Shown: one piece after another, positions 1 to 48,544 of the stretch
How the letters are laid out: each line of letters begins with the position of its first letter
Numbering within the stretch: position 1 is the stretch's first letter
IMG/VR virus record: IMGVR_UViG_3300023214_000077
Span: 1-48,544 of that record
DNA: 48,544 nucleotides
Direction: 5' to 3' (one strand)
DNA from: a virus
Lineage: Duplodnaviria > Caudoviricetes
Translations under genes and position numbers: made by a program
The notes under the pieces: generated by a model
Databases searched by the model: none
What the model was told of the DNA's origin: nothing
The model's input: the letters and a program-made list of their open reading frames with translations, nothing else

Positions 1-234
1 TGGCTGGACAACTGGCAGCAACTTGGGCTCACGATCAACGTCAGACTGAAAGATTTCCACGATCAATGACTTGCAACACAGTCCGCACCCGTCACACGGC
101 AACGACGAACCCAAGCACCCGGGAATAAAATGCCCGTCAATGGTTCTGCATCGCACGACACGCACATGCCCGCCTTCGATTCGTTGAAAGTTAAAAGACA
201 TCGAATGTCCGTTGCTTGTCTGTTGATGTGATCT

Positions 235-537
235 TCACGTCGCTTGTCGTCGCCGTATTCGGCTTCTGAAGCGGTTTTTCGGGATTGATGACACGTGTGT
301 CGAATTCCATCGTTCGCACGCTGCACGGATTCTGACGCCCGCACGCACGCGTTCTTCAATTGTCCTTTCTGCCAGCGTGTACACTTCCGGTCGGATGAAC
401 CGCTTCGTGTTGTACGTCTGGTTCAGTTGCCTGCCTGTCGCTTCTGTGTCGACAGGAAACAGATCAGCGTCGCCCCGAATGTTGAAATTCAGGACGACTT
501 GACCTGTCATCACGGTGATCTTCAATTGACTGAACAT
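235..537 (-). CDS. hypothetical protein, translationally coupled to the AAA ATPase
   Basis: 100-aa ORF whose ATG overlaps the ATPase TGA (TGATG). Confidence 0.55.
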   Translation of the reverse strand: MFSQLKITVMTGQVVLNFNIRGDADLFPVDTEATGRQLNQTYNTKRFIRPEVYTLAERTIEERVRAGVRIRAACERWNSTHVSSIPKNRFRSRIRRRQAT

Positions 538-3218
538 CAGTTGTCAAGACTTATTTCGCGTGACTGCTTCGCACTTGCCGATGCCTTCTTGCCCGTCAAG
601 CTGTACTTGCCCGTCAAGCTGTACTTGCCTGAACGATCCGCATCCAAGAAGCACCCGTTCGCTTCTTCACGCATCGCGTCGACACGATCTTTCGCCGATT
701 CAATGACCGGCACGATGTACGCTGACGCGTCCTTCAGGCTGATCGACATGTCACGTGCAAGCCGACAACAGTTGCGAACTTCGCGACCTGTCCAGTTTTT
801 CGTGCTTGTCGGCGGCTTTTCCTTCGCGTCGATTTCCATCTTGCCCGTGTACATTTTCCACAGTGCCCCGCGTGCAGTTGCACCGGGAATGTCGAAGAAG
901 AACGAACCGAAGCTGAACCGCGATCGCAGTTCTGCCGGAAGACCGTCGACCGAATTACACGTCGCGATCCATAGCGTGCGTTCTGAACTGATCGCACGAA
1001 CCTTCTTCAGTGCCGTTCGAATCTGTGCTTCGCTATTGTGACAGACAATGCCGTCGACGATAAATCGATTTGTGTCTTCGACTTCAATGTCATAGCACCA
1101 CTGTGAATCATCTTCGATGAAATCCATTGCGACAACTTCATCAAACATGACGCTATTCATGACGCGACCTTTTGCGAACCCGCATTCATTACCGGATGAA
1201 AGTTCATTTTTTGCAGATTGAATGAACCCGATCTTTTGCTTGAACAAATTGCCAAACTGTCGCTTCAAAATCAATACTGTTCGACCATTGTGCTTCGATC
1301 GATCTTCCGCAACAGTGTTATGAATTCCTACGCTTCGCAACAATTCACTGATATCTTTTGCCAATGATGGGCTTGTCGTTCCGTAGGCGACGCCGTTTGC
1401 TTGTCGCCAGCCATCGCCAGACATCATGCCACGCAAAACAGCACATCTAATTTCTTCAGACATTCCAAATACAAACGCTGGAATTCTTTTGGTTCGCGAT
1501 TTTCCTTCGCAACACATAAATCCTAACGCTGATACTCTATCATCATTGATGGTCAAGTCTAATCCGTTTTCAGTCTTAACACTGCCAGTGCATTGGCCAA
1601 ACGACCTAACAAATGCACACAAATCGGAATCAGTCTTGTTGACGGAAATCCGCAATCGTCGACCGTTCCATGACCCGTCCGCTAACCAAAGTCCAATCAA
1701 CGTCGCTTCCCGCTGCGTGATCGCTGTGCGACATCCATTTCGTGCAACGACTGTCGACGGTTCAAACATCTTAGTGTGACGCCACACGGTTGCAATCTTG
1801 TCGCCCACCTGAAGGTCGCACGCTTTCTTTTCAACCATTCGGTGACACTTTCGACTTCCTTTCTGTCCAACGCGACCGCTGCCTTTTTCCTTCACAAACA
1901 AATCATGTCCTTCGGTTATGACGACGTGCTTTCCCGACTTTGTCGACACTTCAATGAAGTCTTGCTGTCGGTCGTGTTTGAACGAATTCGTCACACGCTT
2001 ACGGCAAAATCTGCCAAAGGCATTGACTGTATCAACCCAACAAGTCTTTGTTGGATCGTACTGTTCGTGAAATTCTTCAAACGTTGTACGGTGTGATGTG
2101 CCGCCTTTCCGCTTTTCATACCAAATAAATTCTTCGCGACCATGCATCGACTGACCGACAAGCGACCCCTTCGCCGCACCGAAGTCAAGCTTCAGCGTCG
2201 GAATGCCCGCTTCGCGTCCTGCCGCTTTCGCGATCGCCGACTTGCCGACACCGGGAACACCGAACAGCAACATGCCCGCCGCGTCAGTGTCCGTCATTTC
2301 AGTCAAGACGTTCTGCAGTTGATCAAGCGACACGCCGCTGCTGTCGTTCGTGTTGCTGTTGATCGACTTTTCAAGTTCGTCAATGAACACGATTGCGTTC
2401 GGCTTGTTCTTGCCCGTCAACAGACGCTTCATGAATTCCTTGATGTTGTTCAGTCCGACCAGATCATCGAAGTCTTCGTCGCCTTCGAACATCGACAGCC
2501 CCGGCGTCTGACCGATGACACGCTTCTTCGCTTCCCAAAGTTCGCCGACCAGAATGCCCGACTTCCGGACGTTGATCGCGATCAGTTGTTCGACTTGAAA
2601 TTGTGTCAGCCCGCACAACGCTTCGACCGCTTCGTCGATCTGTTCGCTGTCGACTTCCAGATTGACCGACGACAACGTATCGTCGATCGTCTGCCGGATC
2701 ATTTCACGCGTCGGAAGTTCTTCGTCGATGAACAACACGTCGCCCGTCAGTTCGAAAGGCATCTTCAGTTCTTGACCGACAAGGATCAGCGTTCGCCGAT
2801 CTGCCTTGAATTCGTCACGCAAGTTCCCGATGCCCTGTCGCACGACAGGATCAGCAAGCCATTCTTGCTTGATGTGCATGAACACAACGCAGTTCCGGTT
2901 CATGCCGATCAGCTTCTTCAACGCGACGTCGGGCTTGCCGCCTAACGCATCCGGACGATCAGTGATTGCCGCGACGCCTTGCTTCGCCTGTTCGTTGAAG
3001 CAGACGACACCACGAACACCGTCCCAACCATAGAAGCCGACGTTCAGTTCGCGTTCTTTCCGTTCGTCCGACCACTTGTCGCCCTGCGATTCGATGTACT
3101 TCGGAATGCCGCTGATGATTCCGCTGACGAAATCGAACGGATCAGGTGTCGTCGCGACGATCAAAGGCACGCCCGCTGATCGCATTCTAGTGTATCGTTC
3201 GACGATTGAATTCTTCAT
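537..3218 (-). CDS. Ycf46-like AAA+ ATPase with intein
   Basis: Walker A GVPGVGKS, Walker B-like IVFIDELEK, sensor-1 WIATCN, Arg-finger LPAELRSRF, WTGREV; RBS GAAAGGACAACAC before the ATG; extein ~521 aa. Confidence 0.88.
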   Translation of the reverse strand: MKNSIVERYTRMRSAGVPLIVATTPDPFDFVSGIISGIPKYIESQGDKWSDERKERELNVGFYGWDGVRGVVCFNEQAKQGVAAITDRPDALGGKPDVALKKLIGMNRNCVVFMHIKQEWLADPVVRQGIGNLRDEFKADRRTLILVGQELKMPFELTGDVLFIDEELPTREMIRQTIDDTLSSVNLEVDSEQIDEAVEALCGLTQFQVEQLIAINVRKSGILVGELWEAKKRVIGQTPGLSMFEGDEDFDDLVGLNNIKEFMKRLLTGKNKPNAIVFIDELEKSINSNTNDSSGVSLDQLQNVLTEMTDTDAAGMLLFGVPGVGKSAIAKAAGREAGIPTLKLDFGAAKGSLVGQSMHGREEFIWYEKRKGGTSHRTTFEEFHEQYDPTKTCWVDTVNAFGRFCRKRVTNSFKHDRQQDFIEVSTKSGKHVVITEGHDLFVKEKGSGRVGQKGSRKCHRMVEKKACDLQVGDKIATVWRHTKMFEPSTVVARNGCRTAITQREATLIGLWLADGSWNGRRLRISVNKTDSDLCAFVRSFGQCTGSVKTENGLDLTINDDRVSALGFMCCEGKSRTKRIPAFVFGMSEEIRCAVLRGMMSGDGWRQANGVAYGTTSPSLAKDISELLRSVGIHNTVAEDRSKHNGRTVLILKRQFGNLFKQKIGFIQSAKNELSSGNECGFAKGRVMNSVMFDEVVAMDFIEDDSQWCYDIEVEDTNRFIVDGIVCHNSEAQIRTALKKVRAISSERTLWIATCNSVDGLPAELRSRFSFGSFFFDIPGATARGALWKMYTGKMEIDAKEKPPTSTKNWTGREVRNCCRLARDMSISLKDASAYIVPVIESAKDRVDAMREEANGCFLDADRSGKYSLTGKYSLTGKKASASAKQSREISLDN
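588..629. repeat. 18-bp tandem duplication (CTTGCCCGTCAAGCTGTA x2 plus partial) encoding GKYSLT x2
   Basis: Read directly at 588-605, 606-623 and 624-629. Confidence 0.9.
1035..2150 (-). mobile_element. intein with LAGLIDADG homing endonuclease (372 aa) in AAA ATPase
   Basis: LVGQ|SMHGREE...CYDIEVEDTNRFIVDGIVCHN|SEAQ; block B ITEGHDL; motifs LIGLWLADGS and LRGMMSGDG; more AT-rich than flanks. Confidence 0.93.
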
Positions 3219-3302
3219 TGTGTTGTCCTTTCGGTGATGACAGTTGCTTGTCGTGAAAATGCAGGCGGCGACATTGCCGCCTGCGTTGTGTCCGTGATGA
3301 TT

Positions 3303-3596
3303 CTAGAACAACGGCACCGGACGTTCAACACGCACCGCTTCGCCGTGATCTTCTGCCGCATAGTTCCAGAACGAAGCGTCATTCTGAATATTCATGTCGC
3401 TTGCACAATCCCAAGCTGCCTGACAGTCGTCAAACGATGCGACAAGATGCTTCCGGATTCCGCCGCCGTGTGTTTCAGGCATCTGTTCGAACCGATGCAC
3501 GCGGAAGCGAAGAATGACTTCTGTGTATGTTTCGCGAACATCGGCTTCTACAGGTGACTGAAGTTCAAGTTCGCGTTCTAAGTCTTGCTGTGTCAT
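3303..3596 (-). CDS. hypothetical protein
   Basis: 97-aa ORF with RBS AAAGGACAAC, just downstream of a promoter-like element. Confidence 0.7.
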   Translation of the reverse strand: MTQQDLERELELQSPVEADVRETYTEVILRFRVHRFEQMPETHGGGIRKHLVASFDDCQAAWDCASDMNIQNDASFWNYAAEDHGEAVRVERPVPLF

Positions 3597-3637
3597 GTGT
3601 CCGTTGTCCTTTGAATGTCAGTTGCTTTGATGTGTTG

Positions 3638-3692
3638 ATTATGACTGTTCTTCGTCACGCGCCAACAACTATTTTGAAGATAATCTTCAAAA
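3638..3692 (-). promoter_or_regulatory. putative sigma70-like promoter (TTGGCG-N16-CATAAT) with adjacent 21-bp palindrome (possible operator)
   Basis: -10 at 3638-3643, -35 at 3660-3665; TTTTGAAGAT-A-ATCTTCAAAA at 3672-3692. Confidence 0.5.
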
Positions 3693-3725
3693 AAAGCCCG
3701 CCTTTTCGCGAAGAAAAAGACGGGC
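3689..3725 (-). terminator. rho-independent terminator
   Basis: GCCCG...CGGGC stem followed by a T-tract on the minus strand, downstream of the 3758 ORF. Confidence 0.7.
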
Positions 3726-3757
3726 ATTCGTGCCTTGATGTCGGGCAAGGAATTTCG

Positions 3758-4744
3758 CTAATTGCAGAACCCCCAACGTTGACAGCGTGCCTGTCGACGG
3801 TTCATGACCCGTGATTGAACGCGATTGCAGAAGTTCTGAAGCATCGTGACACGCGGACGACCGCTGCCGCCGCGACTTCGGAAGACAGGTGCCCGCGTCG
3901 GAACGAAGTTGCCGTTCGAATTCTGCATGACGCCTTGCGGACAGTTGTCGCACTGCATGTTCCCGCCGTTCGCCATGATCATTGATCCGTTGCCGTACGT
4001 GTACGTGACTTCTTCAGTGAACAACGGAAGTGTGCCAGCCGACAACGGCATCGTGCCTTCCGTGATCACAGTCGTCGAAGACATGTTCGGTGCACAGTTG
4101 CAATTCGCACAGCCGCACCCGCACCCGCCTGTCGTTGCCGGTGCATCTTGAATCTGCACCGTGTACGGTTCGTTCACGTAATACGTTTCGGGCACCATGC
4201 GACACGTGCCCATCGGCCCGCACACTTGCCGGTATCGCGTCTTCGCGACGCGACGGTATCGCGTTTCAGTTCTGAATGCCGGTGCGTCATTCGCTGCCGG
4301 TTCGTCTTGCACTTGCGGCGGCGTGTCCAGATCGTCGACAAGATCGTTGACGACAGGGTCTTGCGTCGGTGCATTCGGTTCTTCGTCGACGACACTGAAC
4401 GACGGATCAGCGATCGGTTCAGGCGGCTTCGCTGCCGGAAGACTGATGCGTTCTTCGTCCTGCATCATTCGGTATTGCCGATTCTTGTCACAGTCTTGTG
4501 TCGTCGGAAGATTCGCCTTCGCGGCGACGATCGGTCGTGAATTGTATTCGGCTTCGTTGAACTGGACGTTGAACTTCGCGTCACGATCGTGACTTGTGTG
4601 TGCGACAGGTGTCCAGTCGTTGACCTTGTACGCGACCGATTCGTTGCCGGTGTCAGCCGGTGCTTCTTTTTTTGCTTCTTCGCAACCAACGAACGCGATC
4701 AACATGATCGGCGTCAGTGCAAGTAGTGTGATCAGTTTTTTCAT
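3758..4744 (-). CDS. Cys-rich putative lipoprotein
   Basis: MKK + hydrophobic stretch + FVGC lipobox-like motif; CGPMGTC, CGCGCANCNC and CDNC motifs; basic C-terminus. Confidence 0.75.
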   Translation of the reverse strand: MKKLITLLALTPIMLIAFVGCEEAKKEAPADTGNESVAYKVNDWTPVAHTSHDRDAKFNVQFNEAEYNSRPIVAAKANLPTTQDCDKNRQYRMMQDEERISLPAAKPPEPIADPSFSVVDEEPNAPTQDPVVNDLVDDLDTPPQVQDEPAANDAPAFRTETRYRRVAKTRYRQVCGPMGTCRMVPETYYVNEPYTVQIQDAPATTGGCGCGCANCNCAPNMSSTTVITEGTMPLSAGTLPLFTEEVTYTYGNGSMIMANGGNMQCDNCPQGVMQNSNGNFVPTRAPVFRSRGGSGRPRVTMLQNFCNRVQSRVMNRRQARCQRWGFCN

Positions 4745-4756
4745 GATCTGATTCCT

Positions 4757-7498
4757 TTAAGCTGCAAGTGAAAGTGAAATTCGATTGACTGACGATGTCT
4801 TGAACGGACAGTTCCAGTCGTTGCCCTTGTCGCCCGTGCACGGACGTCGTACACCGTCAGGCGTGTGCCATCCGGTGCCATTGCATCGCGAACACTTATT
4901 CGGCGTGACAGCGTCGTCATCGTCGTCGCCGTCATTCCCCCGATCGCTTCCGTCCGGTCGCGTCGGATCAGGCTGATACAATTGTGTCACGACGCCGACT
5001 GCCTGTTCGACAACGCCGTTCAATTCAGGTTCGCCCGAATGCCCCTTCGATTCTGATGCCAGATACACGAAGCCCCAGTCATTCAACGGGCTTGCCGCGA
5101 AGCCGTTGAAGCTTCCGACCGCGAACGACATCTTCTGCCCGATCATCCCGGCAGCGTCCCTTGATGTGATCCAGAAAGACCCGTCAGGAATTTCGAACTT
5201 CCCTGTCGGCCCGCCGTTCCAGACGCCCCAAGAATTCGCCACAAGAAAACACGGTGAATCTTTTTCCGATCCGTACTTCTGCCAGTCATCGCCAGCCAGT
5301 TCGTACGCTGTCGACACCGCGACCCATGCCATGCAGTGCATCCATGACCCTTTTTTGCCCGCGAAGCCGTACTTGTCCCGCTTTGATTCGAATCCGTAAT
5401 CGCTTCCGACTGCCAGTGCATACCCGTTGAAGATCGCGTCGCGTGCTTCTTCGACGTTGTTGACAAGTGCCGCCTTCTGCATCTGGTTTTCGCGAAGGAC
5501 GTTGACCAGTTCTTCAGGTGGACCGCCACGCCTGCCCCAATTGATGCCGATGTTCGCGTCGTACGACGTCGTGTCGATGCTGCCGTATGGTCGACGCAAC
5601 ATGACGCCGCCGTGCTTGCTGACGAACTGTGCCGCCCTGAACGGTGACATGCCCTGCCCGCTGTGCCCGCGATAGCCGTATATCGCTTCTGTCGCACCCC
5701 GAACGCGAAAGTCTTCCGGATCATCATTGATCAGGATTTCGAACGCACGCGACGTGTCGCACGCATTCCTGAAGGCGTGTGACGTGCAGTTGTGAACCGC
5801 GACGTTGTTGCAGATAAACGCATGTTCTTCGCTTGCAACTTCGATGCAGTACACGTACTCAGGGCGATAGCTATCCGGAAGACGCTCTACCTTGACAGGA
5901 AAGGCGAAGCCGCCTTGCCGCTTCTGTGATTCGATAAGCGGGTCTTTCCGTTTCGGAGTCTTTACGCCTAACACCTTCGACACGCCTTCAGATGCGATAT
6001 AAACCGTCGCTGAAGGTTTCCTGTTTTCACGTGCCTTCCGATAACACACTGAAGACTGGATACACGCCGACAAGCACAGCGTGTGCACCTGATGAATAAG
6101 TGGTATGTTTGCCAGCGTCCATGACCCACGATTTCGCGTGTATCGTTCATCGGGATACGACGACCGATTGTCGAAGACCGTCAGTTCCTTCGCCGTCCGA
6201 TTCATCACGTTGACTGAACGCTGCTTCGGAACCTGAACAGACGGAACGAACACCTTGTCGCCGTCTTCAAGTTCGCCAGCCGCGACCCACTTCTGACCGC
6301 CACCGTTGTCGACAAGAATCAAGTGATCTTCTGTGACACGCAGCTTGCGACCGCGAACCGTCAGGTCAATAATCCGCTTCGTCGTTGCCTGCTTAATGAC
6401 ACGAACAACTTCTGTCACGCTGCCTGTCGGCGTCATTACCATATCGCCGACAACGACTTCATTTATCGGCTTCGTGGACATGTCGTGCATCAGCACGTCG
6501 TGTGTTTCCTTGATCATGAGGCCATTCTTGCACAACAGTCGACCGGTGTAAATGTCAAAGCAGTCGCCTGTCGTCTGCCGTTCCTGCGTGTAGCAAGGCG
6601 GATCGAATTCTTGAAGTGCTTTGTACAGAAGCCGTGTTGCGCCCTTCCCGCTTGTCACCGGGACTTCAGACATCATCAGTCCGGTGCTGTTCCAGTCGCG
6701 AAGTTCTTGCGGATCGAACATCAAGCCTGTCTGATACTGCTGACCTGATGTGTCGATCGGTGGACCGCGATCACGATCGTCGCCTTCACCTTCGTCTTGC
6801 GGCATCCCTTTCGGGTACGCCGCGACGAAGCTGTCAAGCTGTGCCTTCATCACGTTGTCGTTGACAGGATCAGGCACAAGCCCGTTCACCATGTAATCGG
6901 GAAGCTTTTCGCCTTCGAAGTCTTTCGGCCCGTCGATATAGCATCCGGCATCGGTGCACACAAGTTGCGTGCCGTCATTCAACGGAAGCACCGTCACCCT
7001 GTTTTCGGATTCCTGAAAGATCGCCCATGCGACCGCGTTGAACAGATCACTGATGCGATCGCGATCAGCCTGCGTCAGCTTCTTCGGTTCAAGCCCGATG
7101 TAATCTGCGAACAGCTTTTCAAGGACAGGTTCAAGTTCCGGTCGATACGACACACTGCCCGCGACCCGCGACAGTTCGTCGCCTGCCGTCTTGTGAATCA
7201 TTCGTGCCTGTTCCGTCGTCATTGGACGTGTCGACTGTGCGACCGCCATTCGATGATAGAACCATGCAAGCCCAAGAAGATTTGGCTTGCCCTTGATTGC
7301 GTCGCGAACTGGCTGAACTGCCCGCCGAAGTGACGCGTCTGTCGGTTCGACGAAAACTGTGACCGTTTCGCCGCCGTTGTTGTCGTTCCCGCCATCGTTC
7401 CAGCCGCCGCCGCCGCCGAAGTCAATCCGGTCTTTGAACAGCATGAATACGACGGCACCGATGATGATGACCAGAAAGATCAGTCTTTTCGGTTCCAT
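4757..7498 (-). CDS. membrane-anchored papain-like (C1) cysteine peptidase with intein
   Basis: N-terminal TM; spliced QTTGD-CTSHA (Gln oxyanion and catalytic Cys), SWMHCM (His), VANSWG (Asn); C-terminal CSRCNGTG Zn-finger-like motif. Confidence 0.85.
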   Translation of the reverse strand: MEPKRLIFLVIIIGAVVFMLFKDRIDFGGGGGWNDGGNDNNGGETVTVFVEPTDASLRRAVQPVRDAIKGKPNLLGLAWFYHRMAVAQSTRPMTTEQARMIHKTAGDELSRVAGSVSYRPELEPVLEKLFADYIGLEPKKLTQADRDRISDLFNAVAWAIFQESENRVTVLPLNDGTQLVCTDAGCYIDGPKDFEGEKLPDYMVNGLVPDPVNDNVMKAQLDSFVAAYPKGMPQDEGEGDDRDRGPPIDTSGQQYQTGLMFDPQELRDWNSTGLMMSEVPVTSGKGATRLLYKALQEFDPPCYTQERQTTGDCFDIYTGRLLCKNGLMIKETHDVLMHDMSTKPINEVVVGDMVMTPTGSVTEVVRVIKQATTKRIIDLTVRGRKLRVTEDHLILVDNGGGQKWVAAGELEDGDKVFVPSVQVPKQRSVNVMNRTAKELTVFDNRSSYPDERYTRNRGSWTLANIPLIHQVHTLCLSACIQSSVCYRKARENRKPSATVYIASEGVSKVLGVKTPKRKDPLIESQKRQGGFAFPVKVERLPDSYRPEYVYCIEVASEEHAFICNNVAVHNCTSHAFRNACDTSRAFEILINDDPEDFRVRGATEAIYGYRGHSGQGMSPFRAAQFVSKHGGVMLRRPYGSIDTTSYDANIGINWGRRGGPPEELVNVLRENQMQKAALVNNVEEARDAIFNGYALAVGSDYGFESKRDKYGFAGKKGSWMHCMAWVAVSTAYELAGDDWQKYGSEKDSPCFLVANSWGVWNGGPTGKFEIPDGSFWITSRDAAGMIGQKMSFAVGSFNGFAASPLNDWGFVYLASESKGHSGEPELNGVVEQAVGVVTQLYQPDPTRPDGSDRGNDGDDDDDAVTPNKCSRCNGTGWHTPDGVRRPCTGDKGNDWNCPFKTSSVNRISLSLAA
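5789..6562 (-). mobile_element. intein (258 aa; endonuclease degenerate or partly deleted) in the peptidase
   Basis: TTGD|CFDIY...VTEDHLI...VYCIEV...AVHN|CTSH; no intact LAGLIDADG pair visible. Confidence 0.92.
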
Positions 7499-7538
7499 TG
7501 TGTGCCCTTCCCTGAACGGACTGTGCTTGCTTGTTCGT

Positions 7539-8075
7539 TTACTTTGTGCGTGTTGTCTTCTTCTTTGGATCGTTCGCCGTCATGACTTTCGGCAAGACGA
7601 CATCGTTCAGCGACTTCTTCGCCGCATCGTCTGCGATGTTGTCAAACAGCAGACAGTACGCTTCGATCAGATCGGCACGCATGTTCGTCGGCGTGACCTT
7701 CTTGACAGGCGTCGCCGTGCTGCCTTCGTCCTTCTTGAACGGATTGATCTTGTCACGCTGTTCAGGCGTCAAGACAAGAAACCAGACCGCGACCAGACCG
7801 CCGCCGATGACCAGTACCCACGTGAAAGTGTCACCCATTGATTCATCCTTTGAAAGTGCTTGTTCGTCTTCACCCGGTTGCATTCCGTCGTCTTTTTCGC
7901 GATTCCGATTTCGCCAGTCGAACCAGTTTCCGTCACCGCGATTCCAGATTTTCGTGCGTGACCAGTTCCAGACACGCGACGGCTTGTTGCAGCCTTGAAC
8001 AAGGATCGCGAATGCGAACAGAATAATCAAGCCGATGAAGATCGTCTTGAAGTTCTTTGTGATGAAGTCCATCAT
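7539..8075 (-). CDS. membrane protein (two hydrophobic segments, possible lipobox VQGC)
   Basis: IFIGLIILFAFAILVQGC and WVLVIGGGLVAVWFLV. Confidence 0.75.
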   Translation of the reverse strand: MMDFITKNFKTIFIGLIILFAFAILVQGCNKPSRVWNWSRTKIWNRGDGNWFDWRNRNREKDDGMQPGEDEQALSKDESMGDTFTWVLVIGGGLVAVWFLVLTPEQRDKINPFKKDEGSTATPVKKVTPTNMRADLIEAYCLLFDNIADDAAKKSLNDVVLPKVMTANDPKKKTTRTK

Positions 8076-8138
8076 GTGCAGTCCGTTGTTCGGCGTGCTT
8101 CCATCGGTGCACGCGACAAGTTGCGTTCTGCCGGGATT

Positions 8139-8579
8139 TTACGCGAAGACTGCAGTCCGCGTCAATCCGCGTCGTGACTGGAATTCAGCGATCAGATCAG
8201 CTTGCAGGTCGCACGCATCCGGCAGAATCCGGATCGAACACCGCTGCAGCAATTCAATGTCGAAGAATTCCGGATCGAACAACTGCTTCAGAAAGATCAT
8301 ATTTGACAGCGTGATTCTTTCGTCACCTGCGTCGTCGTACGCTTCGTGACACGTAGGACACAACAGATTCACGACGCGACGATCTTCAAGTCGCGGCTTC
8401 GACGTGATGTGACATCTTTGAATGATCCACTTCGCACCGTAGTCGATAGGCTTATCCCTGAATGCGGCTGTGCGTCCGCAAGACCAGCAGAAGCCGCCCT
8501 GCTGTGCATAGTCCCTGAAGTCATGATATATCGCCACATGCGAACGCTTGTCCGCTTTCCAGTCTTTAAGCCAGCCCAT
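8139..8579 (-). CDS. HNH-like Zn-binding nuclease (NinG-like)
   Basis: CWSCG...RCHI...NLLCPTCH pattern. Confidence 0.65.
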   Translation of the reverse strand: MGWLKDWKADKRSHVAIYHDFRDYAQQGGFCWSCGRTAAFRDKPIDYGAKWIIQRCHITSKPRLEDRRVVNLLCPTCHEAYDDAGDERITLSNMIFLKQLFDPEFFDIELLQRCSIRILPDACDLQADLIAEFQSRRGLTRTAVFA

Positions 8580-8598
8580 TTGATCAGTTGCTTTCTTT

Positions 8599-9060
8599 TC
8601 AGTTCACGCGGGTGCCGTCGACGTTCACAAACTGTAAATCAATTTCGCGGCTTCCGCCATCTTCATAAGATACTACCAGCATAGCACGAAGCTTCACACC
8701 ACGCATTCGGATTTTCCCCGGCACCCTAATTCGCTTGTCAACAACATACCGAACCGTGTCGCCGTTCGGTGTCTTATCTATCCTTTCAAAGACAATGACG
8801 CCGATGACGGCTTCATTTTGGTATTGTTGCTGAACAGTGCTTTCGATTATGCGAAGATGTTCAAGCTTTTCATCTTGCGTCAACTTGAAGTGTTCCATGT
8901 ATTCAGCCTTCGCCTTCGCCCGTTCGCGACGACTAGCTGATTCATCGACGTGTTCCTGATACCCTTCCGGATTCATGATCACGCCGACTACGCCGAATGC
9001 GACGCAACCGATCAGGATCAGAAGACCGAATGAAACCAGCGTGAAGAATAGCTTCTTCAT
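8599..9060 (-). CDS. membrane-anchored hypothetical protein
   Basis: Start moved to MKKLFF at 9060 (RBS GAAAGGGA); N-terminal TM. Confidence 0.7.
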   Translation of the reverse strand: MKKLFFTLVSFGLLILIGCVAFGVVGVIMNPEGYQEHVDESASRRERAKAKAEYMEHFKLTQDEKLEHLRIIESTVQQQYQNEAVIGVIVFERIDKTPNGDTVRYVVDKRIRVPGKIRMRGVKLRAMLVVSYEDGGSREIDLQFVNVDGTRVN

Positions 9061-9094
9061 GAAGATGTCCCTTTCGAATTGTGATCTGCTTGTT

Positions 9095-9712
9095 CTATCC
9101 GACAACGTTGAAGATAGGCGATTCAAGCCATGTTGTCGATTGTTTCTGTCGATGCGGCATGATCAAGTTGTCAACTTCTTCGATCACTGGCACGAAGTTC
9201 GGTCGTGCTTTTCTGCACCGATTCGGAATAATCCATTCGATCGGAACTGCATGTTCTTGGCAAATTTCTATATTTACTTTCGATTCAAAGCCGCCCAAGA
9301 AGCGAAGCCAGAACGGGTGACACGGGTGCACCGGGAAGGCGAAAGTACGTTGTTCGACGGTCTTTGTCTTCAGTTCACGACGATTGAAATGCACAAGATA
9401 CATACTGACGCCGCCGAATTCCGCACGCCGAAGAAGATGTGCAAGCTGCTTCGATTGTTTGTCGTCCGTGATCCGTGTTGCCAGATGAAGCGACGCTTGA
9501 CTGCACACTTTGCATTCGACATTGAACTGCTGACCGACCGGCTTTCGCACGCCTTCGATGTCCGGATACGACTTGATGCGGATCAGTTCACCGTCAGGCT
9601 TCACCGACGTCATGACGCCGTACCTGCCGCCCGTGATTTCGTCCGATGACTTGATCACGTGAAGAAGTTCTTTTTCAAGTCCCGTGCCCTTCAGCTTCGG
9701 CGGCGTGTTCAT
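9095..9712 (-). CDS. RecU-like Holliday junction resolvase, PD-(D/E)XK
   Basis: YPDIEG...FNVECK...QLAHL...GGVSMYLVHF. Confidence 0.7.
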   Translation of the reverse strand: MNTPPKLKGTGLEKELLHVIKSSDEITGGRYGVMTSVKPDGELIRIKSYPDIEGVRKPVGQQFNVECKVCSQASLHLATRITDDKQSKQLAHLLRRAEFGGVSMYLVHFNRRELKTKTVEQRTFAFPVHPCHPFWLRFLGGFESKVNIEICQEHAVPIEWIIPNRCRKARPNFVPVIEEVDNLIMPHRQKQSTTWLESPIFNVVG

Positions 9713-9716
9713 GACG

Positions 9717-9893
9717 TCACCCTTTCAGGAATGCGAACCAGAACAGAATCTTCAGCATGACTTCAGTGCCGTGCCCTTCGTTCCGCCGTTCCGGATTCGT
9801 GAACAGCCTGATGACCTGAATGCCATCGCGATAGCCTGCGACGATCGCCGATGCGATTGTGTTGTCATCGTCATCGACTTCCATGCCTTGCAT
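9717..9893 (-). CDS. 58-aa GNAT acetyltransferase-like fragment (absent from the ORF track)
   Basis: Hand translation MQGMEVDDDDNTIASAIVAGYRDGIQVIRLFTNPERRNEGHGTEVMLKILFWFAFLKG; motif-A-like PERRNEGHG; ATG overlaps the upstream TAA. Confidence 0.55.
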   Translation of the reverse strand: MQGMEVDDDDNTIASAIVAGYRDGIQVIRLFTNPERRNEGHGTEVMLKILFWFAFLKG

Positions 9894-10378
9894 TATTCAG
9901 CCGGACGTGTGAAAGGATTCTGATAGTTGAACGCCTTCGTCGCTTCGTCAGCCTGATCGAAGACACTGCTGACAGCGATCGACAGCGATTCATGTTCGCA
10001 CTTCGCGAACACTTTGTCTTCGCCAGTTTCGACAACCGTCACGATGAAGTTGCCGTCACGATCCAGCGACACGCTGCAGGCAAGGGATTCACAGTCATCG
10101 TTGTGATGTGCGATCGCCGTCATGCCGTCCGTCAGCCGCTTCAGTGCCGCACTGTTCGGTTCAGATGTGTCGTGATCCAGTTGATGAAGTCCAGCCCTTG
10201 CAGTCACGACAACGTCCTGAAGCAGTTCCGCGACCGTGTGACGCATAACTTCATCGCCGCCGACTTCCCGGTTCAGTTCTTCGCATAAATGCGACAGCCT
10301 GCATACGGATTCTTGATAGTTTGCGTGAAGACCGACGACGTCTGTCTTGACGGCTTGTTCAGCCATTTGTTCGAACAT
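9893..10378 (-). CDS. hypothetical protein
   Basis: 161-aa ORF with RBS GAAGGGACAA. Confidence 0.7.
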   Translation of the reverse strand: MFEQMAEQAVKTDVVGLHANYQESVCRLSHLCEELNREVGGDEVMRHTVAELLQDVVVTARAGLHQLDHDTSEPNSAALKRLTDGMTAIAHHNDDCESLACSVSLDRDGNFIVTVVETGEDKVFAKCEHESLSIAVSSVFDQADEATKAFNYQNPFTRPAE

Positions 10379-10465
10379 GGTATTGTCCCTTCAGTTTGGT
10401 ATTCGTATAGTTGGTTCTGTCACAAGTTTCAGTTCACTTCATTTCTTTGTCAAGGATCACGACAC

Positions 10466-10609
10466 ATGAACTTCGACGTCAATCTTCTAGCTGCCATCGG
10501 TGACGGCAATCTGATTCGGTTCGTACTTGGAATCGCGATCGGATGCTTCATCGGCTGGTTCATTCCTGCACCCGCTTTCATTGAAAAGCTGAAGAACCGG
10601 AAGCCTTGA
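10466..10609 (+). CDS. small single-TM membrane protein (47 aa)
   Basis: MNFDVNLLAAIGDGNLIRFVLGIAIGCFIGWFIP...KNRKP; RBS AAGGA. Confidence 0.6.
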   Translation: MNFDVNLLAAIGDGNLIRFVLGIAIGCFIGWFIPAPAFIEKLKNRKP

Positions 10610-10992
10610 CCGCCGCATCGTATGTTCGCATCAAGCCTTCTTCGATGCTGAATGTCGATCGCCAGTCAAGGCACGAATTGATCACCGCAAAGTCGCCGCA
10701 CGTGTGTTCCATGTCGGCGGCTTCTGCGTTGACATAGTCCCGCATGATTTCGACGCCGGACATTTCTTCGATCCGGTTCATCATGCCGTTGACGCTTTCC
10801 GTTTCCGTGCCGCCGACGTTCATGATGTGAAAGCCTTCCAGATCGCGACTGATGCCTTGAACCGCAAGGCTGTTCGCACGTGCCACGTCATCGACGTATG
10901 TGAACGCCTGCGACCTTGTGTCCACGGTTCAGAAGATCGCGTGCTGTCGCCGATCCGATCATGCCCGTGCCGCCTGTTAATAGTATTTTCAT
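10578..10992 (-). pseudogene. NAD-dependent nucleotide-sugar epimerase/dehydratase remnant (central deletion plus frameshift)
   Basis: N-terminal MKILLTGGTGMIGS Rossmann motif joins out of frame near 10905 to C-terminal FTYVDDVARAN...MNVGG...IEEGL. Confidence 0.8.
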
Positions 10993-11077
10993 TTCATCAC
11001 CTTTCTGATAGAATTCTTCGTGCTTGTTTGTTTGCGTTCGTCGACTTCTTGTGTCCTTGTCGGCGAACGCTTTTTCT

Positions 11078-12580
11078 TTAGAACGGCATGTCGTCGCCCG
11101 TGTCCATCGACCCGTCAGAATACCTTCGCGTCGATGACGTCGATGACTGTTCTGACACCCGACTGCGATCCGCTGCACGCTTGTCTTCTTCAGACATTTC
11201 ACTGATCACGCCCGTCGCACCTTCCCAACGATACGACACGCGACCCGTCCTGCCGTGCCTGTTCTTGCGAACGTATATGTCAAGCTGATCATCGTGCACG
11301 GTTCGTTCCATGTTCGGATCAGCGTCTTCGCGTTCTGACAAGTCCTTGTTCGGACGATGAAGAAGCATGACCGTGTCAGCATCCTGTTCGAAGTCGCCGG
11401 TGCCTTTCAGGTCTTCCAGCTTCGGAATTCCGTCAGCCGACTTGCGATTCAACTGTGCTGCAAGGAACAACGCGACCTTGTGATCTGACTTCAGTTGCCG
11501 GAAACCTTCGCTGATGATGTTCAGCCGATCAAGATCGGTTCGCGTTCGCTGCCGCGTGCGAATGATCTGTGCATAGTCGACGAAGATTGCCTGAACTGGA
11601 TCGCGTTCGCGTGTGATCGCATCTTCGCACAGCGTGACGATCTGACTGACCTTGCCACAGTCCGCGTGCAGTTCGATCGGCAGGCGGTGAATCGCTTCGT
11701 ACGCATCCGACACCCGCGACCGTGTTGTCTGTGACGGACCTTCGCCGACGATCTGCCCTGCCTTCACCTTCACGTGCAGCAAGTGCTTCTTCATGCCTGC
11801 GTGACAGCACGCCATCAGTTCAAGGATCACGTCGTACGGAACTTCAAGCGTGATGAACATGACCCTGATGCCAAGCTTCGCCAGTGCAAGCACCATGTTG
11901 ATCGTGACCGCTGTCTTCCCGATCGAAGGACGTGCACCGATGATGTTGTACGACGACGCCTTGAACTGCCCGATGACCTTGTCAAGTTCCGTGAAGCCCG
12001 TGTCGAATCCGGCTTCGACCTTTCCGTCAAGCCGTTCACACAACGCGTCGACGTTGTCGTGATAATCCTTCGCCAGTATCCCGCCGCGACCTGTCGCGAT
12101 CGAAGACGTGCGACTGATTTCAAGCATCGCTTCGCGTGCCTTGCCTAGTGCATCCGACGTGTTCCATGTGCCCGACAGCAGTTCATACGGCTGAAGTTCT
12201 GTCAGAATCTTTCGACGTCCGGACCTGTCGATGACGCGTCGCAGATAGAACAAGCCGTTGCGTGTGTCCTTTTCCGCTTCCCAATACCGTTCGGCGAATT
12301 CTGCCGACAGCGACACGTCACGCCGCATGATCGGTTCGACCGCCGCGACGATGTCGGATCGTGACGGAAGCCCGTCGACGTTGTTCGTCACGTCGATGAT
12401 CGCCTTCACCGCTTTGAAATAGTCGCCCGTATCCCACATGTCATCAGGGTCAAGCTGCATCGCGATCTTCTTTGCAAGACGCGGATCAAGCATGACGTGT
12501 GCGACAAGCATCTGTTCTTCGCGGATCGAATCAAGTTTCAGTCTGACGAAATCGTCGCCTTCAATTTTCGGTATGTCCAT
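11078..12580 (-). CDS. dnaB: replicative DNA helicase
   Basis: GARPSIGKT, IFVDYAQ, AQLNR, DLKGTGDFEQDAD, KNRHG. Confidence 0.95.
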   Translation of the reverse strand: MDIPKIEGDDFVRLKLDSIREEQMLVAHVMLDPRLAKKIAMQLDPDDMWDTGDYFKAVKAIIDVTNNVDGLPSRSDIVAAVEPIMRRDVSLSAEFAERYWEAEKDTRNGLFYLRRVIDRSGRRKILTELQPYELLSGTWNTSDALGKAREAMLEISRTSSIATGRGGILAKDYHDNVDALCERLDGKVEAGFDTGFTELDKVIGQFKASSYNIIGARPSIGKTAVTINMVLALAKLGIRVMFITLEVPYDVILELMACCHAGMKKHLLHVKVKAGQIVGEGPSQTTRSRVSDAYEAIHRLPIELHADCGKVSQIVTLCEDAITRERDPVQAIFVDYAQIIRTRQRTRTDLDRLNIISEGFRQLKSDHKVALFLAAQLNRKSADGIPKLEDLKGTGDFEQDADTVMLLHRPNKDLSEREDADPNMERTVHDDQLDIYVRKNRHGRTGRVSYRWEGATGVISEMSEEDKRAADRSRVSEQSSTSSTRRYSDGSMDTGDDMPF

Positions 12581-13628
12581 TCCCTTGTGCTTCCGTTCTT
12601 GTGGGTGCTGTGTATTGGAATTCGAATGATTGCCGATCGAACTTCATGTTCTTGCAGAACGTCTTGTTCAATGGCAACGCAACCGACCTGAATTCATCAA
12701 GCAAGTCAGTCGGGAATGCCGGACCCTTGTCGCTGATGAAGATCACTGACTTGCCGCCCGTGACCAGTCGTTGCACTTCGTCGAAAAGCAAGTCCCAAAA
12801 AACGGTTTCCATTTCCTTTCGCAACGCGATGAAGATGATGTTCTTTTCAAGCAGTAGTCGCCACGCGTTCACGTCCTTCTTGAACCAGCTTTGAATCTGA
12901 TCACCCTGAAGGAACGTGCACGAAAAGTGCCCGTCGATGTACAGCCGCATCATGACTTCACAGATCATCTTCGTGCGATTGTACGTTCGCGGAATCTGAA
13001 GCCACTTGATCGAATCGAAGTTGATCTGAAAAAGCAACCACTGATACAAGTTGTTCAGTTCAGCTTCTTCATCGTCAGCCAGTTCACACGACGACGGCAG
13101 CTTCAGGTACGCTTCAAGATCACGACGATGTCGACGCACCGTTGATTCAGCTTGAATCTTCGCCTGATGAAGTTCAGTGCGGTGCTTGCGATACGACAGA
13201 TCGTCGATCGACCCTTGCCGATGATCAAGCACAAGCTTCTGATCTTCTTCGTCCAGTGCATCGAATGATGTCAGCCGATGATCCTGAAGACACTTCTGCA
13301 GATAGCTGTCGCCCCGCTTGCAGACCGACCAGAAGTCTTGACACAGTGCCTTGTTGTATTCAAGCCGCTGCAGTGCTTCCGACTGCGAAAACGGTTCAGG
13401 ACATTCAGCGAACAGATCGTTGTCGTCCTTGTTCCAGCGAAGCGACGTGCGTTTCGTTTGCGGCACTGTCACAAGTTCTGTGATGTGTGCCCGTTCGTCT
13501 TCGCTGATCTTCGGTTCTTCGGTCGACTTGACGTCTGACCAGAAGTCCGCATCTTTCTGTTCATCCAGAATGTGAATCCGATCTTTCACTGTCGTTGTCC
13601 TTTCGGTTTTCAGTTGCTTGTTGTTCAC
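12561..13628 (-). CDS. hypothetical replication protein (possible degenerate DnaC-like loader)
   Basis: Lies between initiator and DnaB; C-terminal LLFDEVQRLVTGGKSVIFIS resembles DnaC/IstB, but no Walker A is visible. Confidence 0.5.
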   Translation of the reverse strand: MNNKQLKTERTTTVKDRIHILDEQKDADFWSDVKSTEEPKISEDERAHITELVTVPQTKRTSLRWNKDDNDLFAECPEPFSQSEALQRLEYNKALCQDFWSVCKRGDSYLQKCLQDHRLTSFDALDEEDQKLVLDHRQGSIDDLSYRKHRTELHQAKIQAESTVRRHRRDLEAYLKLPSSCELADDEEAELNNLYQWLLFQINFDSIKWLQIPRTYNRTKMICEVMMRLYIDGHFSCTFLQGDQIQSWFKKDVNAWRLLLEKNIIFIALRKEMETVFWDLLFDEVQRLVTGGKSVIFISDKGPAFPTDLLDEFRSVALPLNKTFCKNMKFDRQSFEFQYTAPTRTEAQGNGHTEN

Positions 13629-14703
13629 GCCGCACGCGTTCGCGATAGGCTTCTTGATCGAAGAAGGCGTCGCCGACAGGCGTGCCGATCTTCTGTTCTT
13701 CTTTCTGCTGACGCTTCTTCATCAGCCAGTCCGGTACGTCAGCATATCGGCTGTCGAATAATTTTTCAAGGTTCGATTCGTCGTGCACATTTTCGCGGAA
13801 GTGCTTCTTGTCTTTCGGGAATGACAGCAACCATTCGAACGTGAACCACTTTTCGCCGTGACACATCTTCGCGTCCTTGATGTGCTGCATCAGTTCGTCT
13901 TGATCTTCAGGCTTGATCAGAAATTCTTGAAGACGCTTGCGTTCGCCGCGACCGCTGACTTCGACCCACTTCGCGAAGACCTTGCGTGCGATCTGATCGC
14001 GACGCGGACGACTGCCCATGACGCCGGACGGAAGTTCTGACAGCAAGTTGTTCAGCCGTATCAACGCGTCGATGTGCTTGCCTTGATGTGCCGGATTCTT
14101 TTTCAGATCGGACGCCTTCAGCGATCCTGTCGATCGACGTTTCTTCTTGCCGCGTTCTTCCGGAAGCGATGACTTGTCGAACATCGTTGCTTGATCCTTG
14201 TCGACTGAACCGGACGATACCTGTACTTGTACTTGTTTATCTTTATTAAGCTTCAGAAAGGGTTCGTCGGGTTCAGTCGAAAGATGACCGACAGAAACAA
14301 CTTTCAGCCCTGATTTTACGATAGTTTCAGTCGAAAGTTCAGTCGAAAGTTCAGTCGAAAGTTCAGTCGAAACACCCTTTCGACTGGACAGCGTCAAGAT
14401 TTCGACTGAAGACCAGCGATCATGATTCGTGAACGACACGATGTTCAAATCACGAAGACGCTTGATGATGTTCCGGACCGTCACGACGGACACGCCGACC
14501 AGATTCGCGACGCCTTGTGTGTTCAGATACGTTTCGTTCGGCTTGAACTGATGCGTGCGTCGCGTCGCACCAAGATCGAACGTGTGAACGCGTTCGTGCG
14601 ACTGCACCTGCGTGAAGATAATGTGAAGAACTTTCCGTTGTTTTTCCGTTAGTCCTTGTTGACTTGCGTCGTCTTCATGCGACAATATCTGTCGTTCAAG
14701 CAT
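13561..14703 (-). CDS. phage replication initiator (lambda O-like architecture, N-terminal wHTH)
   Basis: HTH TQGVANLVGVSVVTVRNIIKRL followed by a repeat-containing linker; upstream of helicase. Confidence 0.75.
   Translation of the reverse strand: MLERQILSHEDDASQQGLTEKQRKVLHIIFTQVQSHERVHTFDLGATRRTHQFKPNETYLNTQGVANLVGVSVVTVRNIIKRLRDLNIVSFTNHDRWSSVEILTLSSRKGVSTELSTELSTELSTETIVKSGLKVVSVGHLSTEPDEPFLKLNKDKQVQVQVSSGSVDKDQATMFDKSSLPEERGKKKRRSTGSLKASDLKKNPAHQGKHIDALIRLNNLLSELPSGVMGSRPRRDQIARKVFAKWVEVSGRGERKRLQEFLIKPEDQDELMQHIKDAKMCHGEKWFTFEWLLSFPKDKKHFRENVHDESNLEKLFDSRYADVPDWLMKKRQQKEEQKIGTPVGDAFFDQEAYRERVRREQQATENRKDNDSERSDSHSG
14226..14410. repeat. iteron array plus AT-rich tract (putative replication origin)
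   Basis: TTCAGTCGAAAG x4 at 14326-14372, another copy at 14272-14283, inverted copy at 14400-14410; AT-rich tract at 14226-14253. Confidence 0.8.
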
Positions 14704-14735
14704 TCTGAATACCCTTTCGCTTGCCTTGATTCATG

Positions 14736-14770
14736 AACGCATTCGGCACCCACCGACTGCGTTTTTTTTT
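14736..14770 (+). terminator. possible terminator hairpin (plus strand)
   Basis: ACGCA-TTCGG...CCGA-C-TGCGT followed by T9. Confidence 0.4.
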
Positions 14771-14961
14771 GCGATCACAGCAATACCCGACGATCGCACC
14801 GCTTGTCAAGTCAGCACAATATCTTGTGTGCCGTCGCCGAAGACGCCACAAAATAGCGAACCGCTTGACGCTGATCTGATCATGCCGTATGTGCCGCCCA
14901 CAATGGCGACGTCGGCTTCTGCTTCCGCTTTTCCTTTCCTTCCGCGTACGGCACGCACCAT

Positions 14962-15714
14962 TCACGCACCTGATCTTCGGTCGCGAATTCTGCCGCGATC
15001 CAGACTTGCATCTTCCGGTTCGTCTCCACTGTACCACGGAAGCACAAGATCATCAGGATCGTCAAGCCACGCACGATAGTATCCTTTCGATCGCCAGCAG
15101 TGAAAGTTCGGTGCTTCGTCTGGATTCGTCGGCAGACGCTTGAATGATTCTGCCGCCTTCATCGCGTTGACGTGCCAGTTCGGGTGAAACTGCCACGAAG
15201 AACGATCGCCGACCGTGCCGCACTTTCCGATCACCGGATTCGGCCAGCCGCGTTGAAGCCATTCCGGAAGTGCATCAAGTGCCCAAAGACGCCACGGCAC
15301 CGGCAGACACTTCATGTCGTCACGGTGCACAAGCTTCGTGCCAGATTCAAGAAGGTTCGTGAAGTTCCAGACGTTCGCGTCAACGAAGACCGCGTACGTG
15401 CGGGAACTGTTGAAGCACAAGATCGCGTGATGATCATCCGGATCGAAGCCGTCGTATGACAGATCGTTCTTCGGAATCAAGAAATGGTTGATGTCCACCT
15501 TGTCATCAGGTTCGACGAAGTCAAGCGGATCAAAGAAAACCCAATGCTGCAGGATCAAGAACTTGATCTTCTTGTTACCCTTGCTTGCGACGATGTCGTA
15601 TGCAATGACACCGCGTTCGGTGCCGCCGACCTTTTCAGCCGACAGCACCGACCACTTGCGATGTTGAAGCCACGCGATCGCCGCGTCTTTCAGATCATTC
15701 GATGTCAGGTTCAT
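14962..15714 (-). CDS. hypothetical protein, restriction-endonuclease-like fold possible
   Basis: AAIAWLQHRKWSV...YDIVASKG N-terminus; coupled to the RecT stop (ATGA). Confidence 0.55.
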   Translation of the reverse strand: MNLTSNDLKDAAIAWLQHRKWSVLSAEKVGGTERGVIAYDIVASKGNKKIKFLILQHWVFFDPLDFVEPDDKVDINHFLIPKNDLSYDGFDPDDHHAILCFNSSRTYAVFVDANVWNFTNLLESGTKLVHRDDMKCLPVPWRLWALDALPEWLQRGWPNPVIGKCGTVGDRSSWQFHPNWHVNAMKAAESFKRLPTNPDEAPNFHCWRSKGYYRAWLDDPDDLVLPWYSGDEPEDASLDRGRIRDRRSGA

Positions 15715-17963
15715 GACAGCGAAGCCCTGATTGCAGATTCGCGTTCAGACGATGCAGCGTCGACTTGTGCGATCTGTTCTTCAGTCAGTTGATGTGAAGA
15801 CTTGAATTCGTCCCGTGCGACACGCACCTTCCGAATCTGCTTCTGTGCTTCGATCTGCGAACTGAATTCAGCGAAGTCAGACTCGAAGTCGCCCGATGTT
15901 GCCGGTGCCTGTTCCTGTTCAGCTTCAGCCGGAAGAAGTTCTTGCTGCTGCCCGTCAGAAGCTTCAGGTTCGCCGTCTGTGCCCGTTTCGCCCTGTTCGA
16001 CGTCAACTGTGTCGGATTCAGGCTGAACGGCTTCAGGCGGCTGTTCAGGTGCCTTTTCAGGCGGCGCCTTTTCCTTTTCCGCTTCGACCTGCGTTCCGGT
16101 CTTCAGATCGGCAGGCTTCTTCGGCGTCTTTGCACGTGACTTCTTCGACGTCGTCTTCTTCGCTTTCGGCTGTGCCGCCTTCTTCTGCAGGCGATCTTCA
16201 CTGTCGTCAATGTCCTGAATGTCGAATTCCCGTGTCGGTGCTTCAATACGCTGTGCAGAATCGAATTCTTCAGCGACGTACATACCAGACGTTTCACCGG
16301 GAAAGGCTGTGCGAAGAACAGACGCTTCGGTGCAGTTGCCGCAAACAAACGAAAAACCGTGTCGCCTAACAATAATTTCACCCGATGGCACTGTCACACA
16401 CCACACTTCGCCGCTGTAACTCTGTCGCCTCAATGAAGGCTCCGAATCGCCGGACATGTTTCTGACCGGAATAGATGCACGTGACGAAATCGCCAAGCAA
16501 AAGCGGCCACCGCCACGTTCATTGGAAGAAACAGAATAGCCAGCATTGACAGCCAGTATTTCGAACAGTCGCTTCACATCAGTGTCGTTTTGATAGAACC
16601 TTCGACACCCGTTTTCTTTGACATGGCCGTCAAATTCGACCATCGTGTCAACAATAACTCTGCATTGATCACGGTTCAGCCGAAGCATTGATTCAAAGTC
16701 GATAACTTTATTGCCAGACACCAAGCCATCAAATTCAAATCTATGATAAAATACCTCTTGGTCGTGACGTGTCGTGACAGTTCGTCCGTCAATGGCCGAT
16801 TCGTCACCTGCACATCTTCGGGTGTGAGTCGAAGTGAATCTGTTTATTTCGTTGATTCGGTCTATCTTATATTGCCTTGACACCTTGATCGCCCACGTCC
16901 ACTTGTCATGTGCGTATCCACAACACAAAAAGATAGCAAGCAGACGAAGCGAATCATCGTCTATCAATAAACCTTCCTGGTTGTTTTTGATTGTCCTTGG
17001 GACATCAAAGACCGGTCTTCTTCGCGAACGATCAATCATTTCACTTGCTTCAATCCGAATCTTTTCACCGACCTGTCGCTCAACAAGAACCATGTCGTGA
17101 TTCGGTGTCACGCTAAAGTCTAGGTTCTGGTTTTCGTTCACGATCATGTCCCCAACATAGTCCTGTACAAACGGCACCGCGTCTGTCGCCGCAAGTCCGC
17201 ATTCTGTAACCTGAAGAATACGCTGATCAGAAACTTCGCTGAAAAGTACGAAGCCGCGATCCGTTAAGACTTCTGTCTGGTCGTCAAAACATTTCACGAT
17301 CATGCCGCCGGGATCAGCCGCCCATCGTGAATAGCCGGTATCGAAGACGGACAGGTTCAGGCGATCGTACACTTCGATGTCGCGATCGTTGCGTGTGATC
17401 CGTGCCCAACCGCCGACCAGTTCGTGACGATCAGGCAAGAAGAAGTCGCCTTGCATTTCAACGATGTCGCCTTCTTTATGTTCAACACCGTCAATCCGAC
17501 CGTCGACCTTCATCACGATGATGACGCCGGACTTCATGCCTTTATAGTGCGGATTGATTTCAGCACGCTTCAGAAGGGCACTGTGTGCGACGACGATATT
17601 GAAGACAGGCGTGAAACCGCCGCCTGCGATCCGTTGATCGTATCCGATCAGGTACGCATCACCGACAAGCGGATTCAGTTTGCGTGCTTCGCACAGCTTC
17701 ATGAACTTGAAGCATTCGCGATCGTCCGGATACTTGCCCGACTTTGTCGGAACGCTGACGACTGACTTGACCAGTGCAAGCGACAGTTCGACCTTGTCGC
17801 CTGTTTCCAGTGATTGAAATTCGCACGACCGACGTTGCTGCATTTTAAGAAGGTTCGCGTCGGCTTGTTCGCGAAGCCGATCGTCGTCGGATTGCGGACG
17901 ACCGCCGCCGTTCCCGTTCTTGAATTGCGATGCGTCTTGTGCGACTGCAGGTGCGGTTGACAT
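15711..17963 (-). CDS. recT: RecT/Bet ssDNA annealing protein with intein
   Basis: KLNPLVGDAYLI, LVGGWARI, spliced MIVK-CTEASVLRTAFP; start moved to MSTAP at 17963 (RBS AAAGGA). Confidence 0.88.
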   Translation of the reverse strand: MSTAPAVAQDASQFKNGNGGGRPQSDDDRLREQADANLLKMQQRRSCEFQSLETGDKVELSLALVKSVVSVPTKSGKYPDDRECFKFMKLCEARKLNPLVGDAYLIGYDQRIAGGGFTPVFNIVVAHSALLKRAEINPHYKGMKSGVIIVMKVDGRIDGVEHKEGDIVEMQGDFFLPDRHELVGGWARITRNDRDIEVYDRLNLSVFDTGYSRWAADPGGMIVKCFDDQTEVLTDRGFVLFSEVSDQRILQVTECGLAATDAVPFVQDYVGDMIVNENQNLDFSVTPNHDMVLVERQVGEKIRIEASEMIDRSRRRPVFDVPRTIKNNQEGLLIDDDSLRLLAIFLCCGYAHDKWTWAIKVSRQYKIDRINEINRFTSTHTRRCAGDESAIDGRTVTTRHDQEVFYHRFEFDGLVSGNKVIDFESMLRLNRDQCRVIVDTMVEFDGHVKENGCRRFYQNDTDVKRLFEILAVNAGYSVSSNERGGGRFCLAISSRASIPVRNMSGDSEPSLRRQSYSGEVWCVTVPSGEIIVRRHGFSFVCGNCTEASVLRTAFPGETSGMYVAEEFDSAQRIEAPTREFDIQDIDDSEDRLQKKAAQPKAKKTTSKKSRAKTPKKPADLKTGTQVEAEKEKAPPEKAPEQPPEAVQPESDTVDVEQGETGTDGEPEASDGQQQELLPAEAEQEQAPATSGDFESDFAEFSSQIEAQKQIRKVRVARDEFKSSHQLTEEQIAQVDAASSERESAIRASLS
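16335..17291 (-). mobile_element. intein (319 aa) with degenerate LAGLIDADG in RecT
   Basis: MIVK|CFDDQTEVLT...VTPNHDM...VWCVTVPSG...FVCGN|CTEA; motifs LAIFLCCG and TMVEFDG. Confidence 0.93.
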
Positions 17964-18019
17964 AGTGTGATCCTTTTTCATTTTGGTGTTGAAATTGTGA
18001 AATTGTGAAACGTTTCGCC

Positions 18020-19069
18020 CTACTTCTTCAGCTTGTATTGTCGTGACACGTACACGGGCGGGTGCAAGTCGACAATTGTGTTGTGACTGATCCGCTTCCA
18101 TTCCTGCGATTCAACACAGTGCTGAAAGTGAACAAGTTCCTTCTGCCATTCGTGAAAGGCGATTTCGAACCATTCGTCGACGACGTTGAAGCATTCGACG
18201 ACATACGACTTCGACTGCTTTTCCGTCACGATGTAAATGACAGGCCACAGTTCACCGCCGTTGATCTGCCTGATCGCTTCGCGATACCACGTCGCCTGCA
18301 AGTGATACTTCCACTTGTAGAAGTCCGCCGCGAAGTTCCAGTGATCATTGCGTGCCGCTGTCTTGTAATCGACGACGACCTTCTGCAGTGACAGGCTGTC
18401 AAGCTGACACCGAAGCAAGATGCCAGTGAACGGACACGTGAAGACGATCGCGATGTGTCGCAGGCTGTCGCCGTACAGCAACGCCTTCGCCTTCGTGTGT
18501 TCACGGACGTTCGCCGTGATCTTTTCAAGCGGTTCAACAAGTTCGCGATGTTCCTGTTCAGTCATCACCGTGCGACCCTTGTTCGCTTCGACGAATTCCT
18601 TGTACGCACTGCCCGACTTCGCGAAGCTGTGATGATCGTCGTTCATCGGATCGTATTCGATCTGATTCTTGTCGAACCACGTGCCCGCACGCTTTCGCCG
18701 CGACAGCTTTTCATTCGGAATCACGACCGGATTGCCGGGAACTTCGTCATGAAAAAGAAAGTGTTCGACCTGTTTGCCGAAGGCGAAGTGAACAGGATCA
18801 GGTGCGTCAGGATCAGGTTCACCCAAGAACGCATCAGAGAACGTTTCAGGTTCTTCGACAAACTTCATGAACTGACTGTGCGACAGTTCAGGCCGCGAAT
18901 GATAATCGCCTGCCGAATCACGGATCAGCTTCGCCTTCAGTTCGACTGCCGGATTGTACGGATTCGCCGCCGTCACCCATTCGTCGAAGTCCGGAAAGCC
19001 TAGAAGGTTCAGCAGTCGTTCTTCTTCTGCCCGATCCATTTCGGGCACATCAAAATTGCGTTGATTCAT
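18020..19069 (-). CDS. RecE/exonuclease VIII-like PD-(D/E)XK nuclease (DUF3799-like)
   Basis: YHSRPELSHS, FGKQVEH, RCQLD, VDYKT, YHLQATWY; paired with RecT; start MNQRN at 19069. Confidence 0.85.
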   Translation of the reverse strand: MNQRNFDVPEMDRAEEERLLNLLGFPDFDEWVTAANPYNPAVELKAKLIRDSAGDYHSRPELSHSQFMKFVEEPETFSDAFLGEPDPDAPDPVHFAFGKQVEHFLFHDEVPGNPVVIPNEKLSRRKRAGTWFDKNQIEYDPMNDDHHSFAKSGSAYKEFVEANKGRTVMTEQEHRELVEPLEKITANVREHTKAKALLYGDSLRHIAIVFTCPFTGILLRCQLDSLSLQKVVVDYKTAARNDHWNFAADFYKWKYHLQATWYREAIRQINGGELWPVIYIVTEKQSKSYVVECFNVVDEWFEIAFHEWQKELVHFQHCVESQEWKRISHNTIVDLHPPVYVSRQYKLKK

Positions 19070-19123
19070 GTTCAGTTGTCCTTTCAGTTGAATGTGAATC
19101 AGTTGCGTTTGCTTGATGTGCCA

Positions 19124-19152
19124 AGTATATGAACATCTTCGGCACCCGTCAA
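19124..19152 (-). promoter_or_regulatory. sigma70-type promoter TTGACG-N17-TATACT for the recE/recT-replication operon
   Basis: Near-consensus boxes between a terminator and the first gene. Confidence 0.75.
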
Positions 19153-19174
19153 TCTTTAAGAATTCCAAAGAAAC

Positions 19175-19210
19175 AAAAAAGCCCGCTTTTCACGCATGAA
19201 AAACGGGCTT
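19175..19210 (-). terminator. rho-independent terminator after csrA
   Basis: AAGCCCG...CGGGCTT stem plus T6 on the minus strand. Confidence 0.72.
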
Positions 19211-19233
19211 GACATCGGATCGCGAAGCTGTGA

Positions 19234-19509
19234 TCAGCCTGCGTTGCGGTCTTCGACCATCGGCACATGTTGGTTCACCGGCAGTGTTCCGGATGACTGC
19301 GACACTGCTGTCGACGCCTTCCGTTCTTTCAGGATCGCGTCGTGCACTTCTTGACGATGTATCGGAATCGTCTTCGGTGCTTCGAAGCCTAGTCGAACCT
19401 TGTCGCCCCGTACTTCGACGACCGTGACTTCGATCACGATCGGATTGCCTTCAGAATCGAAAGCTTCGGCGACACACTTGTCGTTCTTCTTGCGGCTTAA
19501 AACTAACAT
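19234..19509 (-). CDS. csrA: carbon storage regulator CsrA/RsmA
   Basis: MLVLSRK...IEVTVVEVRGDKVRLGFEAPKTIPIHRQEV. Confidence 0.95.
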   Translation of the reverse strand: MLVLSRKKNDKCVAEAFDSEGNPIVIEVTVVEVRGDKVRLGFEAPKTIPIHRQEVHDAILKERKASTAVSQSSGTLPVNQHVPMVEDRNAG

Positions 19510-19868
19510 AAACTTTCCCTTTCGAAATTCAAAACGGCGGCGTCGCCATATTCTGCAAGTGCAGCGTCGTCACGTGCGGCGGCGGCTTCGTGTTCATCAT
19601 CAAAGATGCCGATCTGAATCGGCACGCCTTGCCGCGAAATGTTCGCACGGAAGCGACCATTCGGCAGAACTTGAACACCGCGATACTGCGACGTCTTCTG
19701 TCCTTTGCCGTTTGATCCGGATCGTTGCGTATTCGCTTTCCAGCCTTCGAAGACAGTGACATGTTCATAGAACTTGCCGCCTGATGTGCCGCGACCGCGT
19801 TTCAGCATGTCGCACCAAAGAACGTGAAGTCGCGTTCGCGATTCACCGTGACGCGGTTTCCCCGTCAT
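19503..19868 (-). CDS. AP2-domain protein (HNH-AP2 endonuclease remnant lacking the HNH core)
   Basis: N-terminal HGESRTRLHVLWCDMLKR joined to AP2 TSQYRGV...FRANI...IGIFDDEHEAAAARD...AVLNF. Confidence 0.75.
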   Translation of the reverse strand: MTGKPRHGESRTRLHVLWCDMLKRGRGTSGGKFYEHVTVFEGWKANTQRSGSNGKGQKTSQYRGVQVLPNGRFRANISRQGVPIQIGIFDDEHEAAAARDDAALAEYGDAAVLNFERESLC

Positions 19869-19979
19869 CAGAAATTCCTTCCATGTTGTCGCGTGTTCGG
19901 AATCTGGCAACCGTGCCCGATGAACTTGTACGCGATGAAGATGTGTGAACTGTACGGCTTCTTCGGAATCAGGTCAAGA

Positions 19980-20462
19980 TCAGCTTGTGCGACCCATGCC
20001 TGCAGCGTCACCGTCGAACCGTGTCTGCGACGGCGTCTTCACCGGACCGACTTCAACGACTTCACCGTGAAGTTCTGCGTGTGACACTTTCTTGCCGTCC
20101 GATTCCCATCGCAAGCATTCATGACCCATCAGTGCTTCATGATACTTGTCGAACAGTTTCCGCATTCCGTCCGCGACGAATTCGTATCGACTGATCGACG
20201 TGTTCGATTCAAGCACTTCTTGCGGCAGTTCTTTCGTCGACACGTACGCGTCGCACACAAGAAGCTGACCACTGACACGCACCGGCACGTATCTGACCTT
20301 CATGCCGTTGCTGTACACGCGGATCAAGGGTGCTGTCGGACAGTTGTCGCACGCTTCTTGAATCTTTTTTTTCTGCCTGCGCCCCAAGCCGAAGAACTTG
20401 CCTGCCGTCTTGATCTGCTGAAGCATTGTCAGCCCTGCCGATTGTTTCTTCGCCATGTTCAA
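19980..20462 (-). CDS. hypothetical protein
   Basis: Operon-coupled 160-aa ORF. Confidence 0.6.
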   Translation of the reverse strand: MNMAKKQSAGLTMLQQIKTAGKFFGLGRRQKKKIQEACDNCPTAPLIRVYSNGMKVRYVPVRVSGQLLVCDAYVSTKELPQEVLESNTSISRYEFVADGMRKLFDKYHEALMGHECLRWESDGKKVSHAELHGEVVEVGPVKTPSQTRFDGDAAGMGRTS

Positions 20463-21049
20463 CGCCCGATCTTGAAGGATTCGATGATGTCCGCGTCATC
20501 AGTATATCCGTCACGACCGCGTCTGAACAATAGAAGCTTGCGATCGAACGGCTTGTCGACCCGCTTCCGCGACGCCGTTGTGCCGAACGGATCGACGAAC
20601 CAACCGCGACGATGAAAGTCAGGAATCAGTTCGTGCGGATCGCGACAGTTGCAATGTCCGCGACCACGCTGACCGCGTACAGCCCACGACACGACGATCA
20701 GTTCAGTCGCGTGCCTGCACAGATTATCGACGAAGGCATCGTGAAGTTCGGGCGGAATGTGTTCGCCGACTTCGATCGACATGACAGCTTGCGTCATCGG
20801 AAGTTCGCACCGTTCGGCAAGGTTCGCCGTCTGGACAAGTCCGCCTGTCTGTTCCGCGATGTCAGGCGTGCCGTCATATCCGACAGCCCACAAGCCCCAC
20901 GATCGCATGTGTGCGACGTACAGCCCGACACCGGCACCGAAGTCGCTGACAGTCATTCCGTGCGTCAGGCGGCTGATTTCGTCCGCAAGCGATGCGTTGA
21001 AGTGCCTGAACCGCCTGTTCAGATGTTGTCGGCTGAATGATCCGTTCAC
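20459..21049 (-). CDS. class I SAM-dependent methyltransferase
   Basis: VSDFGAGVG motif I, SIEVGEHIP, GQRGRGHCNC. Confidence 0.85.
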   Translation of the reverse strand: MNGSFSRQHLNRRFRHFNASLADEISRLTHGMTVSDFGAGVGLYVAHMRSWGLWAVGYDGTPDIAEQTGGLVQTANLAERCELPMTQAVMSIEVGEHIPPELHDAFVDNLCRHATELIVVSWAVRGQRGRGHCNCRDPHELIPDFHRRGWFVDPFGTTASRKRVDKPFDRKLLLFRRGRDGYTDDADIIESFKIGR

Positions 21050-21780
21050 TTCTGCCGTCGCTTCTTTCTGCGATCGCCGCGTGACGTCCGCTTGATGAAT
21101 GCTGCTTGCTTCTGAACGATGAACAACGGTTCAAGGACGTTCGACCAGCAGTCGAAGAACGCGTTGACAGCCGGTCGCACCTGTTTCGCACCATGACTGA
21201 ACTGTCGATCGTAGTCGTCAATGATGATCACGCCGCCGTCAGCCATCAGTTCAAACGCTGCACACATGTCGAACAACGCACGCGGTGCATAGTGATCGCC
21301 GTCGACGTAGACAAGATCGAAGTCGTACTTCACCGGTTCGATGCCGCGATGAACGGAATCGAAGAACGCATTCAATGATCGCGACAGGGCAAGCTGTGAC
21401 GGTTCTTCGATCAGCCTGAAGTTACCCGTCCACGGTGCAAGGTTCTTGTGACACAAGTCGCGTGCGACACGAAGACCTGCGTGCACCCGTCCCCGGCTGT
21501 GCGTGTACCCGTCGACACCGATCGCTTCACCGTCCTTGCGAAGAAGATGTTCCATGACCCACGCGAACGACACACCACAGTTCACGCCGATTTCAAGATA
21601 CCGCATCACGTTTCCGCGAAGCCTGTCGACCAGTCCGTGACGTTCCCACAACGGCAGGACGTCGCGACCGAACCAGTCATTGTATGCCGTCAGCGTGTGA
21701 CTGCCGATCTGAACTTGCATGTGATCGAATTCGTCGCCGGTTTCAGCGACGATCTTGTCGCCCTTGATTTCGTACTTCAT
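21046..21780 (-). CDS. class I SAM-dependent methyltransferase (Methyltransf_24-like)
   Basis: YLEIGVNCGVS, FDLVYVDGDH, GGVIIIDDY. Confidence 0.88.
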   Translation of the reverse strand: MKYEIKGDKIVAETGDEFDHMQVQIGSHTLTAYNDWFGRDVLPLWERHGLVDRLRGNVMRYLEIGVNCGVSFAWVMEHLLRKDGEAIGVDGYTHSRGRVHAGLRVARDLCHKNLAPWTGNFRLIEEPSQLALSRSLNAFFDSVHRGIEPVKYDFDLVYVDGDHYAPRALFDMCAAFELMADGGVIIIDDYDRQFSHGAKQVRPAVNAFFDCWSNVLEPLFIVQKQAAFIKRTSRGDRRKKRRQK

Positions 21781-22577
21781 CAGTCGTGATCGCCCTTCAT
21801 TGGTTCTTGTCGCTTGCCTGCCTGATCGTACATTCGACCGGCTGTCGTGTGCCTGATCCTGAAAACGTTTTCGACTTGAACGTGTGACGCCGGACTGTGT
21901 GCCGCCTTGAAAGGAACATCACAGCGACACTGACGAAAGCCTTCATCTGGGTCAACGGGTGAACATTTTTTATGCCCGTTGATGTATCCGTACGGCTTGC
22001 CCGTCGATTGATTCTTCGCAAGAAGCCTGTTCCTTCCGATGATGTGCACGCCGCCGATGCACCGGGCTTGCTTTCGCCGCACGAACTTCGTGAAGTCAGG
22101 CACCGGGAAGAAAGCCGATTCAGGCGTGACGCCGTCAGTCATCGCGTCGCCCGTTGCATGATCCGGATTGATCATCACGTGTCGCGGATACACAAGCCCG
22201 CTGTCTTCGTTCGCTTCGTCAAGCAACGTCTTCAGGCATCGCGGACCGAAGAAGTAGTCGACATCGGCGAACCAATACACCCGCGATTCGCCGACCAGTG
22301 CACGCAAGTTCCTTCCGATCGCCCGCCTGTACAAGTACCCCGGCTGAAGGATCACCGGATTCAGCTTGATGTATTCCGGCATCTGATCCATCGCAAGACT
22401 GACGAAGTCGATCGTCGTCTGATCCTGATGCGTCATGCACACTGACAGACAGACCTTGATGTCGGGCGGACAATAATAGAACAGCGAACCGATCTGATAC
22501 TGAAGCTGTGCCCGATAGAACGGCAGTGTCGCCGCATAACAATGAACAACTATTTCGACATCGTACCGATTTATCAT
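21780..22577 (-). CDS. GT-A fold glycosyltransferase
   Basis: RRAIGRN...YWFADVDYFF (DxD); start MINRY at 22577. Confidence 0.75.
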   Translation of the reverse strand: MINRYDVEIVVHCYAATLPFYRAQLQYQIGSLFYYCPPDIKVCLSVCMTHQDQTTIDFVSLAMDQMPEYIKLNPVILQPGYLYRRAIGRNLRALVGESRVYWFADVDYFFGPRCLKTLLDEANEDSGLVYPRHVMINPDHATGDAMTDGVTPESAFFPVPDFTKFVRRKQARCIGGVHIIGRNRLLAKNQSTGKPYGYINGHKKCSPVDPDEGFRQCRCDVPFKAAHSPASHVQVENVFRIRHTTAGRMYDQAGKRQEPMKGDHD

Positions 22578-22724
22578 TTGACTTTCATCCGATCCCTGCG
22601 TAGCATATAGTGATGATTCAAAAAGCAATTCACAATGGACAGCCCATCGATCACATCTTCGTCAGCGACGATGGACAGGTCTTCAACACCCGTCAACGTG
22701 TCGCCGGAAGCACGTCAATTGATT

Positions 22725-23642
22725 TCATATCGCGAAAGCCTGTTCAGTGATTTCGTTTGTTTGAATCAGTTCTTCTGCATGATTCTTGCCGTATTGCCGA
22801 ACGAATTCTATCGGATCAGCCGCAAGTCGTGTGAAGTATTTATTCGCCGCGAACGCTTCACGCACGCCGTACGTGTTGTCGTGCCACAGTTCCAGCAGTT
22901 GCGGAAGCCAGATCGACAAGCCTTTCGGCGAACGAATCGACTTGAAGCCGTGACCGTGCCAGATCGCGACCTTGTCTTCTTCGAAGCCCGCACGCCCCGG
23001 TGAATATATCGGACTGCAGTTGAAATAGTCAGGGAAGACCGCGTGCGGATACTGCAAGAAGATCAGTTGCATCGCCAGTTCGTCGCACATGAACCGCACG
23101 TTCGATTCCGTCACATCGAACCATCGCTTCGCAAGTTTCTTCGACAGCTTCGACAAGCCCATCACGCCGGTATTGATCGCCGGATAGTCGACTGCCATGT
23201 GCAAGGCAGCTTCGGCAGGCATCACTTCCAGCCAGTGCCCGATGCGTTTCTGCATCTTCTTTCCTGTCGTGACCCAATCACTGAACTGCGTCAGCCGCAC
23301 TTCGACGTCAGCCGGAAACATCGCTTCGAAGTCGCCGACGACGCACGTGTCACAGTCAAGGAACACGCTGTGCATGAACGGCATCAGTTCGATCAGCTTC
23401 GCCTTGTTCAAATAGCCTGCACCGCTTCCGTGTGATCGCCGACCGAACGGATCGAAGACGACAAGCTGTGTCTTCTTCAATGGGTCTTCGTCGACGTACC
23501 GCTGCATGAACTGCACGTTCGCCGGATCACAGATGATCGCGACTTCGCCCTTCCAGTGCTTGCGCAGCGAATTGAACGCGACACACATGTGCCCGTTGTG
23601 CTTGTCACCGAAGCACAAGAAAACGACACCTTTAGAAGACAT
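22725..23642 (-). CDS. GT8-like glycosyltransferase
   Basis: KAKL...VFLDCDT, INTGV, DELA, IWHGHG; start MSSKG at 23642. Confidence 0.8.
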   Translation of the reverse strand: MSSKGVVFLCFGDKHNGHMCVAFNSLRKHWKGEVAIICDPANVQFMQRYVDEDPLKKTQLVVFDPFGRRSHGSGAGYLNKAKLIELMPFMHSVFLDCDTCVVGDFEAMFPADVEVRLTQFSDWVTTGKKMQKRIGHWLEVMPAEAALHMAVDYPAINTGVMGLSKLSKKLAKRWFDVTESNVRFMCDELAMQLIFLQYPHAVFPDYFNCSPIYSPGRAGFEEDKVAIWHGHGFKSIRSPKGLSIWLPQLLELWHDNTYGVREAFAANKYFTRLAADPIEFVRQYGKNHAEELIQTNEITEQAFAI

Positions 23643-23712
23643 GGGCTTGCCCTTGTGAAAAAGACGCCCCACAATGCACAGTAATCACACATGCTTCATT
23701 GAAAGGCGTCAA

Positions 23713-24237
23713 ATGAATTTTGATAGTTTCGGCGACGAAGTTCGTCAAGTTGCGGAAGGTTATTTTGTTTCTGAATCCGGACGTGTTTATACCACGAAGA
23801 AACGATTCACACGAACGTCGGTTCGCGTGCTTGCGTTCGACGAACATCATGTTTTGATGAAGTGGAACTGCAGTCGACGATACCCGCAAGTGAACTTCGT
23901 CAAGCCGCGACAATCCCGAACGATTCATCGCCTTGTCGCTGAAGCCTTCATTCCGAATCCGGACAACCTGCCGTTCGTGTGTCATCGCGACGACGACGTG
24001 ATGAACTGCACGGTGCAGAATCTTTTTTGGGGAACACACAAGGACAATATGAAGGATCGACAAAAGAAAGGACGCAACGCACGCGGCGAACGATCCGGCG
24101 TGAACAAGTTGACACGGCGACAAGTCGAACAGATCAGATCGTCTGACGAAACGATCGCCGAACTTGCACGTCGCTTCGGTTTGCATCGCAACACCGTCAG
24201 CAACATCGTGAATCGTCGAAGCTGGAATCATATCTGA
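23713..24237 (+). mobile_element. NUMOD4-HNH homing endonuclease with C-terminal HTH
   Basis: GDEVRQV..YFVSESGRV, IHRLVAEAF, VCHRDDDVMNCTVQNL. Confidence 0.9.
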
Positions 24238-25016
24238 AGTTCCGTGACGGCTTTCTGAAGTTTGTTGAAGTTGCTTTGATTCGTCCAGCCGCTTCGCTTC
24301 ATGCGAACCCGAACGATCGGCTTCTTCATGCGTGCAGCACATGCCCACAAGAACGTGTCTTGTGAAGGGATCGGGATCGTCCAGTCGTCCGACCGTGCAA
24401 GGCATTCGGACGCGACTTGCTTCGTCCATGCCGTATTGAAGAACGCGATGAAGCTTGCGATCCGCTTGTGCGAATATCGTTTCGATTCACCGAACTGCAT
24501 GTTCAACGGATTGTCAGCGTGCATCAGCGTCGTGTTGTCAGCCCACGCATCAAAGATGTCGAACCATTCTTTCCGCTTGCCCCGTGTCTTCGTGTATCCC
24601 CACGCGTGACCCACGATTGCCGGTTCAGCTTCGAACCATCGCTTCACCGGGAACGATCCTGCGATCTGACGAACAGGATACGCGTCGACGTCAAGCTTCA
24701 ACCAGTACGGCGTGTCGACCAGCAACGGCGGAAGCAGTGTCCACGCCGTCAGCATTCGATCGCGTTGATCTTCGTACTGATCACGATCAGGCGGAAGCCA
24801 CGCCTGCACCTTCGTGTCGGCATAATGCTTCTGACTTTCAATGACCTGTTCGATCGCTGACTTCAGTTCAGGGTTCACGCCATCATAGAAGAAGACCCAC
24901 GGGACTTCACGAAGCTTCGGCCACATCTTCAGCCAGAACGGAAACGTGACCGCAAGCTGACGAAAGTATTTTTTATCGACGCCGACGACCAGCGTCGTAT
25001 CGGTCTGAAAGTTCAT
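24228..25016 (-). CDS. GT-A fold glycosyltransferase-like protein
   Basis: YWLKLDVDA (DxD), SQDTFL; cluster context. Confidence 0.65.
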   Translation of the reverse strand: MNFQTDTTLVVGVDKKYFRQLAVTFPFWLKMWPKLREVPWVFFYDGVNPELKSAIEQVIESQKHYADTKVQAWLPPDRDQYEDQRDRMLTAWTLLPPLLVDTPYWLKLDVDAYPVRQIAGSFPVKRWFEAEPAIVGHAWGYTKTRGKRKEWFDIFDAWADNTTLMHADNPLNMQFGESKRYSHKRIASFIAFFNTAWTKQVASECLARSDDWTIPIPSQDTFLWACAARMKKPIVRVRMKRSGWTNQSNFNKLQKAVTELQI

Positions 25017-25088
25017 GACTTGCTTTCAAATAGAAATCGCCCGACAATGTGTTGAAGCATTACATTCTCCACACTGAAGGGCGTTTTC

Positions 25089-25613
25089 ATGAAACGGTAT
25101 GATAGCCACGGCGACGAAGTTCGACAAGTCAAACTGTTCGACGGATATGTTATCAGCGAATCCGGTCGCGTCTATTCCACGAAACGCAATGAAGGTTTCG
25201 GTTGTGCTTGGAAGATGTATGATTTCGACAAGTACCACAAGGAATTGAAGACGACTGTCGGGCAGGTTTATCCGAAAGTTAATCTTCGATTCGAAGGACG
25301 CAACAACAATCTTGATATTCATCGGCTTGTCGCAAAAGCCTTCATTCCGAACCCGAACAACCTGCCGTGTGTGTGTCATCGCGATGATAATCCGATGAAC
25401 AGTCATGTCAGCAATCTTTTTTGGGGAAGCCATCAAGACAACGTCGATGACTGTGAACGTAAAGGACGTGCCGTGAAAGTTAAGCTGACTGTATCAGATG
25501 TTCTTGCTATCCGCCGAAGCCGTCAATCAATCGACGTTCTTGCAGCTAAATACGGCGTTCACAACTCGACAGTTCGACGTGTCATCAAGCGTAAGTCATG
25601 GCGAAGGCTTTAG
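25089..25613 (+). mobile_element. NUMOD4-HNH homing endonuclease with C-terminal HTH
   Basis: HGDEVRQV, IHRLVAKAF, VCHRDDNPMNSHVSNL. Confidence 0.9.
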
Positions 25614-26060
25614 TCCGCCGGTGGTGAAGCGATGAATGTCCTTCAGACAAACTTTGTGACACGGGACACAAGTGTGATACGCTTCCATCACAATACAGTC
25701 GGTCTTGCCTTCCATTTCATGAATGACGTTGATCGGTATCGTCAACGCTTCGCCCGACTTGACTTCATGCGTGATGTCCGGTTCACGCGTGTCGCAATCC
25801 ATTGGATCAGTCCAGACATGAACAAGCAAGATACCTTCATCGACGATGAACGTGTTCACTTTCTGATTGTGATAATGCCGGGAACAGAAGCCGCCCTTGT
25901 CAATGATTGCAAGTGACATCTGCCCGTACGTTGTGCGACCAACAGCAACCGCCGCACCCCATAGCTTTTTTTCGACCTTCGCCGGATCAAGTTTGTTTAA
26001 TCGGTTCAGCGTCCTTGCGATGAATTCGCTATATCCTTGCTTCTGCCAGTCGTTTGACAT
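25596..26060 (-). CDS. cupin (sugar isomerase-like)
   Basis: EKKLWG, CSRHYHNQKVNTF, NVIHEM; start MSNDW at 26060. Confidence 0.75.
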   Translation of the reverse strand: MSNDWQKQGYSEFIARTLNRLNKLDPAKVEKKLWGAAVAVGRTTYGQMSLAIIDKGGFCSRHYHNQKVNTFIVDEGILLVHVWTDPMDCDTREPDITHEVKSGEALTIPINVIHEMEGKTDCIVMEAYHTCVPCHKVCLKDIHRFTTGGLKPSP

Positions 26061-26242
26061 GAAGATTGTCCTTGATTTAAGTTGCGTTGCGTGCCCGCCA
26101 ATATAGCTTTTTCCCCGCTGTTTCCAAGTCTGCAAACTTTTTCAGGCTTTCTTACGGCACCGTGTTCAGCCTATAATCGAACACCGGTTCAACGGGCGGC
26201 GGCAACGTCGCCCACAATGCAACGCACGAAAAGGACAACACA

Positions 26243-26563
26243 ATGACACAAGCAACGATTCACCGCGACGAAGTTCAGATGTACGACGGCAACCTTGTCA
26301 GCATCGAACTTGAAGTCGAAGCCGACATTCATCATGACCCCGGCTGTCGCTGGACGCCCCCGCACACTGAATGTGAAGTCACTTCAGTCAACATCACAAG
26401 CATCGACGCATGCGACGCCGACGACAATGAAATTGTGATCAACCTTGATGACCCGAATGACCCGTATGTTCAATCGGTTAATCAGCACCTTGAAGACGGC
26501 ACGATCGAATTCGACGAAGAACTGTGTGAATCGCACGATCCATACGATGACGGATACGTATGA
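26243..26563 (+). CDS. acidic hypothetical protein
   Basis: RBS AAAGGACAACAC; TATAAT at 26172-26177 upstream. Confidence 0.7.
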   Translation: MTQATIHRDEVQMYDGNLVSIELEVEADIHHDPGCRWTPPHTECEVTSVNITSIDACDADDNEIVINLDDPNDPYVQSVNQHLEDGTIEFDEELCESHDPYDDGYV

Positions 26564-26701
26564 TGCCCTGTCGAAGATCGGTGCACGGCTTGCCGTCGAC
26601 CTGATCAACGGCGACGCGATGAAGCAGTCCCGGAAGCTGTGCACCGCGTTTGATGTGGCATGACCGATCACGCAGTTGTCCGCTGTGTGTTGTTGCGTTC
26701 G

Positions 26702-26740
26702 GGACGGGCGGCGTCTAATCTGCCGCCTGTCCCTTTTTTT
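26702..26740 (+). terminator. rho-independent terminator
   Basis: GGACGGGCGG...CCGCCTGTCC stem followed by a T-tract. Confidence 0.7.
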
Positions 26741-26752
26741 GAAAGACTGAAC

Positions 26753-26962
26753 ATGAACATGAAGATCAAGATTCCTGATGTGAAGCTGAACATCTTCGGA
26801 TTGATGGTGCACGATCACGCCGACGTCGGGCACCGCATCGTCGTGTCGATGCTGACGGATCAGCTTGTTCAGCCGGATGACTTGCCAGCCGCACCGCGAT
26901 CGCAGATCATCACGGATGTGAGGCAAGCCCTGAAGTCACGCGAATTCGACGTTCCTGACTGA
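26753..26962 (+). CDS. hypothetical protein
   Basis: MNMKIKIPDV... 69 aa, immediately after the terminator. Confidence 0.45.
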   Translation: MNMKIKIPDVKLNIFGLMVHDHADVGHRIVVSMLTDQLVQPDDLPAAPRSQIITDVRQALKSREFDVPD

Positions 26963-27023
26963 TTTCCTGAACTGGACACCTTGTGCTTGCAACTGCCGTC
27001 CTTCCTAAAATGCAAGCACTGCC

Positions 27024-27377
27024 ATGACAGCACATCGTGCGATCGAACTTTCACTGCTGCCGTCCTGCCCTGTTCGCTGCCCTTATTGCCCTACCGACGT
27101 CCTGAAATGGGCTTCTGACGCGTCCGGACAGTCCCGGCGTCAAATGACACCCCGCACAGCCGAACTGTGCGTCAGCAACGCTTCTGAAGCCCCTGAAGGG
27201 CACGTGCTGATTGACGTGCATCTTGCCGGTTTCACTGAATCGCTTCTTGCGTCATCCTTCAACGACATCTTCGCGATGCTGGAATCACACGAAGCCGTGC
27301 GTCGGATCATCGTCAAGATGCCCCGCTTCTTCACCGTTATTCGGTGCACGATCGAAAGTCGACAGGATCATTCGTGA
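27024..27377 (+). pseudogene. truncated radical SAM protein
   Basis: CPVRCPYC (CxxxCxxC) and LAGFTES, but only 117 aa; runs into an antisense HNH remnant. Confidence 0.7.
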
Positions 27378-27628
27378 CAGCCTGAACGATCGCTTGATGC
27401 CGTCGACAAGAAGCATGAATCGAACATACCCGTGACATACGACACCACCCAGCTCTTTGTGATACTCGCAGAAAGGCTTGATGTTATACTTGAGCCCTTG
27501 CACCCGCGACTTTCGATCTTTCGTGTTGTGTACACACGCCCCGATGTCGAAACAAAACAACCACGAAGCCGTTCTTTGTTGTATCGCACTGGACGCACTT
27601 CATCGTTGTACACATCATATTGATTCAT
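27285..27628 (-). pseudogene. frameshifted, truncated NUMOD4-HNH endonuclease
   Basis: YNDEVRPV..FVSTSGRVYTT, frameshift near 27520, then YHKEL...SRMIL...GHLDDDP and stop. Confidence 0.8.
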
Positions 27629-27654
27629 CAGACAACTGCAAAAAGTTTGGATTC

Positions 27655-28683
27655 ATGGACGACACGACCTTTATCATAACACACTATCTTCGTCCGCAAG
27701 ACCTCATTGAATGCATAAATTCCATTCGAAACCACTTTCCGAATGCGATCATCGACACTGAAGACACTGAAGGCAATGTGTCCAAGGGGCGGAACAGGCT
27801 TGTCGCACGCTGCAAAACAAAGTACGCATTTTTACTAGAAGAAGACATGCGGCTTCGTCCCGACACCAACATCGCCGCGATGCGTCGAATCCTTGAACAA
27901 CGTTCCGACATCTTAGGCGTCGGCGGTGCCATCTTCGAACCCAAGAACGGCACACGCTGCATCGCCGCACAGTATCGCAAGACGCAAGAATTCATCGTGA
28001 TCGAAGACGCCGTCGATCGACAGACCACCGCTGAAGGCGACGCGTTCATCGTCTGTTCCTTGATCTACAATTACGGGCTTTTCAGAACTGCCGATCTTCG
28101 GAAGTATAAATGGAACGAACAACTTGAACTTGCTGAACACTATGAATTCTATCTTCACATTCAGGAACGCGGCATTCACCGAATCGCATGTTGTCACAGC
28201 ATCATCGACCATCTGAACACGCGACCGAATTCGTCGTACGCGAAAGCACGAAGGCGGATCAGCGACTTCAGGCGAACCGAACGACGCATCTTGAAGCGGA
28301 AGCTGATCAGGCAGTTCAGCGAACATCTGCTTCACAGTTCACCGATCTTCCGTGCTGTCGTGATCGGCGGCACTGCCGACGACGCGAAGATCGCGACAGA
28401 CATCTTCCCCGGTCGCTTCTGTTCATCGCCGGAAGTTCAAGCCCTGATCAATGGACTGCCTGAAACGCCGGGACGCTGGAAGACCGCACTTCGCGGCAAT
28501 CACGACTGGAAGCTGTACTGCGAAGACCCGCGAAAGGCACTGCAGGTCGCAGAACGATTCAAGTCATACCGACTGCCGCTGCTTTACTTGCCAGCCCGCA
28601 CCGAAGCTGAAGCCGCATACCTTCGCGAACTTCTTCACGTGTGGCCTTTTTCTGTCATCCCGTTGTCCGATCGGAACTTCTGA
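27655..28683 (+). CDS. GT2-family glycosyltransferase
   Basis: IITHYLRPQDLIECINSI, SKGRN, LLEEDM, WNEQL...EHYEFY; start MDDTT at 27655. Confidence 0.85.
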   Translation: MDDTTFIITHYLRPQDLIECINSIRNHFPNAIIDTEDTEGNVSKGRNRLVARCKTKYAFLLEEDMRLRPDTNIAAMRRILEQRSDILGVGGAIFEPKNGTRCIAAQYRKTQEFIVIEDAVDRQTTAEGDAFIVCSLIYNYGLFRTADLRKYKWNEQLELAEHYEFYLHIQERGIHRIACCHSIIDHLNTRPNSSYAKARRRISDFRRTERRILKRKLIRQFSEHLLHSSPIFRAVVIGGTADDAKIATDIFPGRFCSSPEVQALINGLPETPGRWKTALRGNHDWKLYCEDPRKALQVAERFKSYRLPLLYLPARTEAEAAYLRELLHVWPFSVIPLSDRNF

Positions 28684-29513
28684 TGCCGAAGAAGCGAAAG
28701 TCGCACCCGTGTCACCGATACGTCCGGAAGCTGAAGGAACGATTCGAATCTGACACGATGTCGATTGTGTGGGGCAACTTCCACGCGAAGAACGGATCGG
28801 TGCAAGCTATGTCGAAATGGCTTGACCTGATTGATTCAGGGAAAACGATCATCAGTTGCGAAACGCCGGTGATCGGTCGCGACCACTTCGAACAATGTGA
28901 CCGCGTCGAACCGTACTTCAGTATCGGAATCTTCAATTCTTCAACCCTGCATCGCGGCGGCTTCGTTATCCCGCCTGAAGCCACAGACGCCCGTCTGACG
29001 TCCATTCTGACGAATGTGCATGAATTCATGTCGGAAGCCCGTTCAGACGGCGACAGCGTCTTGTACGCCCTGCAATCGCCGGGAGATACGTCACTGCAAG
29101 GCGTCGACGTCGAAACTGCTGCGATCTACGATCTGACGCACCTGGTCCGGATCACTGATCGTCCGGTCTTCGCCGTCAGGCACCCGTACACCGCGAAGAC
29201 TGCCGATGTCGTCACGAAGTTCTGCAGGCATCGCGGCATTCAGATCGTAAACGGTCCCGCACGCAAGTTCTTCGATCGAACCTTCTGCACCGTGTCGCAT
29301 TCCAGTTCAACCGCGATCGACGGCATCCTTGCAGGCGTACCGGCTGTGACCCTGAACCCTGCTTCGTTCGCCCGACCCTGCAGCGTGCATCGCCTTGATG
29401 ATCTTGAACAGACAACGCTTGACGGCTGTCGTGACTGGCTGTGCCGACTTGCCTTCACCCAATGGCAACCGTTGACTGAAATTGATGAAGCCCTTGATCA
29501 CCTGCAGGCATAA
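28683..29513 (+). CDS. KpsS/capsule-synthesis-like (GT-B) transferase
   Basis: VLYALQSPGDTSL, VRHP, SHSSSTAIDGILAGVPAV; TGATG coupling to the GT2 gene. Confidence 0.7.
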   Translation: MPKKRKSHPCHRYVRKLKERFESDTMSIVWGNFHAKNGSVQAMSKWLDLIDSGKTIISCETPVIGRDHFEQCDRVEPYFSIGIFNSSTLHRGGFVIPPEATDARLTSILTNVHEFMSEARSDGDSVLYALQSPGDTSLQGVDVETAAIYDLTHLVRITDRPVFAVRHPYTAKTADVVTKFCRHRGIQIVNGPARKFFDRTFCTVSHSSSTAIDGILAGVPAVTLNPASFARPCSVHRLDDLEQTTLDGCRDWLCRLAFTQWQPLTEIDEALDHLQA

Positions 29514-29543
29514 AAAAAGGGTGAACGTTGACGACGTCCACCC
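29512..29543 (-). terminator. possible terminator for leftward late transcripts
   Basis: GGGTG-AACGT...ACGT-C-CACCC hairpin with A7 on its left. Confidence 0.5.
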
Positions 29544-29727
29544 GAATGCAACTGATCACAATGAAAGCCACATCAAAGAAGTGACCTTCAAAGGACAACT
29601 TTTCGGGCAGAATGCCCAAGAAGTTAATTCAAAGGATAGACTGGCTGACCGACCTTGTCAACTGAAAAGACGCCCGCAACAATGAACCGTTCGCTAAAAC
29701 CAGTACCACCGAAGAAGGCGTCTTTCC

Positions 29728-30270
29728 ATGCAGTATGATAATCACGGCGACGAAGTCCGTCCAGTTGAAACAGGATACTTTGTCAGCACATCCGGTCGTG
29801 TGTACACGACGAAGGAAAAGGTTCGTGTCAAAACCGGTCGCGGCTTTCGATACTTCACCCGCGACTTCGACAGGTATCATAAGGAACTGTCGCCGGGAAC
29901 TGATCGTGACGGATACAGCTTCGTGAATATAAACGGGAAGCTTCGCAAGGTTCATCGCCTAGTCTTACGTTACTTTGTCGGACCGCCGCCGACTAGCATG
30001 CACCACGCCGGACACCGCAACGACGACGTGAAGAACAATCGCCTTGACAATCTTGTATGGCAGTCGCCCGCTGAAAACAATAAGCAGTCACGTGACCGGA
30101 TGCGTCATGTGCACGGCGAAGCCACACACACGGCAAAGATCACAGAAGATATCGTTCGTGCGATTAGACAGGACGACAGAACGCTTCAGGCGATCGCCAG
30201 CGAATACGACATCAGCTTCGGGCAGGTCTGGAAGATCAAGAACCGCAAGTCATGGCGACACGTCAGTTGA
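29728..30270 (+). mobile_element. NUMOD4-HNH homing endonuclease with C-terminal HTH
   Basis: HGDEVRPV, VHRLVLRYF, AGHRNDDVKNNRLDNL. Confidence 0.9.
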
Positions 30271-31347
30271 CGCCCGGCTTGTCTGTCGTGCTGTCCAGCC
30301 GTCATCTGTGTCGACCTTGTCGTACCAGCACACAAAATCCCACGGTTCTTGCGGGCAACTTCCGATCGCGTCCTTGATCGCATAGTCGAACGGCACGTGC
30401 GGAAAGACATCAAGACGGCTTTCAGGATTGCAGTTGTAAACTTCGAACCCTGCCGCGTCGAAGTACGGCTTCAGCATCCGACACCATGACGTCGCGATGC
30501 GATATGAATTCTTGTTCGTGACGTGACGTCCTTCGTTCCCGCTGATCGGTGCGAACGCGTATTCGCTGCCGCGTGACATGTTGAAGTCGACGCCCAACAA
30601 GTACAGCCGCCTGATTCCCAAATAGTGACAGACGCGAAGACCTAGAAAGAAAGTGTTCAGCATCTTTTCGTGCTTGTTGCCCCGCTTCGTCAACGCCTTC
30701 TTGTCGACGCCCCAACATGCCGAATCTTCTGTCAGAAACGTTTCCGGATTGAAGTTCTGATTCCGCTTGAAGCCGAACGTGTTCGGACAGTCCCGCACCC
30801 TGAACGGCACACGATGCCATTTGTTCTGATGCTTCACGCGAAAGTGATCCTTCAGTCGCGGTTCAGGAACGAACTTGCATACCTTGTGATCAAGCATGAT
30901 GCCGTGATGAAATTTTTCAGCCGGATCGCTGAAGACCGCGAAGTCGCAGTTCAGATCGCGTGCCGTGTTGTTCACGCCGACCGTCCCGACGCCGGGAAGG
31001 TTCAGCATCGCCGTGTTCATCTTCCGATACGACGGACCGCCACAGCACAAGAAGCCCGCACGCACCTTGTCGAAGACTGGACGGAAGAAGTCGTGCAAGA
31101 CAGGCGTCGGCTGTTTGTTGCTGTCGTACACGATCAGTGAATCGCTGTTGACGTATTCCGGACCGATCGCCGCCCGCTGCCCTTCGTTGATCGCTGCGAT
31201 CTTCGCCTTGCGTGCAAGCCGTGCCTTGCGTTGTTCGCGACGCTGCTGACGCTTCTGTCGCGGCGTCAGTTCCGGACCTGTCATCGCGTCGTTCAATTCT
31301 TTGTCAGTCAAGAATTCGGCGGCAGGATTTTCAGGATGCTTCTTCAT
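30250..31347 (-). CDS. Maf/DUF115-like (sialyltransferase-like fold) protein glycosyltransferase candidate
   Basis: CCGGPSY, VGVNN, HYLGIRRLYLLGVDF, VYNCNPESRL pattern. Confidence 0.65.
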   Translation of the reverse strand: MKKHPENPAAEFLTDKELNDAMTGPELTPRQKRQQRREQRKARLARKAKIAAINEGQRAAIGPEYVNSDSLIVYDSNKQPTPVLHDFFRPVFDKVRAGFLCCGGPSYRKMNTAMLNLPGVGTVGVNNTARDLNCDFAVFSDPAEKFHHGIMLDHKVCKFVPEPRLKDHFRVKHQNKWHRVPFRVRDCPNTFGFKRNQNFNPETFLTEDSACWGVDKKALTKRGNKHEKMLNTFFLGLRVCHYLGIRRLYLLGVDFNMSRGSEYAFAPISGNEGRHVTNKNSYRIATSWCRMLKPYFDAAGFEVYNCNPESRLDVFPHVPFDYAIKDAIGSCPQEPWDFVCWYDKVDTDDGWTARQTSRASTDVSP

Positions 31348-31350
31348 TGT

Positions 31351-33300
31351 TTACCGCGCAGCTGTCTGACATGGGAATTCGTTGCCGAAGCCGTCCGTGC
31401 AACTGAAGCCGCCTGATTGTGATGACGTTGACATCATGCCCGTCGAAAAGCCTTCTGACGTTGTTTCGCCCATCGTCGAAGATGACAGTGATGATACAGA
31501 AGACGCAGACTGACTTGAAGACGTCGTCTGTCCGCCTGTCGTGCCGGACGTTGTGCCCTGTCCTTCGCACGGCGTGCATTCTTCCGGAAAGATTTTGCAT
31601 CCGTCGTCGACAACGACTTGACCGTCGCCGTCTGTTCCGCTGCCCGGCTTGACCGTCGCGACGTATCGCGGCCAGCAGATACGCGTCTTGCAGACTTCCG
31701 CGATCGTGCCGTCATCGTTGCACCTGATGTCCGTGACAACCGTGATACAACACCATGATTCCGTTGACGATGATCCAGTGCCCGACGTGCTGAAGCGTTG
31801 CGTCGAAGACGTTGTCATCGCTGCCGTCGAACTTGTTGTCATCATCGCTGTCGAAGATGTCGTCTGAAGCTGTGACGATGACTGTGCCTGCGTGCTTGAC
31901 GTCGTCATCGCTTGTGTCGATGACGTTGTCAACGCCTGCGTCGAAGACGTTGTCAACGCTGCCGTCGAACTTGTTGTCATCATCGCTGTCGAAGACGTGT
32001 ACCCGTCCGACGTGAACGACAAGCTGCCCGAATACGATGACGACTGTTCCTTCGTCGAACTGGATGAAAAGCCCTGCGACGATGCCGACCGCGATGAAAT
32101 TGAAGACTGTGCCGACGACGTGCTGTGTGACTGACTGCTTGCCGTGTCCGACGATGTGACTGTCAACTGAAAAGTGACTTCGCATGTCCAGTTCCATCGA
32201 ATCCGACGCGGCTTGTCGATGCTGAACGTCATGTTGCTGCCGACGTTCTTGATTCCCGGCGTGTCGCGATACCGTGCCTTTGTGTTCGCGATGCCTTTCT
32301 GACCGCCTAGCTGTGTCCACGTGCCCGCCGATTCAGTTCTGTTTTCGTCCGCTTCGTAGCTGATCAGATAATCGTACAGCACGTTCGGATTCTGAAACGG
32401 AAACAGCGTCGGATTCGTTCGCCAGTGCCGCCCAAGTGCCTTGACGTTGCATCCCCAAAATGCGACTTCGTATTCTTTTTCGTCCTGTTCAGTCGACTGT
32501 GCGACCATGATCCGAAATTGAACATCGTCCTTCATCAAGATCGACATCTTCGACGTCAGCGTGAATGACGACGGACGATCGCCGAATGCGTTCTTCGGCA
32601 TGTGAATGATTCGATCGCGATAGAAGTACCACTTCTTCGCGTCTGGATCGTACCATTCAAGACGGGCAGCGATTTCACCCAAGCCTTCTAGGTCTTGATG
32701 CTTGTATATCGTTTGCCCTAGATACTTCGAACCTGTTCCGAAATCATAGTACGTGACTTCTTCCGGCGGACCGACAAGCGGAACAAGTGAAGATTGTTGC
32801 GGATAGTAGATGCAAGGAATCTTGTCGCCCGGTGCGAACAACGGCAACATGCCTTCGTTCCGTCTGCCCTGTCCGTATTCGCCTTCGTTGACACCGGATG
32901 CCGACCGATCGCTGAACGCGTACAGTGAACTGTTCAGTGACATGTAGAAGTTCGCGACTTTCGGCGTGTCGTTTTCCATGTAAACGAAACGCACGTACCA
33001 CTTGTTGCGAAATTCCCAATCGGACAACGGCTGATCGCGTGCATCGCGACCCGTCAGAAGATCACCGTTCGAATTTCGAATGTTATCGCGATCGTTGGTG
33101 ATCAGTTCAACGATGCCGATCTGACCTGTCGACGTGATCGGATTGTCGGAAGGCACCGCCTGTGAACCGAAGCTTTTCGATCCATGCGATGCACTGTCAA
33201 TCAGTCCCGGTCGATTCGCGTTGCGTGCATGACGGTTCAGCAAGTCGCCCGTGACGACGTATTCTGCCGATGCCTGATAATTGTCTTGGAAGTCTGCCAC
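31351..33300 (-). CDS. tail-tip/fibre-region protein with Ser/Thr-rich repeats and Cys-rich C-terminus
   Basis: Second gene after the tape measure; S/T block, then WCCITVVTDIRC. Confidence 0.7.
   Translation of the reverse strand: MADFQDNYQASAEYVVTGDLLNRHARNANRPGLIDSASHGSKSFGSQAVPSDNPITSTGQIGIVELITNDRDNIRNSNGDLLTGRDARDQPLSDWEFRNKWYVRFVYMENDTPKVANFYMSLNSSLYAFSDRSASGVNEGEYGQGRRNEGMLPLFAPGDKIPCIYYPQQSSLVPLVGPPEEVTYYDFGTGSKYLGQTIYKHQDLEGLGEIAARLEWYDPDAKKWYFYRDRIIHMPKNAFGDRPSSFTLTSKMSILMKDDVQFRIMVAQSTEQDEKEYEVAFWGCNVKALGRHWRTNPTLFPFQNPNVLYDYLISYEADENRTESAGTWTQLGGQKGIANTKARYRDTPGIKNVGSNMTFSIDKPRRIRWNWTCEVTFQLTVTSSDTASSQSHSTSSAQSSISSRSASSQGFSSSSTKEQSSSYSGSLSFTSDGYTSSTAMMTTSSTAALTTSSTQALTTSSTQAMTTSSTQAQSSSQLQTTSSTAMMTTSSTAAMTTSSTQRFSTSGTGSSSTESWCCITVVTDIRCNDDGTIAEVCKTRICWPRYVATVKPGSGTDGDGQVVVDDGCKIFPEECTPCEGQGTTSGTTGGQTTSSSQSASSVSSLSSSTMGETTSEGFSTGMMSTSSQSGGFSCTDGFGNEFPCQTAAR
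31802..31996 (-). repeat. degenerate 24-bp tandem repeat (xAxTTSST octapeptide)
   Basis: AMMTTSST/AALTTSST/QALTTSST/QAMTTSST... units. Confidence 0.8.
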
Positions 33301-33303
33301 GGT

Positions 33304-34248
33304 TTACGGTCCTAATCCACCACTTCGAAACATCTGTTCCCAAGTCGACGTTGTGTCGTACAAGAATGAACCGTTAGCCCGCACGATGCGTTCCCATTTT
33401 CCAGTTGACGGACGATACACATGATTCCAGCCTGCGACCGCTGCGTCGACCACGTTGTCAGCTTCGACGTGCTTGCCGACGAACTTGAAATTCAAGTCCC
33501 ACGGCGTGACCGTTGTCGATCCGTCGTCCTGCCACAAGAACGAACGCTTGCCGCTGAAGCCCGCAAACAAAATTGTTTCTTTCGGTGCGTCGAAGAACAA
33601 AGGGTCTTTCAGTTTGTTCAAGCGACCGATCAGTGATCTGAACAGCTTGAAGTTCGGATTCAGTGCAAGCTTCCAGTTCAGCGTGTACGTCGTCGTCGGA
33701 ATGACGATCGTCGCCGGAATGTCGTTGTCGACATTGATGTCTTCCGCGTTCGTTTCTTGACCCGCGACCGTTTCTTCTTCGCCGAAGTGTGTCCGCATCA
33801 CCGGCACCTTCAGAAGTTCCGCCGTCGTGTCGAAGCCGACTTCAAGGAACGTGATAGGGTCTTGCGTGTCATCTTCTTCTTCGTTGATCGCATTCGTTTC
33901 ATACGAAATGTCGACGACCATGTAGTCGTTGTCGTATCCGTATTCGCCGAACAGATTGAAAGGGTCTTGCGGCAGGTCTTGCTTCAACGGACTGAAGTCA
34001 AGCGACTTCGTGACAAGTGCCAGTGTTCCCGGCAACGGTCTTCGCGGCGGCACGATCACGTTGTCACCGAAGACGATCGGCGGCGGCATACTGATCAAGT
34101 GGAATGCCGACATGTTGAACTTGTGAATGATGTATTGTTCTTTCGCCGTGTTCGATTCATCGCTGAAGCTGAACGTCGGATACCCTTCACGCAACGTGTA
34201 CGGGATGCCGGACGCTGACCGATCGAAAGAAACCGAATCGCTTGCCAT
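33304..34248 (-). CDS. putative distal tail/hub protein
   Basis: First gene after the tape measure; beta-rich, GWNH motif; call based on position. Confidence 0.6.
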   Translation of the reverse strand: MASDSVSFDRSASGIPYTLREGYPTFSFSDESNTAKEQYIIHKFNMSAFHLISMPPPIVFGDNVIVPPRRPLPGTLALVTKSLDFSPLKQDLPQDPFNLFGEYGYDNDYMVVDISYETNAINEEEDDTQDPITFLEVGFDTTAELLKVPVMRTHFGEEETVAGQETNAEDINVDNDIPATIVIPTTTYTLNWKLALNPNFKLFRSLIGRLNKLKDPLFFDAPKETILFAGFSGKRSFLWQDDGSTTVTPWDLNFKFVGKHVEADNVVDAAVAGWNHVYRPSTGKWERIVRANGSFLYDTTSTWEQMFRSGGLGP

Positions 34249-34250
34249 GA

Positions 34251-36182
34251 TTATTGTCCTGCAACCTTGATGACCGCCGCACCTTTTAGTTCGTCGCGGA
34301 TTTCCTTGTTCACGCCTAGTGCTTCATCCTGAATGTCGACTTGTGCCTGATTCAGATCAACGATCTTCGCTTGCTTGTCGTCGGCTTCATTCTTCAAGAA
34401 CATGTCTTGCACTTCGCCCGTGAAATCCTGAAGCCCTGTCCTGCCGAACTTGATTTCGATTTCTTTCTTGACCTTCTTTTCTTCGTCGTCGACTTCGTCA
34501 GGCGGCGGCGGCGTTTCCGCGTCTTCGATGACTTCTTCTGCCTTTTCTCGTTCGGCTTCAAGCTTCTTCTTTTCGTTCCGCATCTTCGCCAGCGTGCCCG
34601 ACATCTGCAACGCAAGGCGTCGTGTTTCTGCAGACGGTTCAAGCAGACGGCTGAACGCCTTCGCTGATGATGCTGCCATCTTCGCCGATGCGTCCGCGAA
34701 CAGTTCGTCGATCGCACCTGCCAGTCCGCCGCCCGTGAAGATTTCCTTGATCGCTGCCGGTATTGACTTGAACACTTCGACGATCGACATCGCGAAGCCC
34801 TTGATCAGTTCCCACGCTGCCGGAATGAAGTTCCGAATGATGTCGCCCAATGCCGACCACATGAACGACCACGCGTCCGACATCAGTTGCATCGTCAAGT
34901 CCCAATTGTGAACGATGACGTGAAACCATTCCGCGACGTTCAGAACGAATTCCGCGATCAGGGCGATGCCGAATTCGACGAAGCCGATGAAGCCTTCTTT
35001 GATGTCGTTGATGTTGACACCGATCGCTTCGAATAACGAACCGAACAGCTTCTTGACTGTGTCGACGACAGTTCGCACGATCGTGTTGATCGCTTCCCAT
35101 GCGACTTCCCATGCCCGCTTCAGTTTCTTGATCGGTTCTTGAAGCTTTTCAAGGATCGGCTTCACGTTGAATTCGACCGTGTCGCCTAGCTGAAGGAACT
35201 TCGAAATCACGAAGCCTATCAACGGCAGAATGATTCCGATGCCCGTCGCTGCCAGTGCTGCACGGATTCCGACCGCCGCACCGATGCCCGCAAGCTTCAT
35301 CAGCTTGAACGCTGTGACGACACCCATGATCGCCGGTGCCAACGTCACCATAATTCCGACGATCTTTTTCATTTGCGGTGACAGTGCACTGAACGCGTCA
35401 AGCAAGTTGATCGCGACGTCGATCAGTCCCTTCAGCACTGGCATCAAGACTTCTGTCAAGTCTGCCGCGAAGCCTTTGAACTTGTCGCCCAACGTCGACA
35501 GCTTGCCCGCGACCGATTCAGACAGCTTCAGCATTCCGCCTTCGAACATGCCGCCTGCCCCGTTCATTTCCCTGAACGCGGCTTCGACTTCGACTGCTGT
35601 GATTGTGCCCGCCGCACGCATCTTCAGGATTTCATCGGCGGTCTTGCCTAGTTGCTTCTGAAGCACTGGCATCAAGTTGATGTTCTGATTCGTCAACTGT
35701 TCGAAGGTTTCACCTGTCAGCTTTCCTTGATTCCTAATCTTCGTGAAGATGCGTGTCAGTTCGACGACGTTGCCATCGACTGCCGCTGCTGCGTCGCCCA
35801 AGAACTGCAGCTTGCTTGTCAGTTGATCCGCTGCGACACCTGATGCAAGAAGTGCCTTGCCTGCGACGGACACTTGATCAAAACTGAAAGGCGTCGTTTC
35901 GCTGAACGTCCGCAACGCTTCGAATGACTTGTTGCCTTGTTCGACTGAACCTGTCAGAACTTCGAAGCCGATCTTTGCCTTTTCGAACTGCTTGTTCGCT
36001 TCGATGCCAAAGTTCAGGAATCGACCCAAGCCGAACGCCGCGAATCCGGAAGCTGCCGCTTGTGCCAGATCGCCGAAGCCTTTGTTGACTTGCTTCTTCG
36101 TCTTCTGCATGTCCTGATCCAGACGTCGATCGTCGACGCCCAATTCAAGGAACGCGGTAGCAATTTTTTGACCCCGTGCCAT
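34251..36182 (-). CDS. tape measure protein
   Basis: FEVLTGS..FSETTPFS..LGDAAA..GKLTGE tape-measure N-domain; hydrophobic helical repeats. Confidence 0.92.
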   Translation of the reverse strand: MARGQKIATAFLELGVDDRRLDQDMQKTKKQVNKGFGDLAQAAASGFAAFGLGRFLNFGIEANKQFEKAKIGFEVLTGSVEQGNKSFEALRTFSETTPFSFDQVSVAGKALLASGVAADQLTSKLQFLGDAAAAVDGNVVELTRIFTKIRNQGKLTGETFEQLTNQNINLMPVLQKQLGKTADEILKMRAAGTITAVEVEAAFREMNGAGGMFEGGMLKLSESVAGKLSTLGDKFKGFAADLTEVLMPVLKGLIDVAINLLDAFSALSPQMKKIVGIMVTLAPAIMGVVTAFKLMKLAGIGAAVGIRAALAATGIGIILPLIGFVISKFLQLGDTVEFNVKPILEKLQEPIKKLKRAWEVAWEAINTIVRTVVDTVKKLFGSLFEAIGVNINDIKEGFIGFVEFGIALIAEFVLNVAEWFHVIVHNWDLTMQLMSDAWSFMWSALGDIIRNFIPAAWELIKGFAMSIVEVFKSIPAAIKEIFTGGGLAGAIDELFADASAKMAASSAKAFSRLLEPSAETRRLALQMSGTLAKMRNEKKKLEAEREKAEEVIEDAETPPPPDEVDDEEKKVKKEIEIKFGRTGLQDFTGEVQDMFLKNEADDKQAKIVDLNQAQVDIQDEALGVNKEIRDELKGAAVIKVAGQ

Positions 36183-36210
36183 GATTCACCATCCTTGAAA
36201 AAAACTGTTC

Positions 36211-36417
36211 CTATACAGCGACGAGGTTTTCTGACTTGCGTCCCTTCGTCAGTTCAGACACGTACGGTGCACGGATTCCGAACAGCTTGGCAATGTCTGT
36301 GCATCGCTGCCCGCTTGATCGCATTTCACGAATGTGATCGACATCATCCTGCGACAGCTTCAACGCTGGATTCGTGTCACGACCGTGACGCTTCCGATCG
36401 CCGTGTGAATCTTTCAT
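36211..36417 (-). CDS. HTH protein (C-terminal remnant of an HNH endonuclease)
   Basis: RHGRDTNPALKLSQDDVDHIR...IAKLFGI resembles the C-termini of the HNH paralogs in this window. Confidence 0.6.
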   Translation of the reverse strand: MKDSHGDRKRHGRDTNPALKLSQDDVDHIREMRSSGQRCTDIAKLFGIRAPYVSELTKGRKSENLVAV

Positions 36418-36418
36418 T

Positions 36419-36622
36419 TTAATTCCCGCATTGTTGACAGTTGAATTTTGTCGGCTTGAACGCGACGTATAAGCACCACGGCAAGAACAGGATCAAACCG
36501 AAGCCTGCCGTGACGATGCAGAACAGGACACCCAAGACCAACGGACCGCACCCGATCGGATCATTCGCGATCGCTTCGACGCGTCGCCTGCATGTTTTGC
36601 AGAACTTGACTTTCCGCTGCAT
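36419..36622 (-). CDS. small Zn-ribbon membrane protein (LITAF-like CxxC-TM-CxxC)
   Basis: CKTC...hydrophobic hairpin...CQQCG. Confidence 0.65.
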   Translation of the reverse strand: MQRKVKFCKTCRRRVEAIANDPIGCGPLVLGVLFCIVTAGFGLILFLPWCLYVAFKPTKFNCQQCGN

Positions 36623-36662
36623 GTCATCACCTTGCTTGCTTGTTTAATCTTTCACGTCCTTG

Positions 36663-37082
36663 CTAATTGTCCGTTTCCGTAGTTGCTGCAGCTTCGGTAT
36701 TGTTGCTTCTTTTCGCCTGTTCCTGCAACTGCAATTCACGTCGCTTCTGTCTTCGCTGCTTCGGCGACGTCTTTTTTCTTTCCTTTTCTTGTGCGTTCAG
36801 CATTTCTGCCAGCGACCGGAAGCCGCCTAGAAGTTTGCGATCGTCTGGAATGATCTGCTTCGCGATCGCTGAATTCACTGACATCGTCTGCCGTCGTTCA
36901 AGACGCTTCAGAACTTCTTCCGGAAGCATCATGATGTACAGTTGATCGCGTGTCAGTTGTTCATAATCTTTCGGCGTCGTGCCGGGATAGGCAAGACACA
37001 GCTTGCGAATGATGTAAGGCCAATTCGGAAGACGACCAGTCGACGACGATTGACCTACCGTCGACGTCGACGCGATTTTTTT
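36663..37082 (-). CDS. tail assembly chaperone frameshift extension (GT-like)
   Basis: The -1 frame from the A7 run is open (IASTSTVGQ...WPYIIRKLCLAYPG...LYIMMLPEE) through to the stop at 36663. Confidence 0.8.
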   Translation of the reverse strand, partial: KKIASTSTVGQSSSTGRLPNWPYIIRKLCLAYPGTTPKDYEQLTRDQLYIMMLPEEVLKRLERRQTMSVNSAIAKQIIPDDRKLLGGFRSLAEMLNAQEKERKKTSPKQRRQKRRELQLQEQAKRSNNTEAAATTETDN

Positions 37083-37693
37083 GCGATTAGACTGTTCGTG
37101 ATGTCCTGAATGACGTCCGCTGCTTCGATGAAAAAGTCAGGGTCTTTCGACATGACAGCTTCAAGCTTCCGACGTGTGATGTCCGGATGATGTGTGCGAA
37201 GCGAAACGTGCACCGCTGTGATCTGTCCGTCAGTCGTCGTCGCCATGAACCAGCGTTCGTATTCGACGCGTTCCTTCTTCTGCTGTCCGCCGCGTTCGTA
37301 TTCGACAAGCATCTTCGGCATGTCGTCGAAGCTGTACACCCGAACTTCGTCGCGTGCGTCCTGAAGTTCCTTGTCGAACTGTTCCTTCGTGATCAGTTCT
37401 GAATCCTGCAAGACGTTCAGTTCGTCGATCTTCGCCTTCAGTTGATCCTTCCGGAAGTACCGCAAGGCTTCGCCTTTGATTTCGCCCTGTTCCGCGATCG
37501 ACAGTGCAGTGAACTTCAGTTCGCCGCCTAGTTCGTCACAGTGCATCGTTCCCTTGCGTGTGACCGTTGCTTGCTGAAGATCGTCCTGCGAATCTTCTGC
37601 CGCGTCACGTTGCTGCTGCAATTCAGCTTCGCGTTCCTTGTCACGCTTCGCTTGAATTTCCCGTTTTCTTTTGATCCTTGCATTCCGCGACAT
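37055..37693 (-). CDS. tail assembly chaperone (G-like)
   Basis: Between tail tube and tape measure; ends at slippery GCA AAA AAA; start MSRNA at 37693. Confidence 0.8.
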   Translation of the reverse strand: MSRNARIKRKREIQAKRDKEREAELQQQRDAAEDSQDDLQQATVTRKGTMHCDELGGELKFTALSIAEQGEIKGEALRYFRKDQLKAKIDELNVLQDSELITKEQFDKELQDARDEVRVYSFDDMPKMLVEYERGGQQKKERVEYERWFMATTTDGQITAVHVSLRTHHPDITRRKLEAVMSKDPDFFIEAADVIQDITNSLIAKKSRRRRR

Positions 37694-37709
37694 CGCCTGT
37701 CCTTCCAAC

Positions 37710-37743
37710 AAAAAAAAGCCCGCACATGTAGTTGCACGGGCTT
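37710..37743 (-). terminator. terminator/attenuator after the tail tube gene
   Basis: AAGCCCG...CGGGCTT stem plus T8. Confidence 0.7.
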
Positions 37744-37772
37744 CAGTATATCGTTGATCTCCGACTTGTCGA

Positions 37773-38210
37773 CTAACTAGGCAACGTTTCTGACGGTGCA
37801 CCACTTTCGCCGGGATAGTAATAGATGCCATCTGTGCCCGCCGTCGCCGACCATGTGATGACTTCTTTCGTGTCCGGATTGACGTCGATCGAAAACGACT
37901 GAATCAGGACGCAAGGAAAGACCCAATAGTCAGAATCAGTCGATGATTCCCACAGCACAAGCTTGACGTTGTCGCCGACCCGCATCAAGTTGTACACCTT
38001 GCTGTCAGTGTCGAACTTGCCTTCGAACGACATTGTCGCATCGCGACGTCCTGCCTTCCGATTCGTGAAGCCGCCTGAATCGCTGTCGCCCCATGCCGTT
38101 TCACCGACTGATTCGCTGATGTTGAATGCCGTGATCCGTGCAATAAGTTGACCGGCGACGACGACTTTTCCTTCAGCACCCGATCGTGCTGATGTTGAAT
38201 TCGTTGTCAT
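37773..38210 (-). CDS. major tail tube protein
   Basis: 145 aa; GRRDATMSFEG...ITWSATAGTDG tube pattern; position upstream of the chaperone. Confidence 0.8.
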   Translation of the reverse strand: MTTNSTSARSGAEGKVVVAGQLIARITAFNISESVGETAWGDSDSGGFTNRKAGRRDATMSFEGKFDTDSKVYNLMRVGDNVKLVLWESSTDSDYWVFPCVLIQSFSIDVNPDTKEVITWSATAGTDGIYYYPGESGAPSETLPS

Positions 38211-38274
38211 TGTGAATCCTTTCGTGTGTGTTGCGTGTTTCTAATCGTACCGCGTCGCCGCGTTCCGGTGAAGG

Positions 38275-38967
38275 TTAAGATGATGATGAACTGGACAAGC
38301 TGCTGCTGATCGAACTACTGACCGACGAACTGCTGACCGAAGAAGAACTTGAAGATAAAGATGATGCTGACGACGTTGAAGAACTGTCGTCATCGTCGTT
38401 TCGTCCAAAGATCAGAACTGTCGCTTCGACGTCGCCGCCGTTCGCCGTCAGCTTGATTGATTCGCTTGTTCCCGGTTGAATGTCGAAGCCGCCTTCGCCG
38501 GGACTGTACTTCAGCATCACGCCACCGGGACCGATCGCACCGCCGTTCGCGACCGTGTGTGTTCCGATAGGCGTCCAGCCTGAAGCCGCTGAAGGTTCGA
38601 TTTCCAGAAACGGACCGCCGCCGCCGCCGCCTAGTGCGACCGAATCGTTCCGGATCGCGATCATCACAATTTCCTGCAAATCCATCGCGATACCGACTGC
38701 GTCATCGCCTAGTCCGGTGCCGATGTCTTCCGCTGTGAAATCGTTCAGATTGATTTCCTTGTTTCCGCCTGAACTGATTTCGATGTCGGTCGATTCCCAA
38801 GCCCGATTCATTTCACCGGACTGTACGCCCGACGTCGCGAATGTGTCTGCGATGAACTGCGTGTTCCCGACTTGTGAAGTCGTGACCTTGCCCGTGTTGT
38901 CAAGATTGTTTGTCAGATCAGCTTGAAGCTGAAGCTGCACTTTTCCGGTGACTGTCCGTGATGCCAT
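38275..38967 (-). CDS. virion-module protein with poly-Ser C-terminal tail
   Basis: Beta-rich body plus ~36-residue Ser tail; between tail terminator and tail tube. Confidence 0.7.
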   Translation of the reverse strand: MASRTVTGKVQLQLQADLTNNLDNTGKVTTSQVGNTQFIADTFATSGVQSGEMNRAWESTDIEISSGGNKEINLNDFTAEDIGTGLGDDAVGIAMDLQEIVMIAIRNDSVALGGGGGGPFLEIEPSAASGWTPIGTHTVANGGAIGPGGVMLKYSPGEGGFDIQPGTSESIKLTANGGDVEATVLIFGRNDDDDSSSTSSASSLSSSSSSVSSSSVSSSISSSLSSSSSS

Positions 38968-38994
38968 TATGTGAATCCTTCCGTACGTTGCGTT

Positions 38995-39534
38995 CTATGC
39001 AAGCTGCCGCGACATGTTGATGATGTGTTCATAGTCGATCTGATACTGCAGACCGATCACAACATTTTCATCGTCGTCGCTTGCTTCGATGTCCGGTTGA
39101 CGTGTAAGTGTAACGAACCGCGTGCCTTCAGAAAAGCACAATTTGCCGTTCGTCATCGCCGCGTCGACTGTTTCTGCTGCGAATATGGCAGCAGTTTCGT
39201 CTTTTCCGCCGTCTTTTTTCGTGTAGCACATGAACTGAATCTGTGCTTGCCGTAGCTGAACCGCCTGATCCGCACCCGCGACAAGCTGCCCCGCAAGCGT
39301 TGTCGCCTTGCCTGGTCCTGTTGACTGACTGATCAGCGTGTCTGTCAGCACGCCGTACACGACATACGGTGACTGCGTGCCTGCCGCCGCACGGTTCTTC
39401 CAGATCGCCCGCTTCTTCGAAGGATCGCCGACCTGATTCGACCAGTGCTTCGCCTTGATCGCGTCCGCGACACCGTCACGCTTCAGGCGTGCGAAGATTC
39501 CTTTCGTGACTTGTACGATTCCTTCAAGTGCCAT
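38995..39534 (-). CDS. tail terminator/completion protein
   Basis: SPYVVY...QIQFMCY pattern; position. Confidence 0.7.
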   Translation of the reverse strand: MALEGIVQVTKGIFARLKRDGVADAIKAKHWSNQVGDPSKKRAIWKNRAAAGTQSPYVVYGVLTDTLISQSTGPGKATTLAGQLVAGADQAVQLRQAQIQFMCYTKKDGGKDETAAIFAAETVDAAMTNGKLCFSEGTRFVTLTRQPDIEASDDDENVVIGLQYQIDYEHIINMSRQLA

Positions 39535-39535
39535 G

Positions 39536-39958
39536 TCAGTTGATCCTTCTTGTCAGCATACGTTCGACGAACCGTCGTTCTTCTTGAAGTGTCCGCCGAA
39601 GAAAGCTTCGATCAAGCGACACTTCAAGATACAAGCCATAATCAAGGGGCGTCCCGACGATCCGCGTCAGTTGCCCGCGTCTGTCCCAAAATAGCGTTTT
39701 CATCAGATGCGTCGTTTCCGCACGCGGGAATTTGCCGCGAACCGACCGCTGAATGACTGTGCCTGCATCGTTCTTGATCACCGACAGGCTGACGTTCGCG
39801 ACCATCTTGTCACGAAGAAGCTGTGCTGTCATGTCCAGACGACCGGACATGCTGATGCGAATGCCGTTCATGACTTGCTGATCGAACCACTGAATGCGAC
39901 CGCTGACGCGTCCTAGTCGGTTCGTGTACGCCCGTGTCGCCTGTTCCGGTGTTGCCAT
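39536..39958 (-). CDS. HK97 gp10-like neck protein
   Basis: PRAETTHL, VGTPLDYGLYLE, RSFLR; start MATPE at 39958. Confidence 0.75.
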   Translation of the reverse strand: MATPEQATRAYTNRLGRVSGRIQWFDQQVMNGIRISMSGRLDMTAQLLRDKMVANVSLSVIKNDAGTVIQRSVRGKFPRAETTHLMKTLFWDRRGQLTRIVGTPLDYGLYLEVSLDRSFLRRTLQEERRFVERMLTRRIN

Positions 39959-39960
39959 GA

Positions 39961-40293
39961 TTAGAATTCGACCTTCCCTTGACGCGTCTTGATCACAAGA
40001 CCGGCACATGCCGATTCGATTTCTTCGACGATCGCTGCCGCTGCGACCGTTCCTGCGTCAGTCGGATCGCTTCCCTGTTCGATATTCATGCCGACGACCT
40101 TGCCGAATTCCAAGATGTACGGCACTTCAGGACGCTTCACAACGCACGTCAGCCACACTGCGACATTCCAGTCGATGTCATTCTTGTCGGAAGCATTGAA
40201 TTCGTCGATCCGAATCCAGCATTCGTCAATGTGTGCCTTGTCATCGTCAAGGTTCTGAATGAATTCGCCGACTGTGTTGCATGTGACCTTCAT
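39961..40293 (-). CDS. hypothetical protein
   Basis: Compact 110-aa ORF in the operon. Confidence 0.6.
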   Translation of the reverse strand: MKVTCNTVGEFIQNLDDDKAHIDECWIRIDEFNASDKNDIDWNVAVWLTCVVKRPEVPYILEFGKVVGMNIEQGSDPTDAGTVAAAAIVEEIESACAGLVIKTRQGKVEF

Positions 40294-40378
40294 ATTCGCC
40301 CTGTATCGCGTTGAATTGCAAAGACGTCAAATGTATCGCATTTCCGCCGTTCGTGCGATCTGACGCCTTCTAGGTGCC

Positions 40379-40765
40379 TTATTCGGGCGGATTCGGTGCG
40401 ACTGGATCGGCTTCACGCTTGCAGACTGCCTTCCACGCGATGCCGTGCCCTGCCGTCGCGTCGTCGACGCCCATGAACTTGAACTGCTGCCCGACGTACG
40501 ATGTGCCCTGCGTATTCAGCGTGATCAGAATGAAGTCACCTTCACGAAGATTCGGTTCTGTCTTGAAATATATCTTCGTTTCGACATCAAGCTTCCGCTT
40601 CGCCCACTGCGTGACTTCGCCGATCTTCATGTTCTGAACGAAGCATTCGATGTTCTTCGCGACTTCCGGTCGACTTTCTGTGTCGCCGCCGTATTCCGTT
40701 TCGCCGTATTCCGGACGCAAGATCGAACATTCGTGCGGGAATGTGAAGCAGATTTCAGTCATCAT
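40379..40765 (-). CDS. head closure protein (SPP1 gp16-like)
   Basis: HECSILR...TEYGG...IECFVQ...LREGD pattern; position. Confidence 0.7.
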   Translation of the reverse strand: MMTEICFTFPHECSILRPEYGETEYGGDTESRPEVAKNIECFVQNMKIGEVTQWAKRKLDVETKIYFKTEPNLREGDFILITLNTQGTSYVGQQFKFMGVDDATAGHGIAWKAVCKREADPVAPNPPE

Positions 40766-40965
40766 TGATTCCCGTTGCTGGCAGTTGCGATCCGAACCTG
40801 CATGATCCGACCCGTGTGCGGTTCTTTGCTGATGCCCTTCAGGACTGCGAACTTTGCGATGTGATGAAGAAGCACTTGATCGTGCTGACTTTCCGGTTCA
40901 AGCATCAGTTCGTCGCCGCCCGCTGTCTTCAGAACGTCGCGATGAAATGTTACCTTCATGATCAC
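40762..40965 (-). CDS. hypothetical protein
   Basis: Overlap-coupled on both sides. Confidence 0.5.
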   Translation of the reverse strand: MIMKVTFHRDVLKTAGGDELMLEPESQHDQVLLHHIAKFAVLKGISKEPHTGRIMQVRIATASNGNQ

Positions 40966-41726
40966 AGCCCCAATACGCCGAAGTTCTTGTGCCCTTGAAG
41001 CTGTGCGTGCGTCGATGCTGGAACGACCATCGCGAAGGACGTCAAGACTGTCGACATCGAATCCAGTGTGTACGAATAATCGCCGAACCGTTCTGACGAC
41101 ACGTTGCCCGCCTTGCCGCTGTTGATCGCGTTCGCCTGCGTGACAAGTTCCTTGAAGTTTGACATCAGCATGTCAAGCGTTGCCTTCTTGATCTGACCGG
41201 CTGTGTGATACGCACCGTGACCGTTCAGTTCTTGTTCCGTGTACCCTGCCGTGTACGTGACTTTGATGCTTCCCGGCTGGCAAGGCCAATTCCAGTTCGT
41301 CGCCTGCAGGATGCCGTTCTTGCAGAAGCCGTCGCTTGTCGACAGTCCGTTCGTGCCGCCGATGTTGGCAGGCAGGTTCGTGAACTTCACGAAGTAGTCT
41401 TCGCCCGCCGTCAGCGTTTCCGCACCGTTCGTCGATGTGAACGCGTTCGCCGCCTGTCCGCCGTACGCCGCCGTGTCAATGATGACTTCGCTGACACGCC
41501 GAACCGGAAGATGCTTCAGCTGCAGACGCGTCGACGCCTGTCTGAACGACTGCACCGGATACACTTCGACGTGATCCTGATACGTCGGATCGTACGTCAA
41601 GTGCTGCTTGATCGCGTCTTCGGCAAGGCTGTGAAAAAGTGTGATCACAGCTTGATGTGCCTGCGTGATCGACGATGTCTTCAGCATCGCGACAAGAAGT
41701 TCGGCATTCGATACGATGTTCGGCAT
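40962..41726 (-). CDS. head-tail adaptor protein
   Basis: LKHLPV, IKVTYTAGY, IKKATL, SSERFGDYSYT. Confidence 0.8.
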   Translation of the reverse strand: MPNIVSNAELLVAMLKTSSITQAHQAVITLFHSLAEDAIKQHLTYDPTYQDHVEVYPVQSFRQASTRLQLKHLPVRRVSEVIIDTAAYGGQAANAFTSTNGAETLTAGEDYFVKFTNLPANIGGTNGLSTSDGFCKNGILQATNWNWPCQPGSIKVTYTAGYTEQELNGHGAYHTAGQIKKATLDMLMSNFKELVTQANAINSGKAGNVSSERFGDYSYTLDSMSTVLTSFAMVVPASTHAQLQGHKNFGVLGL

Positions 41727-42079
41727 CAGGTTATATCCCCGGCTTGTGCACCCCGCACTTCAAGTTGAAAGTCTTGTGCGAAGTAGAAGTGTTCTGCACT
41801 GTCATCGAAAAGCGACACTTCAAGATTCCAGATGCCACGATTCAGCAACGCGATGTCAGCACGCTTCAGCGTCAAGACGAACGGATTCGTGTTCGGGAAC
41901 GATGAACCGTTCGACGTTGCGACGCCTGCCTTGATGTCAAGAATCGGTTCGTTCTGTTCGACGCCGATCTTCACGCGAAAATAGTCGTTTGCCGCAAGAA
42001 CGATCGCGTCACCGCCTTCATCACAGACTGTGATCTGAACTGTGCTGTCGCGATTGTTCCAAACTGTCAGAAGTGACAT
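41726..42079 (-). CDS. structural protein (BppU N-domain-like)
   Basis: Beta-sandwich pattern; coupled to the adaptor gene. Confidence 0.5.
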   Translation of the reverse strand: MSLLTVWNNRDSTVQITVCDEGGDAIVLAANDYFRVKIGVEQNEPILDIKAGVATSNGSSFPNTNPFVLTLKRADIALLNRGIWNLEVSLFDDSAEHFYFAQDFQLEVRGAQAGDIT

Positions 42080-42082
42080 CGC

Positions 42083-42571
42083 CTATGTTTCCCGAATTGC
42101 AATTGAATTGATGAAGCCGATGCCGCCCGCTGACGCCTGAAGCTGAAGTTCAGCCGTCGTGTCGACCGACCCGCGAAAGACGTGCTGCTGCCCCGGTGTT
42201 GTCGCTGACGACATCACTGCGATCGAATCGCCGCTTCCGTCAGACTTGATTGTGATCGTTCCTGCCGACACGATCGCAAGATCGACTGTGACGTCGTATG
42301 TGACGCCCGCTTGCAAGACGATCGCGTCGCTGCCCGACATCGTTGCGTTCGAAATCGAACCGTGAATCGCCTTGTCGATACCTGCACCGGACGGACCGAA
42401 GACAGCCCAACCAGTGCCAAGCGTCCAGTTCCCCGGCAGAAAGTGCGTGATCGTGCCCAAGAACTGCTTCGACAACGCCGCCGCGACATTCGCAAGCCCC
42501 GACATTGTTCTGCCTTCAGTCCTGCCGCTTGACGATATTCCGATTGATCCGTTTCCGTTTGAATATCCCAT
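42083..42571 (-). CDS. putative carbohydrate-binding-module-like virion protein
   Basis: NWTLGTGW...LQAGVTYDVT...INSIAIRE pattern. Confidence 0.55.
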   Translation of the reverse strand: MGYSNGNGSIGISSSGRTEGRTMSGLANVAAALSKQFLGTITHFLPGNWTLGTGWAVFGPSGAGIDKAIHGSISNATMSGSDAIVLQAGVTYDVTVDLAIVSAGTITIKSDGSGDSIAVMSSATTPGQQHVFRGSVDTTAELQLQASAGGIGFINSIAIRET

Positions 42572-42572
42572 G

Positions 42573-42878
42573 TCAATTCGCTTCTACTGAAATGTTCGGC
42601 GTGACGTCTGTCAGTTGCGTTCCCAATAAGTGAACGCGAAGCTTCAGCCCTGCCGCCCCGTTCGTGACGACGTTCCGCACCCCCGGTGCCCGCATGTCCC
42701 AATCTTGAACACTTACGAATTCGCCGCTGCCCGCTTTCGTTTCGATTTCTGCGTGAAGGCGGCATCGTTCCCACACGACTTCGTCGTCGTTGCCCGCGAC
42801 GATCGTTGTGATGTCTTGGCTGATCGTGTGTTGTGCCGACTGCCCGTCTGTCGTTCGATTTTTGAATAAAGTTGTCAC
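42573..42878 (-). CDS. hypothetical structural protein
   Basis: GTG start with RBS GAAAGGATTCA. Confidence 0.6.
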   Translation of the reverse strand: MTTLFKNRTTDGQSAQHTISQDITTIVAGNDDEVVWERCRLHAEIETKAGSGEFVSVQDWDMRAPGVRNVVTNGAAGLKLRVHLLGTQLTDVTPNISVEAN

Positions 42879-42893
42879 GATTGAATCCTTTCA

Positions 42894-44519
42894 TTATGTG
42901 CTGGAACTTGAACTGCTGACGCTTGACGCACTTTGCGAACTGCTGCTGCTGTTCGTCAAGCTGCTTGCCGACGATGTCGACGCACTTGACGACGAACTGC
43001 TGTTCGTCAAGCTGCTGCTGTTCGAAGATGACGTGCTGTTCGTCTGCGACGATTCTGACTGCGACGAACTTGTGTGATGCGAACTGCTGCTGCTGTTCTT
43101 CGAACTGCTTGAAGAATTGCTGCTGCTTTCCGATGTCTGCGTCGAAGTCGATGACGATGATCCAGATGAAGCCGACGATCCGCCTGAAGACGAACTTGAC
43201 GACGACGACTGTGATGACGCCGACTGACTTGATGAATCGGTCGATGTCGACAGCAAGATCGTCGATTCGCTGGACGATGACGCCGTCGATCGGCTTGATG
43301 TCGCCGTCGACTGTGACGAACTGGACACCGTGCGTGATGATCCAGACGAAGAACTTGATCCGCTTGATTCGATCCTGTCGCCGTCGCCGTGGTCCCACTT
43401 GTGATCAAGGTTCAGTGCATACCCGCGACCGCCGAAGCGACCTGTCGTTGCCGTCAAGGACGTCACACGCCCAAGAAGCCACGCTTCGACGTCCTGCCGT
43501 CGTGAATCCGTCAGCACTGCATTGAACGCACAGAAGAAGCCGAACGTGTTATCGCCCGACGCACCTGCCGCGAAGCACGCTTCATTCGCGTCTGTGCCAA
43601 GTGCACCTTGCGTCGTCGACACTGTGTCGAACAAGTTGCCGTTGATCCAGACTGACACGATGTTCGTGACCGTTGAATCGTATTCGATCGTCAGAAGCAC
43701 TTCGCCCGCAAGCATTCTTTGCGGAATGCGAATGCCTTCTGATGTTGGACCGAACGCGACGATGTACGTCTGATCGCTGTCGTCGAAGCTGATTGACAAG
43801 CCTTCGCTGTTCACTGCATCTGTCTGATACAAGAACACGACGTTCGTGTCGCCGCCGTTCAGTTCGAAGTGATTGTCAAGGCGAAGCCCGATGAAGAACG
43901 TCGCTTGACTTGCAGTTGCCGCGATCGAAGGCGTGAAGACCGCACGATCGTTCCCGACGCACCGGATGCCCGCCCGCCCGTTGAAGACGCCCCTGATCGG
44001 CGGATTCGCTGCCGACACTGCGAAGTTGTTTCCGTCCAGTGCCGCGACCGTCGATACTTCTTCGCCGATTCCTGCATCGCCGACCATTGTGTACCGGCGA
44101 AGATCATAGAACGGATGAAGTTCTTGCGTGCCTGTCAGATCAGTCGGCTGAAATTCGCGTGCCGTTGAACTTGAAGATGAACTGACCGACGACGATTGAC
44201 TTGAAGCCGATGAACCGCTTGACAGCGATTGTGACGATTGCGAAGTCGAAGACACCGAAGAAGTCGAAAGTGACTGCGACGATGACGACGTGACGCTGCT
44301 TGTGTTCGATGACGTCGATGATGATTCTGAATTCGTGACAGACGACGTCGATTGTGAACTTGATTCGCTGGACGAAGACGAACTTCTGACAGAACTTGTC
44401 GAAGAAGATGACTTCGAAGACGACAGCGAAGACGATATTGACGATGAACTTGACAGTGTCCGTGACGAACTGCTGCTGTTCGATTGTGTCGATGACGACA
44501 GTGATGATGTTGACGGCAC
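42894..44519 (-). CDS. Ser/Thr-rich protein with central LamG/ConA-like domain
   Basis: ~120-aa and ~155-aa Ser blocks flank a globular domain (VSVWING...FNAVLTDSRRQDVEAWL); GTG start with RBS GAAAGGATTCA. Confidence 0.8.
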   Translation of the reverse strand: MPSTSSLSSSTQSNSSSSSRTLSSSSSISSSLSSSKSSSSTSSVRSSSSSSESSSQSTSSVTNSESSSTSSNTSSVTSSSSQSLSTSSVSSTSQSSQSLSSGSSASSQSSSVSSSSSSTAREFQPTDLTGTQELHPFYDLRRYTMVGDAGIGEEVSTVAALDGNNFAVSAANPPIRGVFNGRAGIRCVGNDRAVFTPSIAATASQATFFIGLRLDNHFELNGGDTNVVFLYQTDAVNSEGLSISFDDSDQTYIVAFGPTSEGIRIPQRMLAGEVLLTIEYDSTVTNIVSVWINGNLFDTVSTTQGALGTDANEACFAAGASGDNTFGFFCAFNAVLTDSRRQDVEAWLLGRVTSLTATTGRFGGRGYALNLDHKWDHGDGDRIESSGSSSSSGSSRTVSSSSQSTATSSRSTASSSSESTILLSTSTDSSSQSASSQSSSSSSSSGGSSASSGSSSSTSTQTSESSSNSSSSSKNSSSSSHHTSSSQSESSQTNSTSSSNSSSLTNSSSSSSASTSSASSLTNSSSSSQSASSVSSSSSST

Positions 44520-44604
44520 AGTGAATCCTTTCGTGCGTAGTTGCGATTGTACGGTTCGTACGGTTCAAAATATACGGCGAACCGTGCTTGAAAGTAAAGC
44601 CCTA

Positions 44605-47600
44605 TTATAACGGTTCGATGCCGCCCGACTGCGACGACAGCGATGACGCTGAAGACACTGAAGATGAACTGCTGTTGTCATTCGTCTGACTTGAAGACGA
44701 AGAATATGACTGACTGCTGAGCGAACTATCAGTGTTTATTGCCCAAAATTCGAAGTTATCGGCTGAACCATTTCCCGGCAATCGAAGCCCGTGATCCGTT
44801 GCCGACTGATTCACGCTGCTTGTGTGTTCCAGCGTCGCCCGAAGCGTGCTGCCTTCGTAGCATTCACACACGAAGCTTGTGCCCCGCAAGACAACGCGAA
44901 CTTCGTATGTCGTCGAAGCTGACCAACCGCTGATTGCCGCTGAATCGCGAACCGTTTCTGAAAAGCCGCTGATTTCCGTCAATACGAATTCGGCTGATGA
45001 CGTGTTTCGGATACCGCACACGAAGCCGTTGCCGCTGGAATATCGAATGCCAATTCCCGCCGGTGTTGAATCTGCCGTGTCCTTCGTGATGTCGGCAACG
45101 ATAATTCCATCAGATTCGCCGACGTCCATTGTCGCAAGCCTGTTCCAAGGCGGGATTCCTGCACCGCCGCCGTCTGTCGCTTGATTCGACTGAACTTCAG
45201 TAGTCTCGATTACATTTGTCCAGCCGTTACCGCTGATATCAATGTCAGGCGTGTGTGATGGAAGTGATGTACCGTTCGAATCCGTGAACCTGTCCCTGAA
45301 TGCAATGTCTGCCGATGAACTACTGCTTTCGCTTTCTGCCGCCGACTGCGTGCTTGTTGAAGATGAACTATTCGACGATGAAGACGACAAGCTGCTTGTT
45401 GATGACGAAGACAAGCTTGAAAGCGATGACAACGACGATTGCGAAGACAGGCTTGAAAGTGATGACAAGCTGCTTCCGGAAGACAACGACGAAGCCGTCG
45501 ACGATGAATGACTTGATGAAAGCGATGACGAACTTGATGAACTTGACGACGACACACTTGAAAGGCTGGACAGCGACGAAGTCGAAGAACTGGACAGTGA
45601 CGACAGGCTTGATGTCGACGAAGACGACTGACTTGAAACCGAAGACGACGACAGGCTTGAACTTGACGACAGTGATGACGTCGACGCCGATGATCCGGAC
45701 GACACGCTTGAACTTGATTTCGATGAAGATTCAGATGACGACGACAGCGACAGCGAACTGACGCTGCTTGACGACAATGTCGAAGTCGAAGATGTGCTGT
45801 TCGTCTGTGACGACGTGCTGCTGCTGACATCGACGCCGGGATTGATCACGATCGTGCACGCGTACGCATCGTCGCCCGCTGTCTTCGTGAATGTCCTGAT
45901 GCCGGAATTGAACTGCAGGTTCGCGTCGCTGCTGCCTTCAACGACCCACGAATACGACGTTGCCGTGCCTTGTGAATCGCCGCCACCCGTCAGTGTGATG
46001 CCGTTGCCGTCTTCCGCGAAGCCGCACCGGATCACTTCTGCGAAGCTGTGATCGACCGCGACGTCGGGTGACTGGAACGTGACAGACGCCTGATCGTGAT
46101 TGTTGTCTGCTGTCACGCTGCCGACATTCCTGTACACCCACACGAACAGACGTGCGTTCGTCGATGATGCGAAGACAGGTTCGTCGCCTTCGTCGCCCGT
46201 GACGAAGTCCCTTGTGTACACGCGACCGTACAAGCCCGTGACGAAAGGCGTCATCGTGTATGAAAGCGTCCAGCCTGCAGGCGTCGACGCCGGTGCGTTC
46301 GGTGCCACAAGTGCGACGATGTACGTGTCGCCGTCGTTCGCTGCCGGAAGTGCGATGCGATCGCTGTTCGCTTCGCCGAAGCTGATCTTGTTCGGTGCTT
46401 CGATCGGCGAAGAACTTGAACTGCTTGACACCGATGACGACAGTGTGCTGCTTGTGCTGTACGAACTTGTCGAACTGCTGCTGATCGTGCTTGACGTCGA
46501 CAGTGACGACAGGCTTGAAGTCGAACTGCTTGACTGTGAACTTGACGACAGCGTCGAAGTCGAACTGCTTGTTGACACCGATGATCCGGACGACAGTGAT
46601 GTCTGATCGCTGATCGACGACGTGCTTGAACTTGACAGGCTGGATACCGACGAACTTGAAAGCGTCGACGTCGAAGATGAAGACGATTCCGACTGTGTGC
46701 TGCTTGTCGACTTGGAACTTGTCGAACTGGATTCCGAAGAACTGGACAAGCTGCTTGACGATGATGAACTGTTCACGCTGCTTGTTGACGATGACAGTGT
46801 CGACGTGCTGACTGACGATCCGCTGCTTGAAGTCGACTGCGAACTTGACGACGATGACGAACTGCTTGAAAGACTTGACGTGCTGGACGACGAAGCCGAC
46901 TGCGAACTGCTGCTTGTTGACTTCGATGATTCTGACGAAGACTGTGACGATGAAGACAGCGTTGATGTGCTGGAACTGGATAGTGTGCTTGTGCTTGAAC
47001 TGGATTCCGACGAAGCCGTTGATGTGCTTGACGACGACAGCGTGCTTGCCGACGATTCGGTCGAACCGCTGCTTGAACTTCGCGACGAACTGGAAGACGA
47101 CAGTGTGCTACTGCTGACTGAAGATGTCGATGATGATTCTGATTCCGTTGACGATGTGCTATACGACGACGTCGAACTGCTGACGGTCGATTCTGACTGA
47201 CTTGAACTTGACGACGACAGCGTCGATGTGCTGATCGAAGACGATGACAGTGTGCTGCTGCTTGTGCTTTCCGACGATCCTGTCGACAGCGTTGATGTTG
47301 ACGATTCGCTGCTTGCCGTCGACGTGCTGGAACTGCTGACAGATGAAGTGCTGACAGATGATGGACTGCTGACAGTTGAACTTGTGCTGTACGACGACGT
47401 GCTGCTTGACTGGCTTGAAGTCGACAGGCTGGAAAGTGACGACGTTGAAACCGAATCCGAACTTGTTGAACTGGACGACACCGATGACGTCGACACTGAA
47501 GACCCTGAAGACAGCGTGCTGCTGTCACTGGAACTGGACACTGAACTTGCGGTCGAAGTCAGAATGCCCGTTGTCGTGCTTTTTGAAGACGATGACGTAC

Positions 47601-47697
47601 TGTTCGACTGCGATGACGAACTGACTGATCGCGACGACGATGAAGCCGTCGACACTGAAGATGCTGTTGAAAGATCGCCCAACCAGAACAACGCCAT
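44605..47697 (-). CDS. very large Ser/Thr-rich mucin-like protein with two globular domains
   Basis: Start MALFW at 47697 (RBS GGAAGGGA); ~420-aa Ser block, domain with TPAGWT, ~170-aa Ser block, ConA-like domain. Confidence 0.8.
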   Translation of the reverse strand: MALFWLGDLSTASSVSTASSSSRSVSSSSQSNSTSSSSKSTTTGILTSTASSVSSSSDSSTLSSGSSVSTSSVSSSSTSSDSVSTSSLSSLSTSSQSSSTSSYSTSSTVSSPSSVSTSSVSSSSTSTASSESSTSTLSTGSSESTSSSTLSSSSISTSTLSSSSSSQSESTVSSSTSSYSTSSTESESSSTSSVSSSTLSSSSSSRSSSSGSTESSASTLSSSSTSTASSESSSSTSTLSSSSTSTLSSSSQSSSESSKSTSSSSQSASSSSTSSLSSSSSSSSSSQSTSSSGSSVSTSTLSSSTSSVNSSSSSSSLSSSSESSSTSSKSTSSTQSESSSSSTSTLSSSSVSSLSSSSTSSISDQTSLSSGSSVSTSSSTSTLSSSSQSSSSTSSLSSLSTSSTISSSSTSSYSTSSTLSSSVSSSSSSSPIEAPNKISFGEANSDRIALPAANDGDTYIVALVAPNAPASTPAGWTLSYTMTPFVTGLYGRVYTRDFVTGDEGDEPVFASSTNARLFVWVYRNVGSVTADNNHDQASVTFQSPDVAVDHSFAEVIRCGFAEDGNGITLTGGGDSQGTATSYSWVVEGSSDANLQFNSGIRTFTKTAGDDAYACTIVINPGVDVSSSTSSQTNSTSSTSTLSSSSVSSLSLSSSSESSSKSSSSVSSGSSASTSSLSSSSSLSSSSVSSQSSSSTSSLSSLSSSSTSSLSSLSSVSSSSSSSSSSLSSSHSSSTASSLSSGSSLSSLSSLSSQSSLSSLSSLSSSSTSSLSSSSSNSSSSTSTQSAAESESSSSSADIAFRDRFTDSNGTSLPSHTPDIDISGNGWTNVIETTEVQSNQATDGGGAGIPPWNRLATMDVGESDGIIVADITKDTADSTPAGIGIRYSSGNGFVCGIRNTSSAEFVLTEISGFSETVRDSAAISGWSASTTYEVRVVLRGTSFVCECYEGSTLRATLEHTSSVNQSATDHGLRLPGNGSADNFEFWAINTDSSLSSQSYSSSSSQTNDNSSSSSVSSASSLSSQSGGIEPL

Positions 47698-47698
47698 T

Positions 47699-48544
47699 TC
47701 AAGAATCCCTTCCGGTGACTGCCTTCGCACTGAAGGACGTGACCGTTGTCTTCGTGGTCGCGTACCCCGTCAAGAACTTCGCCGTGTTCGGGATGATAGC
47801 AGGATCGAAGGCAGTTGAAGAAGACGAAGTTGAATTCGTCTGTGACGAACTGCTGCTGCTGAAGCTGGAAACCGACGAAAGTGATGTACTTGTCGAATCT
47901 GATTGCGTTGATTCCGACGACGAACTTGACGATGACAGCGAACTTGTGCTGCTGCTGGACACCGAAGATGTCGATGACAGCGTCGAACTACTGGACACCG
48001 AAGATGTCGAACTTGACGACACTGACGATGAAGAACTGACCGACGATGATGACGACGATGACTGTGTTGAAGAAGAAGACAGCGACGACACCGACGACGT
48101 GCTGCTGCTTGACAGCGTACTTGTCGAACTGGACGACAGCGAACTGCTTGAACTGACCGACGATGACGATGACAGGCTTGACAAGCTGCTGCTTGACAAC
48201 GAACTTGAACTCGAAAGACTCGACGTACTCGATGAACTGCTGCTTGACGACGAACTTGAACTCGAAAGCGAGCTGCTGCTTGACGACGACTGCGTCGATG
48301 TCGATGAAGACGATGAAAGACTGGACGACGACAGTGTCGAAGTGCTCGAACTGCTGCTGATAGATGACGTTGAACTTGAACTGCGCGTCGATGTGCTGCT
48401 GCTGGACAAGCTTGAAGACGACGACGAAGACGACGAAGAACTTTCGGCGATAAAGTCCCAGTTCACGTTCCCGCCGTTGTCAACGCAGTTGTCCGCCGCG
48501 TCGATCGTGTTGCCGCCCGATGCGTCTGAATTCGAAATCGTGCT
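47699..48544 (-). CDS. Ser-rich protein, 5' end outside the window
   Basis: Frame is open to the window edge (STISNSDASGGNTIDAADNCVDNGGNVNWDF), followed by a ~210-aa Ser block. Confidence 0.75.
   Translation of the reverse strand, partial: STISNSDASGGNTIDAADNCVDNGGNVNWDFIAESSSSSSSSSSSLSSSSTSTRSSSSTSSISSSSSTSTLSSSSLSSSSSTSTQSSSSSSSLSSSSSSSSSSSSSTSSLSSSSSLSSSSLSSLSSSSSVSSSSSLSSSSTSTLSSSSTSSVSSLSSSSTQSSSSSSSVSSSSSVSSSSTSSVSSSSTLSSTSSVSSSSTSSLSSSSSSSESTQSDSTSTSLSSVSSFSSSSSSQTNSTSSSSTAFDPAIIPNTAKFLTGYATTKTTVTSFSAKAVTGRDS

Follow-up and report, generated by a model that had tools for sequence, protein, structure and literature searches.

Gene content, relatives and probable host

The window, that is, the whole contig of 48,544 nucleotides analysed here in one piece (1..48544), belongs to a tailed phage of 53% G + C in which the observed-to-expected ratio (O/E) of GAG/CTC is 0.02. 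No match to a terminase, portal or capsid protein was found among the 56 open reading frames (ORFs) scanned, and the window contains no tRNA gene. Because relatives lie on contigs of 85-104 kb, the window likely represents about half of a tailed-phage genome, the remainder of which is missing. The features relevant to the analysis are as follows.

1035..2150, minus strand: LAGLIDADG-domain intein in an AAA ATPase (1 surviving GAG/CTC site, about 24 expected)
5789..6562, minus strand: intein in a 913-aa ORF (4 surviving sites, about 24 expected)
16335..17291, minus strand: intein-like insertion in the RecT gene (7 surviving sites, about 25 expected)
18020..19069, minus strand: exonuclease VIII-like (DUF3799) gene, a query in the search for relatives
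19234..19509, minus strand: CsrA-like gene, a clue to the host
20459..21780, minus strand: two class I SAM methyltransferases inside a glycosyltransferase cluster
27285..27628, minus strand: HNH-gene remnant resembling the HNH ORFs at 25089 and 29728 (3 surviving sites)
34251..36182, minus strand: tape-measure protein gene
37773..38210, minus strand: putative tail-tube gene, from its place between the adaptor and tape-measure genes
42894..48466, minus strand: three Ser-rich ORFs

Ten of the 11 bacterial matches of the CsrA-like gene are to Planctomycetota, and this one gene suggests that the host is likely a member of that phylum. Amino-methyltransferases carry the motif (D/N/S)PP(Y/F/W); because none was read in the translations of the two SAM methyltransferases, these are unlikely to be DNA adenine methyltransferases. 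No adenine DNA methyltransferase was recognised among the 56 ORFs scanned, which probably represent about half of the genome.

With the putative tail-tube gene as query, 80 related viral loci were obtained, none of which has a GAG/CTC O/E below 0.2 (median 0.86). The two closest relatives share 76-87% protein identity with the window and lie on contigs of 85 and 95 kb. Exonuclease VIII-like loci at 63-64% identity are not purged, and a metagenome search with the exonuclease returned three loci, all from one unpurged phage. Alignment of the exonuclease against viral contigs gave no locus, its matches among cultured phages reach 20-29% only, and a DnaB query yielded one distant locus.

Loss of GAG and CTC from the window

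The preliminary description held that GAG and CTC are almost totally avoided on both strands, and the counts bear this out. The window contains 35 such sites compared to about 1,640 expected (O/E 0.02, about 98% lost), with 10 GAG versus 760 and 25 CTC versus 870 expected on the plus strand under a first-order Markov model. The next lowest trinucleotide has an O/E of 0.38, and gapped three-letter words are not purged in the window (lowest O/E 0.71). Codons and frames were counted in 53 hand-picked ORFs (44,736 nt), in which glutamate is encoded by GAA 864 times and by GAG seven times and CTC accounts for 3 of 1,044 leucine codons, the codon choice that the same description had reported. Relative to 100 synonymous shuffles of these ORFs, off-frame GAG was seen 5 times versus 118.8 in frame 1 and 8 times versus 202.6 in frame 2, and off-frame CTC 2 times versus 74.8 and 3 times versus 301.4, respectively. 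Non-coding DNA retains 2 GAG (41 expected) and 5 CTC (61 expected), and all 16 NGAGN contexts are purged, each occurring 0-7 times where 39-209 were expected. The 20 bases upstream of the 53 genes contain GAG in no case and AAGG in 26, consistent with the proposed use of AAGG-type rather than GGAG ribosome-binding sites. The depletion exceeds sub-word and codon expectation on both strands, whether Markov or codon-shuffled nulls are used, and extends across all codon positions. The longest GAG/CTC-free stretch spans 8.5 kb (6521..15023), with further stretches at 37762-44718, 18840-25066 and 29086-34546.

The purge is not an assembly artefact, because contigs from a second sample agree with positions 1-20000 and 22001-42000 where covered, with six single-letter differences in all. 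None of these six variants creates a GAG/CTC and one removes a site at a depth of 2.1; they are few and may be errors. The purge is selection on a DNA word, as no single-base mutation process clears every frame: by the genetic code, frame-1 sites can be silently removed at the middle base only, and frame-0 glutamate sites at the third base only. The earlier proposal that selection acts on DNA and not on codon usage is thereby upheld in all frames, on both strands, in non-coding DNA and in Shine-Dalgarno sequences.

Surviving sites are concentrated in inteins and HNH genes, which hold 17 of the 35 in 11% of the length (p 4e-8), and DNA that appears newly acquired is less purged than the backbone. 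That the less-purged elements are recent is clear for the RecT insertion, which is absent from a relative (locus L003), and is presumed for the others. The AAA ATPase intein is as purged as the rest of the window, and in the 913-aa ORF intein a low-depth variant of the second sample, at 5958, removes one survivor. Six survivors cluster at 48210-48345, close to the contig end; in the three Ser-rich ORFs, GAG/CTC occurs in 6 of 470 Ser-Ser codon pairs, compared to 120 expected.

Partner test and other purged phages

Type I half-sites leave a footprint that can be read by comparing the O/E of a word with and without a T located 6-9 bases after its A. For GAG the two values are 0.020 without and 0.022 with the T partner, so that loss confined to partnered sites, as in Type I half-site avoidance, was not found; partner-less GAG is purged 50-fold (12 versus 601), and 22 of 34 survivors carry the T partner compared to 67% in the background. 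CCA served as an internal control, with an O/E of 1.04 without the partner (420 versus 403 expected) and 0.29 with it, the dip (0.44-0.56) being confined to partner distances of 6-9 and values of about 1.0 returning at 4, 5, 10 and 11. The CCA depletion in the window is a Type I half-site footprint. On this result, the overall CCA deficit (0.57; relatives 0.83-1.44) is no support for Ssp. GAG loss is independent of frame, strand, flanks and a distant partner.

Other words are avoided in the window, including the Type I-like GCA-N6-TGC (0 versus 40) and GA-N8-TCC (9 versus 84), the Type II-like GCGC (14 versus 459) and GGCC (32 versus 311), CCWGG and several 6-mers; GAG/CTC is purged harder than GCGC or GGCC. 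GAAG/GACG, GAAC and GATC are not avoided. Of words other than GAG/CTC, only 15 of 1,226 6-mers and 2 of 441 5-mers are purged, and 35 of 15,804 partner cells are depleted over all half-sites, with at most 8 for one half-site. A union of contiguous sites would leave spared flanks and purge sister cores in many contexts; no flank is spared, and the sister cores NNNCAG, NNNAAG, NNNGAC and NNNGAA are purged in 5 of 50, 6 of 48, 0 of 52 and 0 of 52 contexts, respectively.

Five cultured siphophages of Proteobacteria are also purged of GAG/CTC: PA73 (O/E 0.03), KL1 (0.04), RcTitan (0.01), Halfdan (0.09) and Langgrundblatt2 (0.14). They form a lineage separate from the window and also purge CCWGG, mostly GATC, and many Type I-like sites. 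Unlike in the window, a Type I footprint is found among their survivors, in which the partner is scarce (8 of 34 and 33 of 111 versus about 60%), and Type I avoidance contributes to the purge in this PA73 group; partner-less GAG is nevertheless purged 14-fold in PA73 (25 versus 345). In PA73, all 14 ribosome-binding GGAG sites are GGAGT, and ACTC is the best-surviving context in all six purged genomes, of which the five besides the window are related to each other. Halfdan is an E. coli phage that grows on E. coli K-12. The occurrence of the same purge in phages of Proteobacteria counts against a phosphorothioate reader. No published report of GAG/CTC avoidance in phages was found in the open-access literature.

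Candidate readers and comparison with known systems

These data suggest that the host likely carries an anti-phage enzyme that reads bare GAG/CTC, a target shorter than those of ordinary restriction enzymes. Such a host system would recognise the three-base duplex word, and on hosts bearing the reader each new site would cost the phage fitness through attack, nicking or marking. Sites would then be lost through synonymous change at any one of their positions; GAG and CTC codons would disappear, GGAG ribosome-binding sites would give way to AAGG, and inteins and HNH genes, as late arrivals, would be the last to be purged. Of the causes offered in the preliminary description, a reader of a 3-bp core fits, whereas a collection of R-M/BREX sites with GAG in common suits this genome poorly.

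The leading candidate, held tentatively, is a reader from the SspC/BrxC family of phosphorothioate (PT) systems, of which BREX type 4 is an example. In the available text of PMC12914056, one mapped CTC-reading member marks N*CTC; in Bacteroides salyersiae, PT was found at 0.2% of ACTC, 17% of CCTC and 4% of TCTC, with none reported at GCTC, and the anti-phage activity of variant BREX-4 systems is stated to await study. Ssp reads a 3-bp, single-strand motif, which in the characterised systems (SspABCD-SspE and SspFGH) is CCA, according to the part of PMC9646914 available. Modification by PT systems reaches only some of the sites, and no dependence of SspE or BREX-4 attack on the motif of an invader is reported in those portions of both papers (PMC12914056, PMC9646914). 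A complete brxP-brxC-pglZ-brxL cluster is present in one Planctomycetota genome (G022) and brxP in another (G119), with full-length BrxP in 2 of 401 genomes of the phylum. Among plasmids, BrxP was found in two records, one a Methanosphaera plasmid. The BrxC model matched none of 401 Planctomycetia genomes, and control genomes gave no match either. DUF4007 was found in 8 of 401 genomes of the phylum and 19 of 401 of the class (about 5%), and of the neighbourhoods scanned, 6 of 7 and 10 of 10, respectively, place it next to SspC. The CTC core of BREX-4 is avoided in the window, with O/E values of 0.020 (CCTC), 0.017 (TCTC), 0.030 (ACTC) and 0.018 (GCTC). The high survival of ACTC in the purged genomes and the GGAGT sites of PA73 count in favour of a match. 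Against it, GCTC is no less depleted than the other contexts (9 versus 499) and the ACTC excess in the window is not significant (p 0.50), so that the order CCTC > TCTC > ACTC with GCTC spared is not seen. Partner-independent avoidance of CCA, expected for canonical Ssp, was also not found. BREX type 4 N*CTC is the best published match, but a partial one.

A methylation-type reader is nearly as likely as a PT reader, though unlikely when taken by itself: it could be a relaxed MnlI-like R-M pair (self DNA marked by m6A in GAG and methyl-C in CTC) or a modification-dependent nuclease, for example a VchI homologue, that binds G6mAG once the phage DNA is adenine-methylated. All evidence for partner-independent 3-bp reading applies to it, and it would account for GCTC, a context outside the reach of the mapped PT system. 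In the available text of 10.1101/2025.05.22.655678, VchI of Vibrio cholerae binds a G6mAG duplex and requires the flanking G on both sides, while 5' neighbours are unimportant and no cleavage is shown. No 3-bp GAG methyltransferase was found in the literature, and the lack of an adenine DNA methyltransferase among the scanned ORFs, in a window that is probably half a genome, also tells against this reader. It is less probable that no 3-bp reader exists and that GAG, as the common core of many longer sites (Type I half-sites, Type IIG/III/BREX-1, MnlI CCTC, Dnd GAGC) across many host strains, was wiped out by their union. In favour, 3 of the 21 Type I sites listed in PMC12707154 (table 1) have GAG as their first half, the window avoids several Type I- and Type II-like sites, and the partner-poor survivors of the PA73 group show such a process contributing there. 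However, a 98% purge would need about 245 three-base partner cells, far beyond the depleted cells in the window, few other words are purged, survivors carry the partner at the background rate, and partner-less GAG is lost from both the window and PA73.

A base-modifying toxin, either a DarT-like ADP-ribosyltransferase or a DNA deaminase, that is lethal at CTC on single-stranded replication intermediates would purge both strands and fit a flank-independent 3-base word, and toxins of both kinds have short motifs; we give this little credence. The DarT2 motif, TNTC, is not avoided in the window outside TCTC (TATC 0.94, TTTC 0.94, TGTC 1.07), and no CTC-specific member of either kind was found in the literature. 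Mutation bias, translation (tRNA supply or mRNA cleavage) and avoidance of CRISPR PAMs are very improbable and are largely refuted by the frame-by-frame counts. The enrichment of the single-transition neighbours TTC, CTT, GAA and AAG (1.36-1.98) favours a bias, but the frame-1 losses require middle-base changes (5 versus 119; 2 versus 75) and frame-0 glutamate third-base changes. The coding strand lacks GAG as well as its complement, non-coding DNA lacks both too, and the window has no tRNA gene. Published PAM depletion reaches a median log2 of about -0.6 (PMC4246573), compared to roughly -5.5 for GAG/CTC in the window; GAA/TTC and AAG, the PAMs of types I-C and I-E, are enriched.

Returning to a three-base reader, we consider it a serious prospect, if slightly short of even, that a widespread unnamed defence family reads bare GAG/CTC in Planctomycetota, Proteobacteria and perhaps archaea, and that unrelated phage lineages independently gave up a glutamate codon, a leucine codon and the canonical Shine-Dalgarno core. 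If so, the purge would be the first readable footprint of the target of that family. Restriction sites that phages avoid usually have 4-8 bases. Loss of a three-base word to this degree (50-fold) and regardless of flanks predicts that the defence would meet a target every 30 bases, and indicates that a phage can escape at the cost of its codon table and ribosome-binding sites. Since a distinct group of cultured phages has lost this word too, and one of them, Halfdan, grows on K-12, the reader can be hunted directly. The purge would also make it testable whether PT defences (Ssp, BREX type 4) act only on invaders that contain their motif, and the partner test can tell true short-word readers apart from Type I footprints in the genome of any phage.

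Dpd was rejected as a reader, its motif being CxGCxG in the part of PMC10164549 available. Like the cases of restriction-site avoidance in phages described by Rusinov et al. 2018 (PMC6286503), the window eliminates a short word genome-wide on both strands. Unlike those in the text available, its word has three bases, is non-palindromic and costs the genome two codons and the GGAG core of ribosome-binding sites; that text leaves GAG and trinucleotides unmentioned, and Type I avoidance, absent there, is present in the window and the PA73 group. VchI, a wH-HNH protein, reads exactly the window's word in duplex DNA with little regard to 5' neighbours; unlike the putative reader here, it needs m6A, shows no cleavage in the portion of the report available and is known there from Vibrio only. 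Ssp shares the 3-bp motif length, and its SspABCD-SspE/SspFGH family occurs in about 5% of the Planctomycetia genomes sampled, whereas its CCA motif, as given in the available text, is depleted in the window by Type I geometry instead. The BREX-4 system of B. salyersiae, for which the accessible part of PMC12914056 reports no phage avoidance, differs in that GCTC, purged in the window, is not reported as marked there. It resembles the putative reader in its CTC core with a loose 5' base, its family occurs in Planctomycetota, and its weakest marked context, ACTC, is the best survivor in the purged phages.

Loss of GAG and CTC from the window

The plus strand of the window contains 10 GAG and 25 CTC trinucleotides, whereas a first-order Markov model of the window predicts 760 and 870. 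The near-absence of the word from both strands, first noticed by eye, is therefore borne out, with an observed/expected ratio (O/E) of ~0.02; the next lowest trinucleotide, TGG, has an O/E of 0.38. The preliminary description was also correct that glutamate is almost always GAA (864 codons, compared to 7 GAG, in 53 hand-picked ORFs), that leucine shuns CTC (3 of 1,044 codons) and that ribosome-binding sites use AAGGA in place of GGAG: AAGG is found within 20 bases upstream of the start in 26 of the 53 genes, GAG in none. In related viral loci, GAG makes up a median of 50% of Glu codons and CTC 14.5% of Leu codons, and GGAG lies upstream of 184 of 708 long ORFs.

The loss does not depend on reading frame, again as first described. 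Against 100 synonymous shuffles of the 53 ORFs, the two off-frames hold 5 and 8 GAG (119 and 203 expected) and 2 and 3 CTC (75 and 301 expected), and non-coding window DNA holds 7 GAG/CTC compared to 102 expected; the depletion is thus not confined to one codon position. In three Ser-rich ORFs the word occurs in 6 of 470 Ser-Ser pairs (120 expected). Two stretches (40 kb) of the window are reproduced, with six listed letter differences, by contigs of two samples from one study, of which the second covers them in pieces only and one may be the window's own source.

Silent removal of a GAG Glu codon or CTC Leu codon is possible at the third base only, while that of a frame-1 word (xGA-Gxx or xCT-Cxx) is as a rule possible at the middle base only. 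As sites of all these classes are gone, a process confined to a single base of the word cannot account for the purge. Neither tRNA supply nor one motif cut in mRNA can be the cause, since coding strand and non-coding DNA alike lack both the word and its complement. Avoidance of a PAM is opposed by the enrichment of GAA/TTC and AAG in the window, and the depletion published for PAMs is ~0.66-fold at most in median in the part of PMC4246573 available.

Gene content, relatives and surviving sites

The window encodes tape-measure, head-tail adaptor, DnaB, RecT, exonuclease VIII and CsrA proteins, as well as HNH endonucleases, methyltransferases and glycosyltransferase-like proteins. No tRNA genes were found in it, and its ORFs gave no match to terminase, portal or capsid families. 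Given these missing families and relatives that sit on contigs of 85-104 kb, about half of the genome is likely missing. Further features of the window are:

96-163: a contig aligns with bases 1-163 across a gap of 9 bases, then diverges; its depth is three- to four-fold higher in both samples
10578-11202: nucleotide-sugar epimerase remnant that lacks its middle, with the N- and C-terminal parts in two frames that overlap
19234-19509: phage-encoded CsrA; many phage ribosome-binding sites read AAGGA
20459-31347, 31351-33300 and 42894-48466: a cluster of genes for methyltransferases, cupins and glycosyltransferase-like proteins with HNH genes scattered among them, and very long Ser/Thr-rich ORFs near the head-tail genes

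The AAGGA sequence resembles the CsrA binding core. The glycosyltransferase-like/methyltransferase/cupin cluster and the Ser/Thr-rich ORFs suggest glycosylated virion proteins. Eleven bacterial loci match the window CsrA; 10 are from Planctomycetota, which is the sole basis for naming a planctomycete as the probable host. The same 11 loci have GAG O/E values of 0.90-1.08, indicating that the purge was not copied from host composition.

GAG O/E never falls below 0.2 in 80 related viral loci, which show 38-59% identity in the putative tail tube and of which several are copies of one phage; the median is 0.86. Three loci of one phage (L075, L079, L080) reach 0.45-0.47, and in them the depletion is partial and even, concentrated in GAGC and GGAG, with GGCC at 0.11-0.14 and CAG at 1.75; this phage possibly represents an intermediate state. 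Three loci with 63-64% exonuclease identity have GAG O/E values of 0.71-0.82, yet lack GCGC like the window. Among the related loci compared, the purge is lineage-specific.

Of the 35 surviving sites, 17 fall within three inteins and six stretches of HNH genes or their remnants, which together make up 11% of the length (p 4e-8). Seven survivors lie in a RecT insertion that is absent from a relative. These elements are themselves 3- to 20-fold depleted in GAG/CTC, as would be expected if purging continues.

One short word or many longer sites

Other words avoided in the window are GCGC (14 compared to 459 expected), GGCC (32 compared to 311), CCWGG and a few 6-mers, indicating that its hosts have ordinary restriction systems. 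Restriction-site avoidance in phages is known; PMC6286503, in its accessible sections, mentions neither GAG nor trinucleotides and reports no general avoidance of Type I sites. A set of longer sites sharing a GAG core might mimic a three-base word. However, all 16 NGAGN contexts are purged, while outside GAG words only 2 of 441 5-mers and 15 of 1,226 6-mers are. Type I sites were addressed by a partner test (A, then T 6-9 bases on), which is the geometry in table 1 of PMC12707154; of the 21 sites in that table, 3 begin with GAG. The test proves effective in this genome on CCA, whose O/E is 1.04 without and 0.29 with the partner T, dipping at 6-9 bases only; this depletion, a Type I footprint, does not support an Ssp system. 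GAG is lost without a partner (12 compared to 601 expected) as with one (23 compared to 1,039), and the partner T is present at 22 of 34 survivors, versus 67% of control positions. By computation, a 98% purge would require ~245 depleted half-site-partner combinations, but there are 35 of 15,804, with at most 8 for any half-site. The purge is under selection, 50-fold and independent of frame, strand, flank and partner, and the simplest reading is an agent needing only the three bases GAG/CTC. A union of longer sites is unlikely, and less likely than either reader discussed below, but finds real support in the PA73 group.

Type I half-site avoidance in the window also includes GCA-N6-TGC (0 compared to 40) and GA-N8-TCC (9 compared to 84). 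Dinucleotide ratios include TA at 0.28 and, on the plus strand, GG at 0.39 versus CC at 0.75; TAA/TTA is at 0.54, and Type I geometry accounts for only part of the TA and TAA/TTA deficits (partner ratio 0.69-0.80).

The PA73 group is a lineage separate from the window, and the same purge is repeated among these cultured phages. In two whole genomes and eight stretches of 21-37 kb, GAG O/E values are 0.01 (RcTitan), 0.03 (PA73), 0.04 (KL1), 0.09 (Halfdan), 0.14 (Langgrundblatt2), 0.48 (Kmi2C), 0.51 (Axy19), 0.63 (Loki), 0.96 (Tlacuache) and 1.12 (Kimi). Here survivors outside ribosome-binding sites mostly lack a Type I partner (present in 8/34 and 33/111, versus ~60%), and 86-284 bipartite combinations are empty in the three phages tested (PA73, 284 of 14,889; control, 3). 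Nonetheless, GAG without a partner is depleted 14-fold in PA73 and 60-fold in RcTitan, which means that an additional pressure, independent of the partner, is also at work there. Gapped words are heavily purged in PA73 (GA-N6-TC, 2 compared to 274; GA-N8-TC, 6 compared to 283), Halfdan (GA-N6-TC, 8 compared to 230) and RcTitan. ACTC/GAGT is the best-surviving context in all six purged genomes, although its excess in the window is not significant (p 0.50). Of the 28 GAG that survive in PA73, 14 belong to ribosome-binding sites; each of these has the form GGAGT and none GGAGG. Sphingomonas phage Kimi, which keeps GAG, is depleted in CAG (0.43) and GAAG (0.34), reported phosphorothioate (PT) motifs in gut bacteria; these could also be Type I or IIG footprints.

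Candidate readers and known systems

A host defence of some kind that reads three bases probably underlies the purge. DarT-like or deaminase toxins have been considered as the reader, but the TNTC motif of DarT-like toxins is not avoided in the window. Our single best guess, a tentative one, is a PT system from the family that includes SspC and BrxC, such as BREX type 4. A methylation-type reader ranks close behind as a somewhat doubtful candidate: duplex DNA containing G6mAG was bound by VchI but not cut (10.1101/2025.05.22.655678).

Of 401 genomes sampled from the phylum Planctomycetota, 8 carry DUF4007, as do 19 of 401 from the class Planctomycetia. Among the matches listed, SspC lies beside it in 6 of 7 (phylum) and 10 of 10 (class) neighbourhoods scanned, and SspD in 5 of 7 and at least 7 of 10. 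Full-length BrxP occurs in 2 of 401 phylum genomes, once in a complete brxP-brxC-pglZ-brxL cluster; the BrxC model matched none of 401 Planctomycetia genomes, nor did it match its control genomes. The neighbours of planctomycete SspBC(D) clusters (loci L106-L112 and L144-L154) vary, including SspE (L148), SspF/G (L107, L152) and PbeA-like proteins (L110, L112); locus L144 has a second SspB/SspC-like pair, and L145, L151 and L152 carry unannotated genes of 600-800 aa inside the ssp cluster.

We found no published report of a GAG/CTC purge in the open-access literature. Among known systems, Dpd reads CxGCxG (PMC10164549, in part) and the Ssp motif is the 3-bp CCA, the available text leaving open whether SspE acts only on invading DNA that contains it (PMC9646914). 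The accessible part of PMC12914056 describes PT in Bacteroides salyersiae BREX type 4 at ACTC (0.2%), CCTC (17%) and TCTC (4%), names as the modifying proteins BrxP and BrxC, which are homologous to SspB/D and SspC, and states that these variant systems still await study of their anti-phage activity. This system matches the window in part: GCTC, not reported there as marked, is purged here.
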